64,000 nucleotides of DNA, from contig VGJS01000018.1 in assembly GCA_016867395.1 (NCBI GenBank), forward strand, positions 227 to 64,226. Reading direction: 5' to 3'. The position numbers were made by a program, and so were the translations under genes. Origin of the DNA: Candidatus Handelsmanbacteria bacterium (GTDB taxonomy: Bacteria > Latescibacterota > UBA2968 > UBA8231). Under the pieces are notes generated by a model. That model ran no database searches. It saw nothing but the letters and a program-made list of their open reading frames with translations, and was not told the DNA's origin. This document shows positions 1-64,000 of this stretch, piece after piece (the first letter of the stretch is position 1; each line of letters starts with the position of its first letter).

Positions 1-212
1 ACCCAGTCGAAGAAGCGGGTGTCCGCCCAGTGCGGGCAGTCGATGAGGGAGGGGGCGACCCCCTCCCGCTTGGCCGCGGCCTCGGCGAACTTCTCCACCG
101 AAAGGGCCGGCAGGCGGGCAAAGAGCGAGGGTGGCAGGATCAGCTCTTTGACGACGAGGTAGCCCTGCTCCAAGTAGAACTGCGCTTCGGCGGGTGTCAG
201 TCTGGGTGCCAT
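1..212 (-). CDS. phytanoyl-CoA dioxygenase (PhyH)-like protein, N-terminal part only (gene runs off the left edge)
   Basis: ATG at 212-210 is preceded by GGAGAAG. The reverse translation MAPRLTPAEAQFYLEQGYLVVKELILPPSLFARL... resembles the N-terminus of the PhyH-family protein at 6173-7018 (EKYLFDVQGYLVIKGAL). It is truncated by the window edge, so it is absent from the ORF track. Confidence 0.5.
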   Translation of the reverse strand, partial: MAPRLTPAEAQFYLEQGYLVVKELILPPSLFARLPALSVEKFAEAAAKREGVAPSLIDCPHWADTRFFDW

Positions 213-250
213 GGTCTTCTCCTTTCAACCCCCTCTGAGGCGGATGGCGA

Positions 251-1084
251 TCACAGGTGCGGAAACCATAGCCGACGCGCCGTCTCGCCCAGGACCTGCG
301 CACGGGCCGCGCTGCCGAGGGGCAGTTCGTCGGTGAAGAGGCGCAGGTGCTCGGCGTAGCTGAATCCTGGGGTCCACAGCGCGTTGGGGAAGTTGCTGCC
401 CCACACGCAGCGCTCCGGGCCGTAGGTATCGATGATCTGTACCGCCGCCTCGTGGAGGTCGGCCCCCGGAAAGCCGGTCTCGCTGCCGGTGCTGATGAAA
501 TCCACCTTGGGGTACAGGTTGGGATAGCGGGACAGGCGCAGCACCTCGCCGAGGACCTGCTGGTACTGGGGGCCGGGCTTGAGGTCCAGACAGTGGTCGA
601 AGCCCACGGTCTGCCCGGGGAATTCCCGCAGCAGCATCTCTGCCCCTTCCACCCACTCCGGCTTCATCAGAAAGATATCGACCGTGGCCCCCACCTCGGC
701 GCAGGTGCGCCACAACTGCCGCACCCCCTCGTGGTCGAAGGTCCGGCGCTGGTTGCCCGGGATGCTGCGCAAGGTCTTGACCCCGTACTGGCCCACCAAC
801 TCCTTCAGCAACTCCGGGCTTTGCGGGTCGTCCGGTTCGAGGCAGCAGACCCCGGCCACCCAGCCGGGGTTGGCTTTGGCCGCCTCGCCCAGGTAGCGGT
901 TGTCGTAGTTGTAGAAGGAGACGGTCTGCACCGCCCGCACCGCCCGCACCCCGTTGGCCTGGCTGACCTGGCGCAGGTCCTCCAACGCCCCTTTGCCGTC
1001 GGGCACCCGCATGGGATTTTCCCGGGGCGGGTAGCGCACCTCGTCGGCGGAGGTGATGTGGGCGTGGCAGTCGATGATCAGCAT
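251..1084 (-). CDS. amidohydrolase-family (amidohydrolase-2 type TIM-barrel) metal-dependent hydrolase
   Basis: Internal ATG of ORF 251..2098(-) gives 277 aa starting MLIIDCHAHITSADEVRYPP (HxH metal motif) and ending ...CVWGSNFPNALW...ETARRLWFPHL. The upstream part of the 615-aa ORF is an antisense shadow of 1202..3064. Confidence 0.85.
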   Translation of the reverse strand: MLIIDCHAHITSADEVRYPPRENPMRVPDGKGALEDLRQVSQANGVRAVRAVQTVSFYNYDNRYLGEAAKANPGWVAGVCCLEPDDPQSPELLKELVGQYGVKTLRSIPGNQRRTFDHEGVRQLWRTCAEVGATVDIFLMKPEWVEGAEMLLREFPGQTVGFDHCLDLKPGPQYQQVLGEVLRLSRYPNLYPKVDFISTGSETGFPGADLHEAAVQIIDTYGPERCVWGSNFPNALWTPGFSYAEHLRLFTDELPLGSAARAQVLGETARRLWFPHL

Positions 1085-1106
1085 GGCGGTTGTGCTCCCT
1101 CTGGTT

Positions 1107-1135
1107 TTGACACCCTGGGTCTCTTTGTTTATCGT
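1107..1135 (+). promoter_or_regulatory. candidate sigma70-type promoter (TTGACA-N17-TATCGT) upstream of 1202..3064
   Basis: TTGACA at 1107-1112, a 17-nt spacer, then TATCGT at 1130-1135, in the divergent intergenic region 1085-1201. Confidence 0.3.
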
Positions 1136-1201
1136 GGGCGCCGGCAAGCAGGGGATAATAGCGAATCCCCTTCCACCCTCCAATCCATCCCGGATCCCAC
1201 T

Positions 1202-3064
1202 ATGACCGTCGAGGTGCGCTTCAGCGACGTGGACGCCGACGGCGACCGCGAGATGGTGGTCGAGAACCCCCACCTGCGCGCCGTCTTCCGCCACCCCGAA
1301 CACCTGGGCGCCGCCTATTACAAGCGCCGCTGGACCTGGGGCGGCCGGCTCCAGTCCCTGGTGTACAAACCCACGGGCCGGGAGTTCTTCCTGCCGCAGA
1401 TGATAGACCTGGAGGACATCAGCCCTTTCGGTCTGCCCGACGAACTCTTTGCCCACTTCCCCCTCTCCGGCGGGCGGCAACTCAAGATGGGCGTGGGCGT
1501 GCTCTCTCCCGCCGGGTTGGAGCCCTTGCCCTGGACCTGGTATCTGGAGCAGGCAGGGGAAGAGACCGCCCTGGTCTTCCGCCAGGAGGTAGCGGATCTG
1601 GAAGGCTACAGCTATCTCTACGAGAAACGCTATCACTTCCGACCCGAAGCAGCCTGGTTCGCCCTCGACGTGGTCTGGGAGAACCGTGGCAAGGCTCTGA
1701 TCGCCTCGGACTGGGATCTGCACACCTTCCACGACGCCGGCCCCCTCCACTGCCCCGCCTGGCTGGTGGCCCCCAAGCGGGCCTGGCAGAGCAGCGGCCA
1801 CACCCGGCTGCGCACGGTCCTTAAGGAGGCCGCGCCGCTTTTCCCCGCCCCCCGCTTGGAGGAGCGCATCTTCGACCGCCTGCGCTGGGACCTGGAGGGC
1901 GAGCCCTGGTGGTACGCCACCGGCCCTGGGGACGGGGAGGAGTTCTTCCTCCTCAACGCCCGTTTCGAGCCGTACTGGGGCCTGCATTTCGCCGGGTACG
2001 GGGCCTACACCCCCCAGGGCATCAGCCATATCGAGGTGCCCCCCGGCGACCGGGCCGTCTGGGGCATCGACGTGACCTTGGGCACCGGGGGCAAACACTT
2101 CGTCCGCGCCGGCCAGGAGGGCGGCCTCACCTTGGAGCGCCAGGGGCGCACCCTAAGGGCCGGGGTCCACCTGGCCCGGCCCGGTAGTGGCACCCTGAGC
2201 CTCCACCTGCTCAATCAGGAAGGGGCTCTGTGCGGGCACTACTGGAAAAAGGGCGAGACCGCACCCGGCCAGCCTCTCCTCCTCGAACTGCCCCTGCCCG
2301 AGGCCGGCGATTTCGCCACTGCCGAACTCAGCTATCAGGAGGAAGGGCGCGCCCTGCTCCACACCCGAGAGCTGGTGCCCTTGCAGGAGCCGCGGCCCAC
2401 TGCCCATCTGCCCTTTGCCGGCAACGGGAAACGCGTCCTGGTAGCCAGTCACCACCAGGGCGAAAACCCCGAATCCGACGGCGAGTACCTGCACGGGGCC
2501 GGGCTCCAGACCGGGTTTACCGTGGACTGGCGCGGCCCTGGCCCCTGCGGCCCGCACGACCTCGAAGGCTGCGCTGCCCTCTGCCTGGTGGGCGAAGCCT
2601 GGCCCCTGGCACAGATCGGCGCCCTGCGGGACTGGATCGAAGTTGGCGGCGGCCTGCTGCTCTGCGCCCCTTTTGGCGAACTGGCCGCCGCGCTTGGGGA
2701 TCTGCTGCCCCTCCAATCCATCGGCCCCATGCAACGCGCCGAGACCCCGCTGGGCCTGCGCCTGGGCGCGCCCCACTGCACCGTGAACCGCCTGATGCTC
2801 GAACCCGATGCCCAGGTGCGGGTGAGTTGGTGGGCTCCCACCATCGCCTCTCCCGACGCTCTGGTCCCCCTGCGCTTCACCGACCCGGACCAGCACCCGG
2901 CCCTGGGGCTGGACCAATACGGCAAAGGTCGCGTCGCCGTGCTGGCCAGCCGGCCGGCCTGGGGCGCCCACCGGGGCAACGTGGTCTGGGATGGCTGGGG
3001 CCAGTACTACCGCGCCTTTTTCGCCGGACTGCTGGGGTGGACCGCCAGAATCTGGAACTGCTGA
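1202..3064 (+). CDS. hypothetical protein (620 aa); the C-terminal third looks like a ThuA/class-I glutamine-amidotransferase-like fold (tentative)
   Basis: Internal ATG (MTVEVRFSDVDADGDREMVVENPHLRAVF...) of ORF 347..3064. It has coding-like composition across 620 codons. The upstream part of that ORF overlaps the amidohydrolase gene in antisense. C-terminal segment: RVLVASHHQGENPESDGEYL...GGGLLLCAPFGE. Confidence 0.65.
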   Translation: MTVEVRFSDVDADGDREMVVENPHLRAVFRHPEHLGAAYYKRRWTWGGRLQSLVYKPTGREFFLPQMIDLEDISPFGLPDELFAHFPLSGGRQLKMGVGVLSPAGLEPLPWTWYLEQAGEETALVFRQEVADLEGYSYLYEKRYHFRPEAAWFALDVVWENRGKALIASDWDLHTFHDAGPLHCPAWLVAPKRAWQSSGHTRLRTVLKEAAPLFPAPRLEERIFDRLRWDLEGEPWWYATGPGDGEEFFLLNARFEPYWGLHFAGYGAYTPQGISHIEVPPGDRAVWGIDVTLGTGGKHFVRAGQEGGLTLERQGRTLRAGVHLARPGSGTLSLHLLNQEGALCGHYWKKGETAPGQPLLLELPLPEAGDFATAELSYQEEGRALLHTRELVPLQEPRPTAHLPFAGNGKRVLVASHHQGENPESDGEYLHGAGLQTGFTVDWRGPGPCGPHDLEGCAALCLVGEAWPLAQIGALRDWIEVGGGLLLCAPFGELAAALGDLLPLQSIGPMQRAETPLGLRLGAPHCTVNRLMLEPDAQVRVSWWAPTIASPDALVPLRFTDPDQHPALGLDQYGKGRVAVLASRPAWGAHRGNVVWDGWGQYYRAFFAGLLGWTARIWNC

Positions 3065-3092
3065 GGAACATCAACCGAGGGAGCCTAGGGAG

Positions 3093-4205
3093 ATGTCGTC
3101 CAAACGCGCCGCCAAGGTACACCAGGGCCCTGCTGTGCCCGCGCGGGAACCTCTGCGCATCACCGGCATCAAGACCCATTTCCTGCAGGGAGGCGCCAGC
3201 CTGCTGCGCCTGCAAACTGACCAGGGCCTCGAGGGCTGGTGCAACGAGGTGACCCAGGACATGGCGCACCTGCTGCTCGAACCCCCACTGAGCCAGGTGC
3301 TGCTCGGGGCCGACGCCATGGAACGCGAGAAACTCTGGCACCAGCTGCTGCACTGGGAGCGCTACCGCTGGCTGCCCCGCGGGCTGCGCGGGGTGGTTGA
3401 CACGGCGCTGTGGGACCTGGCTGGCAAATACCTGGGGCAACCGGTGTGGCGCCTGCTGGGGGCCTGCCGCGACCGGGTGCCGGGGTACAAGACCCAGGCG
3501 GGCACCTTTGGGCCGGAGGGCGACCACCTCGACCACTACCTCGAGTACGCCTTGCAGGCCAAGGCCGAAGGCTACCTGGGCGCCAAGGATCACTGCTATA
3601 AAGGGGTGAAGTTCATGGCCGAACTGGCGCGGGAAATGCGCGGCGCCGTGGGTCCCGACTTCCACCTGATGCACGACGCGGTGCAGACCTACGATGTGTC
3701 GGACGCCATCAAGATCGGCCGGGTGCTCGAGCAATACGACTACCAGTGGTTCGAGGAGCCGATACGGGACCAGGACTACCTGGGCCTGAAGCAGGTGGCC
3801 GCCGCCCTCGACATCCGGGTGATCGCCGGCGAGTACTTCCCCTTCCAGTTGCACGCCTACTCGCAGCTGATCGCTATCGCCGAGGTGGACGGCATCAAAC
3901 CCAGCGACCCGGTGAGCGGCGGCATCACCGACCTGCTCAAACTCGCCCATCTGGCCGAGTGTTTCGGCAAGCAGGTGCATATCCCCAAGGGCAGCCTGTG
4001 GGGTTTTGCCGGCCTCAACCTCAACGGCGGGGTGCTGAATTGCCCGGTGCTGGAGTGCCACCGCCCCTTCGCGCAGGACCGCCAGCCTTTCATCCGCAAT
4101 CCGCTGGAGCTGGTGGACGGCTGTGTGCCCATGCCCTGTGCGCCTGGACTGGGCATCGACCTGGACTGGGACTGTATCGACGACCTGACCGAGAAGGTGA
4201 TCTAG
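3093..4205 (+). CDS. mandelate racemase/muconate lactonizing enzyme family (enolase superfamily) protein
   Basis: MSSKRAAK... start inside ORF 2991..4205. Family-typical blocks include ITGIKTHFLQ...DTALWDLAGKYLGQPVWRLLG, a conserved ...WFEEP motif and VIAGEY. Confidence 0.85.
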   Translation: MSSKRAAKVHQGPAVPAREPLRITGIKTHFLQGGASLLRLQTDQGLEGWCNEVTQDMAHLLLEPPLSQVLLGADAMEREKLWHQLLHWERYRWLPRGLRGVVDTALWDLAGKYLGQPVWRLLGACRDRVPGYKTQAGTFGPEGDHLDHYLEYALQAKAEGYLGAKDHCYKGVKFMAELAREMRGAVGPDFHLMHDAVQTYDVSDAIKIGRVLEQYDYQWFEEPIRDQDYLGLKQVAAALDIRVIAGEYFPFQLHAYSQLIAIAEVDGIKPSDPVSGGITDLLKLAHLAECFGKQVHIPKGSLWGFAGLNLNGGVLNCPVLECHRPFAQDRQPFIRNPLELVDGCVPMPCAPGLGIDLDWDCIDDLTEKVI

Positions 4206-4270
4206 CACCGCCGCACTGCCATCTGGCGCCCCACGATCCCGCCGACCGCTCGAAGGGACCGACACCGGCC

Positions 4271-4846
4271 AGGTACATCCCCAAGTCCTTCCAGCAGGAA
4301 GATCCCCAGGTTCTGGCCGCCTTCATCCGGGCCCACAGCTTCGCCACCCACCTGCCCCTATTGCTCGAAGAAGGAGTGCTGCGGGGCCACCTGGCCCGGG
4401 CCAACCCCCACTGCCGGCTCTTCGACGGCCAACGCCAGTCCCTGGCCATCTTCCACGGGCCCCACGCCTACGTCTCGCCCACCTGGTACACCACCTCCCC
4501 GGCGGTGCCCACCTGGAACTACGCGGCGGTCCACGTGTACGGTGCCCCGCGCCCCATCGAGGAGGAGGCGCGGCTCTCTGCCCCGGTGGACCGCCTGGCA
4601 GCCGTGTACGAGGCGAAACAGCTGCAGCCCTGGCCGGGGGTTCTGCCCCCAGAATACCGGGCGAAGATGCTGCAAGGGATCTTGGGCTTCGAGATGGAGA
4701 TCGGGCGCATCGAGGGGAAATTCAAGCTGGGGCAGAACCGCTCCCGCCAGGACCAGCTCGGGGTGCTGGCGCGGTTGGAATCCAGCCCCGACCCCCAAGC
4801 CCAAGCCCTGGCAGCGCTGGCCAGGGCGCAGTTGCCGCCCGGTTAA
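4271..4846 (+). pseudogene. PaiB-family FMN-binding regulator homolog lacking a canonical start codon
   Basis: Translation RYIPKSFQQEDPQVLAAFIRAHSFATHLPLLLEEGVLRGHLARANP...HGPHAYVSPTWY...PTWNYAAVHVYG...KFKLGQNRS matches the PaiB (FMN_bind_2) family. The family-initial M is AGG (R) here. There is no ATG/GTG/TTG in frame between the upstream stop (4205) and this point. Confidence 0.6.
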
Positions 4847-6132
4847 ACAATCTGGCGCGCCTCGAGGTAGAAGCGCTTCTCGTGCGCCTCGCCCAGGGAG
4901 AAGGTCTTGCGCGGCATGACCCCGTCGCGCCGGACGGTCTTGAAGAGCTCGGCCTTGTCCAGGTGGGGCAGGCAAAGACCCAGGTTCCCCGGCTGGCTGC
5001 CCAGGCGCAGGACCACCTCCTCCCCGTGGACATAGTCGATCCTCTCCGCTCCCCCCGCCGTCATGAAGGCGTCGAGCAGGTCCTGGATGGTGCCGGCAGG
5101 CAGGCTGGCGCTGGGGTCGCTGATCCGGGCAAGCCAGCAGCCGCTACCGCCGACCAGGCCGAGGGTGTGCCCCGGCTCATGCCGGGCCGCGGCCACGCCC
5201 GCGATCAGGGCCGCGGGGCTGCTGGCCGGGTCGAGGCGCAGGCGCGCCCCGCAGGTCTCTTTTAGGAAAGCGGAAAAGTCCCGCTTCAGGCCAAAGAGCA
5301 CCCGGTGGATGGGCTCGAAGCTCAGGCCCTCGTCGTGGAGGTTGACCACCTCGACCAGGGCGTGCCGGGCCGGGTGGTCCGCCCCTGCCCTGGGCTTCAG
5401 CTCCTCCCACAGGGCCTTGGCCGCGGCCAGGGAATGGTTGCCGTCGCCCACCGCAAAGAGCAGGGGCTTTTCCCCATCGGCGCGGGCCAGGGCGCGCAGG
5501 GCGGCAATCACCCCGGCCTCCAGCCCCGGATCACCCGCCCCGTATCCGGCCAGGCGACCGCTGCCTGACATCAACTCGAAATCGTAGAGCTTTTCCAGCC
5601 CTCCCCTGGCCGCCGCCACCGGCCCGATCACCCTGTGGCCGGGGTCGTCGATGAGCACCAGGATATGGGGCAGTTCGAGGGCGGCGCCGGCGCGAATCCG
5701 GGTGCGCGGGGGCAGGCGCTCGACGATGGTCCCCTCGGTGGCGCGGATGAGGCTGGCGGCGCCCGGCCGGTAATCGTACTGCTCCAGGTCGAGGGCCAGC
5801 AGGAGGCCCTGGCGGACCTTGCCGGCCAGGTGGCGCTCCACGTACACCAACCCCTCGTAGGGCCGCAGCGCCCCCGCCTCCAGATACTGGCGCATGGCGG
5901 CCTGAATCTGGCCGATGCGCTGGGCCTCTCCCGGTTTTTCCAGGTGGATCTCGGGCAGGACCAGGCGCAGGGTGGAGGGCGCCTCGCCGACCAGGCGCTC
6001 CACCTCCTCCCAGTACTCGGGCTGGGAGGTGAACTGGTCCACGGCGATGACTGCCCAGCGCCGGGGATCGAGGTGGGGGGCGGGCAGGTACACCTGGGGC
6101 ACGAGGATGCCGAGATCGGGATAGACGCGCAT
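4843..6132 (-). CDS. DUF1015 family protein
   Basis: Full ORF, 429 aa: MRVYPDLGILVPQVYLP...WAVIAVDQFTSQPEYW...LIRATEGTIVERLPPR...HILVLIDDP...FAVGDGNHSLAAAKALWE, typical of DUF1015. Confidence 0.85.
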   Translation of the reverse strand: MRVYPDLGILVPQVYLPAPHLDPRRWAVIAVDQFTSQPEYWEEVERLVGEAPSTLRLVLPEIHLEKPGEAQRIGQIQAAMRQYLEAGALRPYEGLVYVERHLAGKVRQGLLLALDLEQYDYRPGAASLIRATEGTIVERLPPRTRIRAGAALELPHILVLIDDPGHRVIGPVAAARGGLEKLYDFELMSGSGRLAGYGAGDPGLEAGVIAALRALARADGEKPLLFAVGDGNHSLAAAKALWEELKPRAGADHPARHALVEVVNLHDEGLSFEPIHRVLFGLKRDFSAFLKETCGARLRLDPASSPAALIAGVAAARHEPGHTLGLVGGSGCWLARISDPSASLPAGTIQDLLDAFMTAGGAERIDYVHGEEVVLRLGSQPGNLGLCLPHLDKAELFKTVRRDGVMPRKTFSLGEAHEKRFYLEARQIV

Positions 6133-6172
6133 GATTTCCTGAGTTGGCGGGGAAGGGGCGGCAGAGCGGTTT

Positions 6173-7018
6173 TCAGCCCGGAGATGGACCTGCCTGGCGG
6201 GCGGCCAGCAGGTCGAGCACCTCCCGGTTCTTGGGAAACTCGTGACGGTAGCGGGGGGCCGAGATCACCGCCTGCTGGGCCTCGCTCAGCTCCGCGTAGA
6301 AGGGCGGCTGGGTGTAGGCGCCCATCAGTCCCTCGGCCACCACCCCGGAGTTGTAGCGGAGGATCACCGAGCGCCGCTGGTGGTCTCCGGCCCAGGGCAG
6401 GGCCCCGTGCATCAGGCATTCGACAAAGAGGATGGCGTCGCCGGCCTGGGCCGGGATCTGGGCGATGCGCTCCTGGTGCGCCTCGTAGAGCCGGATCTCC
6501 CCCGGGCAGGGATAATTGGCCTTGTGGCTGCCGGGCAAACAGGCGAAACCGCCCTCCCCCGGCTTCACGTCGGTCAGTTGCACAGCGATGTTGGTCATGC
6601 CGCAGTACATGCGGCCGTTGTGGTAATGGTAGAAGCGCGAGCGGTCAAAGGGGGTCCCCCCTTCGTGGAACCAGAACCCCTCTGCCCCGGCCTCCATGGT
6701 GATGATGCCCAGCCCCTCCAGCCTGAACCCCGGCCCCAGCAACTCCTCCAGGTACGGGGTGAGCCGGGGATGGACGATCATCTGCCGGTACACCTCGCAG
6801 TGGGGCTTTTCCCAGGTCAGCATCCCCCCCAGGTCCCCCCGGCCGGTGCGGCCCTGCAGGGTTGCCGAGCCGTGGGCCAGGTCGTTGGGGCGGATCTGTA
6901 TCCTGCCGGCGTGGTGGTCGATGGCCGCATTGGCCGCCGCCAGTTCCCCGGTGGACAGGGCGCCCTTGATCACCAAGTATCCTTGGACATCAAAAAGATA
7001 CTTCTCCGCCTCGGTCAT
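6173..7018 (-). CDS. phytanoyl-CoA dioxygenase (PhyH) family Fe(II)/2-oxoglutarate oxygenase
   Basis: ORF 6173..7021(-). ATG at 7018 with AGGA 5 nt upstream (GTG at 7021 is an alternative start). Motifs: YLFDVQGYLVIKGAL, FWFHEGG, CLPGSHKANYP, RRSVILRYN. Confidence 0.85.
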   Translation of the reverse strand: MTEAEKYLFDVQGYLVIKGALSTGELAAANAAIDHHAGRIQIRPNDLAHGSATLQGRTGRGDLGGMLTWEKPHCEVYRQMIVHPRLTPYLEELLGPGFRLEGLGIITMEAGAEGFWFHEGGTPFDRSRFYHYHNGRMYCGMTNIAVQLTDVKPGEGGFACLPGSHKANYPCPGEIRLYEAHQERIAQIPAQAGDAILFVECLMHGALPWAGDHQRRSVILRYNSGVVAEGLMGAYTQPPFYAELSEAQQAVISAPRYRHEFPKNREVLDLLAARQAGPSPG

Positions 7019-7051
7019 CACCTTCCTTTCGCAGGTTCACATCGGCTCCAC

Positions 7052-7080
7052 ATTTTAGGCATGGCTGCCCTTCGGGGCAA
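7052..7080 (-). promoter_or_regulatory. candidate sigma70-type promoter (TTGCCC-N17-TAAAAT) for the PhyH gene
   Basis: The minus strand reads TTGCCC (7080-7075), a 17-nt spacer, then TAAAAT (7057-7052), about 30 nt upstream of the start. Confidence 0.35.
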
Positions 7081-7148
7081 GTTCGGGAGCCCCCCTCCCC
7101 TTTTTTACCTTGACATCTGGCGCCGGGTTGGTTTTTTGTTAGGCTAAT

Positions 7149-7177
7149 TTCAAACTAATCAATCTAGTGCAATTAAT
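7149..7177 (+). promoter_or_regulatory. candidate sigma70-type promoter (TTCAAA-N17-ATTAAT) in a local AT-rich island
   Basis: TTCAAA at 7149-7154, a 17-nt spacer, then ATTAAT at 7172-7177, 17 nt before the ATG at 7194. Region 7130-7190 is conspicuously AT-rich for this genome. Confidence 0.3.
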
Positions 7178-7193
7178 ACAAATGTGAGGCCCT

Positions 7194-7790
7194 ATGCGAA
7201 ACGAGGGGTTGCTGACCACTGGGGATATCGCCACCCATTGCCGCGTTTCCTACGAGGCCGTAAGCAAGTGGATCAAGAGCGGCAAGCTCAAAGCCTACAC
7301 CACGCCGGGCCGGCACCACCGGGTCCGCCGCGCCGATTTCGAGGATTTCCTCAGGGAGTACAATCTGCCCCCCCTCACCCCGCCCGAACCCCGCCGCAAG
7401 GTGCTGCTCGTCGATGACGACCCCACCGTCCTCAGGCTGCTCAGCACCTATTTCGCCATCAAAGGCCAGTACGAGATCGCCACGGCCGTCGATGGCTTTG
7501 AAGCTAGCATCCAGATCGCCGGCAACCCTCCCGACCTGGTCATCCTCGACCTGATGATGCCCAACATCGACGGCTTCAAGGTGTGCAAAGGGGTCCGGGC
7601 CAACCCCAAGACCCGCCGGACCCTGGTGGTGGTGCTGACCGGCTTCGCCACCCCTGAGAATGTGCGCAAAGCCATGGAGTGCGGCGCCGACTGCTGTCTG
7701 GGCAAACCCGTCTCCCTCGGGGACCTGGAGCAGAAGCTGGCCGAGCTGTGGGCCGGCGCCGCGGCCCACCACCGCCGCGCCCACGCCTGA
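7194..7790 (+). CDS. response regulator with N-terminal excisionase/MerR-type HTH and C-terminal receiver (REC) domain
   Basis: N-terminus LLTTGDIATHCRVSYEAVSKWIKSGKLKAYTTPGRHHRVRRADFEDFL is HTH_17-like. It is followed by KVLLVDDDPTVLRLL...DLVILDLMMPNIDGF...TGFATPENVRKAMECGADCCLGKP, a CheY-like receiver. Confidence 0.85.
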   Translation: MRNEGLLTTGDIATHCRVSYEAVSKWIKSGKLKAYTTPGRHHRVRRADFEDFLREYNLPPLTPPEPRRKVLLVDDDPTVLRLLSTYFAIKGQYEIATAVDGFEASIQIAGNPPDLVILDLMMPNIDGFKVCKGVRANPKTRRTLVVVLTGFATPENVRKAMECGADCCLGKPVSLGDLEQKLAELWAGAAAHHRRAHA

Positions 7791-7835
7791 TCCCTCGGAG
7801 CAAGAGCACACGCCGACCCCGAAGGAGGTTTCTCC

Positions 7836-8156
7836 ATGGACGAAAAAACCAAGCTGGGCTGGAGACTGCGCCAGGCGCGCGAAGAGCAGCGCAAGACCCT
7901 GGAGCAGGTCCACCGCCACACCGGCCTGAGCTTACACATCCTGCAGCACCTGGAGGCCGGCGCCTTCGCGGTGGTGGAGCCGGTGTACGTCCGCCTGGCG
8001 CTGCGCTCCTACGCCGAACACCTGGGCCTCAGCCCCCCCGCCATGCTGCAACAGCTCGAAGCGCTGTGGGGCCTGCCCCCGCCCGTCGCCCCGCCCAGGC
8101 CGGCTCCCCGGCCGCGTTCCTGGGTGCAGCGCCTGTCCCTGGGGCTTTCCCGCTAG
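7836..8156 (+). CDS. small helix-turn-helix protein (RodZ N-terminal / HTH_25-like)
   Basis: GAAGGAGG RBS. LGWRLRQAREEQRKTLEQVHRHTGLSLHILQHLEAGAF...YVRLALRSYAEHLGL resembles the cytoplasmic HTH of RodZ-like proteins, followed by a Pro-rich tail. Confidence 0.65.
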   Translation: MDEKTKLGWRLRQAREEQRKTLEQVHRHTGLSLHILQHLEAGAFAVVEPVYVRLALRSYAEHLGLSPPAMLQQLEALWGLPPPVAPPRPAPRPRSWVQRLSLGLSR

Positions 8157-8189
8157 TAGCACTACCCCCCTCTCCCCGGAGGCGTCCTC

Positions 8190-8516
8190 ATGGAATTCCC
8201 CACCACCGCCGAGGCGATCTATCTCACCAGCCTCACCGTGGCCCTGGTGGTGATCGAAAAGGTCATCACCCAGCGCCTGCTAAACCGACAACGCCGGGAA
8301 ATGAAGGGCCTGATGCAGGAGTGGCAGGGGCTGGTGGCCCTGCTCAAGGTCCTGCGCCAGCAACGCGAAGCCGCCGAACGCCAGGTGGCCGAGCTGCAAT
8401 TGCGGAAAACCAGGATAGAACTGCAACTCCAGGAGCAGATCCTGAGCCTGCAGGACCGCGAAACCCGCCAGTTGGCAATGGCCGTGGAGTTGGACAACCT
8501 GCTCAATGAACCTTAG
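8190..8516 (+). CDS. hypothetical membrane-anchored coiled-coil protein
   Basis: GGAGG RBS. N-terminal hydrophobic segment AIYLTSLTVALVVI, then a heptad-like, Q/E/R/L-rich sequence (LRQQREAAERQVAELQLRKTRIELQLQEQILSLQ). Confidence 0.5.
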   Translation: MEFPTTAEAIYLTSLTVALVVIEKVITQRLLNRQRREMKGLMQEWQGLVALLKVLRQQREAAERQVAELQLRKTRIELQLQEQILSLQDRETRQLAMAVELDNLLNEP

Positions 8517-8557
8517 ATTATGACTGGTCTTACTACCCGTCCGCCACCCTTTTCCCA

Positions 8558-8961
8558 GTGCTCCCGATGCCCGAGGAATGCGCCAAACCTGCCACCAGCC
8601 GCACCTACGCCGACGGCAAGATCATCATCGAGCAGGGGTCGGTATGTGAGTTCATGTACATCGTGCGCCGGGGCCAGGTCGAGATCCTGCACAACGACCA
8701 GGGCGCCCTGACCCAGAAAGCGGTGCTCCACAAGGGCAGCTTCTTCGGCGAGGTGCCCTTGTGGAGCGCATCATCTCCCCCAGCATCGCCCGCACCACCG
8801 CCCGCGCCCTGGGCGAGGTGCAGATCAGCTCCGTCTCCCAGGAGACCATCCTCCATCGCATCCACGACAATCCCGAGCTGGGCTACCGCCTGCTCCAGAC
8901 CTTGTCGCGCCGCATCCGCGAGCTGGAGGAAGAGATGATCCGCTATATCGTCAGTGGCTGA
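8558..8961 (+). pseudogene. stand-alone cyclic-nucleotide-binding (cNMP/Crp-like) domain protein, split by a 1-nt frameshift
   Basis: ORF 8558..8938 reads ...YADGKIIIEQGSVCEFMYIVRRGQVEILHNDQGA...HKGSFFGEVPL and then becomes junk. ORF 8761..8961 (frame -1) continues VERIISPSIARTTARALGEVQISSVSQETILHRIHDNPELGYRLLQTLSRRIRELEEE. Together they form one cNMP-binding domain (FFGE...R[ST]A[TS]A motif). The frame switch lies within ccctt at 8756-8760. Confidence 0.65.
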
Positions 8962-8964
8962 CCC

Positions 8965-10128
8965 TTGAAACGCGTGAGACTCGCCCTCATCGGCTGCGGC
9001 GGCATCGCCGGGGCCCATGTCCGGGCTCTGGAAGACCTCTGGAATCGCGGGGTGCGCGACCTGGAGGTGGTGGCCACCTGCGACGTGGTCCTCGAACGGG
9101 CCAGGGAGCGGGCTGGGGAACTGACGAAGTTCCAAAAAAAACAGCCCCGCGCCTTTGCCAGCCTCGCCGAGTTGCTGGCCAGCGGCCTCGAAATCGACGC
9201 GGCCGACATCTGCTCCCTTCACTCCGAGCACCACACCCTGGCCCTGCCCTGCCTGCAGGCGGGCCTGCACGTCCATCTCGAAAAACCCCTGGCCATCACC
9301 CTGCGCGCCGGCCAGCGCATCCTGGACGCGGCGGTGGCGGCCCAGCGGGTGCTGGCGGTGGGAGAGAACTACCGCCGCTCCGCCCACGAGCGGGCCACCC
9401 ACTGGGCCATCCATCAGGGGCGCATCGGCCAGCCTCGGCTCTTCTTCTGGCAGGATGTGGGCGAGGGGTTGGGCAAGTGGGGTTGGCGCAACTTCAAGCA
9501 CGCCGCCGGGGGCGGCTGGATGCTGGACGGCGGGGTGCATTTCGCCGACCTCTTTCGCTACCACCTGGGCGGCGAGGCCCGCGAGGTCTATGCCCTGACC
9601 CGGCACTTCGAGCCCTACCGCTACGACAGCCCCAAAGAGCGCCAAGGAGCGTACCGGGTGGACGTGGAGGACGCAGCCCTGGCCCTGGTGCGCTTCGACG
9701 ACGAGGTGGTGGTGCAGTGGACCTGGGCCGGCTCGGCTCCTGGCCAGGGATTCAACAAGCGGGTCCTCTACGGCAGCGAGGGCTGCCTCGACTGGGAGAG
9801 CGGCTGGCACGGGCGAGACGGGGCGCAACTGAGCCGCGACGAGTTGCTGGCTGAGTACCTGAAAAGCCTGGGCAAGGAAGAGGAGGAACAGCTCTTCCCC
9901 GGCGGCACCCGCGACGCCATCGCCATCGAGCTGAAAGACTTCGCCGACGCGGTGCGCCTGGGCCGGGTGCCCGAAGTGGACGGGGAGGGCGGCTTCAAGG
10001 CCCAGGCCATCTGCATGGGGGTCTTTGAGTCGGGCTGGTGCGGCCGGCCCCTCTCCCTGCAGGAGGTGGAGCGCGGCGAGGCCAGCGGCTACCAGGACCC
10101 CCTCGACAAGGCGCTCGGGTTGATCTGA
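8965..10128 (+). CDS. Gfo/Idh/MocA family NAD(P)-dependent oxidoreductase
   Basis: Full ORF with a TTG start (GTG at 8974 is an alternative). VRLALIGCGGIAGAHVRAL Rossmann start and the family-signature EKP motif in HVHLEKPLAITL. Confidence 0.9.
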   Translation: MKRVRLALIGCGGIAGAHVRALEDLWNRGVRDLEVVATCDVVLERARERAGELTKFQKKQPRAFASLAELLASGLEIDAADICSLHSEHHTLALPCLQAGLHVHLEKPLAITLRAGQRILDAAVAAQRVLAVGENYRRSAHERATHWAIHQGRIGQPRLFFWQDVGEGLGKWGWRNFKHAAGGGWMLDGGVHFADLFRYHLGGEAREVYALTRHFEPYRYDSPKERQGAYRVDVEDAALALVRFDDEVVVQWTWAGSAPGQGFNKRVLYGSEGCLDWESGWHGRDGAQLSRDELLAEYLKSLGKEEEEQLFPGGTRDAIAIELKDFADAVRLGRVPEVDGEGGFKAQAICMGVFESGWCGRPLSLQEVERGEASGYQDPLDKALGLI

Positions 10129-10150
10129 ATCAATAACCCAACAGCAACAA

Positions 10151-10193
10151 GCAAAGAGCCGCCTCCCACCTGGGGAAGCGGCTCTTTGCTTTG
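10151..10193 (+). terminator. candidate intrinsic terminator after the Gfo/Idh/MocA gene
   Basis: Perfect 12-bp inverted repeat GCAAAGAGCCGC (10151-10162) / GCGGCTCTTTGC (10178-10189), 15-nt loop, followed by TTTG. Confidence 0.45.
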
Positions 10194-10202
10194 TGACCAT
10201 CT

Positions 10203-10399
10203 GCGCGGCGGGGAGACTGCCCCGAAGGCCTTTCTCGGGGAGTGGCTGGGTTGGGAAGGCCGCGTGGATGTGTGGCGGGGTAGCGGAGCCAGAGTGAGCG
10301 AGGGGACGCAACGCCCCAGCGTATGGGGCGTTGCGGGGGCGGAGGGGATGAGATGGGCGCGCCTTGGGAAAGCCCGGAGTGGGTCGCTCCCCGACGCGC
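10203..10399 (+). repeat. dispersed GC-rich intergenic repeat, copy A (long form with hairpin module)
   Basis: Aligns by eye along its whole length with 48295-48483. Shares the core GTAGCGGAGCCAGAG(T/C)GAGCG ... CGCGCCTTGGGAAAG(C/G)CCGGAGTGGGTCGCTCCCCGACGC with the copies at 16364-16462(-), 52022-52164 and 56444-56589. The 5' end GCGCGGCGGGGAG is the near-perfect inverted complement of the 3' end CTCCCCGACGCGC. Confidence 0.75.
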
Positions 10400-10401
10400 A
10401 C

Positions 10402-11232
10402 TCACACCCGCTTCCAGATCTCCCGCACTAGGTCCTTGAGCTGCTGCGCCTCCTGCCAGCGGTCGGACAGCTCCTTGCCATCGGCCCCCTGCATGGCGTA
10501 GGTGGGCGGCCCCAACTCCACCACAAAGGTCAGGGTGTCGTTCGCCTCAGCCCCTTCCTTGAATTTCTTGAAGCCGTACTCCCACCAACTGGCGTACAAG
10601 TCCAACCAGACCTTGTTGTGGGGAAAGTTGATGGGCACCTGCACCTGCTCGCGCGAGGCCACCCGGCCGTGGAAGGCCCCGCAGCGGGCCAGAATCTGTT
10701 TCATGAAGCGGTCGTTGTCGGCGGACAGCGGCGGGCCGGCGAACTCGCGGCCTACCAGAAAGTGGGACAGATCGCCGCACAGCACCATGTCCGGCACCGC
10801 CTCGATCAGGTCGAGGGTGAAGTACATGTCGGTGGTCATGCGGTCGCGGTGGGTCTCGAAGTAGAGCGGGAAACCTGCCGTCGCCGCCATGTCCATACAG
10901 CGCACGATATAGGGCACCCCGCCGGCCACTGTGCGCGGCATGGGCATGGGTTGGAGGTTGATGTGGGTGGCCCCCCCGTCGCGGGCGGCCTGGATGTCGG
11001 CCTTAAACTCCTCGGGGGTCCAAGGGAAGACGATGTTGCTGCGCTTGAGCTGGTGCTTCTCGACCAGGGGCAACATGGCCTTGAGATGGGCCGGGTCCTC
11101 CATGAGGAACTCCACCCCGTCGAAGCCGGCCTCGGCGATCTTGGCCACCTTCTCCTCCAGGGTCCATTCCTTTGCCCCCCCAAAGGGCAATCCCACCATG
11201 CCCCACAGGGACTGATATACCTGAAGCTTCAT
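10402..11232 (-). CDS. sugar phosphate isomerase/epimerase (xylose isomerase-like TIM barrel) family protein
   Basis: Internal ATG MKLQVYQSLWGMVGLPFGG... of ORF 10402..11376(-), 276 aa. Contains AEAGFDGVEFLMEDP and GFPLYFETHRD, typical of the AP_endonuc_2 family. Confidence 0.8.
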   Translation of the reverse strand: MKLQVYQSLWGMVGLPFGGAKEWTLEEKVAKIAEAGFDGVEFLMEDPAHLKAMLPLVEKHQLKRSNIVFPWTPEEFKADIQAARDGGATHINLQPMPMPRTVAGGVPYIVRCMDMAATAGFPLYFETHRDRMTTDMYFTLDLIEAVPDMVLCGDLSHFLVGREFAGPPLSADNDRFMKQILARCGAFHGRVASREQVQVPINFPHNKVWLDLYASWWEYGFKKFKEGAEANDTLTFVVELGPPTYAMQGADGKELSDRWQEAQQLKDLVREIWKRV

Positions 11233-11404
11233 AACGCGCCTTTCTGTTTGGGTGTGTCGCGGGTGCAGCAGGATAAGAAAAAGCCTCCCGGGCCGCAAAT
11301 GGTCTCGGAAAGCTGAGTCCCGGCTTTCAGAATGCTGAGGTTTCGGCCCCGTCTGACCCCGGCTTGAAAACTCCAAGTCCTTGCCAGCCCTGCTCCCCTC
11401 CTCC

Positions 11405-11419
11405 TGGCACGGGGATTGC
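11405..11419 (+). promoter_or_regulatory. sigma54 (-24/-12) promoter consensus match
   Basis: CTGGCACGGGGATTGCC matches TGGCAC-N5-TTGC exactly (GG at -24, GC at -12). The site is intergenic, about 49 nt upstream of the ATG at 11468, with an AAGGAGG RBS in between. Confidence 0.5.
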
Positions 11420-11467
11420 CATAGTTGGCGGCGGCTATCGTCAACCCCATCTCACAAGGAGGCAGTC

Positions 11468-12166
11468 ATGAGCAAGTTCGCGATCCTGGGCGGCGCGCTG
11501 GTAGCCCTCTTCGTCGCCGGCTGTGGCGACAAGAATCCGACCTCTCCGGCGCAGGAGCAGATCGACAACTCCAGCCAGTTGCCCCAGCAGCGCTGGAGCT
11601 ACAAGGGGTGGGTCAAGGGGAGTTACGCCCGCGACTTCAACAGCGACTGAACCATCGATCAGGCCGATTTCTCTGCCTTCCTCGGCGAGATTTCTCCCGA
11701 CGACACCCCGCCCGACAGCGCGGGTTCCGGCACGGTGCCCAGCAAGCTCGATCCTGGTTTCGCCGAGGACTACCTGCAGCAGCCAGCCTTGTACGTGGCC
11801 GGCAACCCGGACCAGGCCGCCCTTTTCATCAACTGGCTGGACGACCCCGAGCTGACGGCCCGCATCTGGGAGAACGACTACAACACCATCTAGGTGGTGG
11901 CCGCCTTCCGCGGCCAGGTACCCGCCGCCGGGTACGGCATCGCTGTCGAGGACCTGCAGAACGACGGCGAGACCGTGAAGCTCTACGCGCGGCTGAGCGA
12001 TCCGGCCCCGGACCAGATGGTGGCCCAGGTGATTTCGTATCCGTAATAGGTGCTCTTTGTGCCCAAGGTCCAGGCCCCGGTGCCCGAGGGGGCCGCCTGG
12101 TCGCTGTTCACCAGCGAGGGCAAACTGCTGGGCCAGGCCGGGACCGAGGAAGCGGTGCTGAAGTAA
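11468..12166 (+). pseudogene. PrcB-like lipoprotein gene interrupted by four in-frame stop codons (one reading frame throughout)
   Basis: MSKFAILGGALVALFVAGC is a lipobox. The same frame continues through TGA (11648), TAG (11891) and tandem TAA-TAG (12044-12049) to TAA at 12164. The translation keeps family-like sequence throughout: DFNSD*TIDQADFSAF (EF-hand/dockerin-like DxNxDGxID), then VVAAFRGQVPAAGYGIAVEDLQNDGETVKLYARLSDPAPDQMVAQVISYP**VLFVPK (PrcB C-terminal-like). Confidence 0.65.
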
Positions 12167-12189
12167 AATCCTGTCAGGAGTATCTTCGG

Positions 12190-12224
12190 GGGGCCGCGGC
12201 GCAAAGCTGCGGCCCCTCTTTTTT
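12190..12224 (+). terminator. intrinsic terminator
   Basis: GGGGCCGC (12190-12197) / GCGGCCCC (12209-12216), perfect 8-bp GC stem, 11-nt loop, followed by TCTTTTTT. Confidence 0.6.
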
Positions 12225-12235
12225 GGATCGCGCCC

Positions 12236-13330
12236 ATGCCCCCCAGCCCCTATGCCCGCTGGACCCGCGGGCCTTCGACCAGTCCAGAGTTCTTCCCCAT
12301 CGGGGTGTGGCTGCAGGACCCCGCCAACGCCGCCCGCTACCGCGAGGCCGGCGTCAACCTCTACGTGGGCTTGTGGGAGGGGCCTACCGAGGAGCAGCTG
12401 GCCGGTTTGCGGGAGGCGGGGATGCAGGTGATCTGCGCCCAGAACGCGGTGGGCCTCAAGCACCTCGACGACCCCACCATCGTCGCCTGGATGCACGGGG
12501 ACGAACCGGACAACGCCCAGCCGGCAGAGGGTGGGGGCTGGGGCCCGGCCATCCCGCCGGCCACCATCATCGCCGACTACCAGAGCCTCGCCGCCGCGGA
12601 CCCCAGCCGCCCGGTGTGGCTCAATCTGGGCCAGGGGGTGGGCAACGAGGAGTGGATAGGCCGGGGCGCCCCCTGGGAGGACTACCCCGAGTACTGCAAG
12701 GGGGCGGACATCCTCTCCTTCGATGTGTACCCGGTGGCCGGCATCCAGAAGCCCGACGGCGAGAACTACCTGTGGTACGTGGCCAAGGGGGTGGACCGGC
12801 TGCGGGGGTGGTCGGGGAACAAGACGGTGTGGAATATTATCGAGACCACCCGCATCCACAGCGACCACAAGGCGCACCCCGCCCAGGTGCGCGCCGAGGT
12901 GTGGATGTCGCTGATCCACGGCTCCCAGGGGATCGTCTACTTTGTCCACGAGTGGAAGCCGGTCTTCGCCGAGGCGCGGCTCTTGCAGGACCCCCAGATG
13001 CTGGCCGCCGTCACCGCCATCAACGCCCAGATCCGCGAACTGGCCCCGGTGCTCAACAGCCCCAATGCGGAGCGGGCACAGGTGGTCTCCAGCGCCCCGG
13101 CGGTGCCCATCGACCTGATGGCAAAGGAATACGGCGGGGATCTCTACTTCTTCGCCGCCTCCATGCGCCCCGGTTCAGCGCGGGGGGCCTTCCAGCTCAG
13201 CGGCCCCAGGGGTGAGAAGAGCGCCGAGGTGCTGGGGGAGGGACGGAACATCGCCATCAAAGACGGCGCCTTCACCGATGCCTTCGCCGACTACGCGGTG
13301 CACTTGTACCGGATCGAGGGTTGGCGCTGA
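12236..13330 (+). CDS. putative glycoside hydrolase (TIM-barrel-like), family not assignable by eye
   Basis: Full ORF, 364 aa: FFPIGVWLQDPANAARYREAGVNLYVGLWEGPTEEQL...WMHGDEPDN...ILSFDVYP...VWNIIETT...GIVYFVHEW has a layout typical of clan GH-A-like enzymes. Confidence 0.6.
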   Translation: MPPSPYARWTRGPSTSPEFFPIGVWLQDPANAARYREAGVNLYVGLWEGPTEEQLAGLREAGMQVICAQNAVGLKHLDDPTIVAWMHGDEPDNAQPAEGGGWGPAIPPATIIADYQSLAAADPSRPVWLNLGQGVGNEEWIGRGAPWEDYPEYCKGADILSFDVYPVAGIQKPDGENYLWYVAKGVDRLRGWSGNKTVWNIIETTRIHSDHKAHPAQVRAEVWMSLIHGSQGIVYFVHEWKPVFAEARLLQDPQMLAAVTAINAQIRELAPVLNSPNAERAQVVSSAPAVPIDLMAKEYGGDLYFFAASMRPGSARGAFQLSGPRGEKSAEVLGEGRNIAIKDGAFTDAFADYAVHLYRIEGWR

Positions 13331-13334
13331 TCGG

Positions 13335-16300
13335 CTAGCGGCGCTGCAACTGCTCGATGGCCCGGGCCAGTTGGTCGCGGTGCGCCTCGATGGGCGCCGG
13401 GTCCCGGGCGAAGCGGGTCAAATCCGCGCTCACGGCAGCGGGCACCTGCAGCAGGGCTTCGTACTGCTGGCGCTCGGCCGGCTTCAGGCCATCGCCCTGC
13501 TCGGTTAGCAGCCGCTCGAGGATGGCGAAGTACTCGTAGTCCTCCACCCCATCGCGCAGCATCTCCCAGCGGATGCTGTCCACCGGCCCCTCCAGCACCG
13601 GCGCCCGGGGCCGGCCACTGGCCGCCGGCTCAGGCGGGTAAAGGAAGCGGCCGTCGCCGTTGCCCCAGGGCAGCATGTTGCCCTTGGCGGTGCTGTACCC
13701 GCTGACCCAGCTCATGGGGTCCAGGTAGGGGTTCTGCGGGTGGGCCAGGTACGCCGCGTCGCTGGTCCAGTAGTTGGTCTGCCAGACCAGCACCCCCTGG
13801 AGCCGGCGCTGCCAGGTCTGCCAGAGCCAGACCCGCAGCTCGGTGGCCGCGTGGTCGATGAAGAGGCCGGCGTACGGGGCCTTGGGCACGGTGCACACGT
13901 ACCACCAGAAGGTGTCGCCCCGTTGCTGCCGCCCGGCCACGGCCAGGGAATCGTACTGGGGGGTGAGCAGGCACCAGACGTCCGGCCCGCCCGCCAGCCC
14001 GGGCTCCACCTGCTCGGTGAGCATACGGCGGAGGCGGGGGGCGTACTCCTTGAGTTTGCCGAAACCCCGCATCACAAAATCGTAGTCCTTGGGCTCGGGC
14101 TCGTCGAACCAGTACACGTACGCCTCGTCCAGCCAGCCCTTCTCCTCCAGGTGGCGCTCCAGTTCGCCCAGGTACTGGCGCAGGCCCTCCCGGTACTGCG
14201 GGGTGTGTTCCCCCAAACCCTTCAGGCTGGGCTCGACCCGGTCGTGGTAGGTGCCCCCGCCCAGGCCCTGCACCGGGAGGCGGAAGGAGTTGAAGCCGAG
14301 GCTGTCGATGGCCCGGCTCATGGCCCGGTCCCAGGCCGCCCAGGAGAAGGAAGGCTTCAGATCGGGCGACCATTTCACCTCCAGGCGGTCGAGGGGGGCC
14401 GGGTCGTAGGGGGAGAGGCGGTGGGCGCTGAAGTTTTGCAGGTACCGCTCCAGCACCGCCCTTTTGTCCTTCTCTTCGACGAGGCCCTGGTAGCGGAACA
14501 CCTCCTGGGGCGAGAAACCAAAGGCCGTGGTGCAGCTCATCCGGCGGGGCAGCTCAAAGCCGTAGACCTCCACCAGCAGGGGCACCTGGGCGCGGAAGCC
14601 TTCTGCCTCCAGGGCGATGGCCCCGGTGTAGAAGCCCGCCGGTGTCCCCGCCGGCACGTGGACCCGCACCCACAAAGGCTGGTTGGCCCGGGCCGGCGCG
14701 TCGATGGGCCGGTCAAAAGGGGGCAGGGGATCGGGCCAGTTCCCCGCGGCCCCGCTGTAGTCGCTGGGCCGGGCCACCGGCACGTACTCCACCCTCAGGA
14801 GCTCGATCTGCCCGGCCGCGATCCGCACCCCGCCCGGCCCCTCCAGGTCCTGGGCCCTGGCCCATAGCCGGCGCAGGGGACGTTTGGGCCGCACCACCAA
14901 CTGGGCAGCCTCGCGCTCGTCCCCGGCGGCGCGGATCACCAGGGCCAGACCCTTGGCCTGGGGCAGGGGCCGGACCTGGCTCACCTTCCAGCCCGAGGAG
15001 GCCCACCACAGGCCCACCTCCTCGGTGGAACCGGGCAACTCCTCGCCGTAGCTGGCGGCATGCAGCAGGGGCAGGTACACCCCGGTGCCGGCGCGGAAAT
15101 CCCCCAGGGAGTACTCGATCCAGAAACTGCCGGCGCCGGGCAACTCGTAACGGGGATGAAGCACCGAGGTCCCCGGCGGCAGTTGCACCTCGCTGGCCTC
15201 GAGGAACACCGCCGCGGCCCCCTCCTGCACCACCCGCACCTGCTGGGTCAGAGAGAGGGTATCGGAGGCGGGATTCTCCACCTCGGCGCTTAGCCTGTTG
15301 TCCCCGCCGGGCAGTTGCGCCCCCAGGCTGGTAAGCCGCATCTGGAAACGCGGGTCGAGCTGCTGGACCACCGCGAACTGGGTGCTGCCCTGCATTCGCA
15401 GAGGCTGGCCCACCAGCGCCGACTTGTAGGTATAGGCGTGGACCTGGAAGGAGCCCGGGTCCGAGTCCATCCTCACCGCCTGTTTGGCCCGGGCCCGCAG
15501 CCGCACCCAGAGCGCGATCGCCGGCTGCAACTCGGCGGGCAGTTCAAAGCTGCGGCTGCCCGCTTCCCCCAGGGCGCCCAGTTCGCGCCACGCGCTCCCG
15601 TCGGCGCTGGCCTCCACCACCAACTCCCCGGCCTGGTAATAGCCGATGGTCACTGCCACCTGGGCCTCGCGCTGCTGCCTTTGGCCCACCTCGTGGCGGT
15701 ACACCACCCAACTGCCGGCGCCAAAGACCCAGCGGTTGGTGTTGAAGTCGCAGCGGTGGGCATAGAGGGGCCGGCTGTGGTTGCGGGAAGGGCTGTGGAA
15801 GGGGGCTGAAAAGGTGTAGCGCAGGCCGTCGATTCCCTCCCCCTCACCCAGCGCCACCCCCGCCCGGCGGGGGTACACCGGCTGGGCCTCGGTCAAGGAC
15901 ACCGCGTCGAAGGCCACCCTCCCCTTGAGGTGCCACTGCCCAAAACGCAGCCAGGCCCGCTCCGCCGCCAGGGAATCGGGGGCCTGGAACACCGAGGTCT
16001 GCTCGCCCCACTCGCTGCCCAGGTCCCCCAGGTCGCGGTTGCAGAACACCGGCCCACTGGTGGGGGTGCCGCCCCCGCCCTCCAGGCCACGGGCCAGGAA
16101 ACGCAGCAGGTACAACCCGCCGGGCCGGAGCGCCAGCGGCGCCGAGCGCCAGAAACTGGTGCTCTCGCCGTTGCCGCCGATCACCAGCGCCCGTTCCCCC
16201 TCGCCGCCTCCCACCCCCCATTCCCCGGTTCCCTCCAGAGCCCACCCCGCCGGCTGCCCCTGCCCGATCTCGAAGGAGGGGTTGGGTACCGCCACCGGCT

Positions 16301-16433
16301 GGGCCCCGGCGCCCGGGGGGATCACACCGAATACCAGCGCCAGCACCCGGAGGCCGGCAGCGAGGAGCGACCCACTCCGGCCTTTCCCAAGGCGCGGACC
16401 TCCTCCCCCGCTCGCTCTGGCTCCGCTACCCAT
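13335..16433 (-). CDS. secreted DUF4091-domain (GH123-like) protein with N-terminal carbohydrate-binding-like module
   Basis: In frame within ORF 13335..17636(-). ATG at 16433 gives MGSGARASGGGGPRLGKGRSGSLLAAGLRVLALVFGVIPPGAGAQP (signal-peptide-like), then NPSFEIGQGQPAGWALEG. The C-terminal half has YVYWFDEPEPKDY, WWYVCTVP and LWQTWQRRLQGVLVWQTNYW, typical of DUF4091. The start is uncertain because it lies inside repeat copy E. Confidence 0.75.
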   Translation of the reverse strand: MGSGARASGGGGPRLGKGRSGSLLAAGLRVLALVFGVIPPGAGAQPVAVPNPSFEIGQGQPAGWALEGTGEWGVGGGEGERALVIGGNGESTSFWRSAPLALRPGGLYLLRFLARGLEGGGGTPTSGPVFCNRDLGDLGSEWGEQTSVFQAPDSLAAERAWLRFGQWHLKGRVAFDAVSLTEAQPVYPRRAGVALGEGEGIDGLRYTFSAPFHSPSRNHSRPLYAHRCDFNTNRWVFGAGSWVVYRHEVGQRQQREAQVAVTIGYYQAGELVVEASADGSAWRELGALGEAGSRSFELPAELQPAIALWVRLRARAKQAVRMDSDPGSFQVHAYTYKSALVGQPLRMQGSTQFAVVQQLDPRFQMRLTSLGAQLPGGDNRLSAEVENPASDTLSLTQQVRVVQEGAAAVFLEASEVQLPPGTSVLHPRYELPGAGSFWIEYSLGDFRAGTGVYLPLLHAASYGEELPGSTEEVGLWWASSGWKVSQVRPLPQAKGLALVIRAAGDEREAAQLVVRPKRPLRRLWARAQDLEGPGGVRIAAGQIELLRVEYVPVARPSDYSGAAGNWPDPLPPFDRPIDAPARANQPLWVRVHVPAGTPAGFYTGAIALEAEGFRAQVPLLVEVYGFELPRRMSCTTAFGFSPQEVFRYQGLVEEKDKRAVLERYLQNFSAHRLSPYDPAPLDRLEVKWSPDLKPSFSWAAWDRAMSRAIDSLGFNSFRLPVQGLGGGTYHDRVEPSLKGLGEHTPQYREGLRQYLGELERHLEEKGWLDEAYVYWFDEPEPKDYDFVMRGFGKLKEYAPRLRRMLTEQVEPGLAGGPDVWCLLTPQYDSLAVAGRQQRGDTFWWYVCTVPKAPYAGLFIDHAATELRVWLWQTWQRRLQGVLVWQTNYWTSDAAYLAHPQNPYLDPMSWVSGYSTAKGNMLPWGNGDGRFLYPPEPAASGRPRAPVLEGPVDSIRWEMLRDGVEDYEYFAILERLLTEQGDGLKPAERQQYEALLQVPAAVSADLTRFARDPAPIEAHRDQLARAIEQLQRR

Positions 16434-16462
16434 CCTCCCCACCCACGTTCTTCCCCGCCGCC
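16364..16462 (-). repeat. dispersed GC-rich intergenic repeat, copy E (short, internally deleted, minus orientation)
   Basis: The reverse complement reads GGCGGCGGGGAAGAACGTGGGTGGGGAGGATGGGTAGCGGAGCCAGAGCGAGCGGGGGAGGAGGTCCGCGCCTTGGGAAAGGCCGGAGTGGGTCGCTCC. The core is near-identical to copies A, B and C. Confidence 0.6.
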
Positions 16463-16501
16463 TGGTCAGTTGGCCGACATGCACTCTGCTTCTCCTGTCG
16501 A

Positions 16502-17096
16502 TCAGCCGCACCGCGCGTTGTACTCCTCCACAATATCTCCCACGATCCGCACCCGCTCGATATCCCCGGTGGAAGATATCTCGTCCGATATGCCCAGCAC
16601 CAGCCTGGGGGCGAAGAGTCGGCGCCCCCAGATCCCACACCTCGCGCTGGGCCCGGTCGAAGGCCTCCTGGTCCCATTGCCAGGTGGCGTGCTGCTCGCG
16701 CCAGGTGGCCACCTTCAGTTCGGCCTTACTCTCCACCTCGCGCTTGAGGGTGAGCTGGTGCCAGCTGTTGGGGGTGTGGCGGTGCACCGCCACCTGCTCC
16801 CCGGCCGGGGAGCGGATGGTGGTCCTGGTATCGGTCTCGTTGAGCGATTCGCGCTCTGCCTGCACCCGGGGGTCCTCGCGGCGGCGGAAGCAGGGGTTGT
16901 ACCAGTTGTAGAGCCGGTCCGAACAGCCCAGCAGGCGGTAGATGGCCGGCATCTCGAGGCCGGTGTACTGCGCCGGCAAGGGTTCCCCCGCGAATTGCTT
17001 GTCGGTATACCAGCACAGGATGCGCGGCTGCCAGATGATGCGGCCGCCGCTGCGGCCAAACACCACGTCCTCGTGCAGCTGTGCCCACGCTGTCAT
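16502..17096 (-). pseudogene. remnant of a hypothetical enzyme gene: N-terminal ~155 codons joined out of frame to a ~38-codon C-terminal tail
   Basis: ATG at 17096: MTAWAQLHEDVVFGRSGGRIIWQPRILCWYTDKQFAGEPLPAQYTGLEMPAIYRLLGCSDRLYNWYN...QREVWDLGAPT. Near 16610-16630, protein-like sequence continues only in another frame (LFAPRLVLGISDEISSTGDIERVRIVGDIVEEYNARCG, stop at 16504-16502). The original frame runs on as Arg/Gly-rich junk into the next gene. Confidence 0.4.
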
Positions 17097-17271
17097 CGCC
17101 GCCTCCGCTAGCGCCCCCCAAGGGGCCTGGTTGGGTTTACCCTGTATATTGCGCAAGCGCGGAAAACCCGGCCAGTCCGCCGGCCGCCGGATTGGCCGGG
17201 GATCCTGGTTTTGGAATATATTACCGGTACGGCACTGGGCGCCCCAAAGGGGCCCTCGCGTGGAGGTGTAT

Positions 17272-17651
17272 ATGGAGAGCAGAGAGATCGTGCGCCGGGC
17301 AATAGAGTTCGGCACCCCGCCGAGGTGGGCGCCGACGTACTCAACCTGCAGCAGCCGCAGGCCTACGGGATCGCGTCCTTCGGCCGGCAGTTCGCCGGCA
17401 GGGTGTGTTTCCTGACCACGGTCGATATCCAGGCGACCCTGCCCAGGGAAGACCCGGAGGCCGTCCGCGCCGAAGCCAGGCAGCTGGTCGAGACCTGGTC
17501 GAAACCCGAGGGGGGATTTATCGTCTTCAACTACGGCGATTCCGAAGGCATCGGGGTCACCGACGGGATCGCCAAGGTCATGTTTAGAGAGTTCTACGAG
17601 CTGCGGGAGTTCTGGCAGCAGGGCTGCCTCGCGCAACCCGGTCCCCGCTGA
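17272..17651 (+). pseudogene. uroporphyrinogen-decarboxylase (URO-D)-like gene remnant with a large internal deletion
   Basis: ATG at 17272 gives MESREIVRRAIEFGTPPR, a family-typical N-terminus. At about 17318-17326 the homology jumps, in another frame, to a C-terminal block: EVGADVLNLQQPQAYGIASFGRQFAGRVCFLTTVDIQATLPREDPEAVRAEARQLVETWSKPEGGFIVFNYGD... ending at 17651. About 200 central codons are missing. Confidence 0.55.
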
Positions 17652-17698
17652 GTATCCTATCTCACCCTATATCCCGGTCCTTCGCCGGGGAGTTCGCC

Positions 17699-18853
17699 AT
17701 GAAGATCACCCGCATCCGCACCCTCTGCCTATCCCGCCCCCACGAACCGGAACGCCAGTGGCGCACCGCCACCTTCCTGGTGCCCAAAGCCGATGCCGCC
17801 GTGGTGGTCATCGACACCGACGAAGGCCTGCAGGGTATCGGCGAGGCCTGCGCCTACGGCGACCCGCCCCGGATCCGCGCCGAGGTGGAACGCCTGGCCG
17901 CCGGCCTGGTGGGCCGCGATCCGCGCGAAAAGGATCTTGCGCCGCGCCCGGTGGGCCTCAACGCCCCGGTGGACACCGCGGTGGCCGGCATCGACGCGGC
18001 CCTGTGGGACCTGCGCGGGCGTATCGCCGGCCGCCCGGTGGCCGAACTGCTCGCCTCCCCCGGCCAGACGCCCCTGCGGCGAGTGCGGCTCTACGCCTCG
18101 GGCGGGGTGAATTACGACTGGGAAAACCGGCCCGAATCCGTGGTGGACGAGGCCATCGGTTACGCCGAAGCGGGCTTCACCGCCTTCAAGATGCGCATCG
18201 GCACCCACTGGGAGTGGGCCGGGGTCACGGTGCCCCGCTTCGTCGCCCTGCTGCGCCAGGTCAGCGCGGCGGTGGGGCAGCGCATGGAGTTGATGCTGGA
18301 CGGCAACCAGCGCCTCAGCGAGGCCCAGGCCCTGCAGGTGGCCCAGGCCCTCGACGAGCTGGGCTGGACCTGGTTCGAGGAGCCCATCCCCCAGACCGAC
18401 GTCGAGGGCTACGCCCGGCTCAACGCCGCGGTGAAGATCCCCATCACCGGTGGCGAACAGTACACCACCGTGGCCCAGTTCGAGCCCTATCTGGCGGCCA
18501 GGGCCTATGCCATCGTGCAGGCCGACGGCGGCTGGTGCGGCCTCACCGAGGGCATGAAGATCGCCTGCCGGGCCTGGGAGTTCGGGGTGCCCATGTGCCC
18601 GCACAACTGGCACAACGGCCTGATGACCATGGCCAACGCCCACCTGGTGGCGGCCCTGCCCTTCCCCAAGGTGCTGGAGGTGAACATGTTCCAGGGCCCC
18701 CTGCAGTGGCAGATGCTGCGGCAGCCGCCCCGGATCAAGGACGGCTATCTCGAATTGCCCACCGCGCCCGGCCTGGGGGTGGAACTGGCCGAGGATGTGG
18801 AGGAACGCTTCCCCTACATCGAAGGTCCCTGGGGCGTGAAGGTGGAGCGTTGA
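17699..18853 (+). CDS. mandelate racemase/muconate lactonizing enzyme family (enolase superfamily) protein
   Basis: Full ORF, 384 aa: MKITRIRTLCL..., AGIDAALWDLRGRIAGRPVAELL, FKMRIG, LMLDGNQRL, WFEEPI, ITGGEQY. Confidence 0.9.
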   Translation: MKITRIRTLCLSRPHEPERQWRTATFLVPKADAAVVVIDTDEGLQGIGEACAYGDPPRIRAEVERLAAGLVGRDPREKDLAPRPVGLNAPVDTAVAGIDAALWDLRGRIAGRPVAELLASPGQTPLRRVRLYASGGVNYDWENRPESVVDEAIGYAEAGFTAFKMRIGTHWEWAGVTVPRFVALLRQVSAAVGQRMELMLDGNQRLSEAQALQVAQALDELGWTWFEEPIPQTDVEGYARLNAAVKIPITGGEQYTTVAQFEPYLAARAYAIVQADGGWCGLTEGMKIACRAWEFGVPMCPHNWHNGLMTMANAHLVAALPFPKVLEVNMFQGPLQWQMLRQPPRIKDGYLELPTAPGLGVELAEDVEERFPYIEGPWGVKVER

Positions 18854-18855
18854 GG

Positions 18856-19899
18856 ATGGCCCAGGACGAGACCGCCCAGGTCCTGGCAGCCTACGAGGTG
18901 GGAGAGGTCCTGGCGCTGGTCCCGGCCGGCGGCACCGCGGGCCGCACCTGGAAGCTGACCACCCCGCAGGGGGAGTACTTCCTGCGCCGGCGGGGTCCCC
19001 GCACTTCGGGCGAGGCGCGCCTGGCCTTTGACCACGGCCTGCGGGCCCACCTGGTGGCCCAGGGTGTGCCCACCGCCTCCGCACTTAGGACTCTGGATGG
19101 CCAACTCTGGCTGCGCCGGCCCGAAGGGGTGTACGAACTCTATCCCTTCGTGGTCGGCCGGGCCTTCGATTCGCAGCGGCCGGCAGAGATGGAAAATGCC
19201 GCCCGGGCCCTGGCCCGCTTCCATCTGGCCGCCGCCCAATACCGGCCCACCGGCCCACCCGAAACCATCGCCCAGTACACCACCTTGGGATTCTCCGCCG
19301 CCACCAGCGACCGCCTGGACGACCCCCTGCTGCAGCGCGAGAACCTGCTGGCGGTCAGGGGTCTGGCAGCCAACCCCGATGAGCAGGCCCTGGTGGACCG
19401 CTTCCTCACCCGGGTGGACGAACAGGAGCGCCACTATGCCGGCGCCGCGTACGCGTCGCTCTCAGGCTGGGTGATCCACGGGGACTACACCCCGGCCAAC
19501 CTGCTCTTCTCGCTGCTGGGCGAGGTGGTGGGCGTCTTCGACCTGGACTGGGCGGTGCCGGGGGTGCGCTGTCGCGATGTGGGCGATGGCCTGTACTTCG
19601 TTGCCACCCTGCCCCGGCACATCGACCCCTCGGACATCTGGTCCCTCACCGACGCGGCCCAGTTCGACCCGGAGCGCTGCACCCGTTTCCTGCGCGCCTA
19701 CCAGGAGGTCGCGCCCCTGGCCCCCGCCGAGCTGGACGCCATCCCCCGGGCTTTTGCCGGCCGCTGGATCTCCATCCGGCTCGAAGGCATGGCCAAGGTG
19801 CCGGCCAGGGAGCGCTTCCGTTTCTTCTCGCGCCAGGCCGAAGAGCCCCTGCGCTGGCTGGACGAAAACTGGGCAGGACTGCGCCATCAACTTCGCTGA
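18856..19899 (+). CDS. aminoglycoside/choline-kinase-like phosphotransferase (APH family) protein
   Basis: Internal ATG MAQDETAQVLAAYEVGEV... of ORF 17758..19899, starting 3 nt after the upstream stop. Contains the Brenner-type kinase motif VIHGDYTPANLLF and the DFD-like motif GVFDLDWA. Confidence 0.8.
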   Translation: MAQDETAQVLAAYEVGEVLALVPAGGTAGRTWKLTTPQGEYFLRRRGPRTSGEARLAFDHGLRAHLVAQGVPTASALRTLDGQLWLRRPEGVYELYPFVVGRAFDSQRPAEMENAARALARFHLAAAQYRPTGPPETIAQYTTLGFSAATSDRLDDPLLQRENLLAVRGLAANPDEQALVDRFLTRVDEQERHYAGAAYASLSGWVIHGDYTPANLLFSLLGEVVGVFDLDWAVPGVRCRDVGDGLYFVATLPRHIDPSDIWSLTDAAQFDPERCTRFLRAYQEVAPLAPAELDAIPRAFAGRWISIRLEGMAKVPARERFRFFSRQAEEPLRWLDENWAGLRHQLR

Positions 19900-19907
19900 G
19901 GAACGCC

Positions 19908-20720
19908 ATGATCTCACCCCCCGATTTCACCCGCACTCTGCTGGGCAAGACCGGGATCCCCGTGTGCCGACTGGGCCTGTCGGCCACCTACCGCCCCGGG
20001 CAAAGGACCGTCCACCAGGCCCTCGACCAGGGCCTCAACTTCTTCTTCGCCTACGGCATCGACGGGCAGATGATCCGCGCCCTGCGCGAGGTCTTCGCCC
20101 GCCGGCGCGAACAGCTGGTGCTGGCCACCGGCGCGTACAACCTGCTCCTGGGCCACCCCGACCTGCGCCGCACCCTGGAGAAACGGCTGCGCCAGTTCTG
20201 CACCGACTATATCGACGTGTTCCTGTTCCTGGGGGTGACCAGGGAGACGCACTTCCCCCCGCGCCTCCGGGAGGAGCTGTACCGCCTGCGCGAGGAAGGC
20301 AAGGTGCGGGCGGTGGGCATGTCCTGCCACGACCGGCGCTTTGCCGGCCGCCTGGCCGCCGAGGGGTCCCTCGACGTGTTGATGATCCGCTACAACGCTG
20401 CGCACCGAGGGGCCGAGCAGGAGATCTTTCCGCACCTTGCGGCCCACAACCCAGGAGTGGTCAGCTACACCGCCACCCGCTGGCGGGCCCTGCTGCGCCG
20501 GCCCAGAGGCTGGGAGGGCCAGGTGCCCACCGCCTCCCAGTGCTACCGCTTCGTCCTCTCCAACCCTCACGTGCACGTCTGCCTGAGCGCCCCCTCCAAC
20601 CCGGCGCAACTGGCCGAGAACCTGGAAGCCCTGCGCCAGGGCCCCCTCTCCGCCGAGGAAATTGAATTCATGCGGCGCTTCGGCGACGCGGTGCACCGGG
20701 AGCAGCGCTGGTTCATGTGA
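19908..20720 (+). CDS. aldo/keto reductase family oxidoreductase
   Basis: Full ORF, 270 aa: LGKTGIPVCRLGLSATY, YIDVFLFLGV, GKVRAVGMSCH, RYNAAHRGAEQEIFP, SNPHVHVCLSAPSNPAQLAENL. Confidence 0.8.
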   Translation: MISPPDFTRTLLGKTGIPVCRLGLSATYRPGQRTVHQALDQGLNFFFAYGIDGQMIRALREVFARRREQLVLATGAYNLLLGHPDLRRTLEKRLRQFCTDYIDVFLFLGVTRETHFPPRLREELYRLREEGKVRAVGMSCHDRRFAGRLAAEGSLDVLMIRYNAAHRGAEQEIFPHLAAHNPGVVSYTATRWRALLRRPRGWEGQVPTASQCYRFVLSNPHVHVCLSAPSNPAQLAENLEALRQGPLSAEEIEFMRRFGDAVHREQRWFM

Positions 20721-20766
20721 GGAGGCGCATACCCGCCGGAACTGGATTGCCGTATATTGGGGTCCG

Positions 20767-23052
20767 ATGCGTATGTGGGCCTTCTTTCTCCTCGCTTCCT
20801 CCTTGCTGATTCCCAGCGCCTGGAGCCTCGAAGTCCGCGGCCAGGTGCGGCTGCGCCTGGACGATCAGCCCGTGCCCTCTGCCCTGGTGCGCTACCTGAA
20901 CGAGGCCAGCGGCGCGGTGTACGAGACCCAGACCGCCGAGGACGGCGCCTATTACCTGGAATTGCCGGAACCCGCCACGGCCGTGGCGGCCCCTCCCCCA
21001 CTCCCGGCCCGCACCTGGCTTGGTTCTGCATACCCCAATCCCTTCAACCCGGCGGTGGTCCTGCCCCTGGACCTGGCGGCCCCGGCCAGGGTCCGGCTGG
21101 AGATCTTCACCTCCCTGGGCCAGCCCCTACGCCTGCTGGTGGACCGGGAACTGCCCGCCGGCACCCACCTGCTGCGCTGGGATGCCCGCGATGGGCAGGG
21201 CCGGGGCGCGGCTGCCGGGGTCTATCTCTTTCTCCTCTCCGCCGGCGAGTACACCGCCCGGGGCAAGCTGACCCTGGCGGACGGGGCCGCGGGGCTGCCG
21301 GTGGAAAACAGCGCCGCGCCCCGGCAGCCCTCCCTCTATACCATCCAAGTGCGCGGCCCCGCCATCCACTCGCTCGATCTTGCCAACGTGGCGCCGCCCG
21401 ACCCCGGCGCGGACATGGTCCTGCTGGTCGACGCGGACCAATCCTCCCAGCGCTTGCCCAGCGGCCAGTGGACCTCGATGGCGGGGATCCCCGGAGGATG
21501 GTTCAGGATGGGCAGCCCCTTCTACCAGGACGAAGCGCCCGAGCGCCAGGTCTACCTGGACCCTTATTACCTGGAACTCCACGAGGTGACCCTGGCCCAG
21601 TACCGCGCCTGTGTGGAGGCGGGCGCCTGCCCGGAGCCGGCCCAGGGGGAGGCCTGCACCTGGAACTCCGACCGGGGGGACAACCATCCGGTCAATTGCG
21701 TGAGCTGGTACGACGCCGAACGTTATTGCCGCTGGGCGGGGATGCGCCTGCCCACCGAGGCCGAGTGGGAAAAGGCCGCCCGCGGGGCCCTGGGCCAGGT
21801 CTATCCCTGGGGAGATGAACCTCCGGGGGGAGCCGGGAACTGCCAGCGGGCGGTGATGATGCAGGCCGGCCTGGGGCTGGGATGCGGGTACGATGGGCCC
21901 GGCCCGGTGGGCACCCGGACGGCAGACGCCAACCCCTACGGCATCCGCGACCTGGCCGGCAATGTCTGGGAATGGACCGCGGACTGGTACGGGCGAGATT
22001 ACTACCAGCACGGCCCGGCGCGCAACCCGCTCAACACCGAGATGGGCCTTCACCGGTCCCTGCGGGGCAACTCCTGGTTTTACGTGGACCCCAACACCGA
22101 TCTGCGCGCCGCCAACCGCTACCGCTTCCGGCCCCTGCGCTGGTCCCCCTACATCGGCATCCGCTGTGCCCGCAGCGCCCTGCCCGGCCCCGCCGAGCCG
22201 CCCCTGGAACCACCCTCCCCCCTCGAACTCCAGGCCCTCGGCCTGGCCAACTGGCAGGAGCGCCACGCCCTGGTCATGGCCGCGGAGGGGGATACCCTTC
22301 TCCGCCCGGCGCGCCCGGATACCCCGATGGTGTTCATCCCCGCAGGTCCCTGCACCCTGGGCGTTGACCGGGGCTCGGGGGACGAAAGGCCGGTGCATGT
22401 GGCGGAACTGAGCGCCTTCTACCTCGACAGGACCGAGGTGACCGTGGCCCAGTACCGCGCCTGCGCGGAGGCAGGCGGCTGCACCCCGCCCCATCACGGC
22501 GCCAGGACCTACCGCCTCGAATACGAGGGCCGCTTCACCAACTGGGACCAGCCGGGCCGCGAGGACCATCCGGTGAACGCCGTGAACTGGGCCCAGGCCG
22601 ACCAGTACTGCCGCTGGGCCGGCAAACGCCTGCCCACCGAGGCGGAGTGGGAGAAGGCCGCCGGCGGCGACGGCCGCCGCTACCCCTGGGGCGACGAAGA
22701 GCCCAGTTGCGAGCGGGCGGTGATGGACGACGGGGGGGATGGCTGCGGCCAGGACAGCACCTGGCCGGTGGGCTCCAAGCCGGAGGGGGCCAGCTCGCAC
22801 GGGGTCATGGATCTGGCCGGCAATGTGTGGGAGTGGGTGGCCGACTGGTACGACCGCGATTATTACCGCCGCGCCCCGCTGCGGGACCCCTTCAACACCG
22901 ACCCAGGCAGCGAAAGTCTGAAGATCCTGCGGGGCGGCTCCCTGGCCGACCAGAATGCCCACCTCCACGCGGTTTCAAATCGCCTGGCCTACGACCCCCA
23001 GCAGGGCTACGACTACACCGTGGGCTTCCGCTGCGCCCGCAGCGCGCCCTGA
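20767..23052 (+). CDS. secreted multidomain protein: CarboxypepD_reg-like N-terminus, internal T9SS-CTD/FlgD-Ig-like domain, two FGE-sulfatase (SUMF1-like) domains
   Basis: ATG at 20767: MRMWAFFLLASSLLIPSAWS is a signal peptide. Residues ~84-172 read GSAYPNPFNPAVVLPL...RLEIFTSLGQPLRLLVD...GVYLFLLSAGEYTARGKLTLAD. Two copies follow of the pattern ...F.MGS...E.P.H.V.L..FYLD..EVT.AQYR.C...HPV..V.W..A..YCRWAG.RLPTEAEWEKAA..., each ending GFRCAR. Confidence 0.85.
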   Translation: MRMWAFFLLASSLLIPSAWSLEVRGQVRLRLDDQPVPSALVRYLNEASGAVYETQTAEDGAYYLELPEPATAVAAPPPLPARTWLGSAYPNPFNPAVVLPLDLAAPARVRLEIFTSLGQPLRLLVDRELPAGTHLLRWDARDGQGRGAAAGVYLFLLSAGEYTARGKLTLADGAAGLPVENSAAPRQPSLYTIQVRGPAIHSLDLANVAPPDPGADMVLLVDADQSSQRLPSGQWTSMAGIPGGWFRMGSPFYQDEAPERQVYLDPYYLELHEVTLAQYRACVEAGACPEPAQGEACTWNSDRGDNHPVNCVSWYDAERYCRWAGMRLPTEAEWEKAARGALGQVYPWGDEPPGGAGNCQRAVMMQAGLGLGCGYDGPGPVGTRTADANPYGIRDLAGNVWEWTADWYGRDYYQHGPARNPLNTEMGLHRSLRGNSWFYVDPNTDLRAANRYRFRPLRWSPYIGIRCARSALPGPAEPPLEPPSPLELQALGLANWQERHALVMAAEGDTLLRPARPDTPMVFIPAGPCTLGVDRGSGDERPVHVAELSAFYLDRTEVTVAQYRACAEAGGCTPPHHGARTYRLEYEGRFTNWDQPGREDHPVNAVNWAQADQYCRWAGKRLPTEAEWEKAAGGDGRRYPWGDEEPSCERAVMDDGGDGCGQDSTWPVGSKPEGASSHGVMDLAGNVWEWVADWYDRDYYRRAPLRDPFNTDPGSESLKILRGGSLADQNAHLHAVSNRLAYDPQQGYDYTVGFRCARSAP

Positions 23053-23059
23053 GTAGAAC

Positions 23060-23320
23060 GGCAGGAGCCGCTCCTGCTCGCCGAAGACCGCCTCGACCTT
23101 GGCACCGGGCATGCCGATGCCCCACTCGCACTCGGCGATCACCCCGGCCCAGGGCCCGCCGAACCCCCTGGCGCACCTCCTAGGGGGTGCCGAAAGGCAG
23201 CAGCCGCTGCCGGTCGATCTCCCCCCAGAAGGTCACCTTGCCGCAGAATTGCTCGCCCAGCTTTTCGATGTCCATGCAGAAGAGCTGAGAGTTGAGGACA
23301 TCCACCCCAATCACCTCTAC
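23060..23320 (-). pseudogene. URO-D-like C-terminal gene fragment (in-frame TAG plus frameshift)
   Basis: The minus strand reads IGVDVLNSQLFCMDIEKLGEQFCGKVTFWGEIDRQRLLPFGTP, TAG (23182-23180), EVRQGVRRALG, then in another frame GVIAECEWGIGMPGAKVEAVFGEQERLLPFY. It is paralogous to the C-terminal block at 17330-17651. No N-terminal half is present. Confidence 0.45.
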
Positions 23321-23338
23321 GGCGGCCGGGCCGAGATC

Positions 23339-23497
23339 GTGGTCTTTGATCCGGTGGTGGATGTAGAAACCGCGCGCCAGGATCCCGACCTCTTCCTCGC
23401 CAACCACCGCACCCCCCTGGTGCTCGACGAGATCCACTACGCCCCCGAGTTGGTGGCCAGCCTCAAGCGACGCCTCGACCAGGACCGCCGCCGCGGC
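23339..23497 (+). pseudogene. fragment of an AAA-ATPase (DUF4143-associated type) gene
   Basis: VVFDPVVDVETARQDPDLFLANHRTPLVLDEIHYAPELVASLKRRLDQDRRRG resembles the Walker-B (hhhhDE) region with its ...DEIQ..PEL...LK...D block. There is no Walker A and no downstream part. Confidence 0.4.
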
Positions 23498-23724
23498 CAT
23501 GAGGTTGCTGTTGCGCTACGCCTTTGGTGAGCGCCGGCTGCACAAGCTCAACAACAGCCTGCTCGCGGGCAACACCGCCTCGGCGCGGATGTTCGAGAAG
23601 CTGGGCGCGGTGGTGGAGGGAAGCGGGCGGGAAGTACCACGACGAGATCCTCGTCGGCCTGACCCGGGAGGAATTCGAGGCCAACGAAGCCCGACTGCAG
23701 GCCGGCGATTCTAGGCGAACCTGA
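23490..23724 (+). pseudogene. C-terminal fragment of a GNAT acetyltransferase gene, frameshifted
   Basis: AMRLLLRYAFGERRLHKLNNSLLAGNTASARMFEKLGAVVEG (ORF 23499..23714), then in another frame REAGGKYHDEILVGLTREEFEANEARL (ORF 23524..23724). This matches GNAT motifs A and B to the C-terminus only. Confidence 0.5.
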
Positions 23725-25321
23725 ACCCGTAGAGGTCGGTGTCGGCCACCTCGAAGAGCAGCCGCACCTGCAGGCCGCGCAGCGCCTTCAGGTCGCCCCG
23801 GAAGCGCACCGCCACCTCCGGGTGATCCCCCCGCACCGGTTCGCCATCATCAAAGCCGAAGCCGGGCAGCAGTTGGTCGAAGCCGCCGCTCTCGCTCCAC
23901 AACACATGCGCCGCCGTCGAGGGGCACAGGGCGGTGTCCACCGGCCCGGCCGGGGCCAGGGCCGCCCGCACCCAGCCACGGCTGGCGTCAAGGTTGAGCT
24001 GCAGTTCCTTCCCATTCACCACAAAGGGCCGGGTGATCAGCACCTCGGGCCGGTGGCCGGCCCGCAGGCTGACGTAGCGGTTGCGCTTCTGGGTGTAGAG
24101 GGCGATCTGGTGCCGCACCAGCCGGTCGGCGTAGTAGGCGCTCTGTTGTGGGTTGTTGCGGATCACCAGGTGGTCGCCGTCGATGACCAGGGTATAGAAC
24201 CAGTCCTCGTCCCCCACCCGCACCGGCGGACAGGCCCCGATCACCAGGCGGTCGTAACTGTGCTCCTCGGTGGCGTGCGGAATCCAGGCCACGCGGCTGG
24301 AGCTGCGGTCCCAGGTGCGGCCCCCGTCGCGGCTAAGGGTGATGCGCATCTCGTTGGTGCCCGTGCGGCACCAGGGCCAGCGGTGGGGATGTTCGGGGGT
24401 GGGCTCCAGCACCGGCCCGCCCTCCGGATGGGTGCGGTCGGAGTGGAACCAGCTCAATAGCCCAAAGACCACCCCCTCGGCGCAGAAGGGGGTCAGCGAC
24501 ATGGGCTCGTCGTAGCAGTGGGGCAGGTGCGGGTCGGCCGGGTCCGGGTAGAGGGCAGCGCTGGAGGTCCAATGGATCAGGTCGGGGGAGGCGAAGCGGC
24601 CGATCTCGCGCGAGGGCAGCCAGTGGGGCACCACCCCCTGGTCCATGGCCACCCATTCGCGATGGATCTCATCCCAGAAATGCAGAGTGTGCCGGCGCGG
24701 GTTGAACGCCCCACCCGAGTCGGCGAGCTGTTCCCGCCAGGCCGGATCACCCAGAAAATCGGGTATGCGCGGGGAGAAGTAACCGCGGGTCTGGCGCTGG
24801 TGCGAACCGCCCACGTCGCCCCCGCTGTGGGCCAGGCGCAGGGCGTAGCGCCGCTCTGGGTCGGTTACGTTGCCGTGCTGGCCCAGGTCGGCGACCACCG
24901 CAAAGGGCACCCCCAGGTTGTTGCGGCGGTCAAACCCTTTGGGGCTGGGAAAGGGCGCGTGTCGGGCGCGGTCCACCCCGGCGGGGGCCTCCAACAGCCC
25001 CAACTCGGGCTTCTCCCAGTGAAGGCCGTCGGGGCTAGTGGCCCAGGCCAGGCCGCTGAACAGATGATGGGCCCGGTCCCCGCGGAAGCCTTCGTTCTCG
25101 ATGCGCTCGCCCCGGTCCAGGTCCCACCACATGGCGGTATAGAGGGCGAAGAAGCTGCCGTCCTCGCGCCGGCCCACGAAGCCGGGCGAGGCGCCGCCCG
25201 TTTCCCAGGGCCGGTCGGCCGGGATCACCACCCCGTGCGCCCTGGGGTGGTGCACCACCCGGTCGAAACCGGTCGCCCGCTCCAGGGCCCAGTCGTCGAG
25301 GAAGAGCTGCCAGTGCCCCAT
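23711..25321 (-). CDS. predicted glycoside-hydrolase-like beta-propeller protein (family not assignable by eye)
   Basis: Full ORF, 536 aa: MGHWQLFLDDWALERATGFDRVVHHPRAHGVVIPADRPWE..., SPDGLHWEKP, SPDLIHWTS, LSRDGGRTWD (repeated W/D propeller-like motifs). It is a paralog of the decayed gene at 49258-50672. Confidence 0.7.
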   Translation of the reverse strand: MGHWQLFLDDWALERATGFDRVVHHPRAHGVVIPADRPWETGGASPGFVGRREDGSFFALYTAMWWDLDRGERIENEGFRGDRAHHLFSGLAWATSPDGLHWEKPELGLLEAPAGVDRARHAPFPSPKGFDRRNNLGVPFAVVADLGQHGNVTDPERRYALRLAHSGGDVGGSHQRQTRGYFSPRIPDFLGDPAWREQLADSGGAFNPRRHTLHFWDEIHREWVAMDQGVVPHWLPSREIGRFASPDLIHWTSSAALYPDPADPHLPHCYDEPMSLTPFCAEGVVFGLLSWFHSDRTHPEGGPVLEPTPEHPHRWPWCRTGTNEMRITLSRDGGRTWDRSSSRVAWIPHATEEHSYDRLVIGACPPVRVGDEDWFYTLVIDGDHLVIRNNPQQSAYYADRLVRHQIALYTQKRNRYVSLRAGHRPEVLITRPFVVNGKELQLNLDASRGWVRAALAPAGPVDTALCPSTAAHVLWSESGGFDQLLPGFGFDDGEPVRGDHPEVAVRFRGDLKALRGLQVRLLFEVADTDLYGFRFA

Positions 25322-25323
25322 CG

Positions 25324-26130
25324 CTACCCCTGCTTGCGGTACAGCTCCTCAAACCTGTCCCTGGCCTTCCATTTGAGCAGGCGCGCCGCCTTGTCGGCGC
25401 GGTACTTGCCGTGGGGCAGGTCGGCGCAGATGAAGAAGACCTCGTGCGGGGAGGGCATCCTGGGGGCGCGCAGCCCGCAGAGGAAGGATTCGCCGGTGTC
25501 CTCCCAGGAGGTGGAGAAGGGGTGGAGCCCCCGGCCCAGGTCCTCGGGGGTGAGGTGGCGGGGCCGGAAGCTGCAGAACAGATAGGTTAGCACCTCCAGG
25601 CCGCTCTCCCGGGCGAAGCAGTCAGTGATCTTCAGGCCGAGGTACTTGGTCAGGGCGTAGAGGTCATCGCCAGGGTGCAGGGGCACCTCGGGGGCCACCT
25701 GGAAATCGTTCCAGTAGTCGGCCTCGTGCCCCAGGGAGGTGTGGTACGGCCCGGTGTGGATCAGGCGCTTCAGCCCGCACTCGGCCGCGGCCCTGGCCAG
25801 GTTGTAGGCCCCCACCATGCTGACGGTGAAGGCCAGCACCGGGTGGGGCCGCACCACCGTCAGGTTGATGGCCGCCTGCATCCCTTTGCAGGCGTCGAGC
25901 ACCTGCTCGTAGTTGGTGATGTCCACCACCCGGTTCTCGTGGGGAGCGCTCAAAAGCTCGGGCACCGGGGCGCGCGGGCCCTGGGGGGAGGGGGCCCCGG
26001 CGATCTCAGTCATGGGCTTGAGGTCCGTCACCTTCAAGGTGTAGTGGTCCTTGAGGGACTGGATGGCCGCCGCACCCACCGGGCCACCGGCCCCGAAGAT
26101 CACCACCTTGCCCTTCTTCACCGCCGCCAT
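25324..26130 (-). CDS. NAD-dependent epimerase/dehydratase family protein
   Basis: Internal ATG MAAVKKGKVVIFGAGGPVGAAAIQSL (GxGGxxG Rossmann motif) of ORF 25324..26250(-). An AAGGAGGG RBS lies in the end of the upstream gene. Confidence 0.8.
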   Translation of the reverse strand: MAAVKKGKVVIFGAGGPVGAAAIQSLKDHYTLKVTDLKPMTEIAGAPSPQGPRAPVPELLSAPHENRVVDITNYEQVLDACKGMQAAINLTVVRPHPVLAFTVSMVGAYNLARAAAECGLKRLIHTGPYHTSLGHEADYWNDFQVAPEVPLHPGDDLYALTKYLGLKITDCFARESGLEVLTYLFCSFRPRHLTPEDLGRGLHPFSTSWEDTGESFLCGLRAPRMPSPHEVFFICADLPHGKYRADKAARLLKWKARDRFEELYRKQG

Positions 26131-26131
26131 C

Positions 26132-26734
26132 TCAGCTGCCCTCCTTGTTCGCTGCAAAGCGGCCCGCCGTGGCCACGTGGTGGATGGACCAGTGGTGGTG
26201 CCGCTCCTCCCGCTGGTGGACCAGGGCCGTCTCCACGGCCCGGAGCGCATCGGCCCCGCTGGTACCCTCAGGCGCGTCCAGCTCGCCCAGGCGCAGGCAG
26301 ATCACCTCGATCCTGCCGAGGCGGGCGATCTCGCGGCAGACCAGTTCGGCCATATACGGGGCCAAGGCCGGCTCTTCTGGGCGGGGGCGGGGCTCCCAGT
26401 CGGGGCCCACCAAGTATGCGGCCGGGTACGCCTCCAGCAGCGAGAGCCGGCTGATGAGCACCAGCCGGGGGACCCCCGCCTGGCAGGCCCCCTGCACCAG
26501 GACGTAGGTGGAGCGGGCCACCAGGTCCAAAAGCTCGCCCGCGGCGCCGCCGGAGGGGGGCGCAAAGGGCAGGGTGTGGACAATGGCCTGCGCCCCCTGC
26601 AGGAGGGCGGCCACCTGTTCGGGGGAGCGCAGGTCCACCCCGGCACCGGCAGGCGTTGTTTGGTGCGCCGGGGCCAGCCCCCGGCACACCAGGGCGCCCA
26701 AAGGCTGATCGGAGCCGGTCACGACAACTTTCAT
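26132..26734 (-). CDS. NAD(P)-binding (short atypical epimerase-like) domain protein
   Basis: Internal ATG MKVVVTGSDQPLGALVCRGL... of ORF 26132..26869(-), 200 aa, tightly packed with the downstream epimerase gene. Confidence 0.6.
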   Translation of the reverse strand: MKVVVTGSDQPLGALVCRGLAPAHQTTPAGAGVDLRSPEQVAALLQGAQAIVHTLPFAPPSGGAAGELLDLVARSTYVLVQGACQAGVPRLVLISRLSLLEAYPAAYLVGPDWEPRPRPEEPALAPYMAELVCREIARLGRIEVICLRLGELDAPEGTSGADALRAVETALVHQREERHHHWSIHHVATAGRFAANKEGS

Positions 26735-26750
26735 CGCGCTTGTCGCCTTT

Positions 26751-27539
26751 CTACCAAGAGAGCTTGGAGGAGAGGTTGTGGAAGAAGTAGTTCGAGTGGA
26801 AATAGACCAGACGGGCGCTCTGTTCGGAGCGGCAGATATGCACCTCCTGCCTGGGGCTGATGGTGCCAAGTTGCCGGCCGTCCACTGTCAAATACACGTA
26901 CGGGTCCCTGGTCTGGGGGCTGATGTAGAGCCGCAGCCGCGACTCGGGTGTGAGGATGAGGGAGCGGGAGGTGAAGTTGTACTCGTTGATGCCGTCGAGG
27001 ATGATGCAACGCACGTCGGGCATGACGATGGGCGCCCCGGCGGCCAGCAGGAAGGCGGTGCTGCCGGTGGGGGTGCCCACCACCACCCCGTCCCCCTGGA
27101 TGGTGCGAATCTTGGTGTCGTCCACGTACACGTCGGTGAAGATCAGCCGGTTGCTGGTGCGCATGATCACCTCGTTGATCGCCCGCGCCTCGCCCCCCGG
27201 GTACTTGCACTGGAGCACCAGCCGCTCACTGATGAAGAAGCGGCCCTCCAGCAGGAAGGCTATGATCTGCTCCAGGTCGCGGCGGTCGCCGGCGGTGAGG
27301 AAGCCCACGTTGCCAAAGTTGATGGCCAGCACCGGGCAGCCCGGATAGAGATCCAGGGCCTTGAGCACCGTGCCGTCCCCGCCCAGGGCCACCACCAGGT
27401 CCAGCGCCGCGGCGGAACCGCCACCCGCGTCAAGGCGCAGGGCCTCCACTTGGTGCTGGCCGAAGAGGTCCTGGGCCTCCTGCATCATGCGGGGGTGGAC
27501 CTCGTCGCGGGGCAGGATGCCCACCTTGCGCAGTTTCAA
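26751..27539 (-). CDS. nadK: NAD(+) kinase
   Basis: Full ORF, 262 aa. Contains the GGDGT motif (VVALGGDGTVLKAL), NFGNVGFLT and GDGVVVGTPTGSTAFLLAAGAPI. Confidence 0.85.
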   Translation of the reverse strand: MKLRKVGILPRDEVHPRMMQEAQDLFGQHQVEALRLDAGGGSAAALDLVVALGGDGTVLKALDLYPGCPVLAINFGNVGFLTAGDRRDLEQIIAFLLEGRFFISERLVLQCKYPGGEARAINEVIMRTSNRLIFTDVYVDDTKIRTIQGDGVVVGTPTGSTAFLLAAGAPIVMPDVRCIILDGINEYNFTSRSLILTPESRLRLYISPQTRDPYVYLTVDGRQLGTISPRQEVHICRSEQSARLVYFHSNYFFHNLSSKLSW

Positions 27540-27553
27540 GACCCGGCCTTCCC

Positions 27554-28465
27554 TCAGCCCTGGCGGGCCTGCACGCCGGCCTGCGCTTCGTAGGCTTTGA
27601 TAAGGGCCTGGGTGCCCTCCTCGGCGGCGCCGGCCCGCTCGACGATGTTGAAGTACTGGTGGGCCAGGCTTACCCCGGGCAGGGCCAGTTTGACGTCGTT
27701 GGCCGCCCCCAGCACCAGCTTGAGGTCCTTCTGCTGGAGCCGCACCATGAAGCCGGGGGCAAAGTCGCCCTTGAGGATGCGCGGTCCCAGGTTGCTCAAC
27801 TGCCAGGAACCGGCCGCCCCGCCGCTAATGGCGTTGACCACCTTCTCCACATCCAGGCCAGAGGCGGCGGCCAGCATCAGGGCCTCGACCATGGCCAGGT
27901 TGTTCACCGAGACGGCGATCTGGTTGCACAGCTTGGTGGTCTGGCCGGCCCCGTGCCCGCCGATGAGGATGATCTTCTTGCCCATCGCCTCGAAGACCGG
28001 CAGGCACTCGTCGAAAACCTTCTGGTCCCCGCCCACCATGATCGACAAGGTCCCATTCTGGGCGCCCACGTCCCCCCCGCTGACCGGGGCATCGAGCATC
28101 GCGACACCCTTCTTCTCCAGCGCGGCGGCCACCTCCTGGGTGGCTCTGGGGGAGACAGTGCTCATGTCGATGACCACTGCCCCGCGCCCCGCCCCGTGGA
28201 TCACCCCCTCCTCCCCCAGGATGACCGCCTCCATGTCGGGGGTATCGGTGACCATGGTGATGATCACGTCGCTGGCCGCGGCCACCTCGCGGGGGGACTT
28301 GCACAACACCGCGCCGGCCTCCACCGCCTGGCGGACCCGGGGGCGGTCGCTGCGGTTGTAGGCCCGTACCTGAAAACCGGCCTTGAGCAGGTTGAGGGTC
28401 ATGGGTGCACCCATGATCCCCAGGCCAATGAAGCCGATCCTCGTCTTGCCTGGCTGGGCTGGCAT
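27554..28465 (-). CDS. NAD(P)-dependent 3-hydroxyisobutyrate/2-hydroxy-3-oxopropionate reductase family oxidoreductase
   Basis: Full ORF, 303 aa: RIGFIGLGIMGAPMTLNLLKAGF, VIDMSTVSP, DAPVSGGDVGAQNGTLSIMVGG, GAGQTTKLCNQ. Confidence 0.85.
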   Translation of the reverse strand: MPAQPGKTRIGFIGLGIMGAPMTLNLLKAGFQVRAYNRSDRPRVRQAVEAGAVLCKSPREVAAASDVIITMVTDTPDMEAVILGEEGVIHGAGRGAVVIDMSTVSPRATQEVAAALEKKGVAMLDAPVSGGDVGAQNGTLSIMVGGDQKVFDECLPVFEAMGKKIILIGGHGAGQTTKLCNQIAVSVNNLAMVEALMLAAASGLDVEKVVNAISGGAAGSWQLSNLGPRILKGDFAPGFMVRLQQKDLKLVLGAANDVKLALPGVSLAHQYFNIVERAGAAEEGTQALIKAYEAQAGVQARQG

Positions 28466-28486
28466 CGCTCAACTCTCCCTTCTTTT

Positions 28487-30292
28487 TCAGAACGTGAAGC
28501 CGAAGTGGTGGCGGTTGTCCTCGATCTGGGCGTTGGCGTAGAGGCGGTCGAACCAGATCTGCAGCGCCTCGTTCTGGCGCTGGCGAAGCACCTGTTCGGC
28601 CAGTTGCACGACGGTGGCCTGGAACTGGCTCTCGTCGGCGGGGACCTTCTCCACCAGACGGAGCAGATAGGCCCCGCGCGGTAGGGTGACAACCTCGCTC
28701 ACCTCGCCCGGCTGCAGGCGGAAGGCCGCCCGGGTGAAGGCGTTGTTGCGGCCCACCCCCGGCACCTGGTCGGCCCGGGCGAAGGGCTCGGTGGTACGGG
28801 CCTCCAACCCCAGGCCCGCGGCTACCTGGACCCAGTTGGCCTGGCCCCGCAGGCCCTGGAGGAGCTGGCCGGCCCGCTCGGCCTTCTTCTGGTTGAGCAC
28901 CGCCCGCTCCACCTGCTGGCGCACGTCGTCGAGGGAGGCCGTGCCCTTGGGGCGGCTCTCCTTGGACTGGGCCAGCCAGAAGAACTGCTCGTTGGCGCCC
29001 TGGCCCAGCTCGCCGGCGGAGTGCTGCAGGAAGAGGTTCACCAGCCAGGCCGAGCCCTCGCCAAGGCCGGGCACCTGGCGGCCCCGCCCCACAAAGCCGC
29101 TGTCGCGCACCTCCAGGCCGGCCTCCTGGGCGGCGGTCTCGATGCCTTTCGCCCCGGCCGCCTCGCGCAGCGCCTCAATCCTGGCGCGCAGAGCGTCCTC
29201 GGTCTCTCCCGAAGGAGCGAACTTGAGCAGGATGTGGCGGGCCTGGACCTGTTCCTGGCCTTGCTGGTCAATGCCGCGATTCTCAACCTTGATCAGGTGC
29301 AGGCCAAAAGGCGTGAGCACCGGCTCGGAGACCTCGCCCGGCTTGAGGGCAAAGGCGGCCTCCTCGAAGGGCTTGACCATGCGGCCGCGGGTGAAGGGCC
29401 CCAGGTCGCCGCCGGCGCTGGCCGAGCCGGGATCCTCGGACATGCTCTTGGCCAGTTCGGCGAAGTCGGCCCCCTCCAGGATCTCCTGCCGCAACTGGGC
29501 GGCGTCCTGGGCCAGGCGCAGCGAGTCGGCGGCGCTGGGCAGGCGGGGCAGCACCACGTAGGCCAGACGCACCTGGTCACCGTGCTGGAACTCGCTCTGG
29601 TGCTCCTGGTAGTAGGCTTGCAGATCCGCGGGAACAACGCTCATCTCGCTGTCCTTGAGCTTGTTGCCGGGGGAGAAGACGTACTCGACCTTGACCTTCT
29701 CGTTGTGATCGAGAAAGAACTGGCGCACCTCGGCCGGGCTGGCCTGTACCCCTTCGCTCACCAAGCGCTGCAGCTTGTAGTTGAGCAACTGGTTGTGGAT
29801 CAGGTTCTCCACCTGCAACACGAAGGATTTGTTGGCCGGCTCGGCGTAGGTCTGCGGGTCGTTGATAAACTGAGTGTACTTATCGAAGTCGAACTTGCCC
29901 TCGGTCTGGAACGCGGTGATGGCCTGCACCTCCCGGGGGGGCTGGTTGCGGGTGTAAAAAGCCAGTTCCTGATCGCTGACCGCGATGCCCAGCCGCTCGA
30001 TCTCCTGGGCGGCCAGCAACTCGCGGATCAGCCCGTCCCAGACCTCGCCCACCAGTTGATCGTCCTGGACCTTGCGGCCCTGGCTCTGCTCCATGCGAGC
30101 GGCGTTGCGGAGGGCCTGGCGGAACTCCTCCAGCCCGATGGCGCGGCCGTTTACCGTCCCCACTGTCTCGCCGGCCTTGGCCTGGGAGGTCTGCGAAAAG
30201 TCGGCGCCCCATTCGACGACTATCAGGGCGATGAAAGCAAAGATCACGATCCACAGGACGATGGCCGTGTTCTGCCGCAGGGTCGTCATCAT
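28487..30292 (-). CDS. periplasmic chaperone / peptidyl-prolyl isomerase (PpiD/SurA-N plus parvulin domain)
   Basis: Internal [31 protein letters not shown] (N-terminal TM anchor) of ORF 28487..30466(-). Rotamase block: [50 protein letters not shown]. There is a 4-nt overlap with the upstream gene's stop. Confidence 0.8.
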
Positions 30293-31323
30293 GACTTGTT
30301 CTTCTCCTGGCTCTCTTGGGTAGGTTGCAATTGGCTCTCGGCCGCCCCCGCGCCCGGATGGCGCAGCAGACAGGCCACCTGGTGGCCGCCCCCCAGATCC
30401 GCGAGGGCGGGCACCAGGTGGGTGCAGCGATCCTGGCGCTCTGGGCAGCGGGGGTGGAAGGGGCAACCCGGCGGCACCGCCGCCGGATTCGGCACGTCTC
30501 CCTGCAGGACCTGGCGCTGCCGCCGCGCCCCCGGACCGGGCGAAGGCACCGCCGAGAGCAGGGCCCGGGTGTAGGGATGGGAGGGGGCGGCGTAGAGCCG
30601 GTCGCGCTCGGCCAACTCGACGATGCGCCCCAGGTACATCACCGCCACCCAGTCGGAGATGTGCCGGACCACGCTCAGATCGTGGGCGATGAACATGTAG
30701 GTCAGGCCCAGGTCCCGCTGCAGGTCCTGCAAGAGATTCACGATCTGGGCTTGCACCGAGACGTCGAGGGCCGAGACCGGCTCGTCGGCGACAATGAAAC
30801 GCGGCTCCACCGCCAGGGCCCGGGCGATGCCGACGCGCTGGCGCTGCCCGCCGCTGAACTCGTGCGGGTACCGCCGCGCCGCGCCGGCCGGCAACCCGAC
30901 CAAGTCCAGCAGCCGCCCCACCTGCCTTTCCAGCCCCTCGCCCTGGGCCAGGTGATGGATCTTGAGCCCCTCGCCGATGATGCCGCCCACCGTCAACCTT
31001 GGATTCAAGGAACTGTAGGGGTCCTGAAAAATGATCTGCAATTGCCGCCGCCGCGCCCGCATCTGCTCGGAGGGCAGCGCCAGCAGGTCCACCCCCTCGA
31101 AGAGCACCTGGCCGGCGGTGGCCTCGATCAGGCGCAGGATGAGCCGGCCCAGGGTGGTCTTGCCGCAGCCGCTCTCGCCCACCACCCCCAAGGTCTCGCC
31201 CGGCCGCAGCGCCAGCGACACCCCGTCCACGGCCTTGACGTGGCCGCGCACCCCGCCCCAGATCCCCCGGCGCACCGGGAAGTGTTTCACGAGGCCCTTC
31301 AGTTCCAAAAGCGGCACCTGCAT
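30289..31323 (-). CDS. oligopeptide/dipeptide-type ABC transporter ATP-binding protein (OppF/DppF-like)
   Basis: Full ORF. Walker [10 protein letters not shown], signature FSGGQRQR, Walker B FIVADEP, and a C-terminal Cys-containing oligopeptide-type tail. Confidence 0.9.
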
Positions 31324-31324
31324 C

Positions 31325-32305
31325 TCAGCCCTGCCCCGCCTTCCAGCAGCTCACCACGTGCTGCGGCCCCAGCTCCTCCAGCGGCGGGATCTGCCCCCGG
31401 CAGCGCTCCTCGGCCAAAGGGCAGCGGGGGGCGAAGCGGCAGCCTTCGGGGAAGTGCCGCGCATCGGGCACCATGCCTGGGATGATGGCCAGCCGCTCCT
31501 GCCGCTGGTCCAGGCTCGGGATGGACTGCAAAAGCCCCCGTGTATAGGGATGCAGGGGCCGGGCGAAGATCGCCGCCGGACTGGCGTGTTCGACAATCTG
31601 GCCGGCGTACATCACCGCCACCTCGTCGGCCACCTCGGCCACCACCCCCAGATCGTGGGTGATCAACAGCACCGCCATGCGCAACTCCTCGCGCAGGCGG
31701 GCCAGCAGTTCGAGGATCTGCGCCTGGATGGTCACGTCGAGGGCCGTGGTCGGCTCGTCGGCAATCAGCACCGCCGGGTTGCAGGAGAGGGCCATGGCGA
31801 TCATCACCCGCTGCCGCATGCCGCCGCTGAGCTGGTGGGGGTACTCGTCCACCCGCTGCTCGGGAGCCGGGATTCCCACCCGTTTGAGCATCTCGACGGC
31901 CCGCGCCCGCGCCTCCTCTTTAGAGACCCGCTGGTGGAGCATCACCGCCTCGGCGATCTGGTAGCCACAGGTGAGCACCGGATTGAGGCTGGTCATGGGC
32001 TCCTGAAAGATCATCGCCAGGTCGGCGCCGCGCACCTGGCACATCTCCTCCTCGGGCAGTTGCAAAAGATCGCGCCCTTCCAGCAGCACCTCGCCTTCCT
32101 CGATGCGCCCGGGGGGGATGGGCACCAGGCGCATAATGGAAAGGGCGGTCATGCTCTTGCCGCAGCCGCTTTCGCCCACCAGGCCCAGGGTCCGTCCCCG
32201 CCGTAGCGCAAAGGAGACCCCGTCCACCGCGCGGCCCACCCCGCTGTCAGTGTGGAAGTAGGTCCGCAACCGGCGGACCTGGAGGATGGGCTCGGAATCA
32301 GTCAT
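31325..32305 (-). CDS. oligopeptide/dipeptide-type ABC transporter ATP-binding protein (OppD/DppD-like)
   Basis: Full ORF. Walker [10 protein letters not shown], signature LSGGMRQR, Walker [12 protein letters not shown]. Confidence 0.9.
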
Positions 32306-32308
32306 CGC

Positions 32309-33121
32309 TCAATTGGCGACGGCCCGATTCCAGGCCGGATCGCCATACTGGAGTTCCATCAGTTCCGCCGCCCTCGCCTCCTCGGCCCGGCTCAGGTGCC
32401 CCGACCGCAGCGCAACCCCCAGGCTGCGTCCAAAACCCTCGGCCAGGCACCCCGCCAGCCGGCCCAGGTCCACCGACCCCCCACACCACTGGTCCAGCGA
32501 GGTGCTGCCCTCGTCCAGGCGCCCAAACCCCTCGCCGCCCTCGGGCCGCAATTCGAGCAAGCGCCGGTGCCGTCCCCCGGTAAGCAGGGAGCCGTGCTGT
32601 AAGATGGCCCCCCGCACCCGGCGCTGGGCGCTGCCGATCAGTTTGCGCCCGCCACATTTTACCTCCCAGCGGGCCAGGCTGGAGAAGCAGGGTTCGCTCA
32701 GCCCCGTTGCCCTGGGCCTGGGGGATCGGGGCTGCCCCCGCTCCAGAGCGGCGTCCACCCCGAACAACCGCAACCCCTCCACCAGAGCCTCGCCCAGCCG
32801 GCGGTAGGTGTAGCCGATGGGGCCGCCGCATTGGGGATCATCCTCCGGGCAGATTGCGCTGTAGGTCAACTCCTCCCAGTGAAGCACCGCCCGGCCCCCG
32901 GTGAGCCTCCGCACCACCTCCACCCCGGCGGCCCGGCACTTTTCCAGGTCCACCTCGCGCCAGGGATGCTGCCCGTAGCCAAAGGAGACCGCCGGCGGCG
33001 CCCACGTGTAGACCCGCAGCACCGGCCCGCCGCTGCCCACCCCTTCGAGCAGGGCCTCGTCCACCGCCATGTTCCAGGCTCCCCGGCCCGGCCCGGTATC
33101 GAGGAAGCGCCAGGGGCTCAC
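32309..33121 (-). CDS. biotin/lipoate A/B protein ligase family protein (LplA/LipM-like)
   Basis: Full ORF, 270 aa: WNMAVDEALLEGV...VLRVYTWAPPAVSFGYGQ...VVRRLTGGRAVLH..ELTYS...KLIGSAQRR...ILQHGSLL. Confidence 0.8.
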   Translation of the reverse strand: MSPWRFLDTGPGRGAWNMAVDEALLEGVGSGGPVLRVYTWAPPAVSFGYGQHPWREVDLEKCRAAGVEVVRRLTGGRAVLHWEELTYSAICPEDDPQCGGPIGYTYRRLGEALVEGLRLFGVDAALERGQPRSPRPRATGLSEPCFSSLARWEVKCGGRKLIGSAQRRVRGAILQHGSLLTGGRHRRLLELRPEGGEGFGRLDEGSTSLDQWCGGSVDLGRLAGCLAEGFGRSLGVALRSGHLSRAEEARAAELMELQYGDPAWNRAVAN

Positions 33122-33867
33122 AGGGCGCCCAGGCGCTGTAGGGCGTCCTTGGCGGCCATCTGCTGGGCTTCCTTCTTGCTAAGGCCGCGCCCCTGGCCCA
33201 TCATGCGGCCGGTGACGCTGACCTCGACGCTGAAGATCTTGCAGTGCTCGGGGCCTTCCTCGGAGCTGACCTGGTACTTGGGGTGGCCGGCTCCCAGGCC
33301 CTGAGTGTGCTCCAACAGCTTGCTCTTGAAGTTGGTATGCTCCTCGTCGGCGATCACCTGACCCAACTCCTGCAACACCATCCGCTCGATGAAACGGCGG
33401 CAGGGCTCCAGGCCCCCGTCCAGGTACATAGCCCCGATCACCGCCTCGAAGGCATCGCTGAGGATGGAGGGCTGCCGGCCGCCGCTGGATTGGCGCTCTT
33501 CCTGGCTGAGCAGCACAAACTCCTCCAGGCCCAGGTCGCCGGCCCGGCGGGCCAGCACCGCCCGGCTCACCGCCACCGACTTGCTCTGGGTCAGGTTCCC
33601 CTCGCGCTGGTCTGGGAAGCGCCGGAACAGGGACTCGGCCACCACCAGGTCCAGCACCGCGTCCCCCAAGAATTCGAGGCGCTCGTTGGACTCCAGGCCG
33701 CGGCCCTGGTTGGCGTAGACGAAGGAGCGGTGTTTCAAAGCGTGGACCAGCAGCGCCGGGTTGCCAAAGTGATAGCCGAGGCGCTTTTCGAGGACCCGCA
33801 GCCGGGCCGGCGACAACTCCGACGGCAGCCGGCGCCAGGGGCGGAAAAGCGCGTTCAGCCAGCCCAT
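33118..33867 (-). CDS. rnc: ribonuclease III
   Basis: Full ORF. RNase III signature NERLEFLGDAVL, SDAFEAVIGAMYLD, and a C-terminal dsRBD (KSKLLEHTQ...GRGLSKKEAQQMAAKDAL). Confidence 0.9.
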   Translation of the reverse strand: MGWLNALFRPWRRLPSELSPARLRVLEKRLGYHFGNPALLVHALKHRSFVYANQGRGLESNERLEFLGDAVLDLVVAESLFRRFPDQREGNLTQSKSVAVSRAVLARRAGDLGLEEFVLLSQEERQSSGGRQPSILSDAFEAVIGAMYLDGGLEPCRRFIERMVLQELGQVIADEEHTNFKSKLLEHTQGLGAGHPKYQVSSEEGPEHCKIFSVEVSVTGRMMGQGRGLSKKEAQQMAAKDALQRLGAL

Positions 33868-33903
33868 GCGCCCCCCTGCCCCGGCGGCCCGCCATCGCCG
33901 GGC

Positions 33904-35148
33904 TCACCCCGCAAAGCGCCCAAAGACCAGGGCCACGTTGTGACCCCCGAAACCGAAGGAATTGTTCAGCGCGTACTGTAGCTGGCGCTGGCGGGGCTGA
34001 TTGGGCACGTAGTCCAGGTCGCAGGCCGGGTCCGGGGTCTCGTAGTTGATGGTGGGCGGCAGCACCCCCCGCTTGAGGGCCAGGATACAGGCGATGCTCT
34101 CGATGGCCCCGGCCGCCCCCAGCAGGTGCCCGGTCATCGACTTGGTGGAGCTGACCGCACACTTGCCCGCGTGCTCGCCCAGGACCGCCTTGATCGCCGC
34201 GGTCTCCTGGCTGTCGCCGATGGCGGTAGAGGTGCCGTGGGCGTTGATGTAGCCGATGGCCTCGGGCCCCAGGCCGGCGTCCTTGAGGGCGATGCGCATG
34301 GCCCGGACCCCGCCCTCGCCCTCGGGGGCCATGGCAGTCTGGTGGTAGGCGTCAGCGGTGAAGCCCAAGCCCAGGAATTCGCCCCAGATCTCGGCCCCGC
34401 GCTGCCGGGCGTGCTCCAACTCCTCCAGCACGATCCCCCCGCCGCCCTCGCCCATCACAAAGCCGGTGCGGTTGGCGTCGAAGGGCCGGCTGGCCTGTTC
34501 CGGCTCCTCGTTGCGGGTGGACAGGGCCTTGGCTGAGGCAAAGCCGGCCATGGAGATGGGGCTGACCGCGGCCTCGGAGCCACCGGTGATCATCACCTCG
34601 GCTTCGTCGTACTGGATCTTGCGGGCCGCCTCGCCGATGGCGTGGGCCGCCGAGGCGCAGGCCGAGACCGTGGCGTAGTTGGGGCCCTTGGCGCCCAGTT
34701 TCATGGAAATCATGCCGGGGGCCATGTCGGAGATCATCATCGGCACGTAGAAGGGACTGACCCGCCCCGGCCCCTTCTCCATGAGCACGGTGTGCTGGTC
34801 CTCGTGGGTCTGGATGCCGCCGATCCCCGAGCCCCAGATCACCCCCACCCGCTCGGGGTCCACCCGCTCCATGCTCAGGCCGGCGTGGGCAAAGGCCTGG
34901 CTAGCCACGTAGACCGCGTAGTGGGTGAAAGGGTCATTGCGCCGCACCTCCTTGCGGTCAAGGGCAGCCTCGGGGTTGAAGCCCTTGACCTCACCGGCGA
35001 TCCGCACCTCGTGTCTGGAGGCGTCGAAGCGGGTAATGGGGCCGATGCCCGAGCGGCCCGCCAGCAGGGCCGCCCAGAAGGACTCCAAATCATTGCCATT
35101 GGGGGCCAGGGCCCCCATGCCGGTGACTACTACCCTGCGTCTGGACAC
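33904..35148 (-). CDS. fabF: beta-ketoacyl-ACP synthase II
   Basis: GTG at 35148 (VSRRRVVVTGMGALAPNG) is preceded by GGGAGAA. Active-site blocks: ATVSACASAAHAIG, INAHGTSTAIGD, TKSMTGHLLGAAG, NSFGFGGHN. Confidence 0.9.
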   Translation of the reverse strand: MSRRRVVVTGMGALAPNGNDLESFWAALLAGRSGIGPITRFDASRHEVRIAGEVKGFNPEAALDRKEVRRNDPFTHYAVYVASQAFAHAGLSMERVDPERVGVIWGSGIGGIQTHEDQHTVLMEKGPGRVSPFYVPMMISDMAPGMISMKLGAKGPNYATVSACASAAHAIGEAARKIQYDEAEVMITGGSEAAVSPISMAGFASAKALSTRNEEPEQASRPFDANRTGFVMGEGGGGIVLEELEHARQRGAEIWGEFLGLGFTADAYHQTAMAPEGEGGVRAMRIALKDAGLGPEAIGYINAHGTSTAIGDSQETAAIKAVLGEHAGKCAVSSTKSMTGHLLGAAGAIESIACILALKRGVLPPTINYETPDPACDLDYVPNQPRQRQLQYALNNSFGFGGHNVALVFGRFAG

Positions 35149-35170
35149 GCTAGTTCTCCCGGGTGCAGCG

Positions 35171-35410
35171 TCAGGTTTTGCTGTGCTCCTCCAGGTACCT
35201 GATGGCGTCGGCGACGGTGGACATCTTCTCCGCGTCCTCGTCGGGGATGTCGAGGCCGAACTCCTCCTCAAAGGCCATGACCAGTTCGACGGTGTCGAGG
35301 GAGTCGGCCCCCAGGTCATCGACGAAGGAAGCCTGCGGCGTCACCTGATCCTGGGTCACGCCCAACTGCTCGACCACCAGTTCCTTGACCCGCTGTTCGA
35401 TAGAAGCCAT
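35171..35410 (-). CDS. acpP: acyl carrier protein
   Basis: 79 aa with the phosphopantetheine attachment motif [20 protein letters not shown]. Confidence 0.95.
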
Positions 35411-35474
35411 GTATAAGGTCCTCCGTAGAAAGGGTGATTTTGGCGGTACAAAGCGATCTTGTGCCGGTGTTGCC

Positions 35475-36221
<747 letters not shown>

Positions 36222-36222
36222 C

Positions 36223-37131
36223 TCATCCTCCTCCCAGCGCGGCGAGTTCCTCGGCGGTGCCGGCCCCCGCCACCTTCACCTGCGGGGCGGCGCGGCGAGC
36301 CAGACCCCGCAACACGTTGCCGGGCCCCACTTCCAGGGCCTCCTCCACGCCCAGGGCGGCAAGGCTCTGCATGATGGCGGTCCAGCGCACCGGGCTGGTC
36401 ATCTGCTGGATCAGTTGTTCCTGCAACACCGCCGGGTCGCTCACGGGGGCAGCGGCCACATTGGTCAGCACCGGCACCTGGGGCAGCCTGAATTTCACGG
36501 CCCCCAGCAGGCCCGCCAGTTCCCGGGCCGCCGGCGCCATCAGGGGCGAATGAAAGGCCCCGCTCACCGGCAGTGGCACCACCCGTTTGGCCCCGGCTTC
36601 CGTCATCAGTTTCCCGGCCCGGTCCACGGTCTCGGCCTCGCCTGAGATCACCACCTGGCCGGGGGCGTTGAAGTTGGCCGCCACCGCTCCAGGCACCTGG
36701 TTGCAGATCTCTACTACCTGCCCATCTTCGAGGCCCAGCACCGCGGCCATGCTGCCCTGCCGCGCTTCCTGCATGAGCTGCCCGCGCCGACGCACCAGCT
36801 CCAGGCCGGTGGCAAAGTCGAAAACCCCGGCAGCCACCAGCGCCGAATACTCACCCAGGCTGTGGCCGGCCACCCAGGCAGGCCGCACCCCGCGCTCCTG
36901 CAAAACCAGGCAGGCGGCGGCGCTGTGCACAAAGAGGGCCGGCTGGGTGACAACCGTCTGCCGCAGGTCCTCTTCTGGCCCCTCGAAACAGAGGCGGCTA
37001 AGGGGAAAGCTTAGCAACTCGTCGGCCTGGCGGAAGAGCGCGGCGGCCGTGGGAAAATGCTCGACCAGGTCGCCCCCCATGCCCACCACCTGGGAACCTT
37101 GCCCCGGAAAGAGAAAGGCCAGGCCGCTCAT
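36223..37131 (-). CDS. fabD: malonyl-CoA:ACP transacylase
   Basis: FLFPGQGSQVVGMG and the active-site motif GHSLGEYSALV. fab operon context. Confidence 0.9.
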   Translation of the reverse strand: MSGLAFLFPGQGSQVVGMGGDLVEHFPTAAALFRQADELLSFPLSRLCFEGPEEDLRQTVVTQPALFVHSAAACLVLQERGVRPAWVAGHSLGEYSALVAAGVFDFATGLELVRRRGQLMQEARQGSMAAVLGLEDGQVVEICNQVPGAVAANFNAPGQVVISGEAETVDRAGKLMTEAGAKRVVPLPVSGAFHSPLMAPAARELAGLLGAVKFRLPQVPVLTNVAAAPVSDPAVLQEQLIQQMTSPVRWTAIMQSLAALGVEEALEVGPGNVLRGLARRAAPQVKVAGAGTAEELAALGGG

Positions 37132-37132
37132 T

Positions 37133-38134
37133 TCAAATCGCCCAGCGGAACAGGGCGCTGCCCCAGGTCATGCCCCCGCCCACCGCGGTCATCAGCAGCA
37201 GGTCCCCTTTTTTCAGCCGCCCCAGCTCGCAGGCTTCGGAAAGGGCGATGGGGATGGTGCCGCCCGTGGTGTTGGCGTAGCGGTCGATGTTGACCATCAC
37301 CTTCTCGCGGGGCAGCCCCATGCGGTCGGCAGTGGCCTCGATAATGCGCAGGTTGGCCTGGTGCGGAACAAAAAGGTCCAGATCCTCAACCTTCAGGCCA
37401 TTGCGCGCCACCAGGCTGAGGGAGACCTCGGCCATCTTGACTACCGCGAACTTGAACACCGTCCGGCCTTCCTGGCGGATGTAGTGCAGGCGCTGGTCCA
37501 CCGTCTCGTGGCTGGCCGGAAAGAGGCTGCCGCCCCCCTTCATGTGCAGATGCTCACACCCGGCGCCGTCCACGTGCATCTCGAAGTCGATCATCCCAAG
37601 CCCCGGCTCCTCGGAGCGCTCCAGGAGCACCCCACCGGCCCCGTCGCCAAAGAGCACGCAGGTGGAGCGGTCCTGCATGTCGGTGATGGACGACATCTTG
37701 TCGGCGCCGATGACCATCACCCGCCGGTGCGTCCCGCTTTCGATGAACTGGGCCCCGGTGGCCAGGGCGAAGACAAACCCCGAACAGGCCGCCGAAAGGT
37801 CGAACCCCCAGGCCCCTCTTGCCCCGATCTGGTCCTGGACCAGGCAGGCGGTGGCGGGGAAGAACATGTCAGGGCTGATGGTGGCGACGATGATCAGGTC
37901 CAGCTCGGCCGGGTCCAACCGCCGGCGGGCCAGCAGGCGGCGGGCGACCTCGGCGGCCATGTAGGAGGTGGGGCGCCCCTCCAGAATCCGGCGCTCAGTG
38001 ATGCCGGTGCGCTCCCGGATCCAGGAATCAGAGGTATCGACGATCCGCTCGAGGTCGTGATTGGCCATCACCTTGTCGGGCAGGTAGCTGGCGACCGCGG
38101 TGATGATGGCGCCGTATCGCCTTTCTTCAGCCAC
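37133..38134 (-). CDS. fabH: beta-ketoacyl-ACP synthase III
   Basis: SAACSGFVFAL (active-site Cys), VPHQANLRII, NTTGGTIPIAL. Confidence 0.9.
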   Translation of the reverse strand: MAEERRYGAIITAVASYLPDKVMANHDLERIVDTSDSWIRERTGITERRILEGRPTSYMAAEVARRLLARRRLDPAELDLIIVATISPDMFFPATACLVQDQIGARGAWGFDLSAACSGFVFALATGAQFIESGTHRRVMVIGADKMSSITDMQDRSTCVLFGDGAGGVLLERSEEPGLGMIDFEMHVDGAGCEHLHMKGGGSLFPASHETVDQRLHYIRQEGRTVFKFAVVKMAEVSLSLVARNGLKVEDLDLFVPHQANLRIIEATADRMGLPREKVMVNIDRYANTTGGTIPIALSEACELGRLKKGDLLLMTAVGGGMTWGSALFRWAI

Positions 38135-38150
38135 TCAGCCCCCGCCCGCC

Positions 38151-38333
38151 TCAGCTCTGGGGGGCGGCGTACTCCCGGCCGCGGTACTGCCCGCAGTGGG
38201 TGCAGACCCTGTGGGGGCGGGCCGGCTGGCCGCAGTGGGCGCAGGTGCTCACCGCCGGGGCCTCCATCTTCCAGTGGGTGCGCCGCTTGTCGCGGCGGGC
38301 GCGGGAGATTCGTCGTTTGGGGACAGCGACCAT
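38151..38333 (-). CDS. rpmF: 50S ribosomal protein L32
   Basis: MVAVPKRRISRARRDKRRTHW... with a CxxC...CxxC zinc ribbon, 60 aa. Confidence 0.9.
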   Translation of the reverse strand: MVAVPKRRISRARRDKRRTHWKMEAPAVSTCAHCGQPARPHRVCTHCGQYRGREYAAPQS

Positions 38334-38388
38334 GCTGATGCTCCTCTCTTTGTGCGGGCCCCGCGCTCTGGCGCGGAGCCGGTTGGTT

Positions 38389-38946
38389 TCAGGACAGTTT
38401 CACATCGCGCAGGGCCGACCAGCGGGGGTCACCCTGAGCGGTGGCGCAGCCGCAGGCGCCAGTGTTGAGATTGTGGCCGCACTCGGCGCACAGCCCCTTG
38501 CAGTCCTGGCGGCAGTACATCCGCAATGGCAGTTCGAGCAGCACCGCCTCGCGCAGGCGCTCCTTCAGGTCCGCCTGCTTGTCGCCTGGGGCGAGGAGTT
38601 CGACGTCCTCGTCCTCCTCGGCGGCCTCGCGCTCGTCTTCGCCCAGGGGCTGGCGCTGGAGCAACACCTGCAACACGGCCTCCAACTCCTGCCCCACCGG
38701 CTCCAGGCAGCGGCAGCACTCGCCCTCCAGCCGGCCCTGCAACCGCGCCTCAAGCTGGAAGTTTTGCCCCGAGCGGTTTAGACGCAACCCCACCTGCAGG
38801 GGGCCGACCAGGTGGAACTCCCCCTCGCCCAGCTCCAGATGGGCCGGGTCGAGTTTTAGCTGGCGCCGGCTGAGTCCCTCCTCAACCTCGTCGAGGAGCA
38901 GGGCCGTGGCTGAGACCTTTCCCCCCTCCGGCCGGCGCCGGCCCAT
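38389..38946 (-). CDS. DUF177 (YceD-like) protein
   Basis: Conserved position upstream of rpmF. CCRCLEP...CRQDCKGLCAECGHNLN motif. Confidence 0.85.
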   Translation of the reverse strand: MGRRRPEGGKVSATALLLDEVEEGLSRRQLKLDPAHLELGEGEFHLVGPLQVGLRLNRSGQNFQLEARLQGRLEGECCRCLEPVGQELEAVLQVLLQRQPLGEDEREAAEEDEDVELLAPGDKQADLKERLREAVLLELPLRMYCRQDCKGLCAECGHNLNTGACGCATAQGDPRWSALRDVKLS

Positions 38947-39353
38947 CAGGCGTTCTTCCCAAAGAAGAACTCGATCTCCTGGGCGGCGTTCTCATCTGAG
39001 TCGGAGGCGTGTACCGCGTTGCACTGCACGTCGGTGCCGAACTCGCGGCGGATGGTGCCCGGAGCCGCCTTGGTGCTGTCGGTAGCGCCGATGAACTGCC
39101 GCAGGTGGGCCACCGCGCTGGTCCTTTCGAGGACCATGGGCACCACCGGCCCGGAGGTCATGAATTTGACTAGTTCGCCGTAGAAGGGCCGCTCCTTGTG
39201 TAGCGCGTAGAAGGCTGCAGCCTCTTCCACGCTCAACCGGGTCAGGCGCAACTGGCGGATGGTGAACCCCTCGCCCTCCACCCGCCGCAGGATCTCGCCG
39301 ATGACCTGCTTGGCCACCCCGTCGGGCTTGATAATCATCAAGGTACGGTTCAT
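38946..39353 (-). CDS. ndk: nucleoside-diphosphate kinase
   Basis: RTLMIIKPDGV, GPVVPMVLE and NAVHASDS (active-site His). Confidence 0.95.
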   Translation of the reverse strand: MNRTLMIIKPDGVAKQVIGEILRRVEGEGFTIRQLRLTRLSVEEAAAFYALHKERPFYGELVKFMTSGPVVPMVLERTSAVAHLRQFIGATDSTKAAPGTIRREFGTDVQCNAVHASDSDENAAQEIEFFFGKNA

Positions 39354-39409
39354 GGTCCCCTTTCTGAAAGCTGCAAGCGGCTCGCATTTACAATTGAAGT
39401 AAGTTTTTT

Positions 39410-39438
39410 AAAATAGGCCCTATTCGGGCATCTGTCAA
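39410..39438 (-). promoter_or_regulatory. candidate sigma70-type promoter (TTGACA-N17-TATTTT) for ndk operon
   Basis: Minus strand: TTGACA (39438-39433), a 17-nt spacer, TATTTT (39415-39410). A GAAAGGGGA RBS precedes the ATG at 39353. Confidence 0.4.
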
Positions 39439-39519
39439 CCATCTTCCCCTTGGTTCTTTAGTTGCTAACTTGTGAACCCAGCGAGAGTTGAATTCGGTCC
39501 ATCCCTGCGCTCATCCGCC

Positions 39520-39548
39520 TTGACAGGGTGGCATCCCCCCTGTAAATT
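39520..39548 (+). promoter_or_regulatory. candidate sigma70-type promoter (TTGACA-N17-TAAATT) for the HD-domain gene
   Basis: TTGACA at 39520-39525, a 17-nt spacer, TAAATT at 39543-39548. Only 10 nt separate the -10 box from the ATG at 39559. Confidence 0.4.
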
Positions 39549-39558
39549 GGCCCTCATT

Positions 39559-40902
39559 ATGGATCAGCCTCTGCTTGCCGAAGAAGGCAAGGCCATTCGC
39601 GACCCGGTGTGGGGCTATATCCACTTCCCCGCCCCGCTCCTAGCCCTGGTGGACACCGAGGATTTCCAGCGCCTGCGCAACATCACCCAGCTAGGCTACG
39701 TCCACTTGGTTTATCCTGGGGCCAGGCACTCCCGCTTCGAGCACTCCCTGGGGGTGTTCCACCTGGCCAAGCAGTTCCTGGGGCGCCTGCTGCGCTCTGA
39801 TCCCCCCCTGGAATTGGAGGACGAGGACATCCGCGTTTTCCTGGCCGCCACCCTGCTCCACGACGTGGGCCACTACCCTTTCTCCCACACCCTGGAGGAA
39901 TTGCGCTCCTTCTTCGTGGGCCACGAGCGGCGGGCCCGCCAGCTCATCGAGGACCCCAGGGGCAGCATCGCCCCGGTGCTGCGGGACCAGTTGCGGGTGG
40001 ACCCGGTGCGGGTGGCCAACGTCATCGACTACAAGGCCCGGGATCGCCAGATCCCCGCCCGCGACTTTTTGCTGGCCAATATCCTCAGCGGCACCCTCGA
40101 CCCGGACAAGGTCGATTACCTGCTGCGCGACTCCCTCTTCTGCGGGGTGCCTTTTGGCGAGAGCGTCAACCGCGACCGCCTCATCGCCTCCATCAAGTAC
40201 GATCCCCGGAACAAGCGCCTGGCCACCACCAGCAAAGGGGTCTCGGCGGTGGAGGCGCTGGTCTTCACCAACTACCTGATGTACCGCAACGTGTACTGGC
40301 ACCACGCGGTGCGTTCGGCCACCGCAATGTGCAAGCGGGCGGTGCAGGACCTCCTGGTCCATGCCGACTGCCGGCTCCAGATCTCCGACTTCCACCGCAT
40401 CACCGAGGGGGAGCTGATCATGATGCTGCGCCAGGAGCAGGAGCGGCTGGGCTTAGAGGGCTCGGCCCGGCTGCTCCTGGGCACCATCAGCCGCCGCCTG
40501 CACAAGGTGGGCAGTTTCATCTATCCGGGGGAGCGCACGGAAGGACTGATGAACTTCCTCTCCGATCTGTACCAGCACCCCGACAAACGGCGGGCCAAGG
40601 AGATCGAGCTGTGCCGGCACTTCAGCGCCCCGCTGGGGCGCCAATTGCAGGGCCACGAGATCCTCATCGACATCCCCCGCTTTGACAAAAGCCCCGAGGT
40701 GGACCTCAAGGTCTTCTACGGCCGGCAAGTACCCAGCGAAAAACCCGACCCGCTAAGCTTCGACGACCCCGAGGTCTCGCGCCTGCGCGAGTCGATGGTG
40801 CACAACTTCGAGGACCAGGCCAAGATCTTCCGCATCTTCTGCGCCGACGAACCCCCACTGCGCGCCCTGGTCGGCGAGCAGGTGAAACGCCATCTCCATT
40901 GA
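39559..40902 (+). CDS. HD-domain phosphohydrolase (dGTPase/SAMHD1-like)
   Basis: Internal ATG MDQPLLAEEGKAIRDPVWGYIHF... of ORF 39472..40902. Motifs: FQRLRNITQLG, RFEHSLGV, LLHDVGHYPFSH, DKVDYLLRDS. Confidence 0.85.
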   Translation: MDQPLLAEEGKAIRDPVWGYIHFPAPLLALVDTEDFQRLRNITQLGYVHLVYPGARHSRFEHSLGVFHLAKQFLGRLLRSDPPLELEDEDIRVFLAATLLHDVGHYPFSHTLEELRSFFVGHERRARQLIEDPRGSIAPVLRDQLRVDPVRVANVIDYKARDRQIPARDFLLANILSGTLDPDKVDYLLRDSLFCGVPFGESVNRDRLIASIKYDPRNKRLATTSKGVSAVEALVFTNYLMYRNVYWHHAVRSATAMCKRAVQDLLVHADCRLQISDFHRITEGELIMMLRQEQERLGLEGSARLLLGTISRRLHKVGSFIYPGERTEGLMNFLSDLYQHPDKRRAKEIELCRHFSAPLGRQLQGHEILIDIPRFDKSPEVDLKVFYGRQVPSEKPDPLSFDDPEVSRLRESMVHNFEDQAKIFRIFCADEPPLRALVGEQVKRHLH

Positions 40903-40940
40903 GGCGTCTATTTAGCACACCTCGTCCCTGGCAGGCTCCC

Positions 40941-42073
<1,133 letters not shown>

Positions 42074-42074
<1 letters not shown>

Positions 42075-42313
42075 TGAGCACCCATCCTCTTTCCCTGGGC
42101 CAGATGGACGGGCCGCTCAAGATCCACAGCCGCCTGCTGGGCGCCAAGATCTGGCTGGTCCCAGAAGGCTACAGCGGCCCTCTTCTGGACGCCGCCGCCT
42201 ACACCACCGCCGAATGCCGCCTGCTGGTGGAACTGAAACTGGAGGCCGACCAGTTGCGGTCCCTGCATCTGGTCAAGGAGCATTTCGCCGGAGACCTGGT
42301 GGAGGGGGAGTAG
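42074..42313 (+). CDS. small hypothetical protein (79 aa), translationally coupled on both sides
   Basis: The ATG overlaps the upstream TGA (TGATG at 42072-42076). Its TAG is followed immediately by the ATG of 42314. MSTHPLSLGQMDGPLKIHSRLLGAKIWLVPEGYSGPLLDAAAYTTAECRLLVELK... has no recognisable family. Confidence 0.5.
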
Positions 42314-43516
42314 ATGCACTACCCCGAGGTAGTCCTCCAGAAAGGCAGCGAACGCGCCCTGCTCCAGGGGCACCCCTGGGTGTACAGCGGGGCCGTCGCC
42401 CGCTGCGATGCCAGCCTGCAACCCGGCGCCCTGGTGGCCGTGCGCTCCCACCGGGGCCAGTTCGTGGCCAGCGGCTATTACAACCCCCATTCCAGCATCC
42501 GCGTGCGCACCCTCAGCCGCACCGAGGGCCAAGCTCTCGACGCGGCCTTTTTCCGCGCCGCCATCGAGCGGGCCTACCAGTTGCGCCGGCACAGCGGCAT
42601 CCTGGCCCACACCGACGCCTTCCGCCTAGTCCACGGCGAGAGCGACGGCCTGCCCGGTCTGATCGCCGACTGGTACGCCGGCTTCCTGGTGGTGCAGTTC
42701 CACACCCTGGGCATGGAACATCTGCGCCCGGTAGTGCTGGACGCCCTGTGGATCGCGGCCAAACCGCGTGGGATCTTCGAGCGCAGCGACGTGGGCACCC
42801 GCCGCGCCGACGGCCTGAGCGACCGGCCCAGCGGCCCCCTGCGCGGGGAGGAACCGCCAGACCAGATCCCCATCAGCGAGCACGGGGTGCACCTCTTCGT
42901 GGACGTGCGGCGCGGCCAGAAGACCGGTTTCTTCCTCGACCAGCGCGACAACCGCTTTCTGTTGCAACAACTGGCCGGGGGCCAGGACCTGATCAACTGC
43001 TTCGCCTATACCGGCGGCTTCTCGGCCCACGCCCTGAAGGGCGGAGCCCGCCGCACCCTCGATGTGGATGTCTCGCCGCAGCTAGCCCCCTCGGCGCGGC
43101 AGAACACCCAGGCCAATTGCCCCGCAGGCAGCACCGCCCAATACCTGGCCGCAGACCTCTTCCCCTTCCTCGACGAACTGGCCGAGCGCGGCCCCCGCTT
43201 CGACATCGTGGTGCTGGACCCGCCGGCCCTGCTGCGCAAAAGCGCCGACCTGGACCAGGCCATGGGGGTGTACACCAAACTCAACCGCAATGCCCTGCGC
43301 CTGGTGCGCGAAGGCGGTCTGCTGGTCAGCGCCTCCTGCTCGGCCCGGGTCTCGCCCGAGGATTTCTTTCAGGTGATCCGCCGCGCCGCGCAAGGGGCGC
43401 GGGTCACCCTGCGCCTTGCCGCCTTCAACCAGCATCCCCCCGACCATCCCATCGACCCGGCCTTCCCCGAGGGGCGTTATCTCAAATGCGCCTTCGCCCG
43501 GGTGTTTCGGCACTGA
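42314..43516 (+). CDS. rlmI: class I SAM-dependent rRNA (cytosine-C5) methyltransferase, RlmI-like (PUA plus MTase)
   Basis: LQGHPWVYSGAV (PUA-like), FRLVHGESDGLPGLIADWY, GQKTGFFLDQRDNR, INCFAYTGGFS, DIVVLDPP. Confidence 0.8.
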   Translation: MHYPEVVLQKGSERALLQGHPWVYSGAVARCDASLQPGALVAVRSHRGQFVASGYYNPHSSIRVRTLSRTEGQALDAAFFRAAIERAYQLRRHSGILAHTDAFRLVHGESDGLPGLIADWYAGFLVVQFHTLGMEHLRPVVLDALWIAAKPRGIFERSDVGTRRADGLSDRPSGPLRGEEPPDQIPISEHGVHLFVDVRRGQKTGFFLDQRDNRFLLQQLAGGQDLINCFAYTGGFSAHALKGGARRTLDVDVSPQLAPSARQNTQANCPAGSTAQYLAADLFPFLDELAERGPRFDIVVLDPPALLRKSADLDQAMGVYTKLNRNALRLVREGGLLVSASCSARVSPEDFFQVIRRAAQGARVTLRLAAFNQHPPDHPIDPAFPEGRYLKCAFARVFRH

Positions 43517-43592
43517 TGCTCAACCGCGCTTGATGGCGCCTCCCCTGGGTGGTACATTGGGCCCTCTTTGGACCCAAACCCCGGGGGAGTAC

Positions 43593-45065
43593 ATGGCCGA
43601 TACCAGCCCTGCCGATCCGCGCCCCATCCACAAGGTCCCCGATCCCCTGCCCCTGACCCTGGCCGGCCTGGTCGCCGCGGTCGGCCCGCAGGCCATCAAC
43701 TTCGGCATCTCCATCGGCGGCGGCGAGGCGTACTTCCTGCCCAACATCGCCGGCCGCGGCGCCTTTGGCTTCCACTGGCTGATCCTCATCTCCCTGGTGC
43801 TGGAGACCACCTTGGTCTACCAGTGCATCAAGTACAGTTGCTGCACCGGCCGCTCCTTCTTTGCCGGCACCAGCGAGCTGTACCCGCGCCGCTTCTGGCC
43901 CTGGTTCTGGGCGATGGCCGCCATCCTCACCTTCGGCTGGCCAGCGTGGATGGCCGGAGCCGTGGTCGCCGCGGCCAAGTTCACCGGCCTCACCACCCAG
44001 ACCCTCTTTCCCGGCTCCACCCTGCCGCCCCAGTATCTCTGGTCGGTCATCGCCCTGGTCATGGTGCTGGTGGTCTTCTACTTCTCCAACCGCACCTACG
44101 CCTTCCTGGCGAAGTTCTTCGAGATCATCATGGTGACCAATATCCTGCTAGTGCTGCTCATCACCCTGCTGGTGGCCCGCCCCACCGACTACCTGGCCGT
44201 GCTGGAGGCGTACCTGGGGGTGCATTTCTTCACCCAGGGGACTGCCGGCCTGAGCGCCCTGGACCTCACCGCCATGTACAACCAACCGGGCGGCAGCCTG
44301 ATGTGGGTCAGCTTCTGGGTTGTGGCCGCCGGCTGGGGCATGGGCCGCTACGCCGGCCAGGTGACCGGGGCCCTCAAGCCCCCCGAGCAGATCACCGCCG
44401 GGGAGCTGCGCTGGGACACCGCCGACCCTGGCGAGGTGGCCAAGATGAAGCAGTGGGTGCGGGTGGGCGGCTGGAGCCTGATCATCTGGTGGGCCCTCAT
44501 CGGCGGGCTGTTGATGACCTACCTCTACTCGGTGGCCGGGTACGCCTACCTGCACGACGAGTATCTGCGCAGCGGCGCCATCCCCAAGGGAGTGCAGATC
44601 CCACTGCAGATGGCCACCATCGCCCAGGGGGTGCTGGGCCAAACCGCCGGCTGGCTGATGCTGCTGGCGGTGATGGTCACCCTCTACGATGCCCAGTTCC
44701 CCTTCTACGATACCTTCATCGGCCGCACCACCACCGACGCCATCGCCGTAACCGCCCGCGGCGGGCCGCGGCGCTCCTATCGCTTTTACTACTTCCTGGT
44801 GGTGACCCTAGCAGTGATCGCCGGCCTCTACCTGGTGCTCCTGGAGGAACCCCTGATCATCTGGATGCTGGTGGCCACCGCGGCGGTGGCCTTCCGCTCC
44901 ATCGGCTCGCTGCAGATCATGCTGATCAACAAGCGGCGCCTCCCGCCCGAGTTCCAGATGAGCCGCCTCAGCCAGGGCCTGCTGTGGTTCAGCTTCTTCA
45001 CCGGCCTGGGGGCGGTGGCCTATTGGGCCGCCACCGAACTGCCCAAAAGGCTGGCAGGGGGCTGA
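43593..45065 (+). CDS. Nramp-related polytopic membrane transporter (divergent)
   Basis: ATG at 43593 preceded by GGGGGAG. 490 aa with about 11 hydrophobic segments. The N-terminal block VGPQAINFGISIGGGEAYFLPNIAGRGAFGFHWLILISLVLE resembles Nramp TM1-2 but lacks the canonical DPGN motif. Confidence 0.55.
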   Translation: MADTSPADPRPIHKVPDPLPLTLAGLVAAVGPQAINFGISIGGGEAYFLPNIAGRGAFGFHWLILISLVLETTLVYQCIKYSCCTGRSFFAGTSELYPRRFWPWFWAMAAILTFGWPAWMAGAVVAAAKFTGLTTQTLFPGSTLPPQYLWSVIALVMVLVVFYFSNRTYAFLAKFFEIIMVTNILLVLLITLLVARPTDYLAVLEAYLGVHFFTQGTAGLSALDLTAMYNQPGGSLMWVSFWVVAAGWGMGRYAGQVTGALKPPEQITAGELRWDTADPGEVAKMKQWVRVGGWSLIIWWALIGGLLMTYLYSVAGYAYLHDEYLRSGAIPKGVQIPLQMATIAQGVLGQTAGWLMLLAVMVTLYDAQFPFYDTFIGRTTTDAIAVTARGGPRRSYRFYYFLVVTLAVIAGLYLVLLEEPLIIWMLVATAAVAFRSIGSLQIMLINKRRLPPEFQMSRLSQGLLWFSFFTGLGAVAYWAATELPKRLAGG

Positions 45066-46285
45066 TGCCTGCCCGCTCCTCCTCCGTCGCCCTGGCCGTG
45101 CTCGCCGCGGCCCTGGGCTTCTTCGTCGATGCCTACGACCTCCTGCTCTACAGCATTGTCCGGAACCAGAGCCTGAAAGGCATCGGCCTGGAGGGCGAGG
45201 CGTTGCTGTCCACTGGCATCGACCTGCTCAACGCCCAGTTGATCGGCATGCTGCTGGGCGGGATCGGCTGGGGGGTGTGGGGCGACCGCCATGGCCGGCG
45301 CTCGGTGCTCTTTGGCTCCATCGTGCTCTACTCGGCGGCCACCTTTGCCAACGGTTTCATCGATACCATCGGCGCCTACGCCGCCTGCCGCTTCATCGCC
45401 GGCCTGGGCCTGGCCGGCGAGCTGGGCGCCGGGGTCACCCTGGTGGCCGAACTAATGACGCCGCAGCAGCGCGGCTACGGCACCATGATCGTGGCCGCGG
45501 TGGGGGTCCTGGGGGTGGTGACCGCCTCCCTGGTGGGCGATACCTTCCCCTGGCGCACCGCCTACTTCATCGGCGGCGGCCTGGGTTTTCTGCTGCTCCT
45601 CCTCCGCCTCGGGGTTAGCGAGTCGCTGCTTTTCGACCGCACCAAGGCGCTGCCGGTCTCGCGCGGCAATTTCCTCGCCCTCTTCACCACCCCTGACCGA
45701 TTGAAGCGGTACGCCTGCCTGATCCTGGTGGCCATGCCCATCTGGTACGCCATTGCCATCCTCGTCACCTTTGCCCCCGAGCTGGGCCTGGCCCTGGGCC
45801 TGCCCGAGGCGCCCAAGGCCGGCATGGCGATCCTGCTCTACTACCTGGCGCTTACCGGTGGCGACCTGACCAACGGCTACCTCAGCCAGCGGCTGCAGAC
45901 CCGCAAACGGATCATCGCCGCGTTCATGCTGCTCACCGCGGCCAGCGGCGCGGCCTACTTCGCCCTGGGCGGCGCCTCGCTGAACCTGTTCTACGCCATC
46001 TGTTTCCTGCTCGGCTGGTCCTCGGGCTACTGGGCCATCTTTATCACCGTCTCGGCCGAGCAATTCGGCACTAACCTGCGCGCCACCGCCGCCGTCACCG
46101 CCCCCAATTTCGTGCGCGGTCTCACCGCCCTGCTCACCCTGGCCTTCAAGAACCTAAAGCCACTGCTCGGCACCGTGCCCGGCGCCGCGCTGATCGGCGT
46201 CCTCGTCCTCCTGCTTGCCCTTGTGGCCCTCTTCCAGCTGGAAGAGACCTACGGCAAGGATCTGGACTACCTCGAGCCGGTCTGA
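45065..46285 (+). CDS. MFS transporter
   Basis: The ATG overlaps the upstream TGA. 12-TM-like. MFS signature [10 protein letters not shown] between TM2 and TM3, and [13 protein letters not shown]. Confidence 0.85.
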
Positions 46286-46303
46286 ACGACCCGCGTCGAC
46301 CGC

Positions 46304-47550
46304 ATGCGGTGGTGGCACGAAGGCCCGCTTCAACATGTTCGTGCACTGGGGCCTGTATGCCCAACTGGGCCGCCACGAATGGGTGATGAACCGCGAGCGC
46401 ATCCCCCTGGATGAGTACGAAAAACTCGCCGATACCTGGAAACCAGGCGAGCGCCTGGGCCCGCCTGGCCAAAGAAGCCGGGATGAAATACCTGGTGATG
46501 ATTACCAAACACCACGAGGGCTTCTGCCTGTGGGACACGGCGCAGACCGACTAAAACGCCGCCCGCCGCAGGCCCGGGCGCGACCTGGTGGCCGAGTACG
46601 TCGAGGCCTGCCGCGAGTTCAATCTCAAGGTTGGGTTCTATTACTAGCCCATGAACTGGCATCACCCGGACGGGGCGATGTGCGCCAAGGACGAGGCCGC
46701 CCGCCACTGTTTCCTCGATTTCACCCAGGGCTGTTTGCGCGAACTGTGCAGCAACTACGGCCGGATCGACATTCTCTGGCACGACGTTTCCTGGCCGCTG
46801 TCTTCGCCCGAGTTGTGGGAAAGCGTCGCGATGAGCCAGATAGCCCGCCAGCTGCAGCCCCACCTCATCCTCAACAACCGCGCCCAGCTCGACGAAGATT
46901 TCGGCACCCCCGAGGAACACGTCACCGCTGAGAAGGAGGGCCGCGCCTGGCAGGCGTGTATGACCTTCAACGGTTCCTGGGGGTACATGCCCATTTCGCC
47001 TTACTGGCGGCCGGTGCGCGAAGTAGTGGGCCTGCTCAATGCGGCCACCGCCGACAGCGGCAATCTGTTGTTGAACATCGGACCGGCCCCCGACGGCTCG
47101 GTGCTGCACGAAGTAGTGGAGCACCGAGCCGCGCTGGGCAAGTAGCTAGCCCCCAACTAGGAGGCCATCTACGGCCAGGTGGACCGCACCCAGGGGCGGA
47201 TGGAGTGGCTGCCCACCGGCTCGTGGACCCTCAAGGGCAACACCGCGTACTTATGTTGTACCCGCTGGCCGGGCAAGGCAATGGCCATCGGCGGGCTGAG
47301 GGCAAAGGTGGAGCGCGCCACACTGCTGGCCAGCGGTCAGGTCCTCACCTGCGAGCAGAGCGACAACCGCTTGGTGCTCAAAGGTCTGCCGGCGACCCAA
47401 CCTGACAGCGTCGCCGGCGCCACCCTCATCAAACTTGAATGCAGCGCCCCGCCCAAACAGGTCCTGGGCGTTGAATACGTGGTGCTGGAGTACTTAGTTT
47501 GCCGGGCGCGTCCTTCGCGGCGCACCTGCCCCCTTGCCGAGGAGCCCTGA
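46304..47550 (+). pseudogene. alpha-L-fucosidase (GH29) pseudogene: two frameshifts and four in-frame stops
   Basis: Reading across three frames gives MRWWHE / [41 protein letters not shown] / [40 protein letters not shown]...[15 protein letters not shown]...LLLNIGPAPDGS...ALGK*LAPN*EAIYG... Stops at 46552 (TAA), 46645 (TAG), 47143 (TAG) and 47158 (TAG). It is colinear with the intact paralog at 55205-56428. Confidence 0.8.
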
Positions 47551-48275
47551 TGGCCAAGTACGAAAAACCACTGCCCCTGCCCGGCGAGGTCTTTGGCGTC
47601 GCTGGGCGCACCGCCTTCCTCATCGCCCCGGAGCGGGCCAGCCGGCCTCGGCCCTGGATCTGGTACGCCCCCACCCTGCCCGGCACCCCCAGCCCCGAGG
47701 AAGGCTGGATGTTCGAGCAGTTCCTGGCGGCCGGCGTCGCTATCGCCGGCATCGACGTGGGCGAATCCTATGGCAGCCCCAAGGGCCGCCGCCTCTTCTC
47801 GGCCCTGCACACCGCCCTGGCCCGGCGGGGTTACTGGAAACGACCCTGCCTGCTGGCCCGCAGCCGCGGCGGCCTGATGCACTACAACTGGGCCGCCGAA
47901 AATTACCGCCTGGTAGCCGGCGTCGCCGGCATCTACCCAGTCTGCGATCTGACCACCTACCCCGGCCTGAAAACCGCCTGCGGCGCCTACGGCTTGAGCG
48001 AGGCGGGGCTGGCGGCGCGCCTGGCCGAGCACAACCCCGTCGAGCGCCTCGCCACCCTGGCCAGGGCCCGGGTGCCCCTTTTCCACACCCACGGCACCGA
48101 GGACACGGTGGTGCCCTTCGACCGCAATGCCGCACTGGTGGCCCGCCGCTACCACAAACTGGGCGGCCGGATGACCCTGCGGGTGTTAGAGGGCCAGGGC
48201 CACAACTGGTGGCCCGGCTGGTTCCAGTGCCAGGAACTGGTGGACTTCGCCATCGCCCGGGCCCATTCGCGATGA
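47550..48275 (+). CDS. alpha/beta-hydrolase (dienelactone hydrolase / prolyl oligopeptidase-like) family protein
   Basis: The ATG overlaps the TGA of the pseudogene frame (TGATG). 241 aa. Contains LARSRGGLMHYNWA (nucleophile-elbow-like region) and PLFHTHGTEDTVVPF. Confidence 0.75.
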   Translation: MAKYEKPLPLPGEVFGVAGRTAFLIAPERASRPRPWIWYAPTLPGTPSPEEGWMFEQFLAAGVAIAGIDVGESYGSPKGRRLFSALHTALARRGYWKRPCLLARSRGGLMHYNWAAENYRLVAGVAGIYPVCDLTTYPGLKTACGAYGLSEAGLAARLAEHNPVERLATLARARVPLFHTHGTEDTVVPFDRNAALVARRYHKLGGRMTLRVLEGQGHNWWPGWFQCQELVDFAIARAHSR

Positions 48276-48294
48276 CCAAGGAGGCTGCAAAGCT

Positions 48295-48483
48295 GCGGCG
48301 GGGAGATAACCCCGAGGCCTTTCCTGGGGAGTGGTTGGGCAGGGAAGTCCGCGTGTCGGGGTCCGGGTAGCTGCGCCATGCGAGCGGGTGGACGCAACGC
48401 CCCTAAGTATGGGGCGTTGCGGGGGTGGAGGGGATGAGATGGGCGCACCTTGGGAAAGGCCGGAGTGGGTCGCTCCCCGACGC
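48295..48483 (+). repeat. dispersed GC-rich intergenic repeat, copy B (long form with hairpin module)
   Basis: Colinear with copy A (10203-10399) over its full length, with scattered substitutions and small indels. Terminal inverted repeat GCGGCGGGGAG / CTCCCCGACGC. Ends 32 nt before the ATG at 48516. Confidence 0.75.
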
Positions 48484-48515
48484 CACCCCAGGATCAACGA
48501 GATAGAAACCGGCCG

Positions 48516-49268
48516 ATGGCTACTCCCCAGCAGTGGGCCGAGGAACTGCTGCCCAAGCTGCGCCTGCGGGGTGACGAGTCCCTGCTGGACCTGGGCTGCG
48601 GCGACGGCAAAATCACCGCGCTCCTGGCCGCCCGCCTGCCCCGCGGCCAGGTCCTGTGGGTGGACCTGTCGCCGGCGATGATCGAACTGGCGCAGTCGCG
48701 GTTTCCCCCGGCGGCCTACCCGAACCTTGCCATTGTGCAGATGGACCCGGCGCACCTCACCCTGGAGCCGCGTTTCGACCGGGTCTTCTCCAACGCCACC
48801 CTGCACTGGGTAGCCAACCACCTGGCCGTGCTGCAGGGGGTGCGGGCCTGCCTGCGGCCCGGAGGACGCATCCTCTTCCAGATGGGCGGCCGGGGCAACG
48901 CGGCGGCGGTTTTTTAGGCGCTGGCCGAGGTGGTCGCACGGCCCGCATGGCGCGGCGCTTTCGGCGGTTTCGCGAACCCGTACTCCTTCTACGGCCCCGA
49001 GGAATACCGGCAATGGCTGCCCCAGGCCGGTTTTCACCCGGTGCGCCTCGAACTGATCCCCAAGGACATGCAACACGCGGATGCCTCCGGCCTGCGGGGC
49101 TTGCTGCGCACCACCTGGTTCCCCTACGCTGACCGTCTGCCCGAGGAGCGGCATGCCTCCTACGTCGACGCGGTGATCGCCGCCTATCTGCAACACCATC
49201 CAGTGGACCTCTCCGGCGGCACCCATCTCGCCATGATCCGCCTCGAGGTCGAAGCCCATGCCGGCTGA
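48516..49268 (+). pseudogene. class I SAM-dependent methyltransferase (trans-aconitate methyltransferase-like) with a single in-frame TAG
   Basis: MATPQQWAEELL...LLDLGCGDGKITALLA (motif I)...RILFQMGGRGNAAAVF, TAG at 48915-48917, then in the same frame ALAEVVARPAWRGAFGGFANPYSFYGPEEYRQWLPQAGFHPVRLELIPKDM...IRLEVEAHAG. ORFs 48450..48917 and 48930..49268 share one frame. Confidence 0.7.
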
Positions 49269-50672
49269 AGCCACCGGACTGCTGCTTTTGCTTGACGAGG
49301 CAGTGGTCTCCCGCACCGCCGACTGCCGCCAGACCTTCCACGCCCCGGTCAAGGACCCCGCCAACCCGGTGCTCACCGCCACCGAACCCTGGAAGGGACG
49401 CGGCCCCTACACCTGGAGCACCCGCCTGCTGTGGAACCCCGAACGGGGCCTGTACGACTTCTACTACGTGGGTTTTCGCTTCGAGGATAATCACTACCGC
49501 TGGGAACTGGCCGAATTGGCGGACGGCTTCACCTGGACCAAACCGGATCTCGCCATCGAGACCTTTGCCCGCGCCCCGGCCCGCAACATGCTCACCGGCG
49601 GGCCGCACCCGGACAAGGCGGTGCGCTGCGTGGTCCGCGATCCCCGGCCCGACTGCCCGCCGGCCGAGCGCTACAAGGCCATCCGTTTTACCTATCTTGG
49701 CTTGTACGTCTCCTTTTCGCCCGACGGCCGGCGCTGGACCGAGGACCCGGGCAACCCGTTGTGGCGGGTGCCTTAGGACATCATCCACGCGATGTGAGAC
49801 CCCGGCTGTGAGCGCTTCGTCGCCTACTTCAAACTCTGGAAGGTCACCGGCGAGACCCCCGACCCCAGCACACCTTCTGGCTGGCGCCCGGTGCGCAAGT
49901 ACCTGCCCTATTTCTCGTGCCGCCTCGACGCCGAAGAGTTCTACGATGAGATCGAGGTCGAGTTGGACCTCGAAGGAGCGGCGGCAACCCGGCCCATCGA
50001 GGGCCTGCGGCTGCGCACCGCCGACCAGGGCATGGACGGCGGGGGCGGCGCTCCGATCACCGGCGCTTGGCACGCCCGCCGGGTGGTGACCCGCGCCGAG
50101 AGCAACAACTTCTGCCGCTGGCGCCGCGAGGAGATCCTCCTGCGTGTCGATGAGCGGGGCAACTTCATCGGCCAGGGCCCACCCGGCGCCTTCGGCAGCG
50201 GCATGGTGCCCCCACCGACCCCGTGCTCACCGAGACCCAGCTGGTCTTCTACTACGGCGGCTTCGACCTCAAGCACTGGCAGCGGGTGGCCGCTCCCTGG
50301 TCCTCGGCCATCGGCCGTGCCTCGATGCGCCGCGACGGCTTTTCCTCCTGGGACAATCTGCCGGGCCGCACTGGCACCGTCGAGTCCCAGCCCCTCCTGG
50401 CGCGGGGGGCCGACCTGTGGCTCTACGCCGATCCCCGGGCCGGACAGCTCCGGGTGGAGGTACGGGACGAGGGCGGTTAGGTGATCCCCGGTTTTGGGGC
50501 GGTGGACTGTACCTACCTCACTGAGGATACCGCCTGGTACGCGCAGTGCCTGGCGGCGATGCGCTTATCCTGGCTGGGGAACACGGTGACCGGCGCTGAT
50601 CCCGCCCCCAGCAAGACCCCCCTGTTTACCGGCGCCCCACGGCACTTGCCGCCCTGCCCGCCGGAAGGTTGA
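49258..50672 (+). pseudogene. glycoside-hydrolase-like beta-propeller pseudogene (three in-frame stops, at least one frameshift)
   Basis: MPAEATGLLLLLDEAVVSRTADCRQTFHAPVKDPANPVLTATEPWK... (same family start as 23711-25321) ...SPDGRRWTEDPGNPLWRVP*DIIHAM*DPGCERFVAYF... The frame switches near 50200-50215 to DPVLTETQLVFYYGGFDLKHW...VRDEGG*VIPGFG. Stops at 49774 (TAG), 49795 (TGA) and 50478 (TAG). Confidence 0.65.
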
Positions 50673-50751
50673 CACGGTCGCAGGTTCCCGCTAAGATCCA
50701 CAAGGTTCCGCAGCGCGGAGCCGCTGCCCTTCTCTGACCCGAGGTGAATCC

Positions 50752-51258
50752 ATGAAGGTCTCGGTCTTCATCGCCGCCAGCCTCGACGGATACATCGCCC
50801 GGAGCGATGGCGGTCTCGACTGGCTCGAGGACCCGCCGGACTTGGAAGAGGATTACGGGTACAAGGCGTTCATACGCAGCGTTGACACGCTGGCGATGGG
50901 CCGGGGCGCCTTCGAGAAGGTCCTCACCTTTCCCGAGTGGCCCTATGAAGGCAAGCGGGTCATCGTGCTCTCGCGCACCCTGCGCCAGTTGCCGCCCGGA
51001 TTCAAGGAGCGGGCCGAGCTACGCCGCGAGCTGCCCGCGCAGTTGGTGGAACACCTGCGCTGCCAGGGCTGCACCCGGATCTACGTGGACGGGTGCCTGA
51101 CCATTGAGGCCTTTCTCAACGCCGGCCTGATCACCGCACTGACCCTCACCCGCATCCCCCCTTCGGCCGGCTGGGCCGCGACCTGCGCCTGCTGCACCAG
51201 GACACCCCGCGCCTACTTTTCGGGCTTCGTGCAGTCCACCTATACCCTCCCGGCCTGA
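50752..51258 (+). CDS. dihydrofolate-reductase-like (RibD C-terminal domain) family protein; C-terminal region possibly damaged
   Basis: MKVSVFIAASLDGYIARSDGGLDWL...VDTLAMGRGAFEKV...KRVIVLSRT...IYVDG...FLNAGLI is family-typical. Residues 135-153 (PPSAGWAATCACCTRTP) are atypical, whereas an alternative frame reads FGRLGRDLRLLHQDTPR. Confidence 0.65.
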   Translation: MKVSVFIAASLDGYIARSDGGLDWLEDPPDLEEDYGYKAFIRSVDTLAMGRGAFEKVLTFPEWPYEGKRVIVLSRTLRQLPPGFKERAELRRELPAQLVEHLRCQGCTRIYVDGCLTIEAFLNAGLITALTLTRIPPSAGWAATCACCTRTPRAYFSGFVQSTYTLPA

Positions 51259-51993
51259 ATGGACCCGGCCGCGTACCTGGAACGCCTGGGCTGCATCTTC
51301 CCTGCGCGGCCCGATGCCCAGAGCCTGCGCCGCCTGCACCTGGCCCACCTGCGCTGCGTGCCCTTCGAGAACCTCGACATCCACCTGGGCCGGCCTATCC
51401 GCCTATTACTCCCCCTCCAATACGACAAGATCGTGGGCCGGCGGCGGGGCGGTTTCTGTTACGAACTCAACGGACTCTTCGCCTGGCTGCTCGCATCACT
51501 GGGTTATCGAGTGGAACTGCTCTCGGCCCGGGTGTACGGGCCCCAGGGCCTGGGTCCCGAACTCGACCACCTGACCCTGCGGGTCCGCGGCGAGGGCGAC
51601 TGGCTGGCGGACGTGGGCTTCGGGGACTCCTTCCTCGAACCCCTGCCCCTGGCGCCAGGCACCCCGGCCGCCGGCTATCGGCTGACAGAGGCGGCGGGCC
51701 AGTGGACCCTCCACCAGCAGCAGGCCGGCGGCGAATGGGCGCCCCAGTACCTCTTCTCCCTGCGCCCTCATCGCCTGGAGGACTTTGCGCCGGCCTGCCT
51801 CTTCCACCAGACCGACCCGTCCTCTCCTTTCACCTGCAAGCGCGTCTGCACCCTGGCCACCCCGCAGGGCCGCCGCACCCTGAGCGAACTGAAGCTCATC
51901 ACCACTGCTGGCGGCAGCCGGCACGAACGCCTGCTCGCTGGCGAGGCAGAGTGGCGGGAGGCGCTGCGCCAGCATTTCGGGGTGGTGCTCTGA
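51259..51993 (+). CDS. arylamine N-acetyltransferase (NAT) family protein
   Basis: VPFENLDIHLGRPI, RGGFCYELNGLF (catalytic Cys), LDHLTL (His), ADVGFGDSF (Asp). 244 aa. Confidence 0.85.
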   Translation: MDPAAYLERLGCIFPARPDAQSLRRLHLAHLRCVPFENLDIHLGRPIRLLLPLQYDKIVGRRRGGFCYELNGLFAWLLASLGYRVELLSARVYGPQGLGPELDHLTLRVRGEGDWLADVGFGDSFLEPLPLAPGTPAAGYRLTEAAGQWTLHQQQAGGEWAPQYLFSLRPHRLEDFAPACLFHQTDPSSPFTCKRVCTLATPQGRRTLSELKLITTAGGSRHERLLAGEAEWREALRQHFGVVL

Positions 51994-52021
51994 GAGGCAG
52001 GCTGAATCCAGGGTCTGAGGA

Positions 52022-52164
52022 GGGTCGGGGATGCCCTGGAGGTGTCGCCCGTGGAGCGGTTGGGAAGGGCAGACCGCGTGGTGGAATGGCCGGGCAGCGG
52101 AGCGAAGCGAGCGAAAGTGAAGGGTGCGCCTGGGGAGACACCGGAAGGGTATCCCTGACCCGAC
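52022..52164 (+). repeat. dispersed GC-rich intergenic repeat, copy D (diverged)
   Basis: ...GGAGCGGTTGGGAAGGGCAGACCGCGTGGTGGAATGGCCGGGCAGCGGAGCGAAGCGAGCGAAAGTGAAGGGTGCGCCTGGGGAGACACCGGAAGGGTATCCCTGACCCGAC aligns with the cores of copies A, B and C but has many substitutions. Boundaries are approximate. Ends 68 nt before the ATG at 52233. Confidence 0.5.
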
Positions 52165-52232
52165 AACCCGTCGCGGCCCACCTTTGTCCTCACCACCCCT
52201 TTTCCTAATATTGTCCCTCGGAGGACCCTCCC

Positions 52233-54703
52233 ATGACCAACACCCGACTCGACCTCAGCGGTAGCTGGCAGTTGCGGGAGGACCGCCCCGGCAGCCAGCC
52301 CATCCCCGCCGAGGTGCCCGGCGACACCCACAGCGCCCTTTTGGCCGCCTGCCTCATCTCCGATCCCAACTGGGGCAGGAACGAACTCGACCTCCAGCAC
52401 CTCAACCGCCAGGACTGGGTCTTCTCGCGCGCCTTTGCGGTGGACGAGGCCCTGCTGAAGGCCAAGTACGTTTACCTCCATTGCGACTCCCTCGACACCA
52501 TCGCCGAGGTGTACCTCAACGGGCTGTTGGCGGGGCAGTCCACGACATGTTCGCGCGCCGCCGCTTCGAGGTGCGCCCCCTCCTGCACCCCGGCAACAAC
52601 CAAATCGAGATCCGCCTGCGCTCCGCCGAGAACAAGGCCCGCCACCTGGCTGCCCGGGGACCCTACGAGGTGCCATGCTCGGAATACCCCGTGCAGTCGC
52701 CCCACCGCAACCTGGTGCGCAAGGTTCAGTGCCACCGCGGCTGGGACTGGGGCTGCTGCCTGATGGTGGCTGGGGTGTACGGCGAGATCTTTCTGGCCGC
52801 CGCGGACCCTGGGTGCATCGAGTACGTGTACACCGATCACGAGCACCAACTTAGCCTGTGCCGGCTCAAGGTGCACTGCGAGGTATGGGCGCCCCGATGG
52901 GGCGAAACCGAACTGGAGGTGTCCATCGGCGGCCAACACCACCAGCGCCAGGGGAAGTTGCAGCCCGGGGTGAATTAATTGGCGGAGGTAGTCGACATCC
53001 CCTCGCCCCGCCTGTGGTGGCCCAATGGCTGCGGGGCACAGCCCTTGTACGAGTTGGAGGCAAAAGCCGCCGGGGACACGGTGTGCAAGCGCCGGGGCCT
53101 GAGAAAGCTCGAACTGTTCGCCGAGCCCGACGAGATCGGCCTGGGTTTCAAGTTCCGCGTCAACGGGCTGGACATCTTCGCCAGGGGAGCCAACTGGATC
53201 CCCTGCGACGCCCTGCCCGCCCGCCAGACCCGCGAGGTGCTGGACGACCTTCTCAGCAGCGCCCCGCAGGTCGATATGAACATGCTCCGCGTCTGGGGTG
53301 GAGGGCAGTACGAGTCCGAGGCCTCCTACGATCTGTGCGACGAGAAGGGCCTCTTGGTCTGGCAGGACTTCATGTTCTCCTGCTCCGCCTACCCGGCCAC
53401 CCCCGAGTTCCTGGCCAATGTCGAGGAGGAGGCCCGCCACCAGGTAGAACGGTTGCGCGACCGCGCCTGCCTGGCCCCCCTGTGGTGCGGCAACAACGAG
53501 GACCTGGGGGCGCTCAACTGGTATGAGGTGTCGCGGAAAAACCGCGACCGCTACCTGGTGGACTACGACCGCCTCAACGAAGGGGTGCTGGGCCGGTTGG
53601 CCGACGAGTGCGACCCCACCCGCACCTTCTGGCCCAGTTCCCCTTGCGCCGGCTGGGGGGACTACTTGGACAGCTGGCGCGGGGACATGCACTACTGGCG
53701 GGTCTGGCACGAGGGCCACTCCTTCGACGCCTACTACGCGGTGACCCCCCGCTTCTGCTCCGAGTTCGGGTATCAGTCCTTCCCCTCCCTGGAGTGTATC
53801 CGAAGTTACGCGCCCCCAGACCAGCTAAACGTCACCGCGCCCGTGGTGGAGCACCACCAGCGCCACCCAGGGGGCAACGCCCGCATCGTCGAGATGTTCG
53901 CTCGCTATTTCCGCCTGCCCGAGGGCGTAGCCAAGTTCGTCTACCTCAGCCAGGTGCAGCAGGGCCTGGCCATCAAGGCCGCGGTGGAGCACTGGCGCCA
54001 CCTGCGGCCGGTGTCTATAGGCACCATGTACTGGCAACTCAACGACCTGTGGCCGGTCTGTTCCTGGTCCTCCCTCGAATACAGCGGCAAGTGGAAGCTG
54101 CTGCACCACATGGCGCGGCGCTTCTACGCCCCGGTCATCGCCTCGGCCTTCCAGACCCAGGCAGGAGAACTGGAACTGTGGCTGACCAACAACCGCAACA
54201 GCGCAGTGCCCTCGCACCTCACCCTGCGGGTCCTGGATTATGCGGACGTGGAACAGGGCCGCCGCGAGTTCACCGCCACCGCGCCCGCCGGCAGCGCCCT
54301 CAAGCTGGGTGTTTTCCCAATGGCCGAGCTGGCCCCCCGGCCCGACCAGGTCTTCGCCGTGCTCGATCTGGAAAGCGGCGGGGAGACCTACCGCACTACC
54401 CACTTCTTTGTCCCGTACAAAGCCTGCGAACTGAAGCCGGCCCAGGTGCGTACAGGGATCTCCGGCAAGGGCAGGCAACTCACCCTCACCCTGTCCACCG
54501 ACGCCCCGGTCTTCTTTATCAGCTTGGAGGTGGAAGGCTGGCGCGGGGAGTTCGATGACAACTGCATCACTCTATTGCCTGGCGCGAAGCGGCAATTGCG
54601 CTTCACCGCCAAATGGCCGACCCCCACCCGGAAACAGTTCGAGCAAGCGCTGGCGGTCGGCATCTGCGGGGGAGCTACTTTAGCCCCTGAAAGGCTGCAG
54701 TGA
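52233..54703 (+). pseudogene. beta-mannosidase-like GH2 gene with one frameshift and one in-frame TAA
   Basis: MTNTRLDLSGSWQLRE...DTIAEVYLNGLLAGQS (frame 0) switches near 52547 to (H)DMFARRRFEVRPLLHPGNNQIEIRL...KVQCHRGWDWG... TAA at 52976-52978 is followed in frame by LAEVVDIPSPRLWWPNG...FRVNGLDIFARGANWIP...VWGGGQYE...WQDFMF...CGNNE...HYW.VWH...SEFGYQS...MYWQLND. Confidence 0.8.
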
Positions 54704-55083
54704 TGTTGCACCCCGTCAAAGAACTCACCTACGCCATCCTGCTGTGCGACGACTTAGAGGCCATGAAGCGGTTCTATTGCGGGTTATTTCCCGTCGAGGT
54801 CCTCCAGGTCGTGGAGTCCGCGATTGTCCTGGGCCTCGGGTCCACCCAGTTCGTCCTTCGCCAGCGCACCCGCACCTATGACGGCCTGGGGCCCCGTCTT
54901 GGGGTCCCAGGGGTCCAGCTCTGCTTTCGCGTCGGCCCCGAGGAGGTTGAGCCCTGCTACCAGCAACTCCTCGCCCAAGGCGTTGCCATCGCCGAGCCGC
55001 CCACCGATCAGCCCCGAGGCCACCGGACGGTATATTTCTTCGATCCAGAGGGTAACCTCCTGGAAGTATATGCCGAAATCTAG
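54703..55083 (+). CDS. VOC (glyoxalase/bleomycin-resistance/dioxygenase) family protein
   Basis: The ATG overlaps the upstream TGA (GTG at 54700 is an alternative start). Ends ...HRTVYFFDPEGNLLEVYAEI, typical of the VOC fold. Confidence 0.8.
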   Translation: MLHPVKELTYAILLCDDLEAMKRFYCGLFPVEVLQVVESAIVLGLGSTQFVLRQRTRTYDGLGPRLGVPGVQLCFRVGPEEVEPCYQQLLAQGVAIAEPPTDQPRGHRTVYFFDPEGNLLEVYAEI

Positions 55084-55204
55084 CTTGGGGAAGCTCCCCT
55101 TACATCCACAGATAGGTCGCTCCTCCATGCGGCGCTTCTTGGCCCCACTCCGCCACTTTGCCTAGATTTCACCCCAGCCCCTCACCGCCATCCGGAGGAT
55201 TCCG

Positions 55205-56428
55205 ATGCGACCCACCGAAGACACCTCCAAAGCCCGACTCCAGGCCGCCCCCGCCGCCGTGCAAGCCTACCGCGACGCCCGCTTCGGGCTCTTTGTCCAC
55301 TGGGGGGTGTACGCTCTGATCGGCCACGGCGAATGGGTGATGCACACCGAGAAGATCCCCTTGCCCGAGTACGAAAAGCTGCCGCCCTGCTTCAACCCCG
55401 CCCAGTTCTCCGCCGAGGAATGGGGCGACCTAATGCTGGCCTCGGGCCAGAAGTACCTGGTCATCACCAGCAAGCACCACGACGGCTTCTCGATGTTCGG
55501 CAGCGCCCTCACCGAATACAAGATCACGCGGACTCCCTTTGGCCGCGACCCCATCGGAGAGTTGGCCGCGGCCCTGGGCAAGCGCGGCCTCAGGCTGGGT
55601 TTCTACTATTCGCTGCTCGACTGGCACCACCCCGCTTACGCCAGCGACTGGCCGGCCTACGTCCGCTACTACCAGGGCCAGGTGCGCGAACTGTGCACCC
55701 GCTACGGGGAGATCGCCCTGATCTGGTTCGACGGGTACTGGCCCGGCCACGAGCCCCCAGGACCCCACTTCCTCGAAAAGGGCTCCTGGGACCTGGCTGG
55801 CACCTACGACTTGATCCACCAGTTGCAGCCCAAGGCCCTGATCGGCAACAACCACCACGTCCCCCCGCTCAAGGGCGAGGACTTCCAGATGTTCGAGCAG
55901 GACCTGCCCGGCGAGAACACAGCCGGCTTCAATTCGGGGAGCATGGGCAAACTGCCCCTCGAATCCTGCCTGACCATCAACAAGCACTGGGGCTACAACC
56001 CCGAGGACCACGCGCACAAGTCCGAGGCCGAGATCATCCGCTTCCTCGCCGAGTGCATCGGCCGCGACAGTAACTTCCTGCTCAACGTCGGCCCCACCCC
56101 GCTGGGCACCATCCATCCCGAGCACGCCCAGCGCCTGCGCGGGGTGGGAAACTGGCTGCGCACCAACGGCGGATCCATCTACGGAACCCGTCCCCTGGCC
56201 CGCCAGGACTGGGGCTACGCCGTCCACAACCCCACGACCGGCAAGGCTTACCTCCATATCCTCAACTGGCCCGGCGCTTCCCTCAGCGTGGAAATCCCCA
56301 CGGTCGCCTCGGCCGCCCTGCTGGCCACCGGCAAATCCTTGCCGGCCCGGCGCGAAGGCGATAAGTTGGTCCTCACCTTGCCCGCCTCGGCCCCCGACCC
56401 GGCGGACACCGTGGTGGTGCTGAACTGA
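55205..56428 (+). CDS. alpha-L-fucosidase (GH29), intact
   Basis: Full ORF, 407 aa: ARFGLFVHWGVYALIGHGEW, YLVITSKHHDGFSMF, GFYYSLLDWHHP, IWFDGYW, FLLNVGPTPLGTI, WLRTNGGSIYGTRP. Confidence 0.9.
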   Translation: MRPTEDTSKARLQAAPAAVQAYRDARFGLFVHWGVYALIGHGEWVMHTEKIPLPEYEKLPPCFNPAQFSAEEWGDLMLASGQKYLVITSKHHDGFSMFGSALTEYKITRTPFGRDPIGELAAALGKRGLRLGFYYSLLDWHHPAYASDWPAYVRYYQGQVRELCTRYGEIALIWFDGYWPGHEPPGPHFLEKGSWDLAGTYDLIHQLQPKALIGNNHHVPPLKGEDFQMFEQDLPGENTAGFNSGSMGKLPLESCLTINKHWGYNPEDHAHKSEAEIIRFLAECIGRDSNFLLNVGPTPLGTIHPEHAQRLRGVGNWLRTNGGSIYGTRPLARQDWGYAVHNPTTGKAYLHILNWPGASLSVEIPTVASAALLATGKSLPARREGDKLVLTLPASAPDPADTVVVLN

Positions 56429-56443
56429 GGATGAGTGATTGCT

Positions 56444-56589
56444 GCGGCGGGGAGACGACCCCGAAGGCCCCTCTTCGGGAGTAGTTGGGAAGGGAAGGAC
56501 GCGCGAGGGGGAGGGGAGAGCGGAGCCAGAGCGAGCGGGGCGGCAAGTCCGCGCCTTGAGCGAGGCCGAAGAGGGTCGCTGCCCGACAC
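56444..56589 (+). repeat. dispersed GC-rich intergenic repeat, copy C (short form without hairpin module)
   Basis: GCGGCGGGGAGACGACCCCGAAGGCCCCTCTTCGGGAGTAGTTGGGAAGGGAAGGACGCGCG...GAGCGGAGCCAGAGCGAGCGGGGCGGCAAGTCCGCGCCTTGAGCGAGGCCGAAGAGGGTCGCTGCCCGACAC. Ends 25 nt before the ATG at 56615. Confidence 0.7.
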
Positions 56590-56614
56590 CTTACCCTATC
56601 TGAGAAAGCCAACT

Positions 56615-57658
56615 ATGGCCGCCGACGAAGAGCTGACCCGATTCGTGCGCGAGGCCCTCGGCAAAGGACTGCGTAGGGCAAAGGTCGAAGAGGTGCTGCT
56701 CCTGGCCGGCTGGGAGGAGGCGCAGGTCCGCAACGCCCTGGCCGCGTACGCCGACCTCGACTTCCCCCTGCCCGTCCCCCGGCCCAAACCCTACCTCTCG
56801 CCCCAGGAGGTGTTCCTCTGCCTGGTGCTCTTCACCGCCCTGTACCTGAGCGCCTTCCACCTGGGCAGCCTGGTCTTCCGGTTCATCGAAGCCGCCCTGC
56901 CCGATCCGGCCGATATGGACCCCCACGTCCGCGAGACCCTCCGCTGGTCCGTCTCCTACCTGATCATCGCCTTTCCCCTCTTCCTCTACGTCGCCCGCAT
57001 CCTAGCCCGCAACGACGCCCGCGCCCCGGCTGCCCAGGTCTCCCCGGTGCGCAAATGGCTCACCTACCTGACCCTCTTCCTGGCCGCCGGCGCCCTGGTG
57101 GGCGACGCCACCGCCCTGGTCTACAACCTGCTCAGCGGCGAACTGACCCCCCCCTTCCTCCTCAAGGTCCTCGCCGTGGCCGCCATCGCCGGGGGGATAT
57201 TCGGCCACTACCTGGGCGAGTTGCGGCGCGACGAACAGAAAGGGCCCTTGGCACCGGCCTCCCACCGCTTTCTCTGGGTCTCCAGCGGGGCAGTGGTCCT
57301 GGCCCTGGGAGGCAGCTTCCTGCAACTCGATGCCCCAGCCCAGGAGCGGGTGCGCCGCCTCGACAACCGCCGGGTGGAGGACCTGCGCCACCTCGCCGGC
57401 GCCGTGGACCTGTACTGGTCGCGGCGGGGGACCTTGCCCGGCACCCTGGAGGCCCTGACCGAGGAGCAGGGTTTTGCGCCCCAGGCCGCAGACCCGACCA
57501 CCGGCCAGCCCTACGAGTACCACGTCCTGGGCGCCCGCGCCTACGAACTGTGCGCCGAGTTCGAGCGCCCCTCGGAAGAGGGGGAGCTGGCCGGCTTCTG
57601 GTCCCACGGGGCGGGGCGGCACTGCTTCCAGTTCGAAGCGAAAAAGTCGGCGCGGTGA
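56615..57658 (+). CDS. DUF5671-like integral membrane protein with C-terminal periplasmic domain
   Basis: Internal ATG MAADEELTRFVREALGKGLRRAKVEEVLLLAGW... of ORF 56435..57658. It has four or five TM segments. The upstream part of the ORF is the translated repeat copy C. Confidence 0.65.
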   Translation: MAADEELTRFVREALGKGLRRAKVEEVLLLAGWEEAQVRNALAAYADLDFPLPVPRPKPYLSPQEVFLCLVLFTALYLSAFHLGSLVFRFIEAALPDPADMDPHVRETLRWSVSYLIIAFPLFLYVARILARNDARAPAAQVSPVRKWLTYLTLFLAAGALVGDATALVYNLLSGELTPPFLLKVLAVAAIAGGIFGHYLGELRRDEQKGPLAPASHRFLWVSSGAVVLALGGSFLQLDAPAQERVRRLDNRRVEDLRHLAGAVDLYWSRRGTLPGTLEALTEEQGFAPQAADPTTGQPYEYHVLGARAYELCAEFERPSEEGELAGFWSHGAGRHCFQFEAKKSAR

Positions 57659-59178
57659 GGCGCCCCCGGCTGCCGGGTGTCGGCAGCAGTCCTAGCCTAC
57701 TGGCGCTCCTGGCCTTGGCCCTGCACCTGGAGACCAACCTCCTGGGCGGGTACGGCTACTTCCGCGACGAGTTGTACTATATCGCCTGCAGCGAGCGCCT
57801 CGACTGGGGCTACGTGGACCACCCGCCCCTCTCCATCCTGCTTTTGCGGCTGAGCCGCCTGCTGCTGGGCGATTCACTTTTCGGCCTGCGCCTGCTGCCG
57901 GCCCTGGCCGGGGCCGGGCTGGTCTGGCTGACCGCGCTCCTAACCCGCGAGTTGGGCGGCGGCCAGCAGGCCGAAACCCTGGCCGCCCTGGGGGTGTTGA
58001 TCGCCCCCATCTGCCTGGGCCTTGGCGATTTCTATTCCATGAACGCCTTTGAGCCCTTGTGCTGGACGGGATGCACCCTGCTGCTGGTGCGCCTGGTGCG
58101 CGGAGAGGAGCCCCGACGCTGGCTCTACCTGGGCGCGCTGGCGGGCCTGGGCCTCCAGAACAAACACAGCCTGGCCTTCTTCGCCGGGGCCGCGCTGCTG
58201 GGCCTGCTGCTGACCCCGCAGCGCCGGCTGCTTTTCAGCCCCTGGTGCTGGATGGGGATGGGCCTGGCCCTGCTGCTAATATTGCCCAATCTGCTCTGGC
58301 AGCACCTGCATGACTGGCCCACCCTCGAATTCCTCCTTAATGCCCAGGCCCAGAAGAACTACCTGCTCTCGCCCCTGGAATATCTCTTGGCCCAGATGCT
58401 CTACCAGCACCCCCTCGCCCTGCCCCTGTGGGCCGCCGGGGCCCTGGCTCTCCTCTTGCACCCGCGCCTGCGGGAATTCCGGTGTTTTGGCATCGCCTTT
58501 ATCGCCCTGCTGGCCTTCTTCGTGATCCAGCGTGGCAAGCCCTATTACCTGTCCCCCATCTTCCCCCTGCTCCTGGCCGCCGGCGCCGTGGCCGCCCAGT
58601 GGCATCTGCGCCCCCGCTGGCTCAACACCTACACCTTACTGCTGGCCCTGGGCGGGGCCCTCACCCTGCCCCTGGCCCTGCCCCTGCTCCCACCCCAACC
58701 CTTCATCCGCTATGCCGCATACCTGGGGCTGGGCGAGGTGAAGACCGAAAGGCATGGGGTTGCGGCCCTGCCCCAGCACCTGGCCGACCGTTTCGGCTGG
58801 CCCGAGCTAGCAGCAAGCGTGACCCAGGTGTACCGCAGCCTGTCCCCCGAGGAGCAACATCAGACCGCCCTCTACACCCAGAACTACGGCGAGGCCGGGG
58901 CCTTGGAGTTCTACGGCCGCCCACAGGGCCTGCCCCCGGTCCTTTGCGGCCACAACAACTACTGGCTCTGGGGCCAAGACCCCTCCACCCCCCAGGTGCT
59001 CATCGCCGTGGGCGGCCATGCCGACAACTACCGGGCCGCCTTCGGCTCCGTGGAGCAGGTCGCCCTCCACACCCACGAGTACGCCATGCCCTACGAGCGC
59101 GACCTGCCCCTCTTTCTCTGCCGCGACCCCCTGCTGCCGCTGGCCAAACTCTGGCCGGCGGCCAAGCGGTACCTATAG
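57655..59178 (+). CDS. glycosyltransferase family 39 (ArnT/PMT-like) membrane protein
   Basis: The GTG at 57655 overlaps the upstream stop (GTGA). GYFRDELYYIACSERLDWGYVDHPPLS, multiple TM segments and a C-terminal soluble domain. The start is uncertain. Confidence 0.75.
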   Translation: MRRPRLPGVGSSPSLLALLALALHLETNLLGGYGYFRDELYYIACSERLDWGYVDHPPLSILLLRLSRLLLGDSLFGLRLLPALAGAGLVWLTALLTRELGGGQQAETLAALGVLIAPICLGLGDFYSMNAFEPLCWTGCTLLLVRLVRGEEPRRWLYLGALAGLGLQNKHSLAFFAGAALLGLLLTPQRRLLFSPWCWMGMGLALLLILPNLLWQHLHDWPTLEFLLNAQAQKNYLLSPLEYLLAQMLYQHPLALPLWAAGALALLLHPRLREFRCFGIAFIALLAFFVIQRGKPYYLSPIFPLLLAAGAVAAQWHLRPRWLNTYTLLLALGGALTLPLALPLLPPQPFIRYAAYLGLGEVKTERHGVAALPQHLADRFGWPELAASVTQVYRSLSPEEQHQTALYTQNYGEAGALEFYGRPQGLPPVLCGHNNYWLWGQDPSTPQVLIAVGGHADNYRAAFGSVEQVALHTHEYAMPYERDLPLFLCRDPLLPLAKLWPAAKRYL

Positions 59179-59209
59179 AAAGGGGCGGCCCCCTGCCGGA
59201 GACCGCCCC
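59176..59209 (-). terminator. candidate terminator hairpin between convergent genes
   Basis: GGGGCGG (59182-59188) / CCGCCCC (59203-59209) with a 14-nt loop. On the minus strand it is followed by TTTCTAT. Confidence 0.35.
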
Positions 59210-59230
59210 CGTGGCACTGCCGATTTCTGG

Positions 59231-62200
59231 CTACTTCAGCAGCAGCGCGCGCACCTGGGTGAACTCCCCGGCCTGGAGCCGGTAGAAGTACACCCCGCCG
59301 GCCATCGCCCGCCCCCCCTCGTCCCTGCTGTCCCACGCCACCCGGTGGAAACCGGGCTCGGCGGGCCCCTGTGCCAGGGTCCGCACCTTCTGCCCCAGCA
59401 CGTCGTAGATCTCCAGTCGCACCGGGGCAGGCTGGGGCAACTGGTAGCAGATCACCGTGGTCGGGTTGAAGGGATTGGGATAGTTGGGCTGCAAGGCAAA
59501 GACCTGCGGCATCCAGCGAGCCTCCACCTGCCGCCAGGCGCTGGGGCTGGCGGAGCCGGCCCTGCGCGTCGCGCGCGGTGGCCTCTCGCACCCGGAAGAG
59601 CCCGCTGGCCTCGGGTCTGAGCGGTCCAAAGTGGAGTTCGGCCAGCAGCCCCTCTGCCGCGCCCTCGCCACCGGTCCGGCCCAGGCCCACCAGCACCTGG
59701 CCGGGCTGTTCCTGCTTTTGCAGCAAGAGCGGCGGGGCCTCGCCACCCTCCCGCAGCAACCGGAAGAGCGCCCGATCGTACTCCACCACCGCCCCGACCC
59801 CGCGCAAGGCCAGGGACTGGGTGCGCAATTCCAGCACCAGCCCTTCCGTGGTAGAGCGGGGGATCAGGGCCAGCCCGCCGGCCACCACCGGCTGCGGCGG
59901 CAGTGCCGCCGGCTTGCCCACCGACTTGCCGAAGAGATCGGCAAAGGCGAAGAAGTGGCCAAAGGCGATGCTGCCGTCCCCGTCCAGGTCATAGGCCCTT
60001 CCGACCTCCGCCGCCGACTTGCCAAAGGCGTCGGCAAAAAGGAAGAAGTCGCTGAAGGCGATGGTGCCGTCCCCGTCGAAATCCGCTTAGGCCAGTTGGG
60101 CCTCGGTCGGGCCGCTCCCGGCCAGGGAGCCGGTCAGTTTGATCTCGCCCGTGCTGAGGCGGGCGAAGATCAGGCTGGAAACCTCCTGCTGGGTCCCACC
60201 CACCTGATTGAGGGCGTAGTTGGTGATGACCATATCGGTGGTGGCGAATTCCTCGGTGGTGGCAAAGGTCAGCCGGCCGATCAGGCCGCCCGCATCGGGC
60301 GCCGCTCCGGCCGTGGGCCTGAGGATAGCCGCCCCGAAGGTAGCCGAATTGTCGGTAGTGATGGCCGGCAACTGCGGCACCGTGCCGCCCCCGGCGATGA
60401 AGACGTTCTCCTCCTCGGCGGTTTCGGGGGCGTACCTGATGAAGCTGAGTTGATCCGGATCGAATTCCACCTTCACCGAGTAGTTGGGCAGGTACCTGAA
60501 AACCCCGTCGCCGGTCTTGTCGAAGTTAAGGTACAGGTCCACCTCCACCAGGGAGCCGGCGGCGATAAGGCCCTGGTTGAATACCTCCTGATCGCCCGAG
60601 GCCGTGTCGAAGTCGAAGGAGAACACTGCCTTGGTCTAGTCGAGGAAGACCGGGGGCACCAGCTTGGCCGTCAGGCCCCGGTGCAAATCGTCCTGGCCGG
60701 TCAAGGACTTGAGGTCCACGGTCTGCGTGGCGACCTGTGCGCCGGCAAACCCTTCGAGGATGCGGAAGGAGAAGCGGCCCAAAAAGCCCACGCCGTCCAC
60801 CGCGGTGGTTTCCATGGCTCCCAGGATGGCCCCGCCGAACTCCACCGTGCCCTCCCTTAAAAGGGGCGATAGAAAGAGGGCGGTGCCATCGTTGGCGCGC
60901 AGGAGATTTGCTTCCTCCGCCTCGTCGGCGGCCTCGAGGAACTCCAGCACTGCCGGATCGTACCCCAGCTTGACTGCGTACCCGGACACGTCTTCGGCAC
61001 CGGAGAGGTACACGTCGAGGGTCAGTTCCCCGCCCTCCTCCAGGTCGGCCAGGGAGGTCAGGCCCTGGTCGTCGGCGTCGAGGTCGATGCTGATCGCCGC
61101 CCCTTCGTTGCAGCCGGGTGGCACGGTCTTGACCGGCACCCCCGTGGCGGTGTCCTCCTCGGCCTCCACCACCACCATAGCCTTCAAATCGATGCCGGTC
61201 AACCGGGACCCTCCGGCCACACGCAGGGCCCCCTCTTAGATGGGGTTGAGTACCTGGCCACTGCCGGTGTGGATCTCGCCGAAGAGCTGGTAGGAACCGG
61301 GCAGCACCCCGTCGATCTGATAGACCCCGTCGGCCACCACCGGGCGGGCGCTGACCAGAGACAGGGTCCGGGGGCCACTGACCTGCATCAGGGTGACCGT
61401 GGCCGCGTCGATCTGATCGGCCTGGTCGCCGCTCAATTCGCTACCCTCCTCGTCCTGGTTCCTGAGGGTCACGCTGCCGGCGATGGCCCCGAAGGACACC
61501 TTGACCGCCCCGGTGCTGAAGGCCAGGTCCACGAGTCGCTGTAGCCGGCTGCCATCCTCGCCCTCGGCCTGGAACACCGAAAACTGGTAGAACTTCCCGG
61601 CCTGCAAGGCCACCGGGAAGACGATGGCCCGATGGTCGGGCTCCAGGCTGAAGTTGCGCAGCAACTGGCCGTTAAGGGCCGCCTCGATGGCCACAAAGCG
61701 CGACTCGGCCCGCAGGGGCTTGTTAAAGGCCACGCGGATGCCGCTTCTGGCCAGGTCTGCCCCGGCGGTGGGCCAGGCCACTGGGCCGGCCCCGCTCTTC
61801 AATTCGACCACCGGGGCATATTGGGAAGCGCCCTGCTGCGCCGCGCCCTGGGCCTGGGTGACAAAGAGCAGTTCGTCGCGGGTGCGCGACTCCCGTACCA
61901 GCACTACTTCCACCCCACGCTGCCCCGGCCGCATCCGCTCGGGGCGCCCGTCCGCACCAGAGACAGTGCCGAAGAGTTCGATGGTGTCGAAGGTCTGGCC
62001 GGGGTTGCGGTACCGCTCCTGGCGCAGGTCAAAGGCCGGCAGGGAGCGCTGGCGCGGATGGGGGGGGCCTGAAGCCCCTGGGCACCTCGACCAGGGCATA
62101 GGCGATGAGCACATACCCGCCGGTCAGGGGCAGGTGCTCGATGGTGAACTCGGGCGTGAAGGTGATGGCCGAAGCGGCGATCTCCCCCTCGTCGAATGCC

Positions 62201-64000
62201 GACAGGCCGAACTCCCTGCTTTCCAGATTTTCGTAGGGCACCAGGCCGACGAAGATCGGCCCCAGGAAGCCCCGGTTGCCGGGCAGATCGGGCAGGAGCA
62301 GGCGGCCGCTGAGGCTGCGGCTGCCGGCAAAGGCAGCCCCGTTGGTGAACACCGCCGTGGCCGCCTCGCCCAACTGGTTGCCCTCCTCGGCCTGTGCCCC
62401 CCGTACCACCACCCGGTAGACGGTGTCCGCAGCCAGTTTGAGGGGCAGGGTGTAGACCGCGCCGCTGGTATCGACCTCCAGCTCGCCCTGCTCCTTTGGG
62501 GGCGGGAGGATCAGCACCTCCTCGGCCTCCAGCAGGGCGGCCTTGTTGAACTCGATCCTGAGCCACCTCCCTAGCCACCCCCACCGCCCCCGACTGCGGG
62601 CCGCAGGAGACCACCTGCAGAGGTTAGGGCAGGGACCCCTGCAGGTCTACCTTTACCTCCTGGTTCGCCGCCACTACCACCGGCTCCGCATGCTGCGCCT
62701 GGAGATCGAGCAGCCCGCCCGGCCCCAGGTTGAGGGTGAGGAAGGCGGCCAGGTGATAAGTGCCCGGGTTGACGTTCTCGAAGGAGAGGCGCGGGCCGTT
62801 GAGCGGCGCCCCGGCTACGATCAGGTCGTCCAGTTCCCCGGCATCCGGGTCCAACCCGCCCGCGGGCGCCTCGGATAGCAGCACCGCGTAGGACTGGCCA
62901 GGCACAAAGCCGGCGTTACCGGGCAGCTCGGCCGGCAGCCGGATCTCGCCGGCCACCGAGGCGGCGGAGATCTCCTCGCCGGTGGAGAACTGGATGGGGT
63001 ATAGTCCGGTGTCGCGGCTGATGACGACCAGTTGATAGACCTTGTCCTCCTCCAGGTCCACCTCGGTCGAGATGGAACAGCCGTCGGCGCTGATCTCCAG
63101 CCCGCCGAAGGACAGAGGCTGCGGGAAGACCATGAACTGAAACTCGGGCTGGAAGAGCAGGTCGTTGACCGGCTGGTTGAAGGTGACCTCCACCGCGCCG
63201 GCGGCGGGGATCTCCACGTCCCCGTCCTCGGGGAAGGAGCCGATCACCCGTCGCCCGGCGCCCTGCTGGCGCAGGAATATCTCGTAGTCAGCCGGATCGA
63301 CCCTGCCGTTGCGGTCCAGGTCCGCAGCCTGGGAGCCGCGCAGCCACTCCTCCTGGCCGGGCAGGTTGGGCTGACCCGGCCGTTGCGATTCCCTGCGGCG
63401 CCTGGCTGAGGCGGATCTTGAAGGCCACCGGCCGGGTCTCGCCCCGGTCGTACCGGGGCGCGGCTGGGCGCCAGGTGGACATAATCGCCCTCCGTTAGCT
63501 CGCCCAGGGCGATGGGCCGGCCGCCCTACCCCTGGATATTGGCGTCGGTGGGCACCTGGAAGAAGGGACCGGCCTGCACCAACTCGCTGTCCTCGACCGC
63601 TTCAAAGGAATGGGTCTTCACCCCAGGGCGCTGGAAGGTCTGCACTGCCGGGTCCACCACCCTTGTGCAAGTGACCACTGAGCCGCGCCTGCCTCCGGGC
63701 CGGGTGTCGATCTCTAGCAGTTCGCTCTCCACCAGATAGTCCAGGCCCACCTTCTCGTCGTCAAGGCCAAAGACCAGGGCGTGGGCATACATTTCGAGGC
63801 GCTCCCCTTCGCGGGAAAGATAGCACCCGCTCTCGTCCACCCCGGCGATGTACCCCTCGACCCGGATCTCCTCCTGGGGAGTTCTCCCGTCGGCGGAGGG
63901 CTCCTGGCCCGGCTGCTGGGTGGGAGGAGCCCCGCCGCCGGCCGCCGCGGCCACCACCACCACCTCGGTGGCCACCGGATGCCTGTCGCCGAAGCCGGGC
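59231..64000 (-). pseudogene. very large surface protein gene (SbsA-Ig-like, cohesin-like and dockerin/EF-hand-like modules, C-terminal T9SS sorting domain), heavily disrupted; 5' end beyond window
   Basis: Ten minus-strand ORF pieces (63526..63975, 63288..63482, 62624..63247, 61904..62614, 62029..62517, 61236..62114, 60636..61220, 60087..60626, 59091..59921, 59231..59746) join into one colinear protein. In-frame stops at 63526 (TAG), 62624 (TAA), 61236 (TAA), 60636 (TAG) and 60087 (TAA). Frame changes near 63450-63480, 63260-63290, 62560, 62060 and 59560. The C-terminus FALQPNYPNPFNPTTVICYQLP...VRLEIYDVLGQKV...GVYFYRLQAGEFTQVRALLLK is a T9SS-type CTD. Confidence 0.65.
59922..60086 (-). repeat. 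tandem pair of dockerin/EF-hand-like calcium-binding repeats inside the surface-protein pseudogene
   Basis: ADFDGDGTIAFSDFFLFADAFGKS ... YDLDGDGSIAFGHFFAFADLFGKS: two DxDGDGxI..xDFF.FAD.FGKS units. Confidence 0.6.

Follow-up and report, generated by a model that had tools for sequence, protein, structure and literature searches.

A non-coding repeat with a covarying long hairpin, dispersed in Latescibacterota-type freshwater bacteria, behaves like a small mobile DNA element

Identification of the repeat family

Five GC-rich segments of the 64-kb stretch of DNA analysed here (the window) are genuine copies of a previously undescribed non-coding repeat of about 155 nt that folds into a long hairpin. 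The element behaves like a small mobile DNA element and not like a gene or a regulator. Its copies have a covarying structure and sharp ends, lack target-site duplications, show strand polarity and preferred positions relative to genes, and have been gained and lost between relatives. The best explanation, to which a probability of about 0.55 is given, is that they are non-autonomous hairpin-forming interspersed repeats of the REPIN/BIME kind in a Latescibacterota-type lineage.

Repeat finding, MAFFT alignment and nhmmer recovered the five segments named in a preliminary description of the window, with refined boundaries, and none besides. The window copies had nhmmer E-values of 1e-18 to 1e-40, and the next best match had E=2. 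Further copies were sought beyond the window, as the preliminary description had proposed. The family occurred there far beyond chance: of 112 sequences taken from other assemblies, 100 had nhmmer matches (151 in all), and at least 119 distinct copies were present in 1.02 Mb of Latescibacterota MAG and freshwater metagenome DNA. The habitat of the repeat is the short intergenic gaps of uncultured Latescibacterota-type freshwater bacteria. A contig binned as Gemmatimonas holds three copies.

The repeat had not been recognised as a known family, and Rfam agreed: no match was obtained in the whole window at gathering thresholds, while an E-value scan around copy A returned noise alone (top score 20.8 bits against a cutoff of 54). 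Nothing similar to the repeat was found in plasmids, phages or IMG/VR, and a viral, plasmid or phage origin was rejected on this ground. A protein-coding repeat was also rejected. No reading frame is conserved, 115 of the 119 copies lie outside called genes (only 4/119 overlap one by more than 40 nt), and the length variants between copies are 1, 2 and 45-90 nt. The family is therefore non-coding, as first proposed.

Copies in the window

Copy A (10205-10397, plus strand) is a full-length unit of the medium form, 193 nt long. It lies between two convergent genes, which according to Pfam encode a GFO/IDH/MocA oxidoreductase (8965-10128, plus strand) and a xylose-isomerase-like TIM barrel protein (10402-11376, minus strand). 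Its 13-bp terminal stem with one mismatch, GCGCGGCGGGGAG against CTCCCCGACGCGC, had been described correctly. Copy C (48295-48483, plus strand) is a full-length medium form of 189 nt in which 30 of the 31 model pairs are formed. Its 5' arm (48295-48325, plus strand) provides the 5' strands of helices P1, P2 and P4, and its 3' arm (48452-48483, plus strand) provides the 3' strands of P4, P2 and P1 as GGGAAAGGCC-GGAGT-GGGTC-G-CTCCCCGACGC. Copies A and C each bear a perfect hairpin insert of about 45 nt, with the hairpin module H1 at 10307-10335 in copy A (plus strand, CGCAACGCCCC-AGCGTA-TGGGGCGTTGCG) and at 48393-48421 in copy C (plus strand, located from the fold and the module occurrences).

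The other three copies depart from this form. Copy E (56444-56589, plus strand) is a short form of 146 nt with 27 of the 31 model pairs formed, flanked by the genes for an alpha-L-fucosidase (55205-56428) and a DUF5671 protein (56615-57658). The hairpin CCCGAAG..CTTCGGG, which had been placed in copy C, is actually found in copy E. Copy D (52018-52164, plus strand) is a short form from a divergent subfamily with variant termini, and its arms have co-varied (GGTGTC/GACACC and GATGCCC/GGGTATCCC). Copy B (16357-16459, minus strand) is 5'-truncated, starting at about model position 50-59, and has a minus-strand gene on either side. One of these is a GH123 gene (13335-16433), whose probable ATG (16433-16431) and N-terminal signal-peptide region are overlapped by the 3' part of copy B. 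Copy B is therefore not purely intergenic, and it is the only copy that overlaps a probable gene start. As had been noted, no transposase domain was found by Pfam in the genes flanking the copies.

Structure of the unit

Conservation begins at (A)GCGGCG and ends after CGACGC, which gives the unit sharp ends, (A)GCGGCGGGGAG at the 5' side and CTCCCCGACGC at the 3' side. The terminal inverted repeats of the preliminary description are present, but are much longer than 11 nt: the two arms are imperfect inverted repeats of about 32 nt each, which pair in three helices, P1 (GCGGCGGGGAG/CTCCCCGACGC), P2 (GACCCC/G-T-GGGTC) and P4 (GGCCTTTCCC/GGGAAAGGCC). The arm helices have conserved irregularities, namely a G·A mismatch, a bulged T and a 3x3 G·A/A·G loop. 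Between the arms lies a G-rich, strongly purine-asymmetric core (54% G, skew +0.49) with the conserved blocks GGGAAG, CGCG and (GT)AGCGGAGC-N3-5-GCGAGCG. These blocks are near-invariant across 46 divergent copies, and the core is the most conserved part of the unit, the arms being less so. One subfamily has GTAG inside the core (GGGTAGCGGAGC), the second has GAGAG in its place, and CGTC is found in the unit only on the complement of the 3' arm.

Optional hairpin modules in the core lead to unit forms of about 155, 200 and 235 nt. The modules are self-folding and are inserted at several core positions, at or near the apex. As 97 of their 100 occurrences were within elements, the idea that they form an independent repeat family was rejected. 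A G-quadruplex in the G-rich core was rejected as well, the canonical motif being not enriched (8 of 46 copies versus 11.5 in shuffles).

Covariation was assessed in 46 distinct short copies that MAFFT had aligned without regard to structure. In this set, 93.3% of the cells were paired (92-95% in the arms), versus 36-47% when the partners were slid, and 22 of the 33 pairs had changes on both sides. There were 126 compensatory cells, compared with 29.4±4.5 in shuffles (0/500). A de novo mutual-information scan recovered the same nested helix, and pairing was kept at 94.8% in the long-form copies. The inverted repeats differ in sequence yet stay complementary, which indicates that structure, rather than sequence, is conserved in the arms. 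The earlier proposal of a repeated structured RNA or DNA element is borne out by this covariation.

Conservation of structure lies in the long-range pairing between the two arms, and not in the internal hairpin that had been thought to be kept with different sequence in different copies; the latter pairs in 92% of the cells, and its covariation was not above shuffles. Other pairings were rejected. The local hairpin CGGGG/CCCCG can pair in 88% of the cells, again with covariation not above shuffles, and the extra helix AAGG/CCTT beside P4 was dismissed by eye on the alignment because its 5' side is free to vary and its 3' side is fixed. Each arm can also fold locally (a 'clover' alternative), without covariation. 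Single-sequence folding was a weak guide to the structure, as the z-values scattered between copies. The DNA fold of copy C had z = -3.3, with P1, P2, P4 and H1 recovered, while that of the degenerate copy E was no better than shuffles (z = -0.34; complement, z = +1.3).

Mismatches in the helices showed no wobble preference, with 27 G·U versus 29 A·C, and 50 versus 35 in a larger set. RNA-specific selection was rejected by this wobble test. The lack of a wobble preference is what neutral decay of inserted copies predicts, and not what copy-by-copy selection on an RNA predicts.

The flanks of the copies contain no conserved target motif. In the 66 copies with both ends defined, the lengths of the flanking direct repeats equalled those of shuffled partners. 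The MITE-like reading of the preliminary description, taken in its classical, DDE-transposase-dependent sense, therefore fails despite the terminal inverted repeats, because there is no target-site duplication beyond chance. One filled/empty locus pair (L045/L066) has TGA on either side, because stop and start codons overlap there.

Gene context and strand polarity

The copies occupy tiny spacers at gene 3' ends, 42 of them between convergent genes versus 5 between divergent genes. Between tandem genes, 48 copies share the direction of the genes and 10 oppose it. The upstream stop codon is a median 23.5 nt away and the next start codon a median 37.5 nt. The genes beside the copies have unrelated metabolic functions, and when the Pfam families of 148 element-adjacent proteins were ranked by frequency, the first 25 were all metabolic. 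A regulon or riboswitch was rejected for this reason.

These positions could suggest that the repeat is a structured RNA useful to the host, that is, a 3'-UTR or intercistronic stem that shields messages from 3' exonucleases or separates cistrons, its spread being secondary. Such roles have been proposed for REP/BIME, ERIC and BOX elements. This explanation, which we regard as rather unlikely, agrees with the co-orientation in tandem pairs, with the short distance past co-oriented stop codons and with the avoidance of divergent promoter regions. Covarying helices around a conserved core sequence are also the usual signature of a functional RNA, and a G-rich strand in the mRNA, as measured from composition, may avoid a C-rich, Rho-loading transcript. 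It is at odds with the absence of a U-tract after the stem and with the position of copy A downstream of a separate terminator-like hairpin (10153-10193). A functional RNA would moreover have to be reconciled with G·U mismatches not exceeding A·C, with the poor fold of copy E, with neighbouring genes that share no common function, with close relatives that manage without particular copies, and with the absence of an Rfam match.

Orientation relative to the DNA strands argues against the RNA explanation too. The G-rich strand of the repeat is on the C-rich strand of its locus at 87 loci versus 9, and its orientation mainly tracks the gene-independent GC-skew asymmetry (80 versus 8). The skew effect holds for genes of either orientation (-0.073 and -0.030). 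Between convergent genes, where transcription sets no direction, orientation follows the skew in 30 cases versus 2, and it does so in 6 of 8 anti-oriented tandem cases. That GC skew reflects replication direction is an assumption of the analysis. The strand rule alone does not produce the 48:10 co-orientation, because only 54% of the gene bases are co-oriented; some RNA-level or transcription-level constraint must therefore act too.

The same polarity could be expected of a host DNA site, binding or structural, that is kept in one orientation relative to the fork and serves a nucleoid protein, a topoisomerase or a protein associated with replication. IHF and gyrase are bound by BIMEs, and other polar chromosomal motifs are kept in one fork orientation. 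The 80 versus 8 polarity, the near-invariant core blocks and the purine asymmetry of the core are consistent with such a site. We nevertheless consider it quite improbable, since close relatives gain and lose copies without compensation, and many copies are truncated or degenerate. In the window the copies are unevenly spaced, at 10, 16, 48, 52 and 56 kb, with gaps of 4-32 kb. Helix covariation has no obvious role in a double-stranded binding site, and the G-quadruplex motif is not enriched.

Gain, loss and decay

Two syntenic contigs of relatives, L090 and L088, lack copy C, which is therefore a recent gain. The event replaced about 50 nt of the recipient; in the methyltransferase gene downstream, about 17 codons at the N-terminus were replaced, and the new ATG is near 48516. 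Conversely, one copy common to L090 and L088 is missing from the window, and further filled/empty locus pairs were found among relatives. A 52-nt module inserted at the apex loop can be present in one copy and lacking in its orthologue. Truncation affected 13 copies at the 5' end and 3 at the 3' end. None of the filled/empty pairs examined had a clean insertion junction, the pairs other than that of copy C being imprecise too. Together with the replacement at copy C, this means that recombination or gene conversion, and not transposition, could spread the copies.

L090 lacks a 1.5-kb segment of two genes (50698-52200) whose 3' edge is occupied by copy D. This would fit a recombination site read as folded single-stranded DNA, either an attC-like one from a cassette system of the integron type or one used by another tyrosine recombinase. 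An attC-like site would also account for the two stems parted by an unpaired internal loop, the conserved extrahelical base and the variable terminal structure (3 to about 90 nt), as well as for copies just past ORFs with strand polarity and without target-site duplication. It is disfavoured and seems very improbable. The ends, (A)GCGGCGGGGAG and CTCCCCGACGC, read GCGGCG and CGACGC and have no RYYYAAC/GTTRRRY core sites. The copies are dispersed among housekeeping genes and not in arrays, 42 of them between convergent genes, and most polymorphisms between relatives involve the repeat alone, without a cassette. The 25 leading Pfam families of the 148 adjacent proteins included no integrase, in a ranking that leaves out families with a single member.

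Proposed mode of spread

Taken together, the replication-type polarity, the inserted modules and the turnover of copies between relatives argue for a REPIN/BIME-like single-strand mechanism and not for a cut-and-paste MITE or a regulatory RNA. The strong covariation without wobble, the absence of target-site duplication and the polarity of about 10:1 point to selection at copying, via a folded single strand. The unit may spread at the replication fork in the form of single-stranded DNA folded on itself. A putative enzyme acting in trans would recognise its shape and its conserved core, as HUH/Y1 transposases do; these act in this way on IS200/IS605 and REP sequences. With such recognition, the pairing would be under selection at the moment when the element multiplies. 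Inserted copies would afterwards decay neutrally and would survive only where the harm is small, in spacers at the 3' ends of genes, the mRNA mostly carrying the G-rich strand.

With regard to the enzyme, E. coli RayT used as a single distant query gave no match at E<=10 (phmmer, six-frame translations of 1.02 Mb of sampled element-bearing loci). The Pfam ranking for the 148 element-adjacent proteins at the sampled loci had no transposase or integrase in its first 25 places; since families with one member do not appear in it, a lone transposase might have escaped notice. It is conceivable, if unlikely, that the repeat is the substrate of a new single-strand mobilisation system in Latescibacterota, whose enzyme would be neither a RAYT nor an integron integrase and would read the G-rich core on a shape-constrained stem. 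If so, the family would be a new class of structure-recognised mobile element, beyond another REPIN family, and through its fork polarity the elements would mark the organisation of replication and transcription or take part in it.

The family provides a clean case of a hairpin repeat from an uncultured phylum. It can be used as a marker of Latescibacterota-type contigs and is a likely cause of assembly breaks. It also reshapes gene ends, as seen in the new N-terminus of the methyltransferase at copy C and the probable new start of the GH123 gene at copy B.

Comparison with known elements

Interspersed hairpin repeats such as REP, REPIN, BIME, BOX and ERIC come mostly from Proteobacteria, Firmicutes and Cyanobacteria, and the mechanism of their spread is debated. 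The bacterial MITEs (Correia/CREE, ERIC/IRU and RUP) are, like this repeat, small, non-autonomous and intergenic, with terminal inverted repeats and many copies; they are variable between strains and often co-transcribed with neighbouring genes. The present repeat differs in that it has no target-site duplication, is strongly strand-polar, and has arms that keep complementarity while their sequence varies. To our knowledge, there is no parent IS with the ends of this repeat.

The BOX element of Streptococcus pneumoniae is built as boxA-boxB(n)-boxC, in which the 5' and 3' modules pair and the middle modules vary in number. It shares with the repeat this modular build, an intergenic location and the lack of coding capacity. 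There is no sequence similarity between the two, the host phylum and GC content are different, and the middle modules here are self-folding hairpins at several core positions.

IS200/IS605 elements and attC sites are recognised as folded single-stranded DNA, cause no target-site duplication and have an orientation tied to the replication fork. The repeat likewise has no target-site duplication and a skew-linked polarity, and by analogy may be recognised as a folded strand. The ends of IS200/IS605 carry separate sub-terminal hairpins and these elements encode TnpA and/or TnpB, whereas attC sites have R/L boxes (GTTRRRY) in cassette arrays beside intI; none of these features was found here in the sampled DNA.

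With respect to REPINs, the Latescibacterota unit is longer (155-240 nt versus about 70-110 nt), and the pattern of conservation is reversed: here the core is most conserved and the arms vary, while REPINs have conserved REP arms around a variable spacer. The sampled DNA yielded no RAYT. There is no GTAG/CGTC tag at the foot of the arm palindromes, the arms ending in GCGGCG and CGACGC. A GTAG-tagged REP was rejected, since GTAG sits inside the core of one subfamily only and not at the arm foot. Stems of 8-9 bp starting with AT are absent, and the published stems of the CGTC family were not matched (PMC3733652).

The likeness lies in the organisation of the unit. Published REPINs show compensatory changes across the hairpin and were proposed to move as single strands (PMC3116915), and the repeat resembles REPINs and BIMEs in being a short, non-coding, extragenic unit whose two inverted arms pair into a long hairpin with compensatory changes (PMC3116915). 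As here, REPs lie downstream of coding regions, chiefly where the neighbouring ORFs are unidirectional or convergent (PMC3733652). A conserved stem irregularity is present in both, and in the E. coli REP such an irregularity is required for RAYT activity (PMC8266576). Folding of each arm by itself is a further shared trait. Finally, both lack target-site duplications, and the repeat has mosaic, modular higher-order forms, as in BIMEs.

Five copies of one repeat in the window

The five segments grouped into one family in the preliminary description proved to be related, being recovered alike by direct-repeat linkage, MAFFT alignment and nhmmer profiles. In the repeat search, direct-repeat family D2 connected 10205, 48294, 52019 and 56444, family D4 connected 10296 and 48382 (92% identity), and 16356-16427 was tied to the remaining copies by inverted pairs I1-I3. 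The five-copy MAFFT alignment had a mean column identity of 64%, with long invariant blocks. Against the window, a five-copy nhmmer profile returned the same five only (E 1e-25 to 1e-40), as did an improved 46-copy profile run with filters off, whose next match had E = 2. The refined limits are 10205-10397 (+) for copy A, 16357-16459 (-) for the 5'-truncated copy B, 48295-48483 (+) for copy C, 52018-52164 (+) for copy D and 56444-56589 (+) for copy E. Copy A has the 13-bp terminal stem with one mismatch attributed to it earlier, while the hairpin CCCGAAG..CTTCGGG, previously assigned to copy C, belongs to copy E.

The intergenic location claimed for the five copies holds except at copy B, where the best start of the GH123 gene, an ATG at 16433, lies within the repeat. 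The GH123 protein, encoded downstream of copy B, has a clear signal peptide (LRVLALVFGVIPPGAGA). Copy B is flanked on both sides by minus-strand genes, and the upstream one (16505-17130) shows a frame change shortly before its stop near 16505. The methyltransferase gene 3' of copy C is also split (48516-48917 and 48930-49268), with three stops in the continuous frame 48516-49382; these apparent disruptions may be genuine frameshifts or may stem from faulty assembly. A terminator-like hairpin with a stem and a T-rich tail (AAAGAGCCGCCTCCCACCTGGGGAAGCGGCTCTTTGCTTTG, 10153-10193) lies between the oxidoreductase gene 8965-10128, which it follows directly, and copy A, which begins 10 nt further on and therefore probably sits past a transcript end.

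The window also bears coding repeats. D1, D5, D7 and D19 (21528-22865 and 41602-41890, 71-81% identity) lie within the long ORF 20662-23052 and within 40899-42074, and contain a ..NVWEW..DWY.. motif that may resemble formylglycine-generating-enzyme/sulfatase-modifying domains. The stretches 46323-46796 and 55277-55743 (D6 and D9, 72-74% identity), the latter inside an alpha-L-fucosidase gene (55205-56428, Pfam), probably represent two fucosidase paralogues about 9 kb apart. D10 is a coding-type tandem pair (59918-60077, 93-nt period, 82% identity), and D8 (31155-32230, 81% over 79 nt) joins adjacent paralogous genes about 1 kb apart, presumably neighbouring ABC-type ATPase genes.

Distribution of the family

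A degenerate 30-mer taken from the 3' arm, one of the two inverted repeats at the unit ends, was used to scan GTDB, represented by one genome per species. Twenty stretches matched, 19 of them from three Candidatus Latescibacterota MAGs (groundwater, Lake Baikal and SJ679). The other one, a contig binned as Gemmatimonas phototrophica (L005; CAMAVQ010000074.1, 8001-16000; 66% GC), carries three copies in 8 kb, which reflect either mis-binning or horizontal transfer. This contig has nothing but the repeats in common with the remaining loci, and apart from it the repeat was restricted to Latescibacterota. When metagenome contigs were scanned with a central-block pattern leaving both arms unconstrained, 91 further stretches were obtained, nearly all from freshwater assemblies. 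The window's own population is also represented in several assemblies from lakes, among them a 178-kb ENA contig.

This search for copies in related genomes, suggested in the preliminary description, gave 151 nhmmer hits in 100 of the 112 sequences fetched from GTDB and the metagenomes, corresponding to 119 distinct elements in 1.02 Mb once merged and de-duplicated. Full-length copies numbered 85, 5'-truncated copies 13 and 3'-truncated copies 3, a ratio affected by the choice of loci. Nothing similar was present in Rfam, and IMG/VR, PLSDB plasmids and GenBank phages held no similar sequence, in line with the earlier remark that it was not recognised as a known family. A full-text literature search returned no description of such a repeat in Latescibacteria; as far as we could find, a repeat of this kind is apparently new for the candidate phylum.

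Arm pairing and covariation

The ends of the element are sharp: conservation starts abruptly at (A)GCGGCG and stops abruptly after CGACGC. When 46 distinct short-form copies are aligned with MAFFT (alignment A5), the arms form a series of helices. In P1, GCGGCGGGGAG pairs with CTCCCCGACGC, and a G·A mismatch is conserved in 34 of the 46 copies. In P2, GACCCC pairs with G-T-GGGTC, leaving one bulged T adjoined by a U·G pair. An internal 3x3 loop (G·A / N·G / A·G) is invariant (45/46 and 43/46 copies). P4 pairs GGCCTTTCCC with GGGAAAGGCC, and the short GTCC/GGAC helix P5 closes a core of about 50 nt. This core is 54% G (skew +0.49) and contains the near-invariant blocks GGGAAG, CGCG and AGCGGAGC, followed by a variable loop of 3-5 nt and by GCGAGCG.

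Covariation, a test of which had likewise been suggested, was clear in these 46 copies. Standard pairs made up 93.3% of cells, against 84.7% in shuffles and 36-47% with slid partners; 22 of 33 pairs were changed on both sides (11.7 in shuffles), and compensatory cells numbered 126 (29.4 ± 4.5 in shuffles, 0/500). Up to four pair types occur at single positions, as at 38/141 (CG 29, GC 8, UA 3, AU 1), and in a mutual-information scan with no structure assumed, these nested pairs again ranked highest. In a subfamily comprising copy D and a few relatives, the arms differ in sequence yet remain complementary. Single mismatches showed no G·U preference (G·U 27 vs A·C 29; 50 vs 35 in the larger set).

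Two local hairpins compete with the arm fold: the internal hairpin said earlier to be kept among copies (CCCCG..CGGGG), and CGGGG-AGATGA-CCCCG. Both can pair by sequence, but in neither did covariation exceed that of shuffles. A G-quadruplex reading was also discarded, the motif not being enriched.

Hairpin modules

Copies fall into length classes of about 155 nt (53 copies), 177-215 nt (19) and more than 215 nt (13), the additional length being accounted for by self-folding hairpin modules. These are H1 (CGCAACGCCCC-AACGTA-TGGGGCGTTGCG), its variant H1b, and H2 (GCCGCACCCC-ATACGT-TGGGGTGCGGC), the centre of which is the reverse complement of the H1 centre. Since 97 of 100 module occurrences lie within elements and in fixed orientation, the modules are parts of a composite element, and a separate repeat family was ruled out. 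For three pairs of orthologous copies, one relative has a 52-nt H1 placed exactly in its apex loop, between GCGGAGC and AGCGAGC, and the other lacks this module. In copies A and C the H1 module immediately follows GCGAGCG on the 3' side, and in some copies modules replace the core.

Genomic context, gain and loss

Gene contexts of the 119 copies were assigned with a simple custom gene caller. As many as 115 lay outside called genes, which bears out the description of the family as dispersed and non-coding. Tandem genes enclosed 48 co-oriented and 10 anti-oriented copies, convergent genes 42 and divergent genes 5. Median distances were 23.5 nt after a co-oriented stop codon and 37.5 nt before the following start codon. 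At the empty sites of relatives, stop and start codons overlap (ATGA, TGATG), so the element fills an otherwise near-zero spacer. Neighbours in the window include an oxidoreductase, a sugar-phosphate isomerase-like gene, GH123, a hydrolase, a methyltransferase, an arylamine N-acetyltransferase, GH2, a fucosidase and DUF5671, and the 148 neighbouring proteins overall, judged by their 25 most frequent Pfam families, are likewise unrelated metabolic ones. A regulon-type cis-regulator was ruled out because the flanking genes are metabolic and unrelated.

The window interval 36-55 kb has syntenic counterparts in two contigs of relatives, L090 (92-95% identity) and L088 (84-88%). Copy C is missing from both; its gain in the window replaced about 50 nt, so that the downstream methyltransferase gene lost some 17 N-terminal codons and acquired a new start. 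Both relatives carry a copy 3' of the gene ending at window 43516; the window itself has no more than about 10 nt there, most simply through deletion in its lineage. These two orthologous copies differ by one H1 module and three compensated P4 pairs (TTTCCC/GGGAAA vs TCTCTC/GAGAGA), which suggests replacement or conversion, not slow change in place. Copy D ends a 1.5-kb two-gene segment (50698-52200; RibD_C-like gene 50752-51258, arylamine N-acetyltransferase gene 51259-51993) without counterpart in L090 (compared at 8305-8312). The segment lies between a conserved promoter-like site, TTGACA-N17-TAAGAT, and the GH2 gene; upstream of that site, L090 carries some 1.1 kb of unrelated sequence instead.

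Two further filled/empty pairs were identified. None of the filled/empty comparisons gave a clean insertion junction, and flanking direct repeats were not longer than chance in 66 copies. Without such target-site duplication, the earlier label MITE-like does not apply in its classical sense.

Orientation and strand asymmetry

Orientation is the most informative result of the analysis. With elements masked, GC skew per locus placed the G-rich strand of the element on the C-rich strand of the locus in 87 loci and on the other in 9. Skew on the element strand was -0.073 in co-oriented and -0.030 in anti-oriented genes, the latter being negative in 43 of 53 loci; it decomposed into two terms, one independent of the genes (-0.052) and one tied to the coding strand (-0.022). 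When context was cross-tabulated against corrected skew, the G-rich strand lay on the C-rich rather than the G-rich strand in 30 vs 2 convergent, 40 vs 3 tandem co-oriented, 6 vs 2 tandem anti-oriented and 4 vs 1 divergent cases. Because this polarity is seen across contexts, including the convergent one, orientation is set mainly by replication-type strand asymmetry and not by transcription. Cumulative GC skew falls steadily over all 64 kb of the window (-1.54 at the end), which therefore presumably lies within one replichore with a C-rich plus strand. In keeping with the rule, this strand bears four of the five copies. Gene strand switches several times along the window despite this steady fall.

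A second, weaker bias was also found: co-oriented gene bases amount to only 54%, yet tandem contexts are split 48:10. Copies putting the C-rich strand into mRNA are thus under-represented, plausibly owing to Rho loading and polarity on a C-rich transcript. An mRNA-stabilising or insulating RNA would account for this co-orientation in tandem pairs, but it is a rather unlikely role, since it leaves unexplained why the polarity is 30:2 between convergent genes, why wobble pairs are not preferred, and how close relatives manage without particular copies. A host architectural DNA site, which would fit the polarity and the conserved core, is distinctly improbable, as turnover, truncated copies and helix covariation would have no explanation.

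Proposed mechanism and relation to known systems

Sharp ends sitting at the helix base, the lack of target-site duplication, pairing preserved by compensatory changes between lineages without G·U preference, presumably fork-tied orientation and turnover suggest that the element may multiply via folded single-stranded DNA. A putative mobilising enzyme would recognise the folded strand by its shape and conserved core. On this model, selection would operate during copying, and the copies, once inserted, would decay neutrally. This step from structure to mechanism is one that we infer. The leading strand is usually G-rich; if this rule applies here, the lagging-strand template would expose the C-rich complement of the unit as written. 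Another interspersed hairpin repeat will be no great surprise to the specialist, but clean covariation, absence of wobble bias and a fork polarity of about 10:1 make single-strand mobilisation directly testable.

The same mode of spread is assumed for REPINs, for which compensatory changes have been described and a single-strand intermediate proposed (PMC3116915). It also agrees with the need of RAYT for a hairpin that carries a specific irregularity (PMC8266576), and with the usual placement of REPs 3' of ORFs, where neighbouring genes are unidirectional or convergent (PMC3733652). We give a probability of about 0.55 to the reading that the element works like a REPIN/BIME-type repeat. It lacks, however, the features by which the named families are defined. 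Having no target-site duplication, it is not a classical MITE; nor is it a described REP family, since its arm feet bear neither a GTAG nor a CGTC tag and no RAYT was found in the 1.02 Mb sampled. An attC-like site, to which its shape is similar, is hardly credible: R-box core sites and arrays are missing, as is an integrase among the 25 most frequent Pfam families of the 148 neighbouring proteins. In its design, too, the repeat stands apart from the named families: the arms are variable but covary, the G-rich core between them is conserved, and modules are placed at the apex.

Follow-up and report, generated by a model that had tools for sequence, protein, structure and literature searches.

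Disrupted genes between 46 and 64 kb

The window (the whole 64,000-nucleotide stretch of DNA analysed here) comes from an uncultured, freshwater Candidatus Latescibacterota, and contigs with the same sequence are present in samples from Lake Tanganyika. Its G+C content is ~68%, with a range of 64–70% throughout, and an Rfam search of the window found nothing. The window was compared with syntenic loci of sister species (L009, L010, L088 and L168), which come from metagenomes, a MAG from Lake Baikal among them, and share 75–86% nucleotide identity with it.

Five genes between 46304 and 64000 are disrupted: a GH29 fucosidase, a SAM methyltransferase, a gene for a 526-aa protein, a GH2 mannosidase and a giant surface protein gene. 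An earlier note had counted 14 in-frame stop codons here, and all 14 are stop triplets (eight TAG, five TAA and one TGA, with 5 of the 14 on the minus strand); each lies inside a frame that an intact ortholog or a close homolog keeps uninterrupted, with a sense codon at that site. The same note's count of at least nine frameshifts is borne out by the 11 mapped in the window, although these fall in four genes (GH29, the 526-aa protein, GH2 and the giant gene) rather than five, the methyltransferase having none. A 150-nt deletion, a 45-nt deletion and a 5′ truncation add to the damage, and 14 of the lesions are substitutions. With random placement, the chance that 25 lesions would all fall in these five genes (10.7 kb of ~37.8 kb of coding sequence) is ~0.28^25. 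Comparison with orthologous sister loci, which had been proposed as a check, shows that four of the five broken genes are intact in sisters at 75–86% nucleotide identity.

The GH29 alpha-L-fucosidase pseudogene (46286-47550, plus strand) was recognised from Pfam Alpha_L_fucos matches to its fragments. It is truncated at its 5′ end, adjoins the stop of an MFS gene and has lost its natural stop; tblastn matches in three frames place frameshifts at ~46321 and ~46450, and the stops at 46552, 46645, 47143 and 47158 stand where 416-aa fucosidases have conserved Y, S, W and Q residues. The reconstructed sequence can be aligned along its entire length (100%) with intact fucosidases of 416 aa, at 82% identity. 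The pseudogene is absent at this site from all three sister loci, L010 and L088 included; the gene may have been acquired and then decayed, instead of being ancestral. A recent duplication of the GH29 gene at 55205, which is intact, was rejected as its origin, since the two share ~37% protein identity; their nucleotide similarity is confined to two short stretches.

The class-I SAM methyltransferase pseudogene (48516-49268, plus strand) was identified by Pfam and by alignment to an intact 258-aa ortholog (L088:2999-3775). Its lesions are an internal TAG at 48915 and an in-frame N-terminal deletion of 45 nt. The L010 ortholog ends near the position of this TAG, which was thus considered as a natural stop and rejected, as the 258-aa L088 ortholog reads through; the L010 copy is itself shortened internally, by ~358 nt. 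Next comes the pseudogene of the unclassified 526-aa protein (49258-50672, plus strand), defined by comparison with intact orfs at L010:7502-9298 and L088:3786-5363. It has stops at 49774 (TCG to TAG), 49795 (TGG to TGA) and 50478 (CAG to TAG), a 150-nt deletion at 50154, a loss of four nucleotides at 50208 and an insertion at ~50565. The protein has no Pfam match and no PDB sequence match, which leaves its earlier description as a GH-like propeller unsupported. Three further TGA stops (49054, 49174 and 49234), suggested by alignment to the L088 stop-to-stop orf, were rejected as lesions of this gene because they lie upstream of its true ATG at 49258, in an alternative frame of the methyltransferase.

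The GH2 beta-mannosidase pseudogene (52233-54703, plus strand), identified by Pfam and by comparison with its intact L088 ortholog, has single-nucleotide deletions at 52541 and 54658 and a CTG-to-TAA change at 52976. Its Pfam Glyco_hydro_2_N2 domain is divided between two frames, and the deletion at 54658 replaces the last eight residues. The intact L088 gene occupies a stop-to-stop orf of 843 aa (6906-9434; called proteins are 819–821 aa), and homologs of 809–830 aa are all intact, the closest being 80% identical. A single-nucleotide deletion at 52215 was rejected as a GH2 lesion, as it is upstream of the start codon at 52233.

The giant surface protein pseudogene (~1840 aa) occupies 59231-64000 on the minus strand and extends ~690 nt beyond the end of the window, to ~64690, with two further frameshifts there. 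Intact counterparts are present in L009 (10696-15726; at least 1677 aa) and L088 (14682-20204; 1841 aa), and the protein has Big_5 and cohesin-like domains and a FlgD_ig/Por_Secre_tail C-terminal domain. Five stops (63526, CAG to TAG; 62624, GAG to TAA; 61236, CAC/TAC to TAA; 60636, CAG to TAG; and 60087, CAG to TAA) are accompanied within the window by frameshifts at 59533, 62067, 62563, ~63378 and ~63461.

Intact genes, and lesions elsewhere in the window

Seven intact genes, all on the plus strand, lie among the pseudogenes. An alpha/beta-hydrolase (47550-48275; weak Pfam Peptidase_S9 match) gives a single full-length HSP in L010 and L088, a RibD_C-like gene (50752-51258; Pfam) does so in L009, and an arylamine N-acetyltransferase (NAT; 51259-51993; Pfam) in L009 and L088. 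A glyoxalase (54703-55083), the second GH29 fucosidase (55205-56428), DUF5671 (56615-57658) and a PMT_2 glycosyltransferase (57655-59178) are each supported by Pfam, by gene calls and by full-length HSPs in three sister loci. The genes previously listed as intact are full-length against the sister loci; 56615-59178 is not one gene but two, DUF5671 and PMT_2, overlapping by 4 nt.

The block from 25324 to 46285 was said to be lesion-free, and none was seen among the 20 orfs scanned against NCBIfam. Its members include nadK, a garR-like reductase, a PPIase, oppD/F-type ATPases, rnc, fabF/G/D/H, ndk, an HD-domain protein, an FGE-sulfatase-domain protein, rlmI, Nramp and MFS. Profile matches are mostly full-length (nadK, rnc, fabF/G/D/H, ndk, rlmI, the oppD/F-type ATPases, Nramp and MFS), and Nramp and MFS are also full-length against L010 and L088; a few orfs have weak or no family matches, yet are uninterrupted. 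The contrast that the earlier note drew between damaged accessory genes and a spared housekeeping block is nevertheless overstated, because the accessory genes lying among the pseudogenes, seven in all, are undamaged and because the block itself includes transporters and the FGE-sulfatase-domain protein.

Several lesions are also found between 8 and 18 kb, and of those previously proposed, the ones at 8.7, 11.6–12.0 and 16.5–17.1 kb were confirmed against L168, while that at 4.2 kb (4.27 kb) is plausible only and that at 23.1–23.7 kb is a candidate. A cNMP-binding gene (8567-8961, plus strand) is frameshifted at ~8740, as seen by blastn and by tblastn of L168 proteins, and the 698-aa gene that adjoins it in the sister species is deleted from the window at 8964/8966. 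A PrcB_C-domain pseudogene (11468-12148, plus strand) has stops at 11648 and 11891 and has lost its 3′ third by comparison with L168; the same fragments are called in contigs L172 and L173. A 90-nt deletion at 12233 (site 12233-12244, plus strand), which deprives the 397-aa gene downstream of its lipoprotein signal peptide, is segregating, being present in the window and L172 and absent from L173. On the minus strand, a 370-aa gene (weak URO-D match; intact form in L168) survives at 16505-17096 only as a remnant that has lost 517 nt internally at 16618, and a haplotype diverged by ~3% at 16.0–17.2 kb carries extra indels. The FMN_bind_2 (PaiB-like) gene at 4268-4846 (plus strand), found by profile match, is a possible pseudogene: ~22 profile positions are missing through an internal deletion, and AGG is present at the expected start, where PaiB-type homologs presumably have Met. 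Two other candidates were rejected. The stops at 7788 and 8154 share a frame but are where genes naturally end, three separate genes lying here as they do in L168; and the stop at 23050 is not counted as a lesion of the FGE-sulfatase gene, as the extra 125 aa of the L168 call are Arg/Pro-rich and come from reading through into an intergenic repeat.

Sister loci show little comparable decay. All 20 intact window genes tested give single full-length HSPs in sisters, and in ~44 kb of sister loci the only decayed genes are the L010 methyltransferase and RibD_C in L088, which is a remnant only; these 1–2 cases contrast with 8–9 of ~56 genes (~15%) in the 64 kb of the window lineage. Gene content in the 46–55 kb stretch varies across all four lineages compared, with L010 lacking RibD_C, NAT and GH2, and L009 lacking GH2 and carrying an additional 589-aa gene.

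Reproducibility of the lesions

The lesions exist, are reproducible and lineage-specific, and are confined to particular genes. At least eight independently assembled contigs, drawn from ENA, three JGI Lake Tanganyika metagenomes and four Logan runs and thus representing different samples, assemblers and pipelines, match parts of 45.2–64 kb at 99.96–100% identity with zero gaps. The three JGI contigs are from lake water and water-column metagenomes (PMC8245535). Only eight SNP sites (~0.03% of sites) differ among the eight contigs, none on a lesion; all are assembled contigs that were retrieved by exact match to one protein, so this near-clonality is partly an artefact of retrieval. Six further contigs confirm 7.8–28.8 kb.

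The least improbable alternative is a heterogeneous population that carries both intact and broken alleles, of which the assembly shows a mosaic or the majority allele. Strain heterogeneity does occur nearby, in the ~3% diverged haplotype at 16.0–17.2 kb and the polymorphic 90-nt indel at 12233, and several assemblies have contig breaks at ~16–17 kb. Between 45.2 and 64 kb, however, every lesion is common to all contigs and the eight SNPs are the only differences, and a gene with ten lesions is not explicable as a mosaic of just two alleles, one whole and one broken. Among 5.8 billion database proteins there is no intact allele of the GH2 fragment, nor any intact GH2 relative, above 80% identity. 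We regard a mixed population as improbable, because the broken haplotype is the assembled one in every sample; intact alleles in a minority may nevertheless go unseen in assembled contigs.

Errors of assembly or sequencing in one poor consensus are less credible still. Some indels do lie within short homopolymer runs, such as the C-run at 62067, but an artefact is hard to reconcile with identical sequence and zero gap differences in at least eight contigs from separate samples, assemblers and archives, with the lack of lesions in 27 kb of coding sequence lying between and beside the pseudogenes, or with fourteen lesions that are substitutions; separate sample accessions likewise argue against a single erroneous read set behind all the assemblies. 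Error had already been argued to be unlikely, and recovery of the lesions without any indel difference effectively excludes it.

It is equally hard to believe that the genes function through recoding (stop reassignment, or readthrough with programmed frameshifting) or are phase-variable contingency loci, even though 13 of the 14 premature stops are TAG or TAA while 29 of 40 natural stops are TGA, and surface proteins, such as the product of the giant gene, are often phase-variable. The excess of TAG and TAA arises because a single step separates common GC-rich codons (such as CAG, GAG, TCG and TGG) from TAG; intact genes use TAG (10/40) and TAA (1/40) as well as TGA (29/40), and these 11 of 40 TAG or TAA stops fall where homologs end. 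Where the premature stops stand, intact copies encode seven kinds of residue (Q, E, H/Y, S, W, L and A), and neither recoding nor readthrough accounts for large deletions (150, 45 and 517 nt) or a 5′ truncation. As for phase variation, the frameshifts are mostly outside repeats, no on/off polymorphism is seen in the eight contigs, and the 5–7 frameshifts of the giant gene, only one of them in a homopolymer, and its five stops are identical in every contig.

The reading already put forward, genuine pseudogenisation, is supported by the reproduced lesions, the four intact sister orthologs and the lack of any intact GH2 allele above 80% identity in that database. All five genes are very probably true pseudogenes, with relaxed selection in this lineage as the probable cause.

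Age, selection and relation to known systems

In four of the genes, stop density corresponds to ~1–5% neutral divergence, and in GH29, by hand estimate, to ~10%; three of the TAA stops, opposite CAG, GAG and CTG in sisters, require at least two substitutions each. From these values we infer an age of roughly 1–10% neutral divergence after inactivation, which implies that the pseudogenes at 46–64 kb are old and fixed. The ratio of changes at codon positions 1+2 to those at position 3 on the window branch is 0.57–0.58 for the pseudogenes, a range overlapped by that of the intact controls (0.39–0.66), so that neither this ratio nor a relative-rate comparison sets the pseudogenes apart. Decay had been described as ongoing; this does not suit the fixed, old lesions at 46–64 kb, but is hinted at by the 90-nt deletion at 12233 and the indels at 16.0–17.2 kb.

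Relaxed selection together with drift is the probable cause. Selection on the five genes would have been lost in this lineage only, whereupon point mutations would have created premature TAG and TAA stops and small indels would have piled up; the broken alleles would then have gone to fixation, deletion having presumably been too slow so far to clear them, while purifying selection would have kept the still-needed neighbours intact. Genome reduction or a niche shift, as earlier suggested, would be a reasonable background for such decay. A more specific scenario, that the species is undergoing genome-wide reductive evolution after a recent bottleneck or in a restricted, perhaps host- or particle-associated niche, and is shedding glycan-degrading and surface functions that its sisters keep, is tentative and on balance doubtful. 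No report linking Latescibacterota with pseudogenes, or describing reductive evolution in the phylum, was found in the library searched.

Pseudogenes in MAGs are commonly written off as assembly noise or silently divided into "hypothetical proteins". Those described here are demonstrably real, fixed and restricted to one lineage because sister species supply intact references. Dense, old, multi-lesion pseudogenes would, if confirmed, be a rare case for an environmental, apparently planktonic bacterium. Should the ~15% density hold genome-wide, it would represent natural reductive evolution in an uncultured candidate phylum of the lake water column, and metabolic reconstruction from this MAG would be unreliable wherever fragments count as genes; called gene fragments on these contigs do have GH2 and GH29 Pfam matches.

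Lineage-specific pseudogenisation is a known kind of phenomenon, although its density here is unusually high. As in classical relaxed-selection pseudogenes recognised by comparison with close relatives (for example with Pseudofinder), there is whole-length homology to intact orthologs, with lineage-specific nonsense substitutions, frameshifting indels, internal deletions and 5′ truncation among intact neighbours. What sets the window apart is that 8–9 of its ~56 genes are decayed, a high density for a bacterium that is uncultured and apparently planktonic, the pseudogene fraction in free-living bacteria being typically a few per cent, and there are many lesions per gene, which points to long persistence without deletion.

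Reductive genome evolution is exemplified by Mycobacterium leprae, Sodalis glossinidius and the Polynucleobacter symbiont of Euplotes, all bottlenecked or host-restricted. The window resembles these in its many retained multi-lesion pseudogenes, in the very low diversity of the retrieved population (selected by exact match) and in environment-facing losses—glycan hydrolases, a surface adhesin-like protein and a regulator. It differs in coming from lake water-column metagenomes without known host association and in a G+C content that is still ~68% within the window; no transposase families were found among the window orfs scanned with Pfam or NCBIfam. The locus also recalls variable accessory islands shaped by differential loss among sister species, in that the content of 46–55 kb differs among the four lineages; the sister losses, however, are clean deletions, whereas the window lineage keeps the same kinds of genes as decaying remnants.

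Sister loci and lesions between 46 and 64 kb

In a scan of species-representative genomes, the locus falls within freshwater Candidatus Latescibacterota, and four syntenic loci of sister species were found at 75–86% nucleotide identity: L009 (MAG SJ679, JADZBP01), L010 (MAG Baikal-deep-G198, SICG01, Lake Baikal), L088 (a metagenome contig), and L168 (a 120-kb ENA contig). The G+C content of the window is 64–70%. All 14 of the in-frame stops reported in the earlier note are stop triplets (eight TAG, five TAA, and one TGA; five on the minus strand) and were checked against intact orthologs or homologs. An ORF map drawn from GC3 reveals series of coding-like fragments, each joining the next in frame or after a change of frame, and in Pfam comparisons adjoining fragments match successive parts of single domains; Glyco_hydro_2_N2 is split between one frame (positions 1–92) and another (90–166), and the Alpha_L_fucos domain is scattered across several pieces. 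Using comparison with intact orthologs to map the lesions, the 46–64 kb region contains 14 stops and 11 frameshifts. The earlier note had counted at least nine frameshifts in five genes; the count holds, but they lie in four genes, there being none in the methyltransferase relative to its 258-aa ortholog in L088.

The giant gene (59231 to ~64690, minus strand) reaches past the window end and is a pseudogene with frameshifts at 59533, 62067, 62563, ~63378, and ~63461, two more past the window end, and stops at 63526 (CAG>TAG), 62624 (GAG>TAA), 61236 (CAC/TAC>TAA), 60636 (CAG>TAG), and 60087 (CAG>TAA); its ORF is unbroken in L009 (at least 1677 aa) and L088 (1841 aa). The Big_5 and cohesin-like domains, with FlgD_ig/Por_Secre_tail at the C-terminus, mark it as a secreted or surface protein. 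Past the window end, contig L001 (19854–20144; ~65058–65348 in window numbering) has a 96-aa call consisting of a Por_Secre_tail/FlgD_ig C-terminal domain alone, possibly the end of a further large surface protein adjoining the giant pseudogene.

The pseudogene at 49258 to ~50672 has stops at 49774, 49795, and 50478 (sister codons TCG, TGG, and CAG), a 150-nt deletion at 50154, a −4 indel at 50208, and an insertion at ~50565; the ORF is unbroken in L088 (526 aa) and in L010 (a 599-aa stop-to-stop ORF). Its previous designation as a GH-like propeller is unsupported, since the 526-aa protein has no match in Pfam or in PDB sequences. The GH2 pseudogene (52233–54703; ~821 aa and unbroken in L088) has −1 changes at 52541 and 54658, the latter altering the last 8 residues, and a TAA at 52976, and the methyltransferase pseudogene (48516–49268; unbroken in L088) has lost a conserved N-terminal motif to a 45-nt in-frame deletion and is interrupted by an internal TAG (48915). 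The GH29 gene (46286–47550) is missing from all three sisters, and its reconstruction matches 416-aa fucosidases over its full length (82% identity); its four stops fall at positions where these proteins conserve Y, S, W, and Q, and it has two frameshifts, has lost its first 9–17 codons, and lacks its natural stop. Decay within ~44 kb of sister loci is confined to one remnant and one internally deleted gene; both losses are deletions, with 41 codons (6010–6132) being all that is left of a RibD_C-like gene in L088, and ~358 nt missing from within the methyltransferase of L010 (7117–7728).

Recurrence of the lesions in independent contigs

Eight contigs with an exact protein match to the intact fucosidase (55205–56425) were retrieved: one of 178 kb from ENA (ERZ27247963 k141_1609668), four from Logan assemblies, and three from JGI metagenomes (IMG 3300020193, 3300020198, and 3300020214), which sample the water column of Lake Tanganyika (PMC8245535). 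All eight match the window at 99.96–100% identity with zero gaps, and none of the eight SNP sites among them overlaps a stop or an indel, so that assembly error is excluded, to the extent that assemblies can tell. Six further contigs from a second look-up bear out window 7.8–28.8 kb. This recurrence, together with the intact sister orthologs, supports the earlier note's reading of genuine pseudogenisation. A consensus drawn from a mixed population is unlikely: all of the lesions are in all of the contigs, and intact GH2 relatives among 5.8 billion proteins do not exceed 80% identity. Recoding that keeps the genes functional might be suspected from the excess of TAG and TAA among the premature stops, but this surplus is explained by GC-rich codon usage; intact genes themselves end in TGA (29), TAG (10), and TAA (1), the sense codons at the premature-stop sites specify seven different residues, and frameshifts and large deletions are also present, so recoding is excluded. 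Phase variation is excluded by the large number of lesions and the lack of polymorphism at them among the contigs.

Intact genes and decay elsewhere in the window

Twenty intact window genes each give a single full-length HSP in the sister loci. The block at 25324–46285 is free of lesions, as previously claimed, with NCBIfam profiles matching along uninterrupted ORFs (among them nadK, rnc, fabF/G/D/H, ndk, rlmI, oppD/F-type ATPases, PPIase, Nramp, and MFS). The proposed contrast between decayed accessory and intact housekeeping genes is looser, however, because seven accessory genes interspersed among the pseudogenes are intact; moreover, the block does not consist of housekeeping genes alone.

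Decay outside 46–64 kb was judged against L168. Lesions previously placed at 8.7, 11.6–12.0, and 16.5–17.6 kb correspond to a frameshift at ~8740 in a cNMP-binding gene, a PrcB_C gene with a 3′ deletion and two stops (11648 and 11891), and a 517-nt deletion at 16618 in a 370-aa gene; two further genes of L168, one of 698 aa and one PhyH gene, are wholly lost. A PaiB-like gene at 4.27 kb, judged on its Pfam profile, is a possible pseudogene: it lacks ~22 profile positions and has AGG at the start position, where family homologs begin with Met. Altogether, ~8–9 of ~56 genes in the window are decayed. The lesion previously placed at 23.1–23.7 kb was not confirmed, and an apparent truncation of the FGE-sulfatase is better read as read-through of the sister gene call into an intergenic repeat.

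The FGE-sulfatase protein (20773–23052) has an internal tandem duplication (21582–22040 and 22434–22901, 67% nucleotide identity), and a single-domain paralog (40899–42074) lies within the intact block. A G+C-rich intergenic repeat, ~190 nt long with internal stem-loop-like inverted segments, has no Rfam match and is sometimes called as an Arg/Pro-rich protein tail. There are four copies in the 64 kb (10205–10397, 48295–48483, and 56441–56580, the last partial, on the plus strand; 16361–16455 on the minus strand), two of which share 84% identity, and it is also present in a sister species (L168, 3071–3171). The GH123 frame (13335–17666, minus strand) is open for 1443 codons and its orthologs are 1012–1016 aa; the upstream ~430 codons cross what the deletion has left of the 370-aa gene, and the called products (1240–1253 aa) are probably over-extended. 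At 254–3061 each strand has a long open frame (633 and 930 codons). Judging from GC3 phase, there may be a gene on the minus strand up to ~1200 and one on the plus strand from there on; no Pfam family matches the plus-strand ORF.

Age of the lesions and continuing decay

Of all single-base changes in the orthologs, ~2.7–3.7% would give a stop; on that basis, the stops seen imply a neutral divergence of ~1–5% for four genes; for GH29 it is ~10%, as estimated by hand. Three TAA stops are two or more substitutions away from the codon in the sisters, and the retrieved contigs differ at ~0.03% of sites, although retrieval is biased toward identical sequences. The pseudogenes at 46–64 kb are therefore old and fixed; the evidence for the "ongoing" decay of the earlier note comes from elsewhere in the window. 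Direct repeats of CCCATGCCC flank a 90-nt deletion (12233–12244) that is polymorphic in the population: the window and L172 have it, whereas L173 (4458–4547) does not. It takes out the lipoprotein signal peptide (MPALSPLLALSLALLVPGCGG...) of a 397-aa gene (12236–13330). For 7 kb, L172 (Ga0194131_10015616) differs from the window by one SNP only; it is then ~3% diverged across 16056–17208 with three indels (3, 36, and 1 nt). This stretch, which takes in the start of the GH123 gene as well as a pseudogene shared with the window that holds the further indels, and at which several assemblies break, suggests a recombined or co-existing haplotype. The polymorphic deletion and the additional indels indicate that decay is still going on in the window, outside 46–64 kb. 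Pseudogenes and intact genes were not told apart when codon positions were compared for signs of relaxed selection.

With minor corrections, the original observation and the principal reading of it are supported. A literature search found nothing tying Latescibacterota to pseudogenes. The 46–64 kb region shows lineage-specific pseudogenisation, an already known phenomenon that is notable here chiefly for its density in an environmental candidate-phylum bacterium and for its clean documentation by intact sister orthologs.
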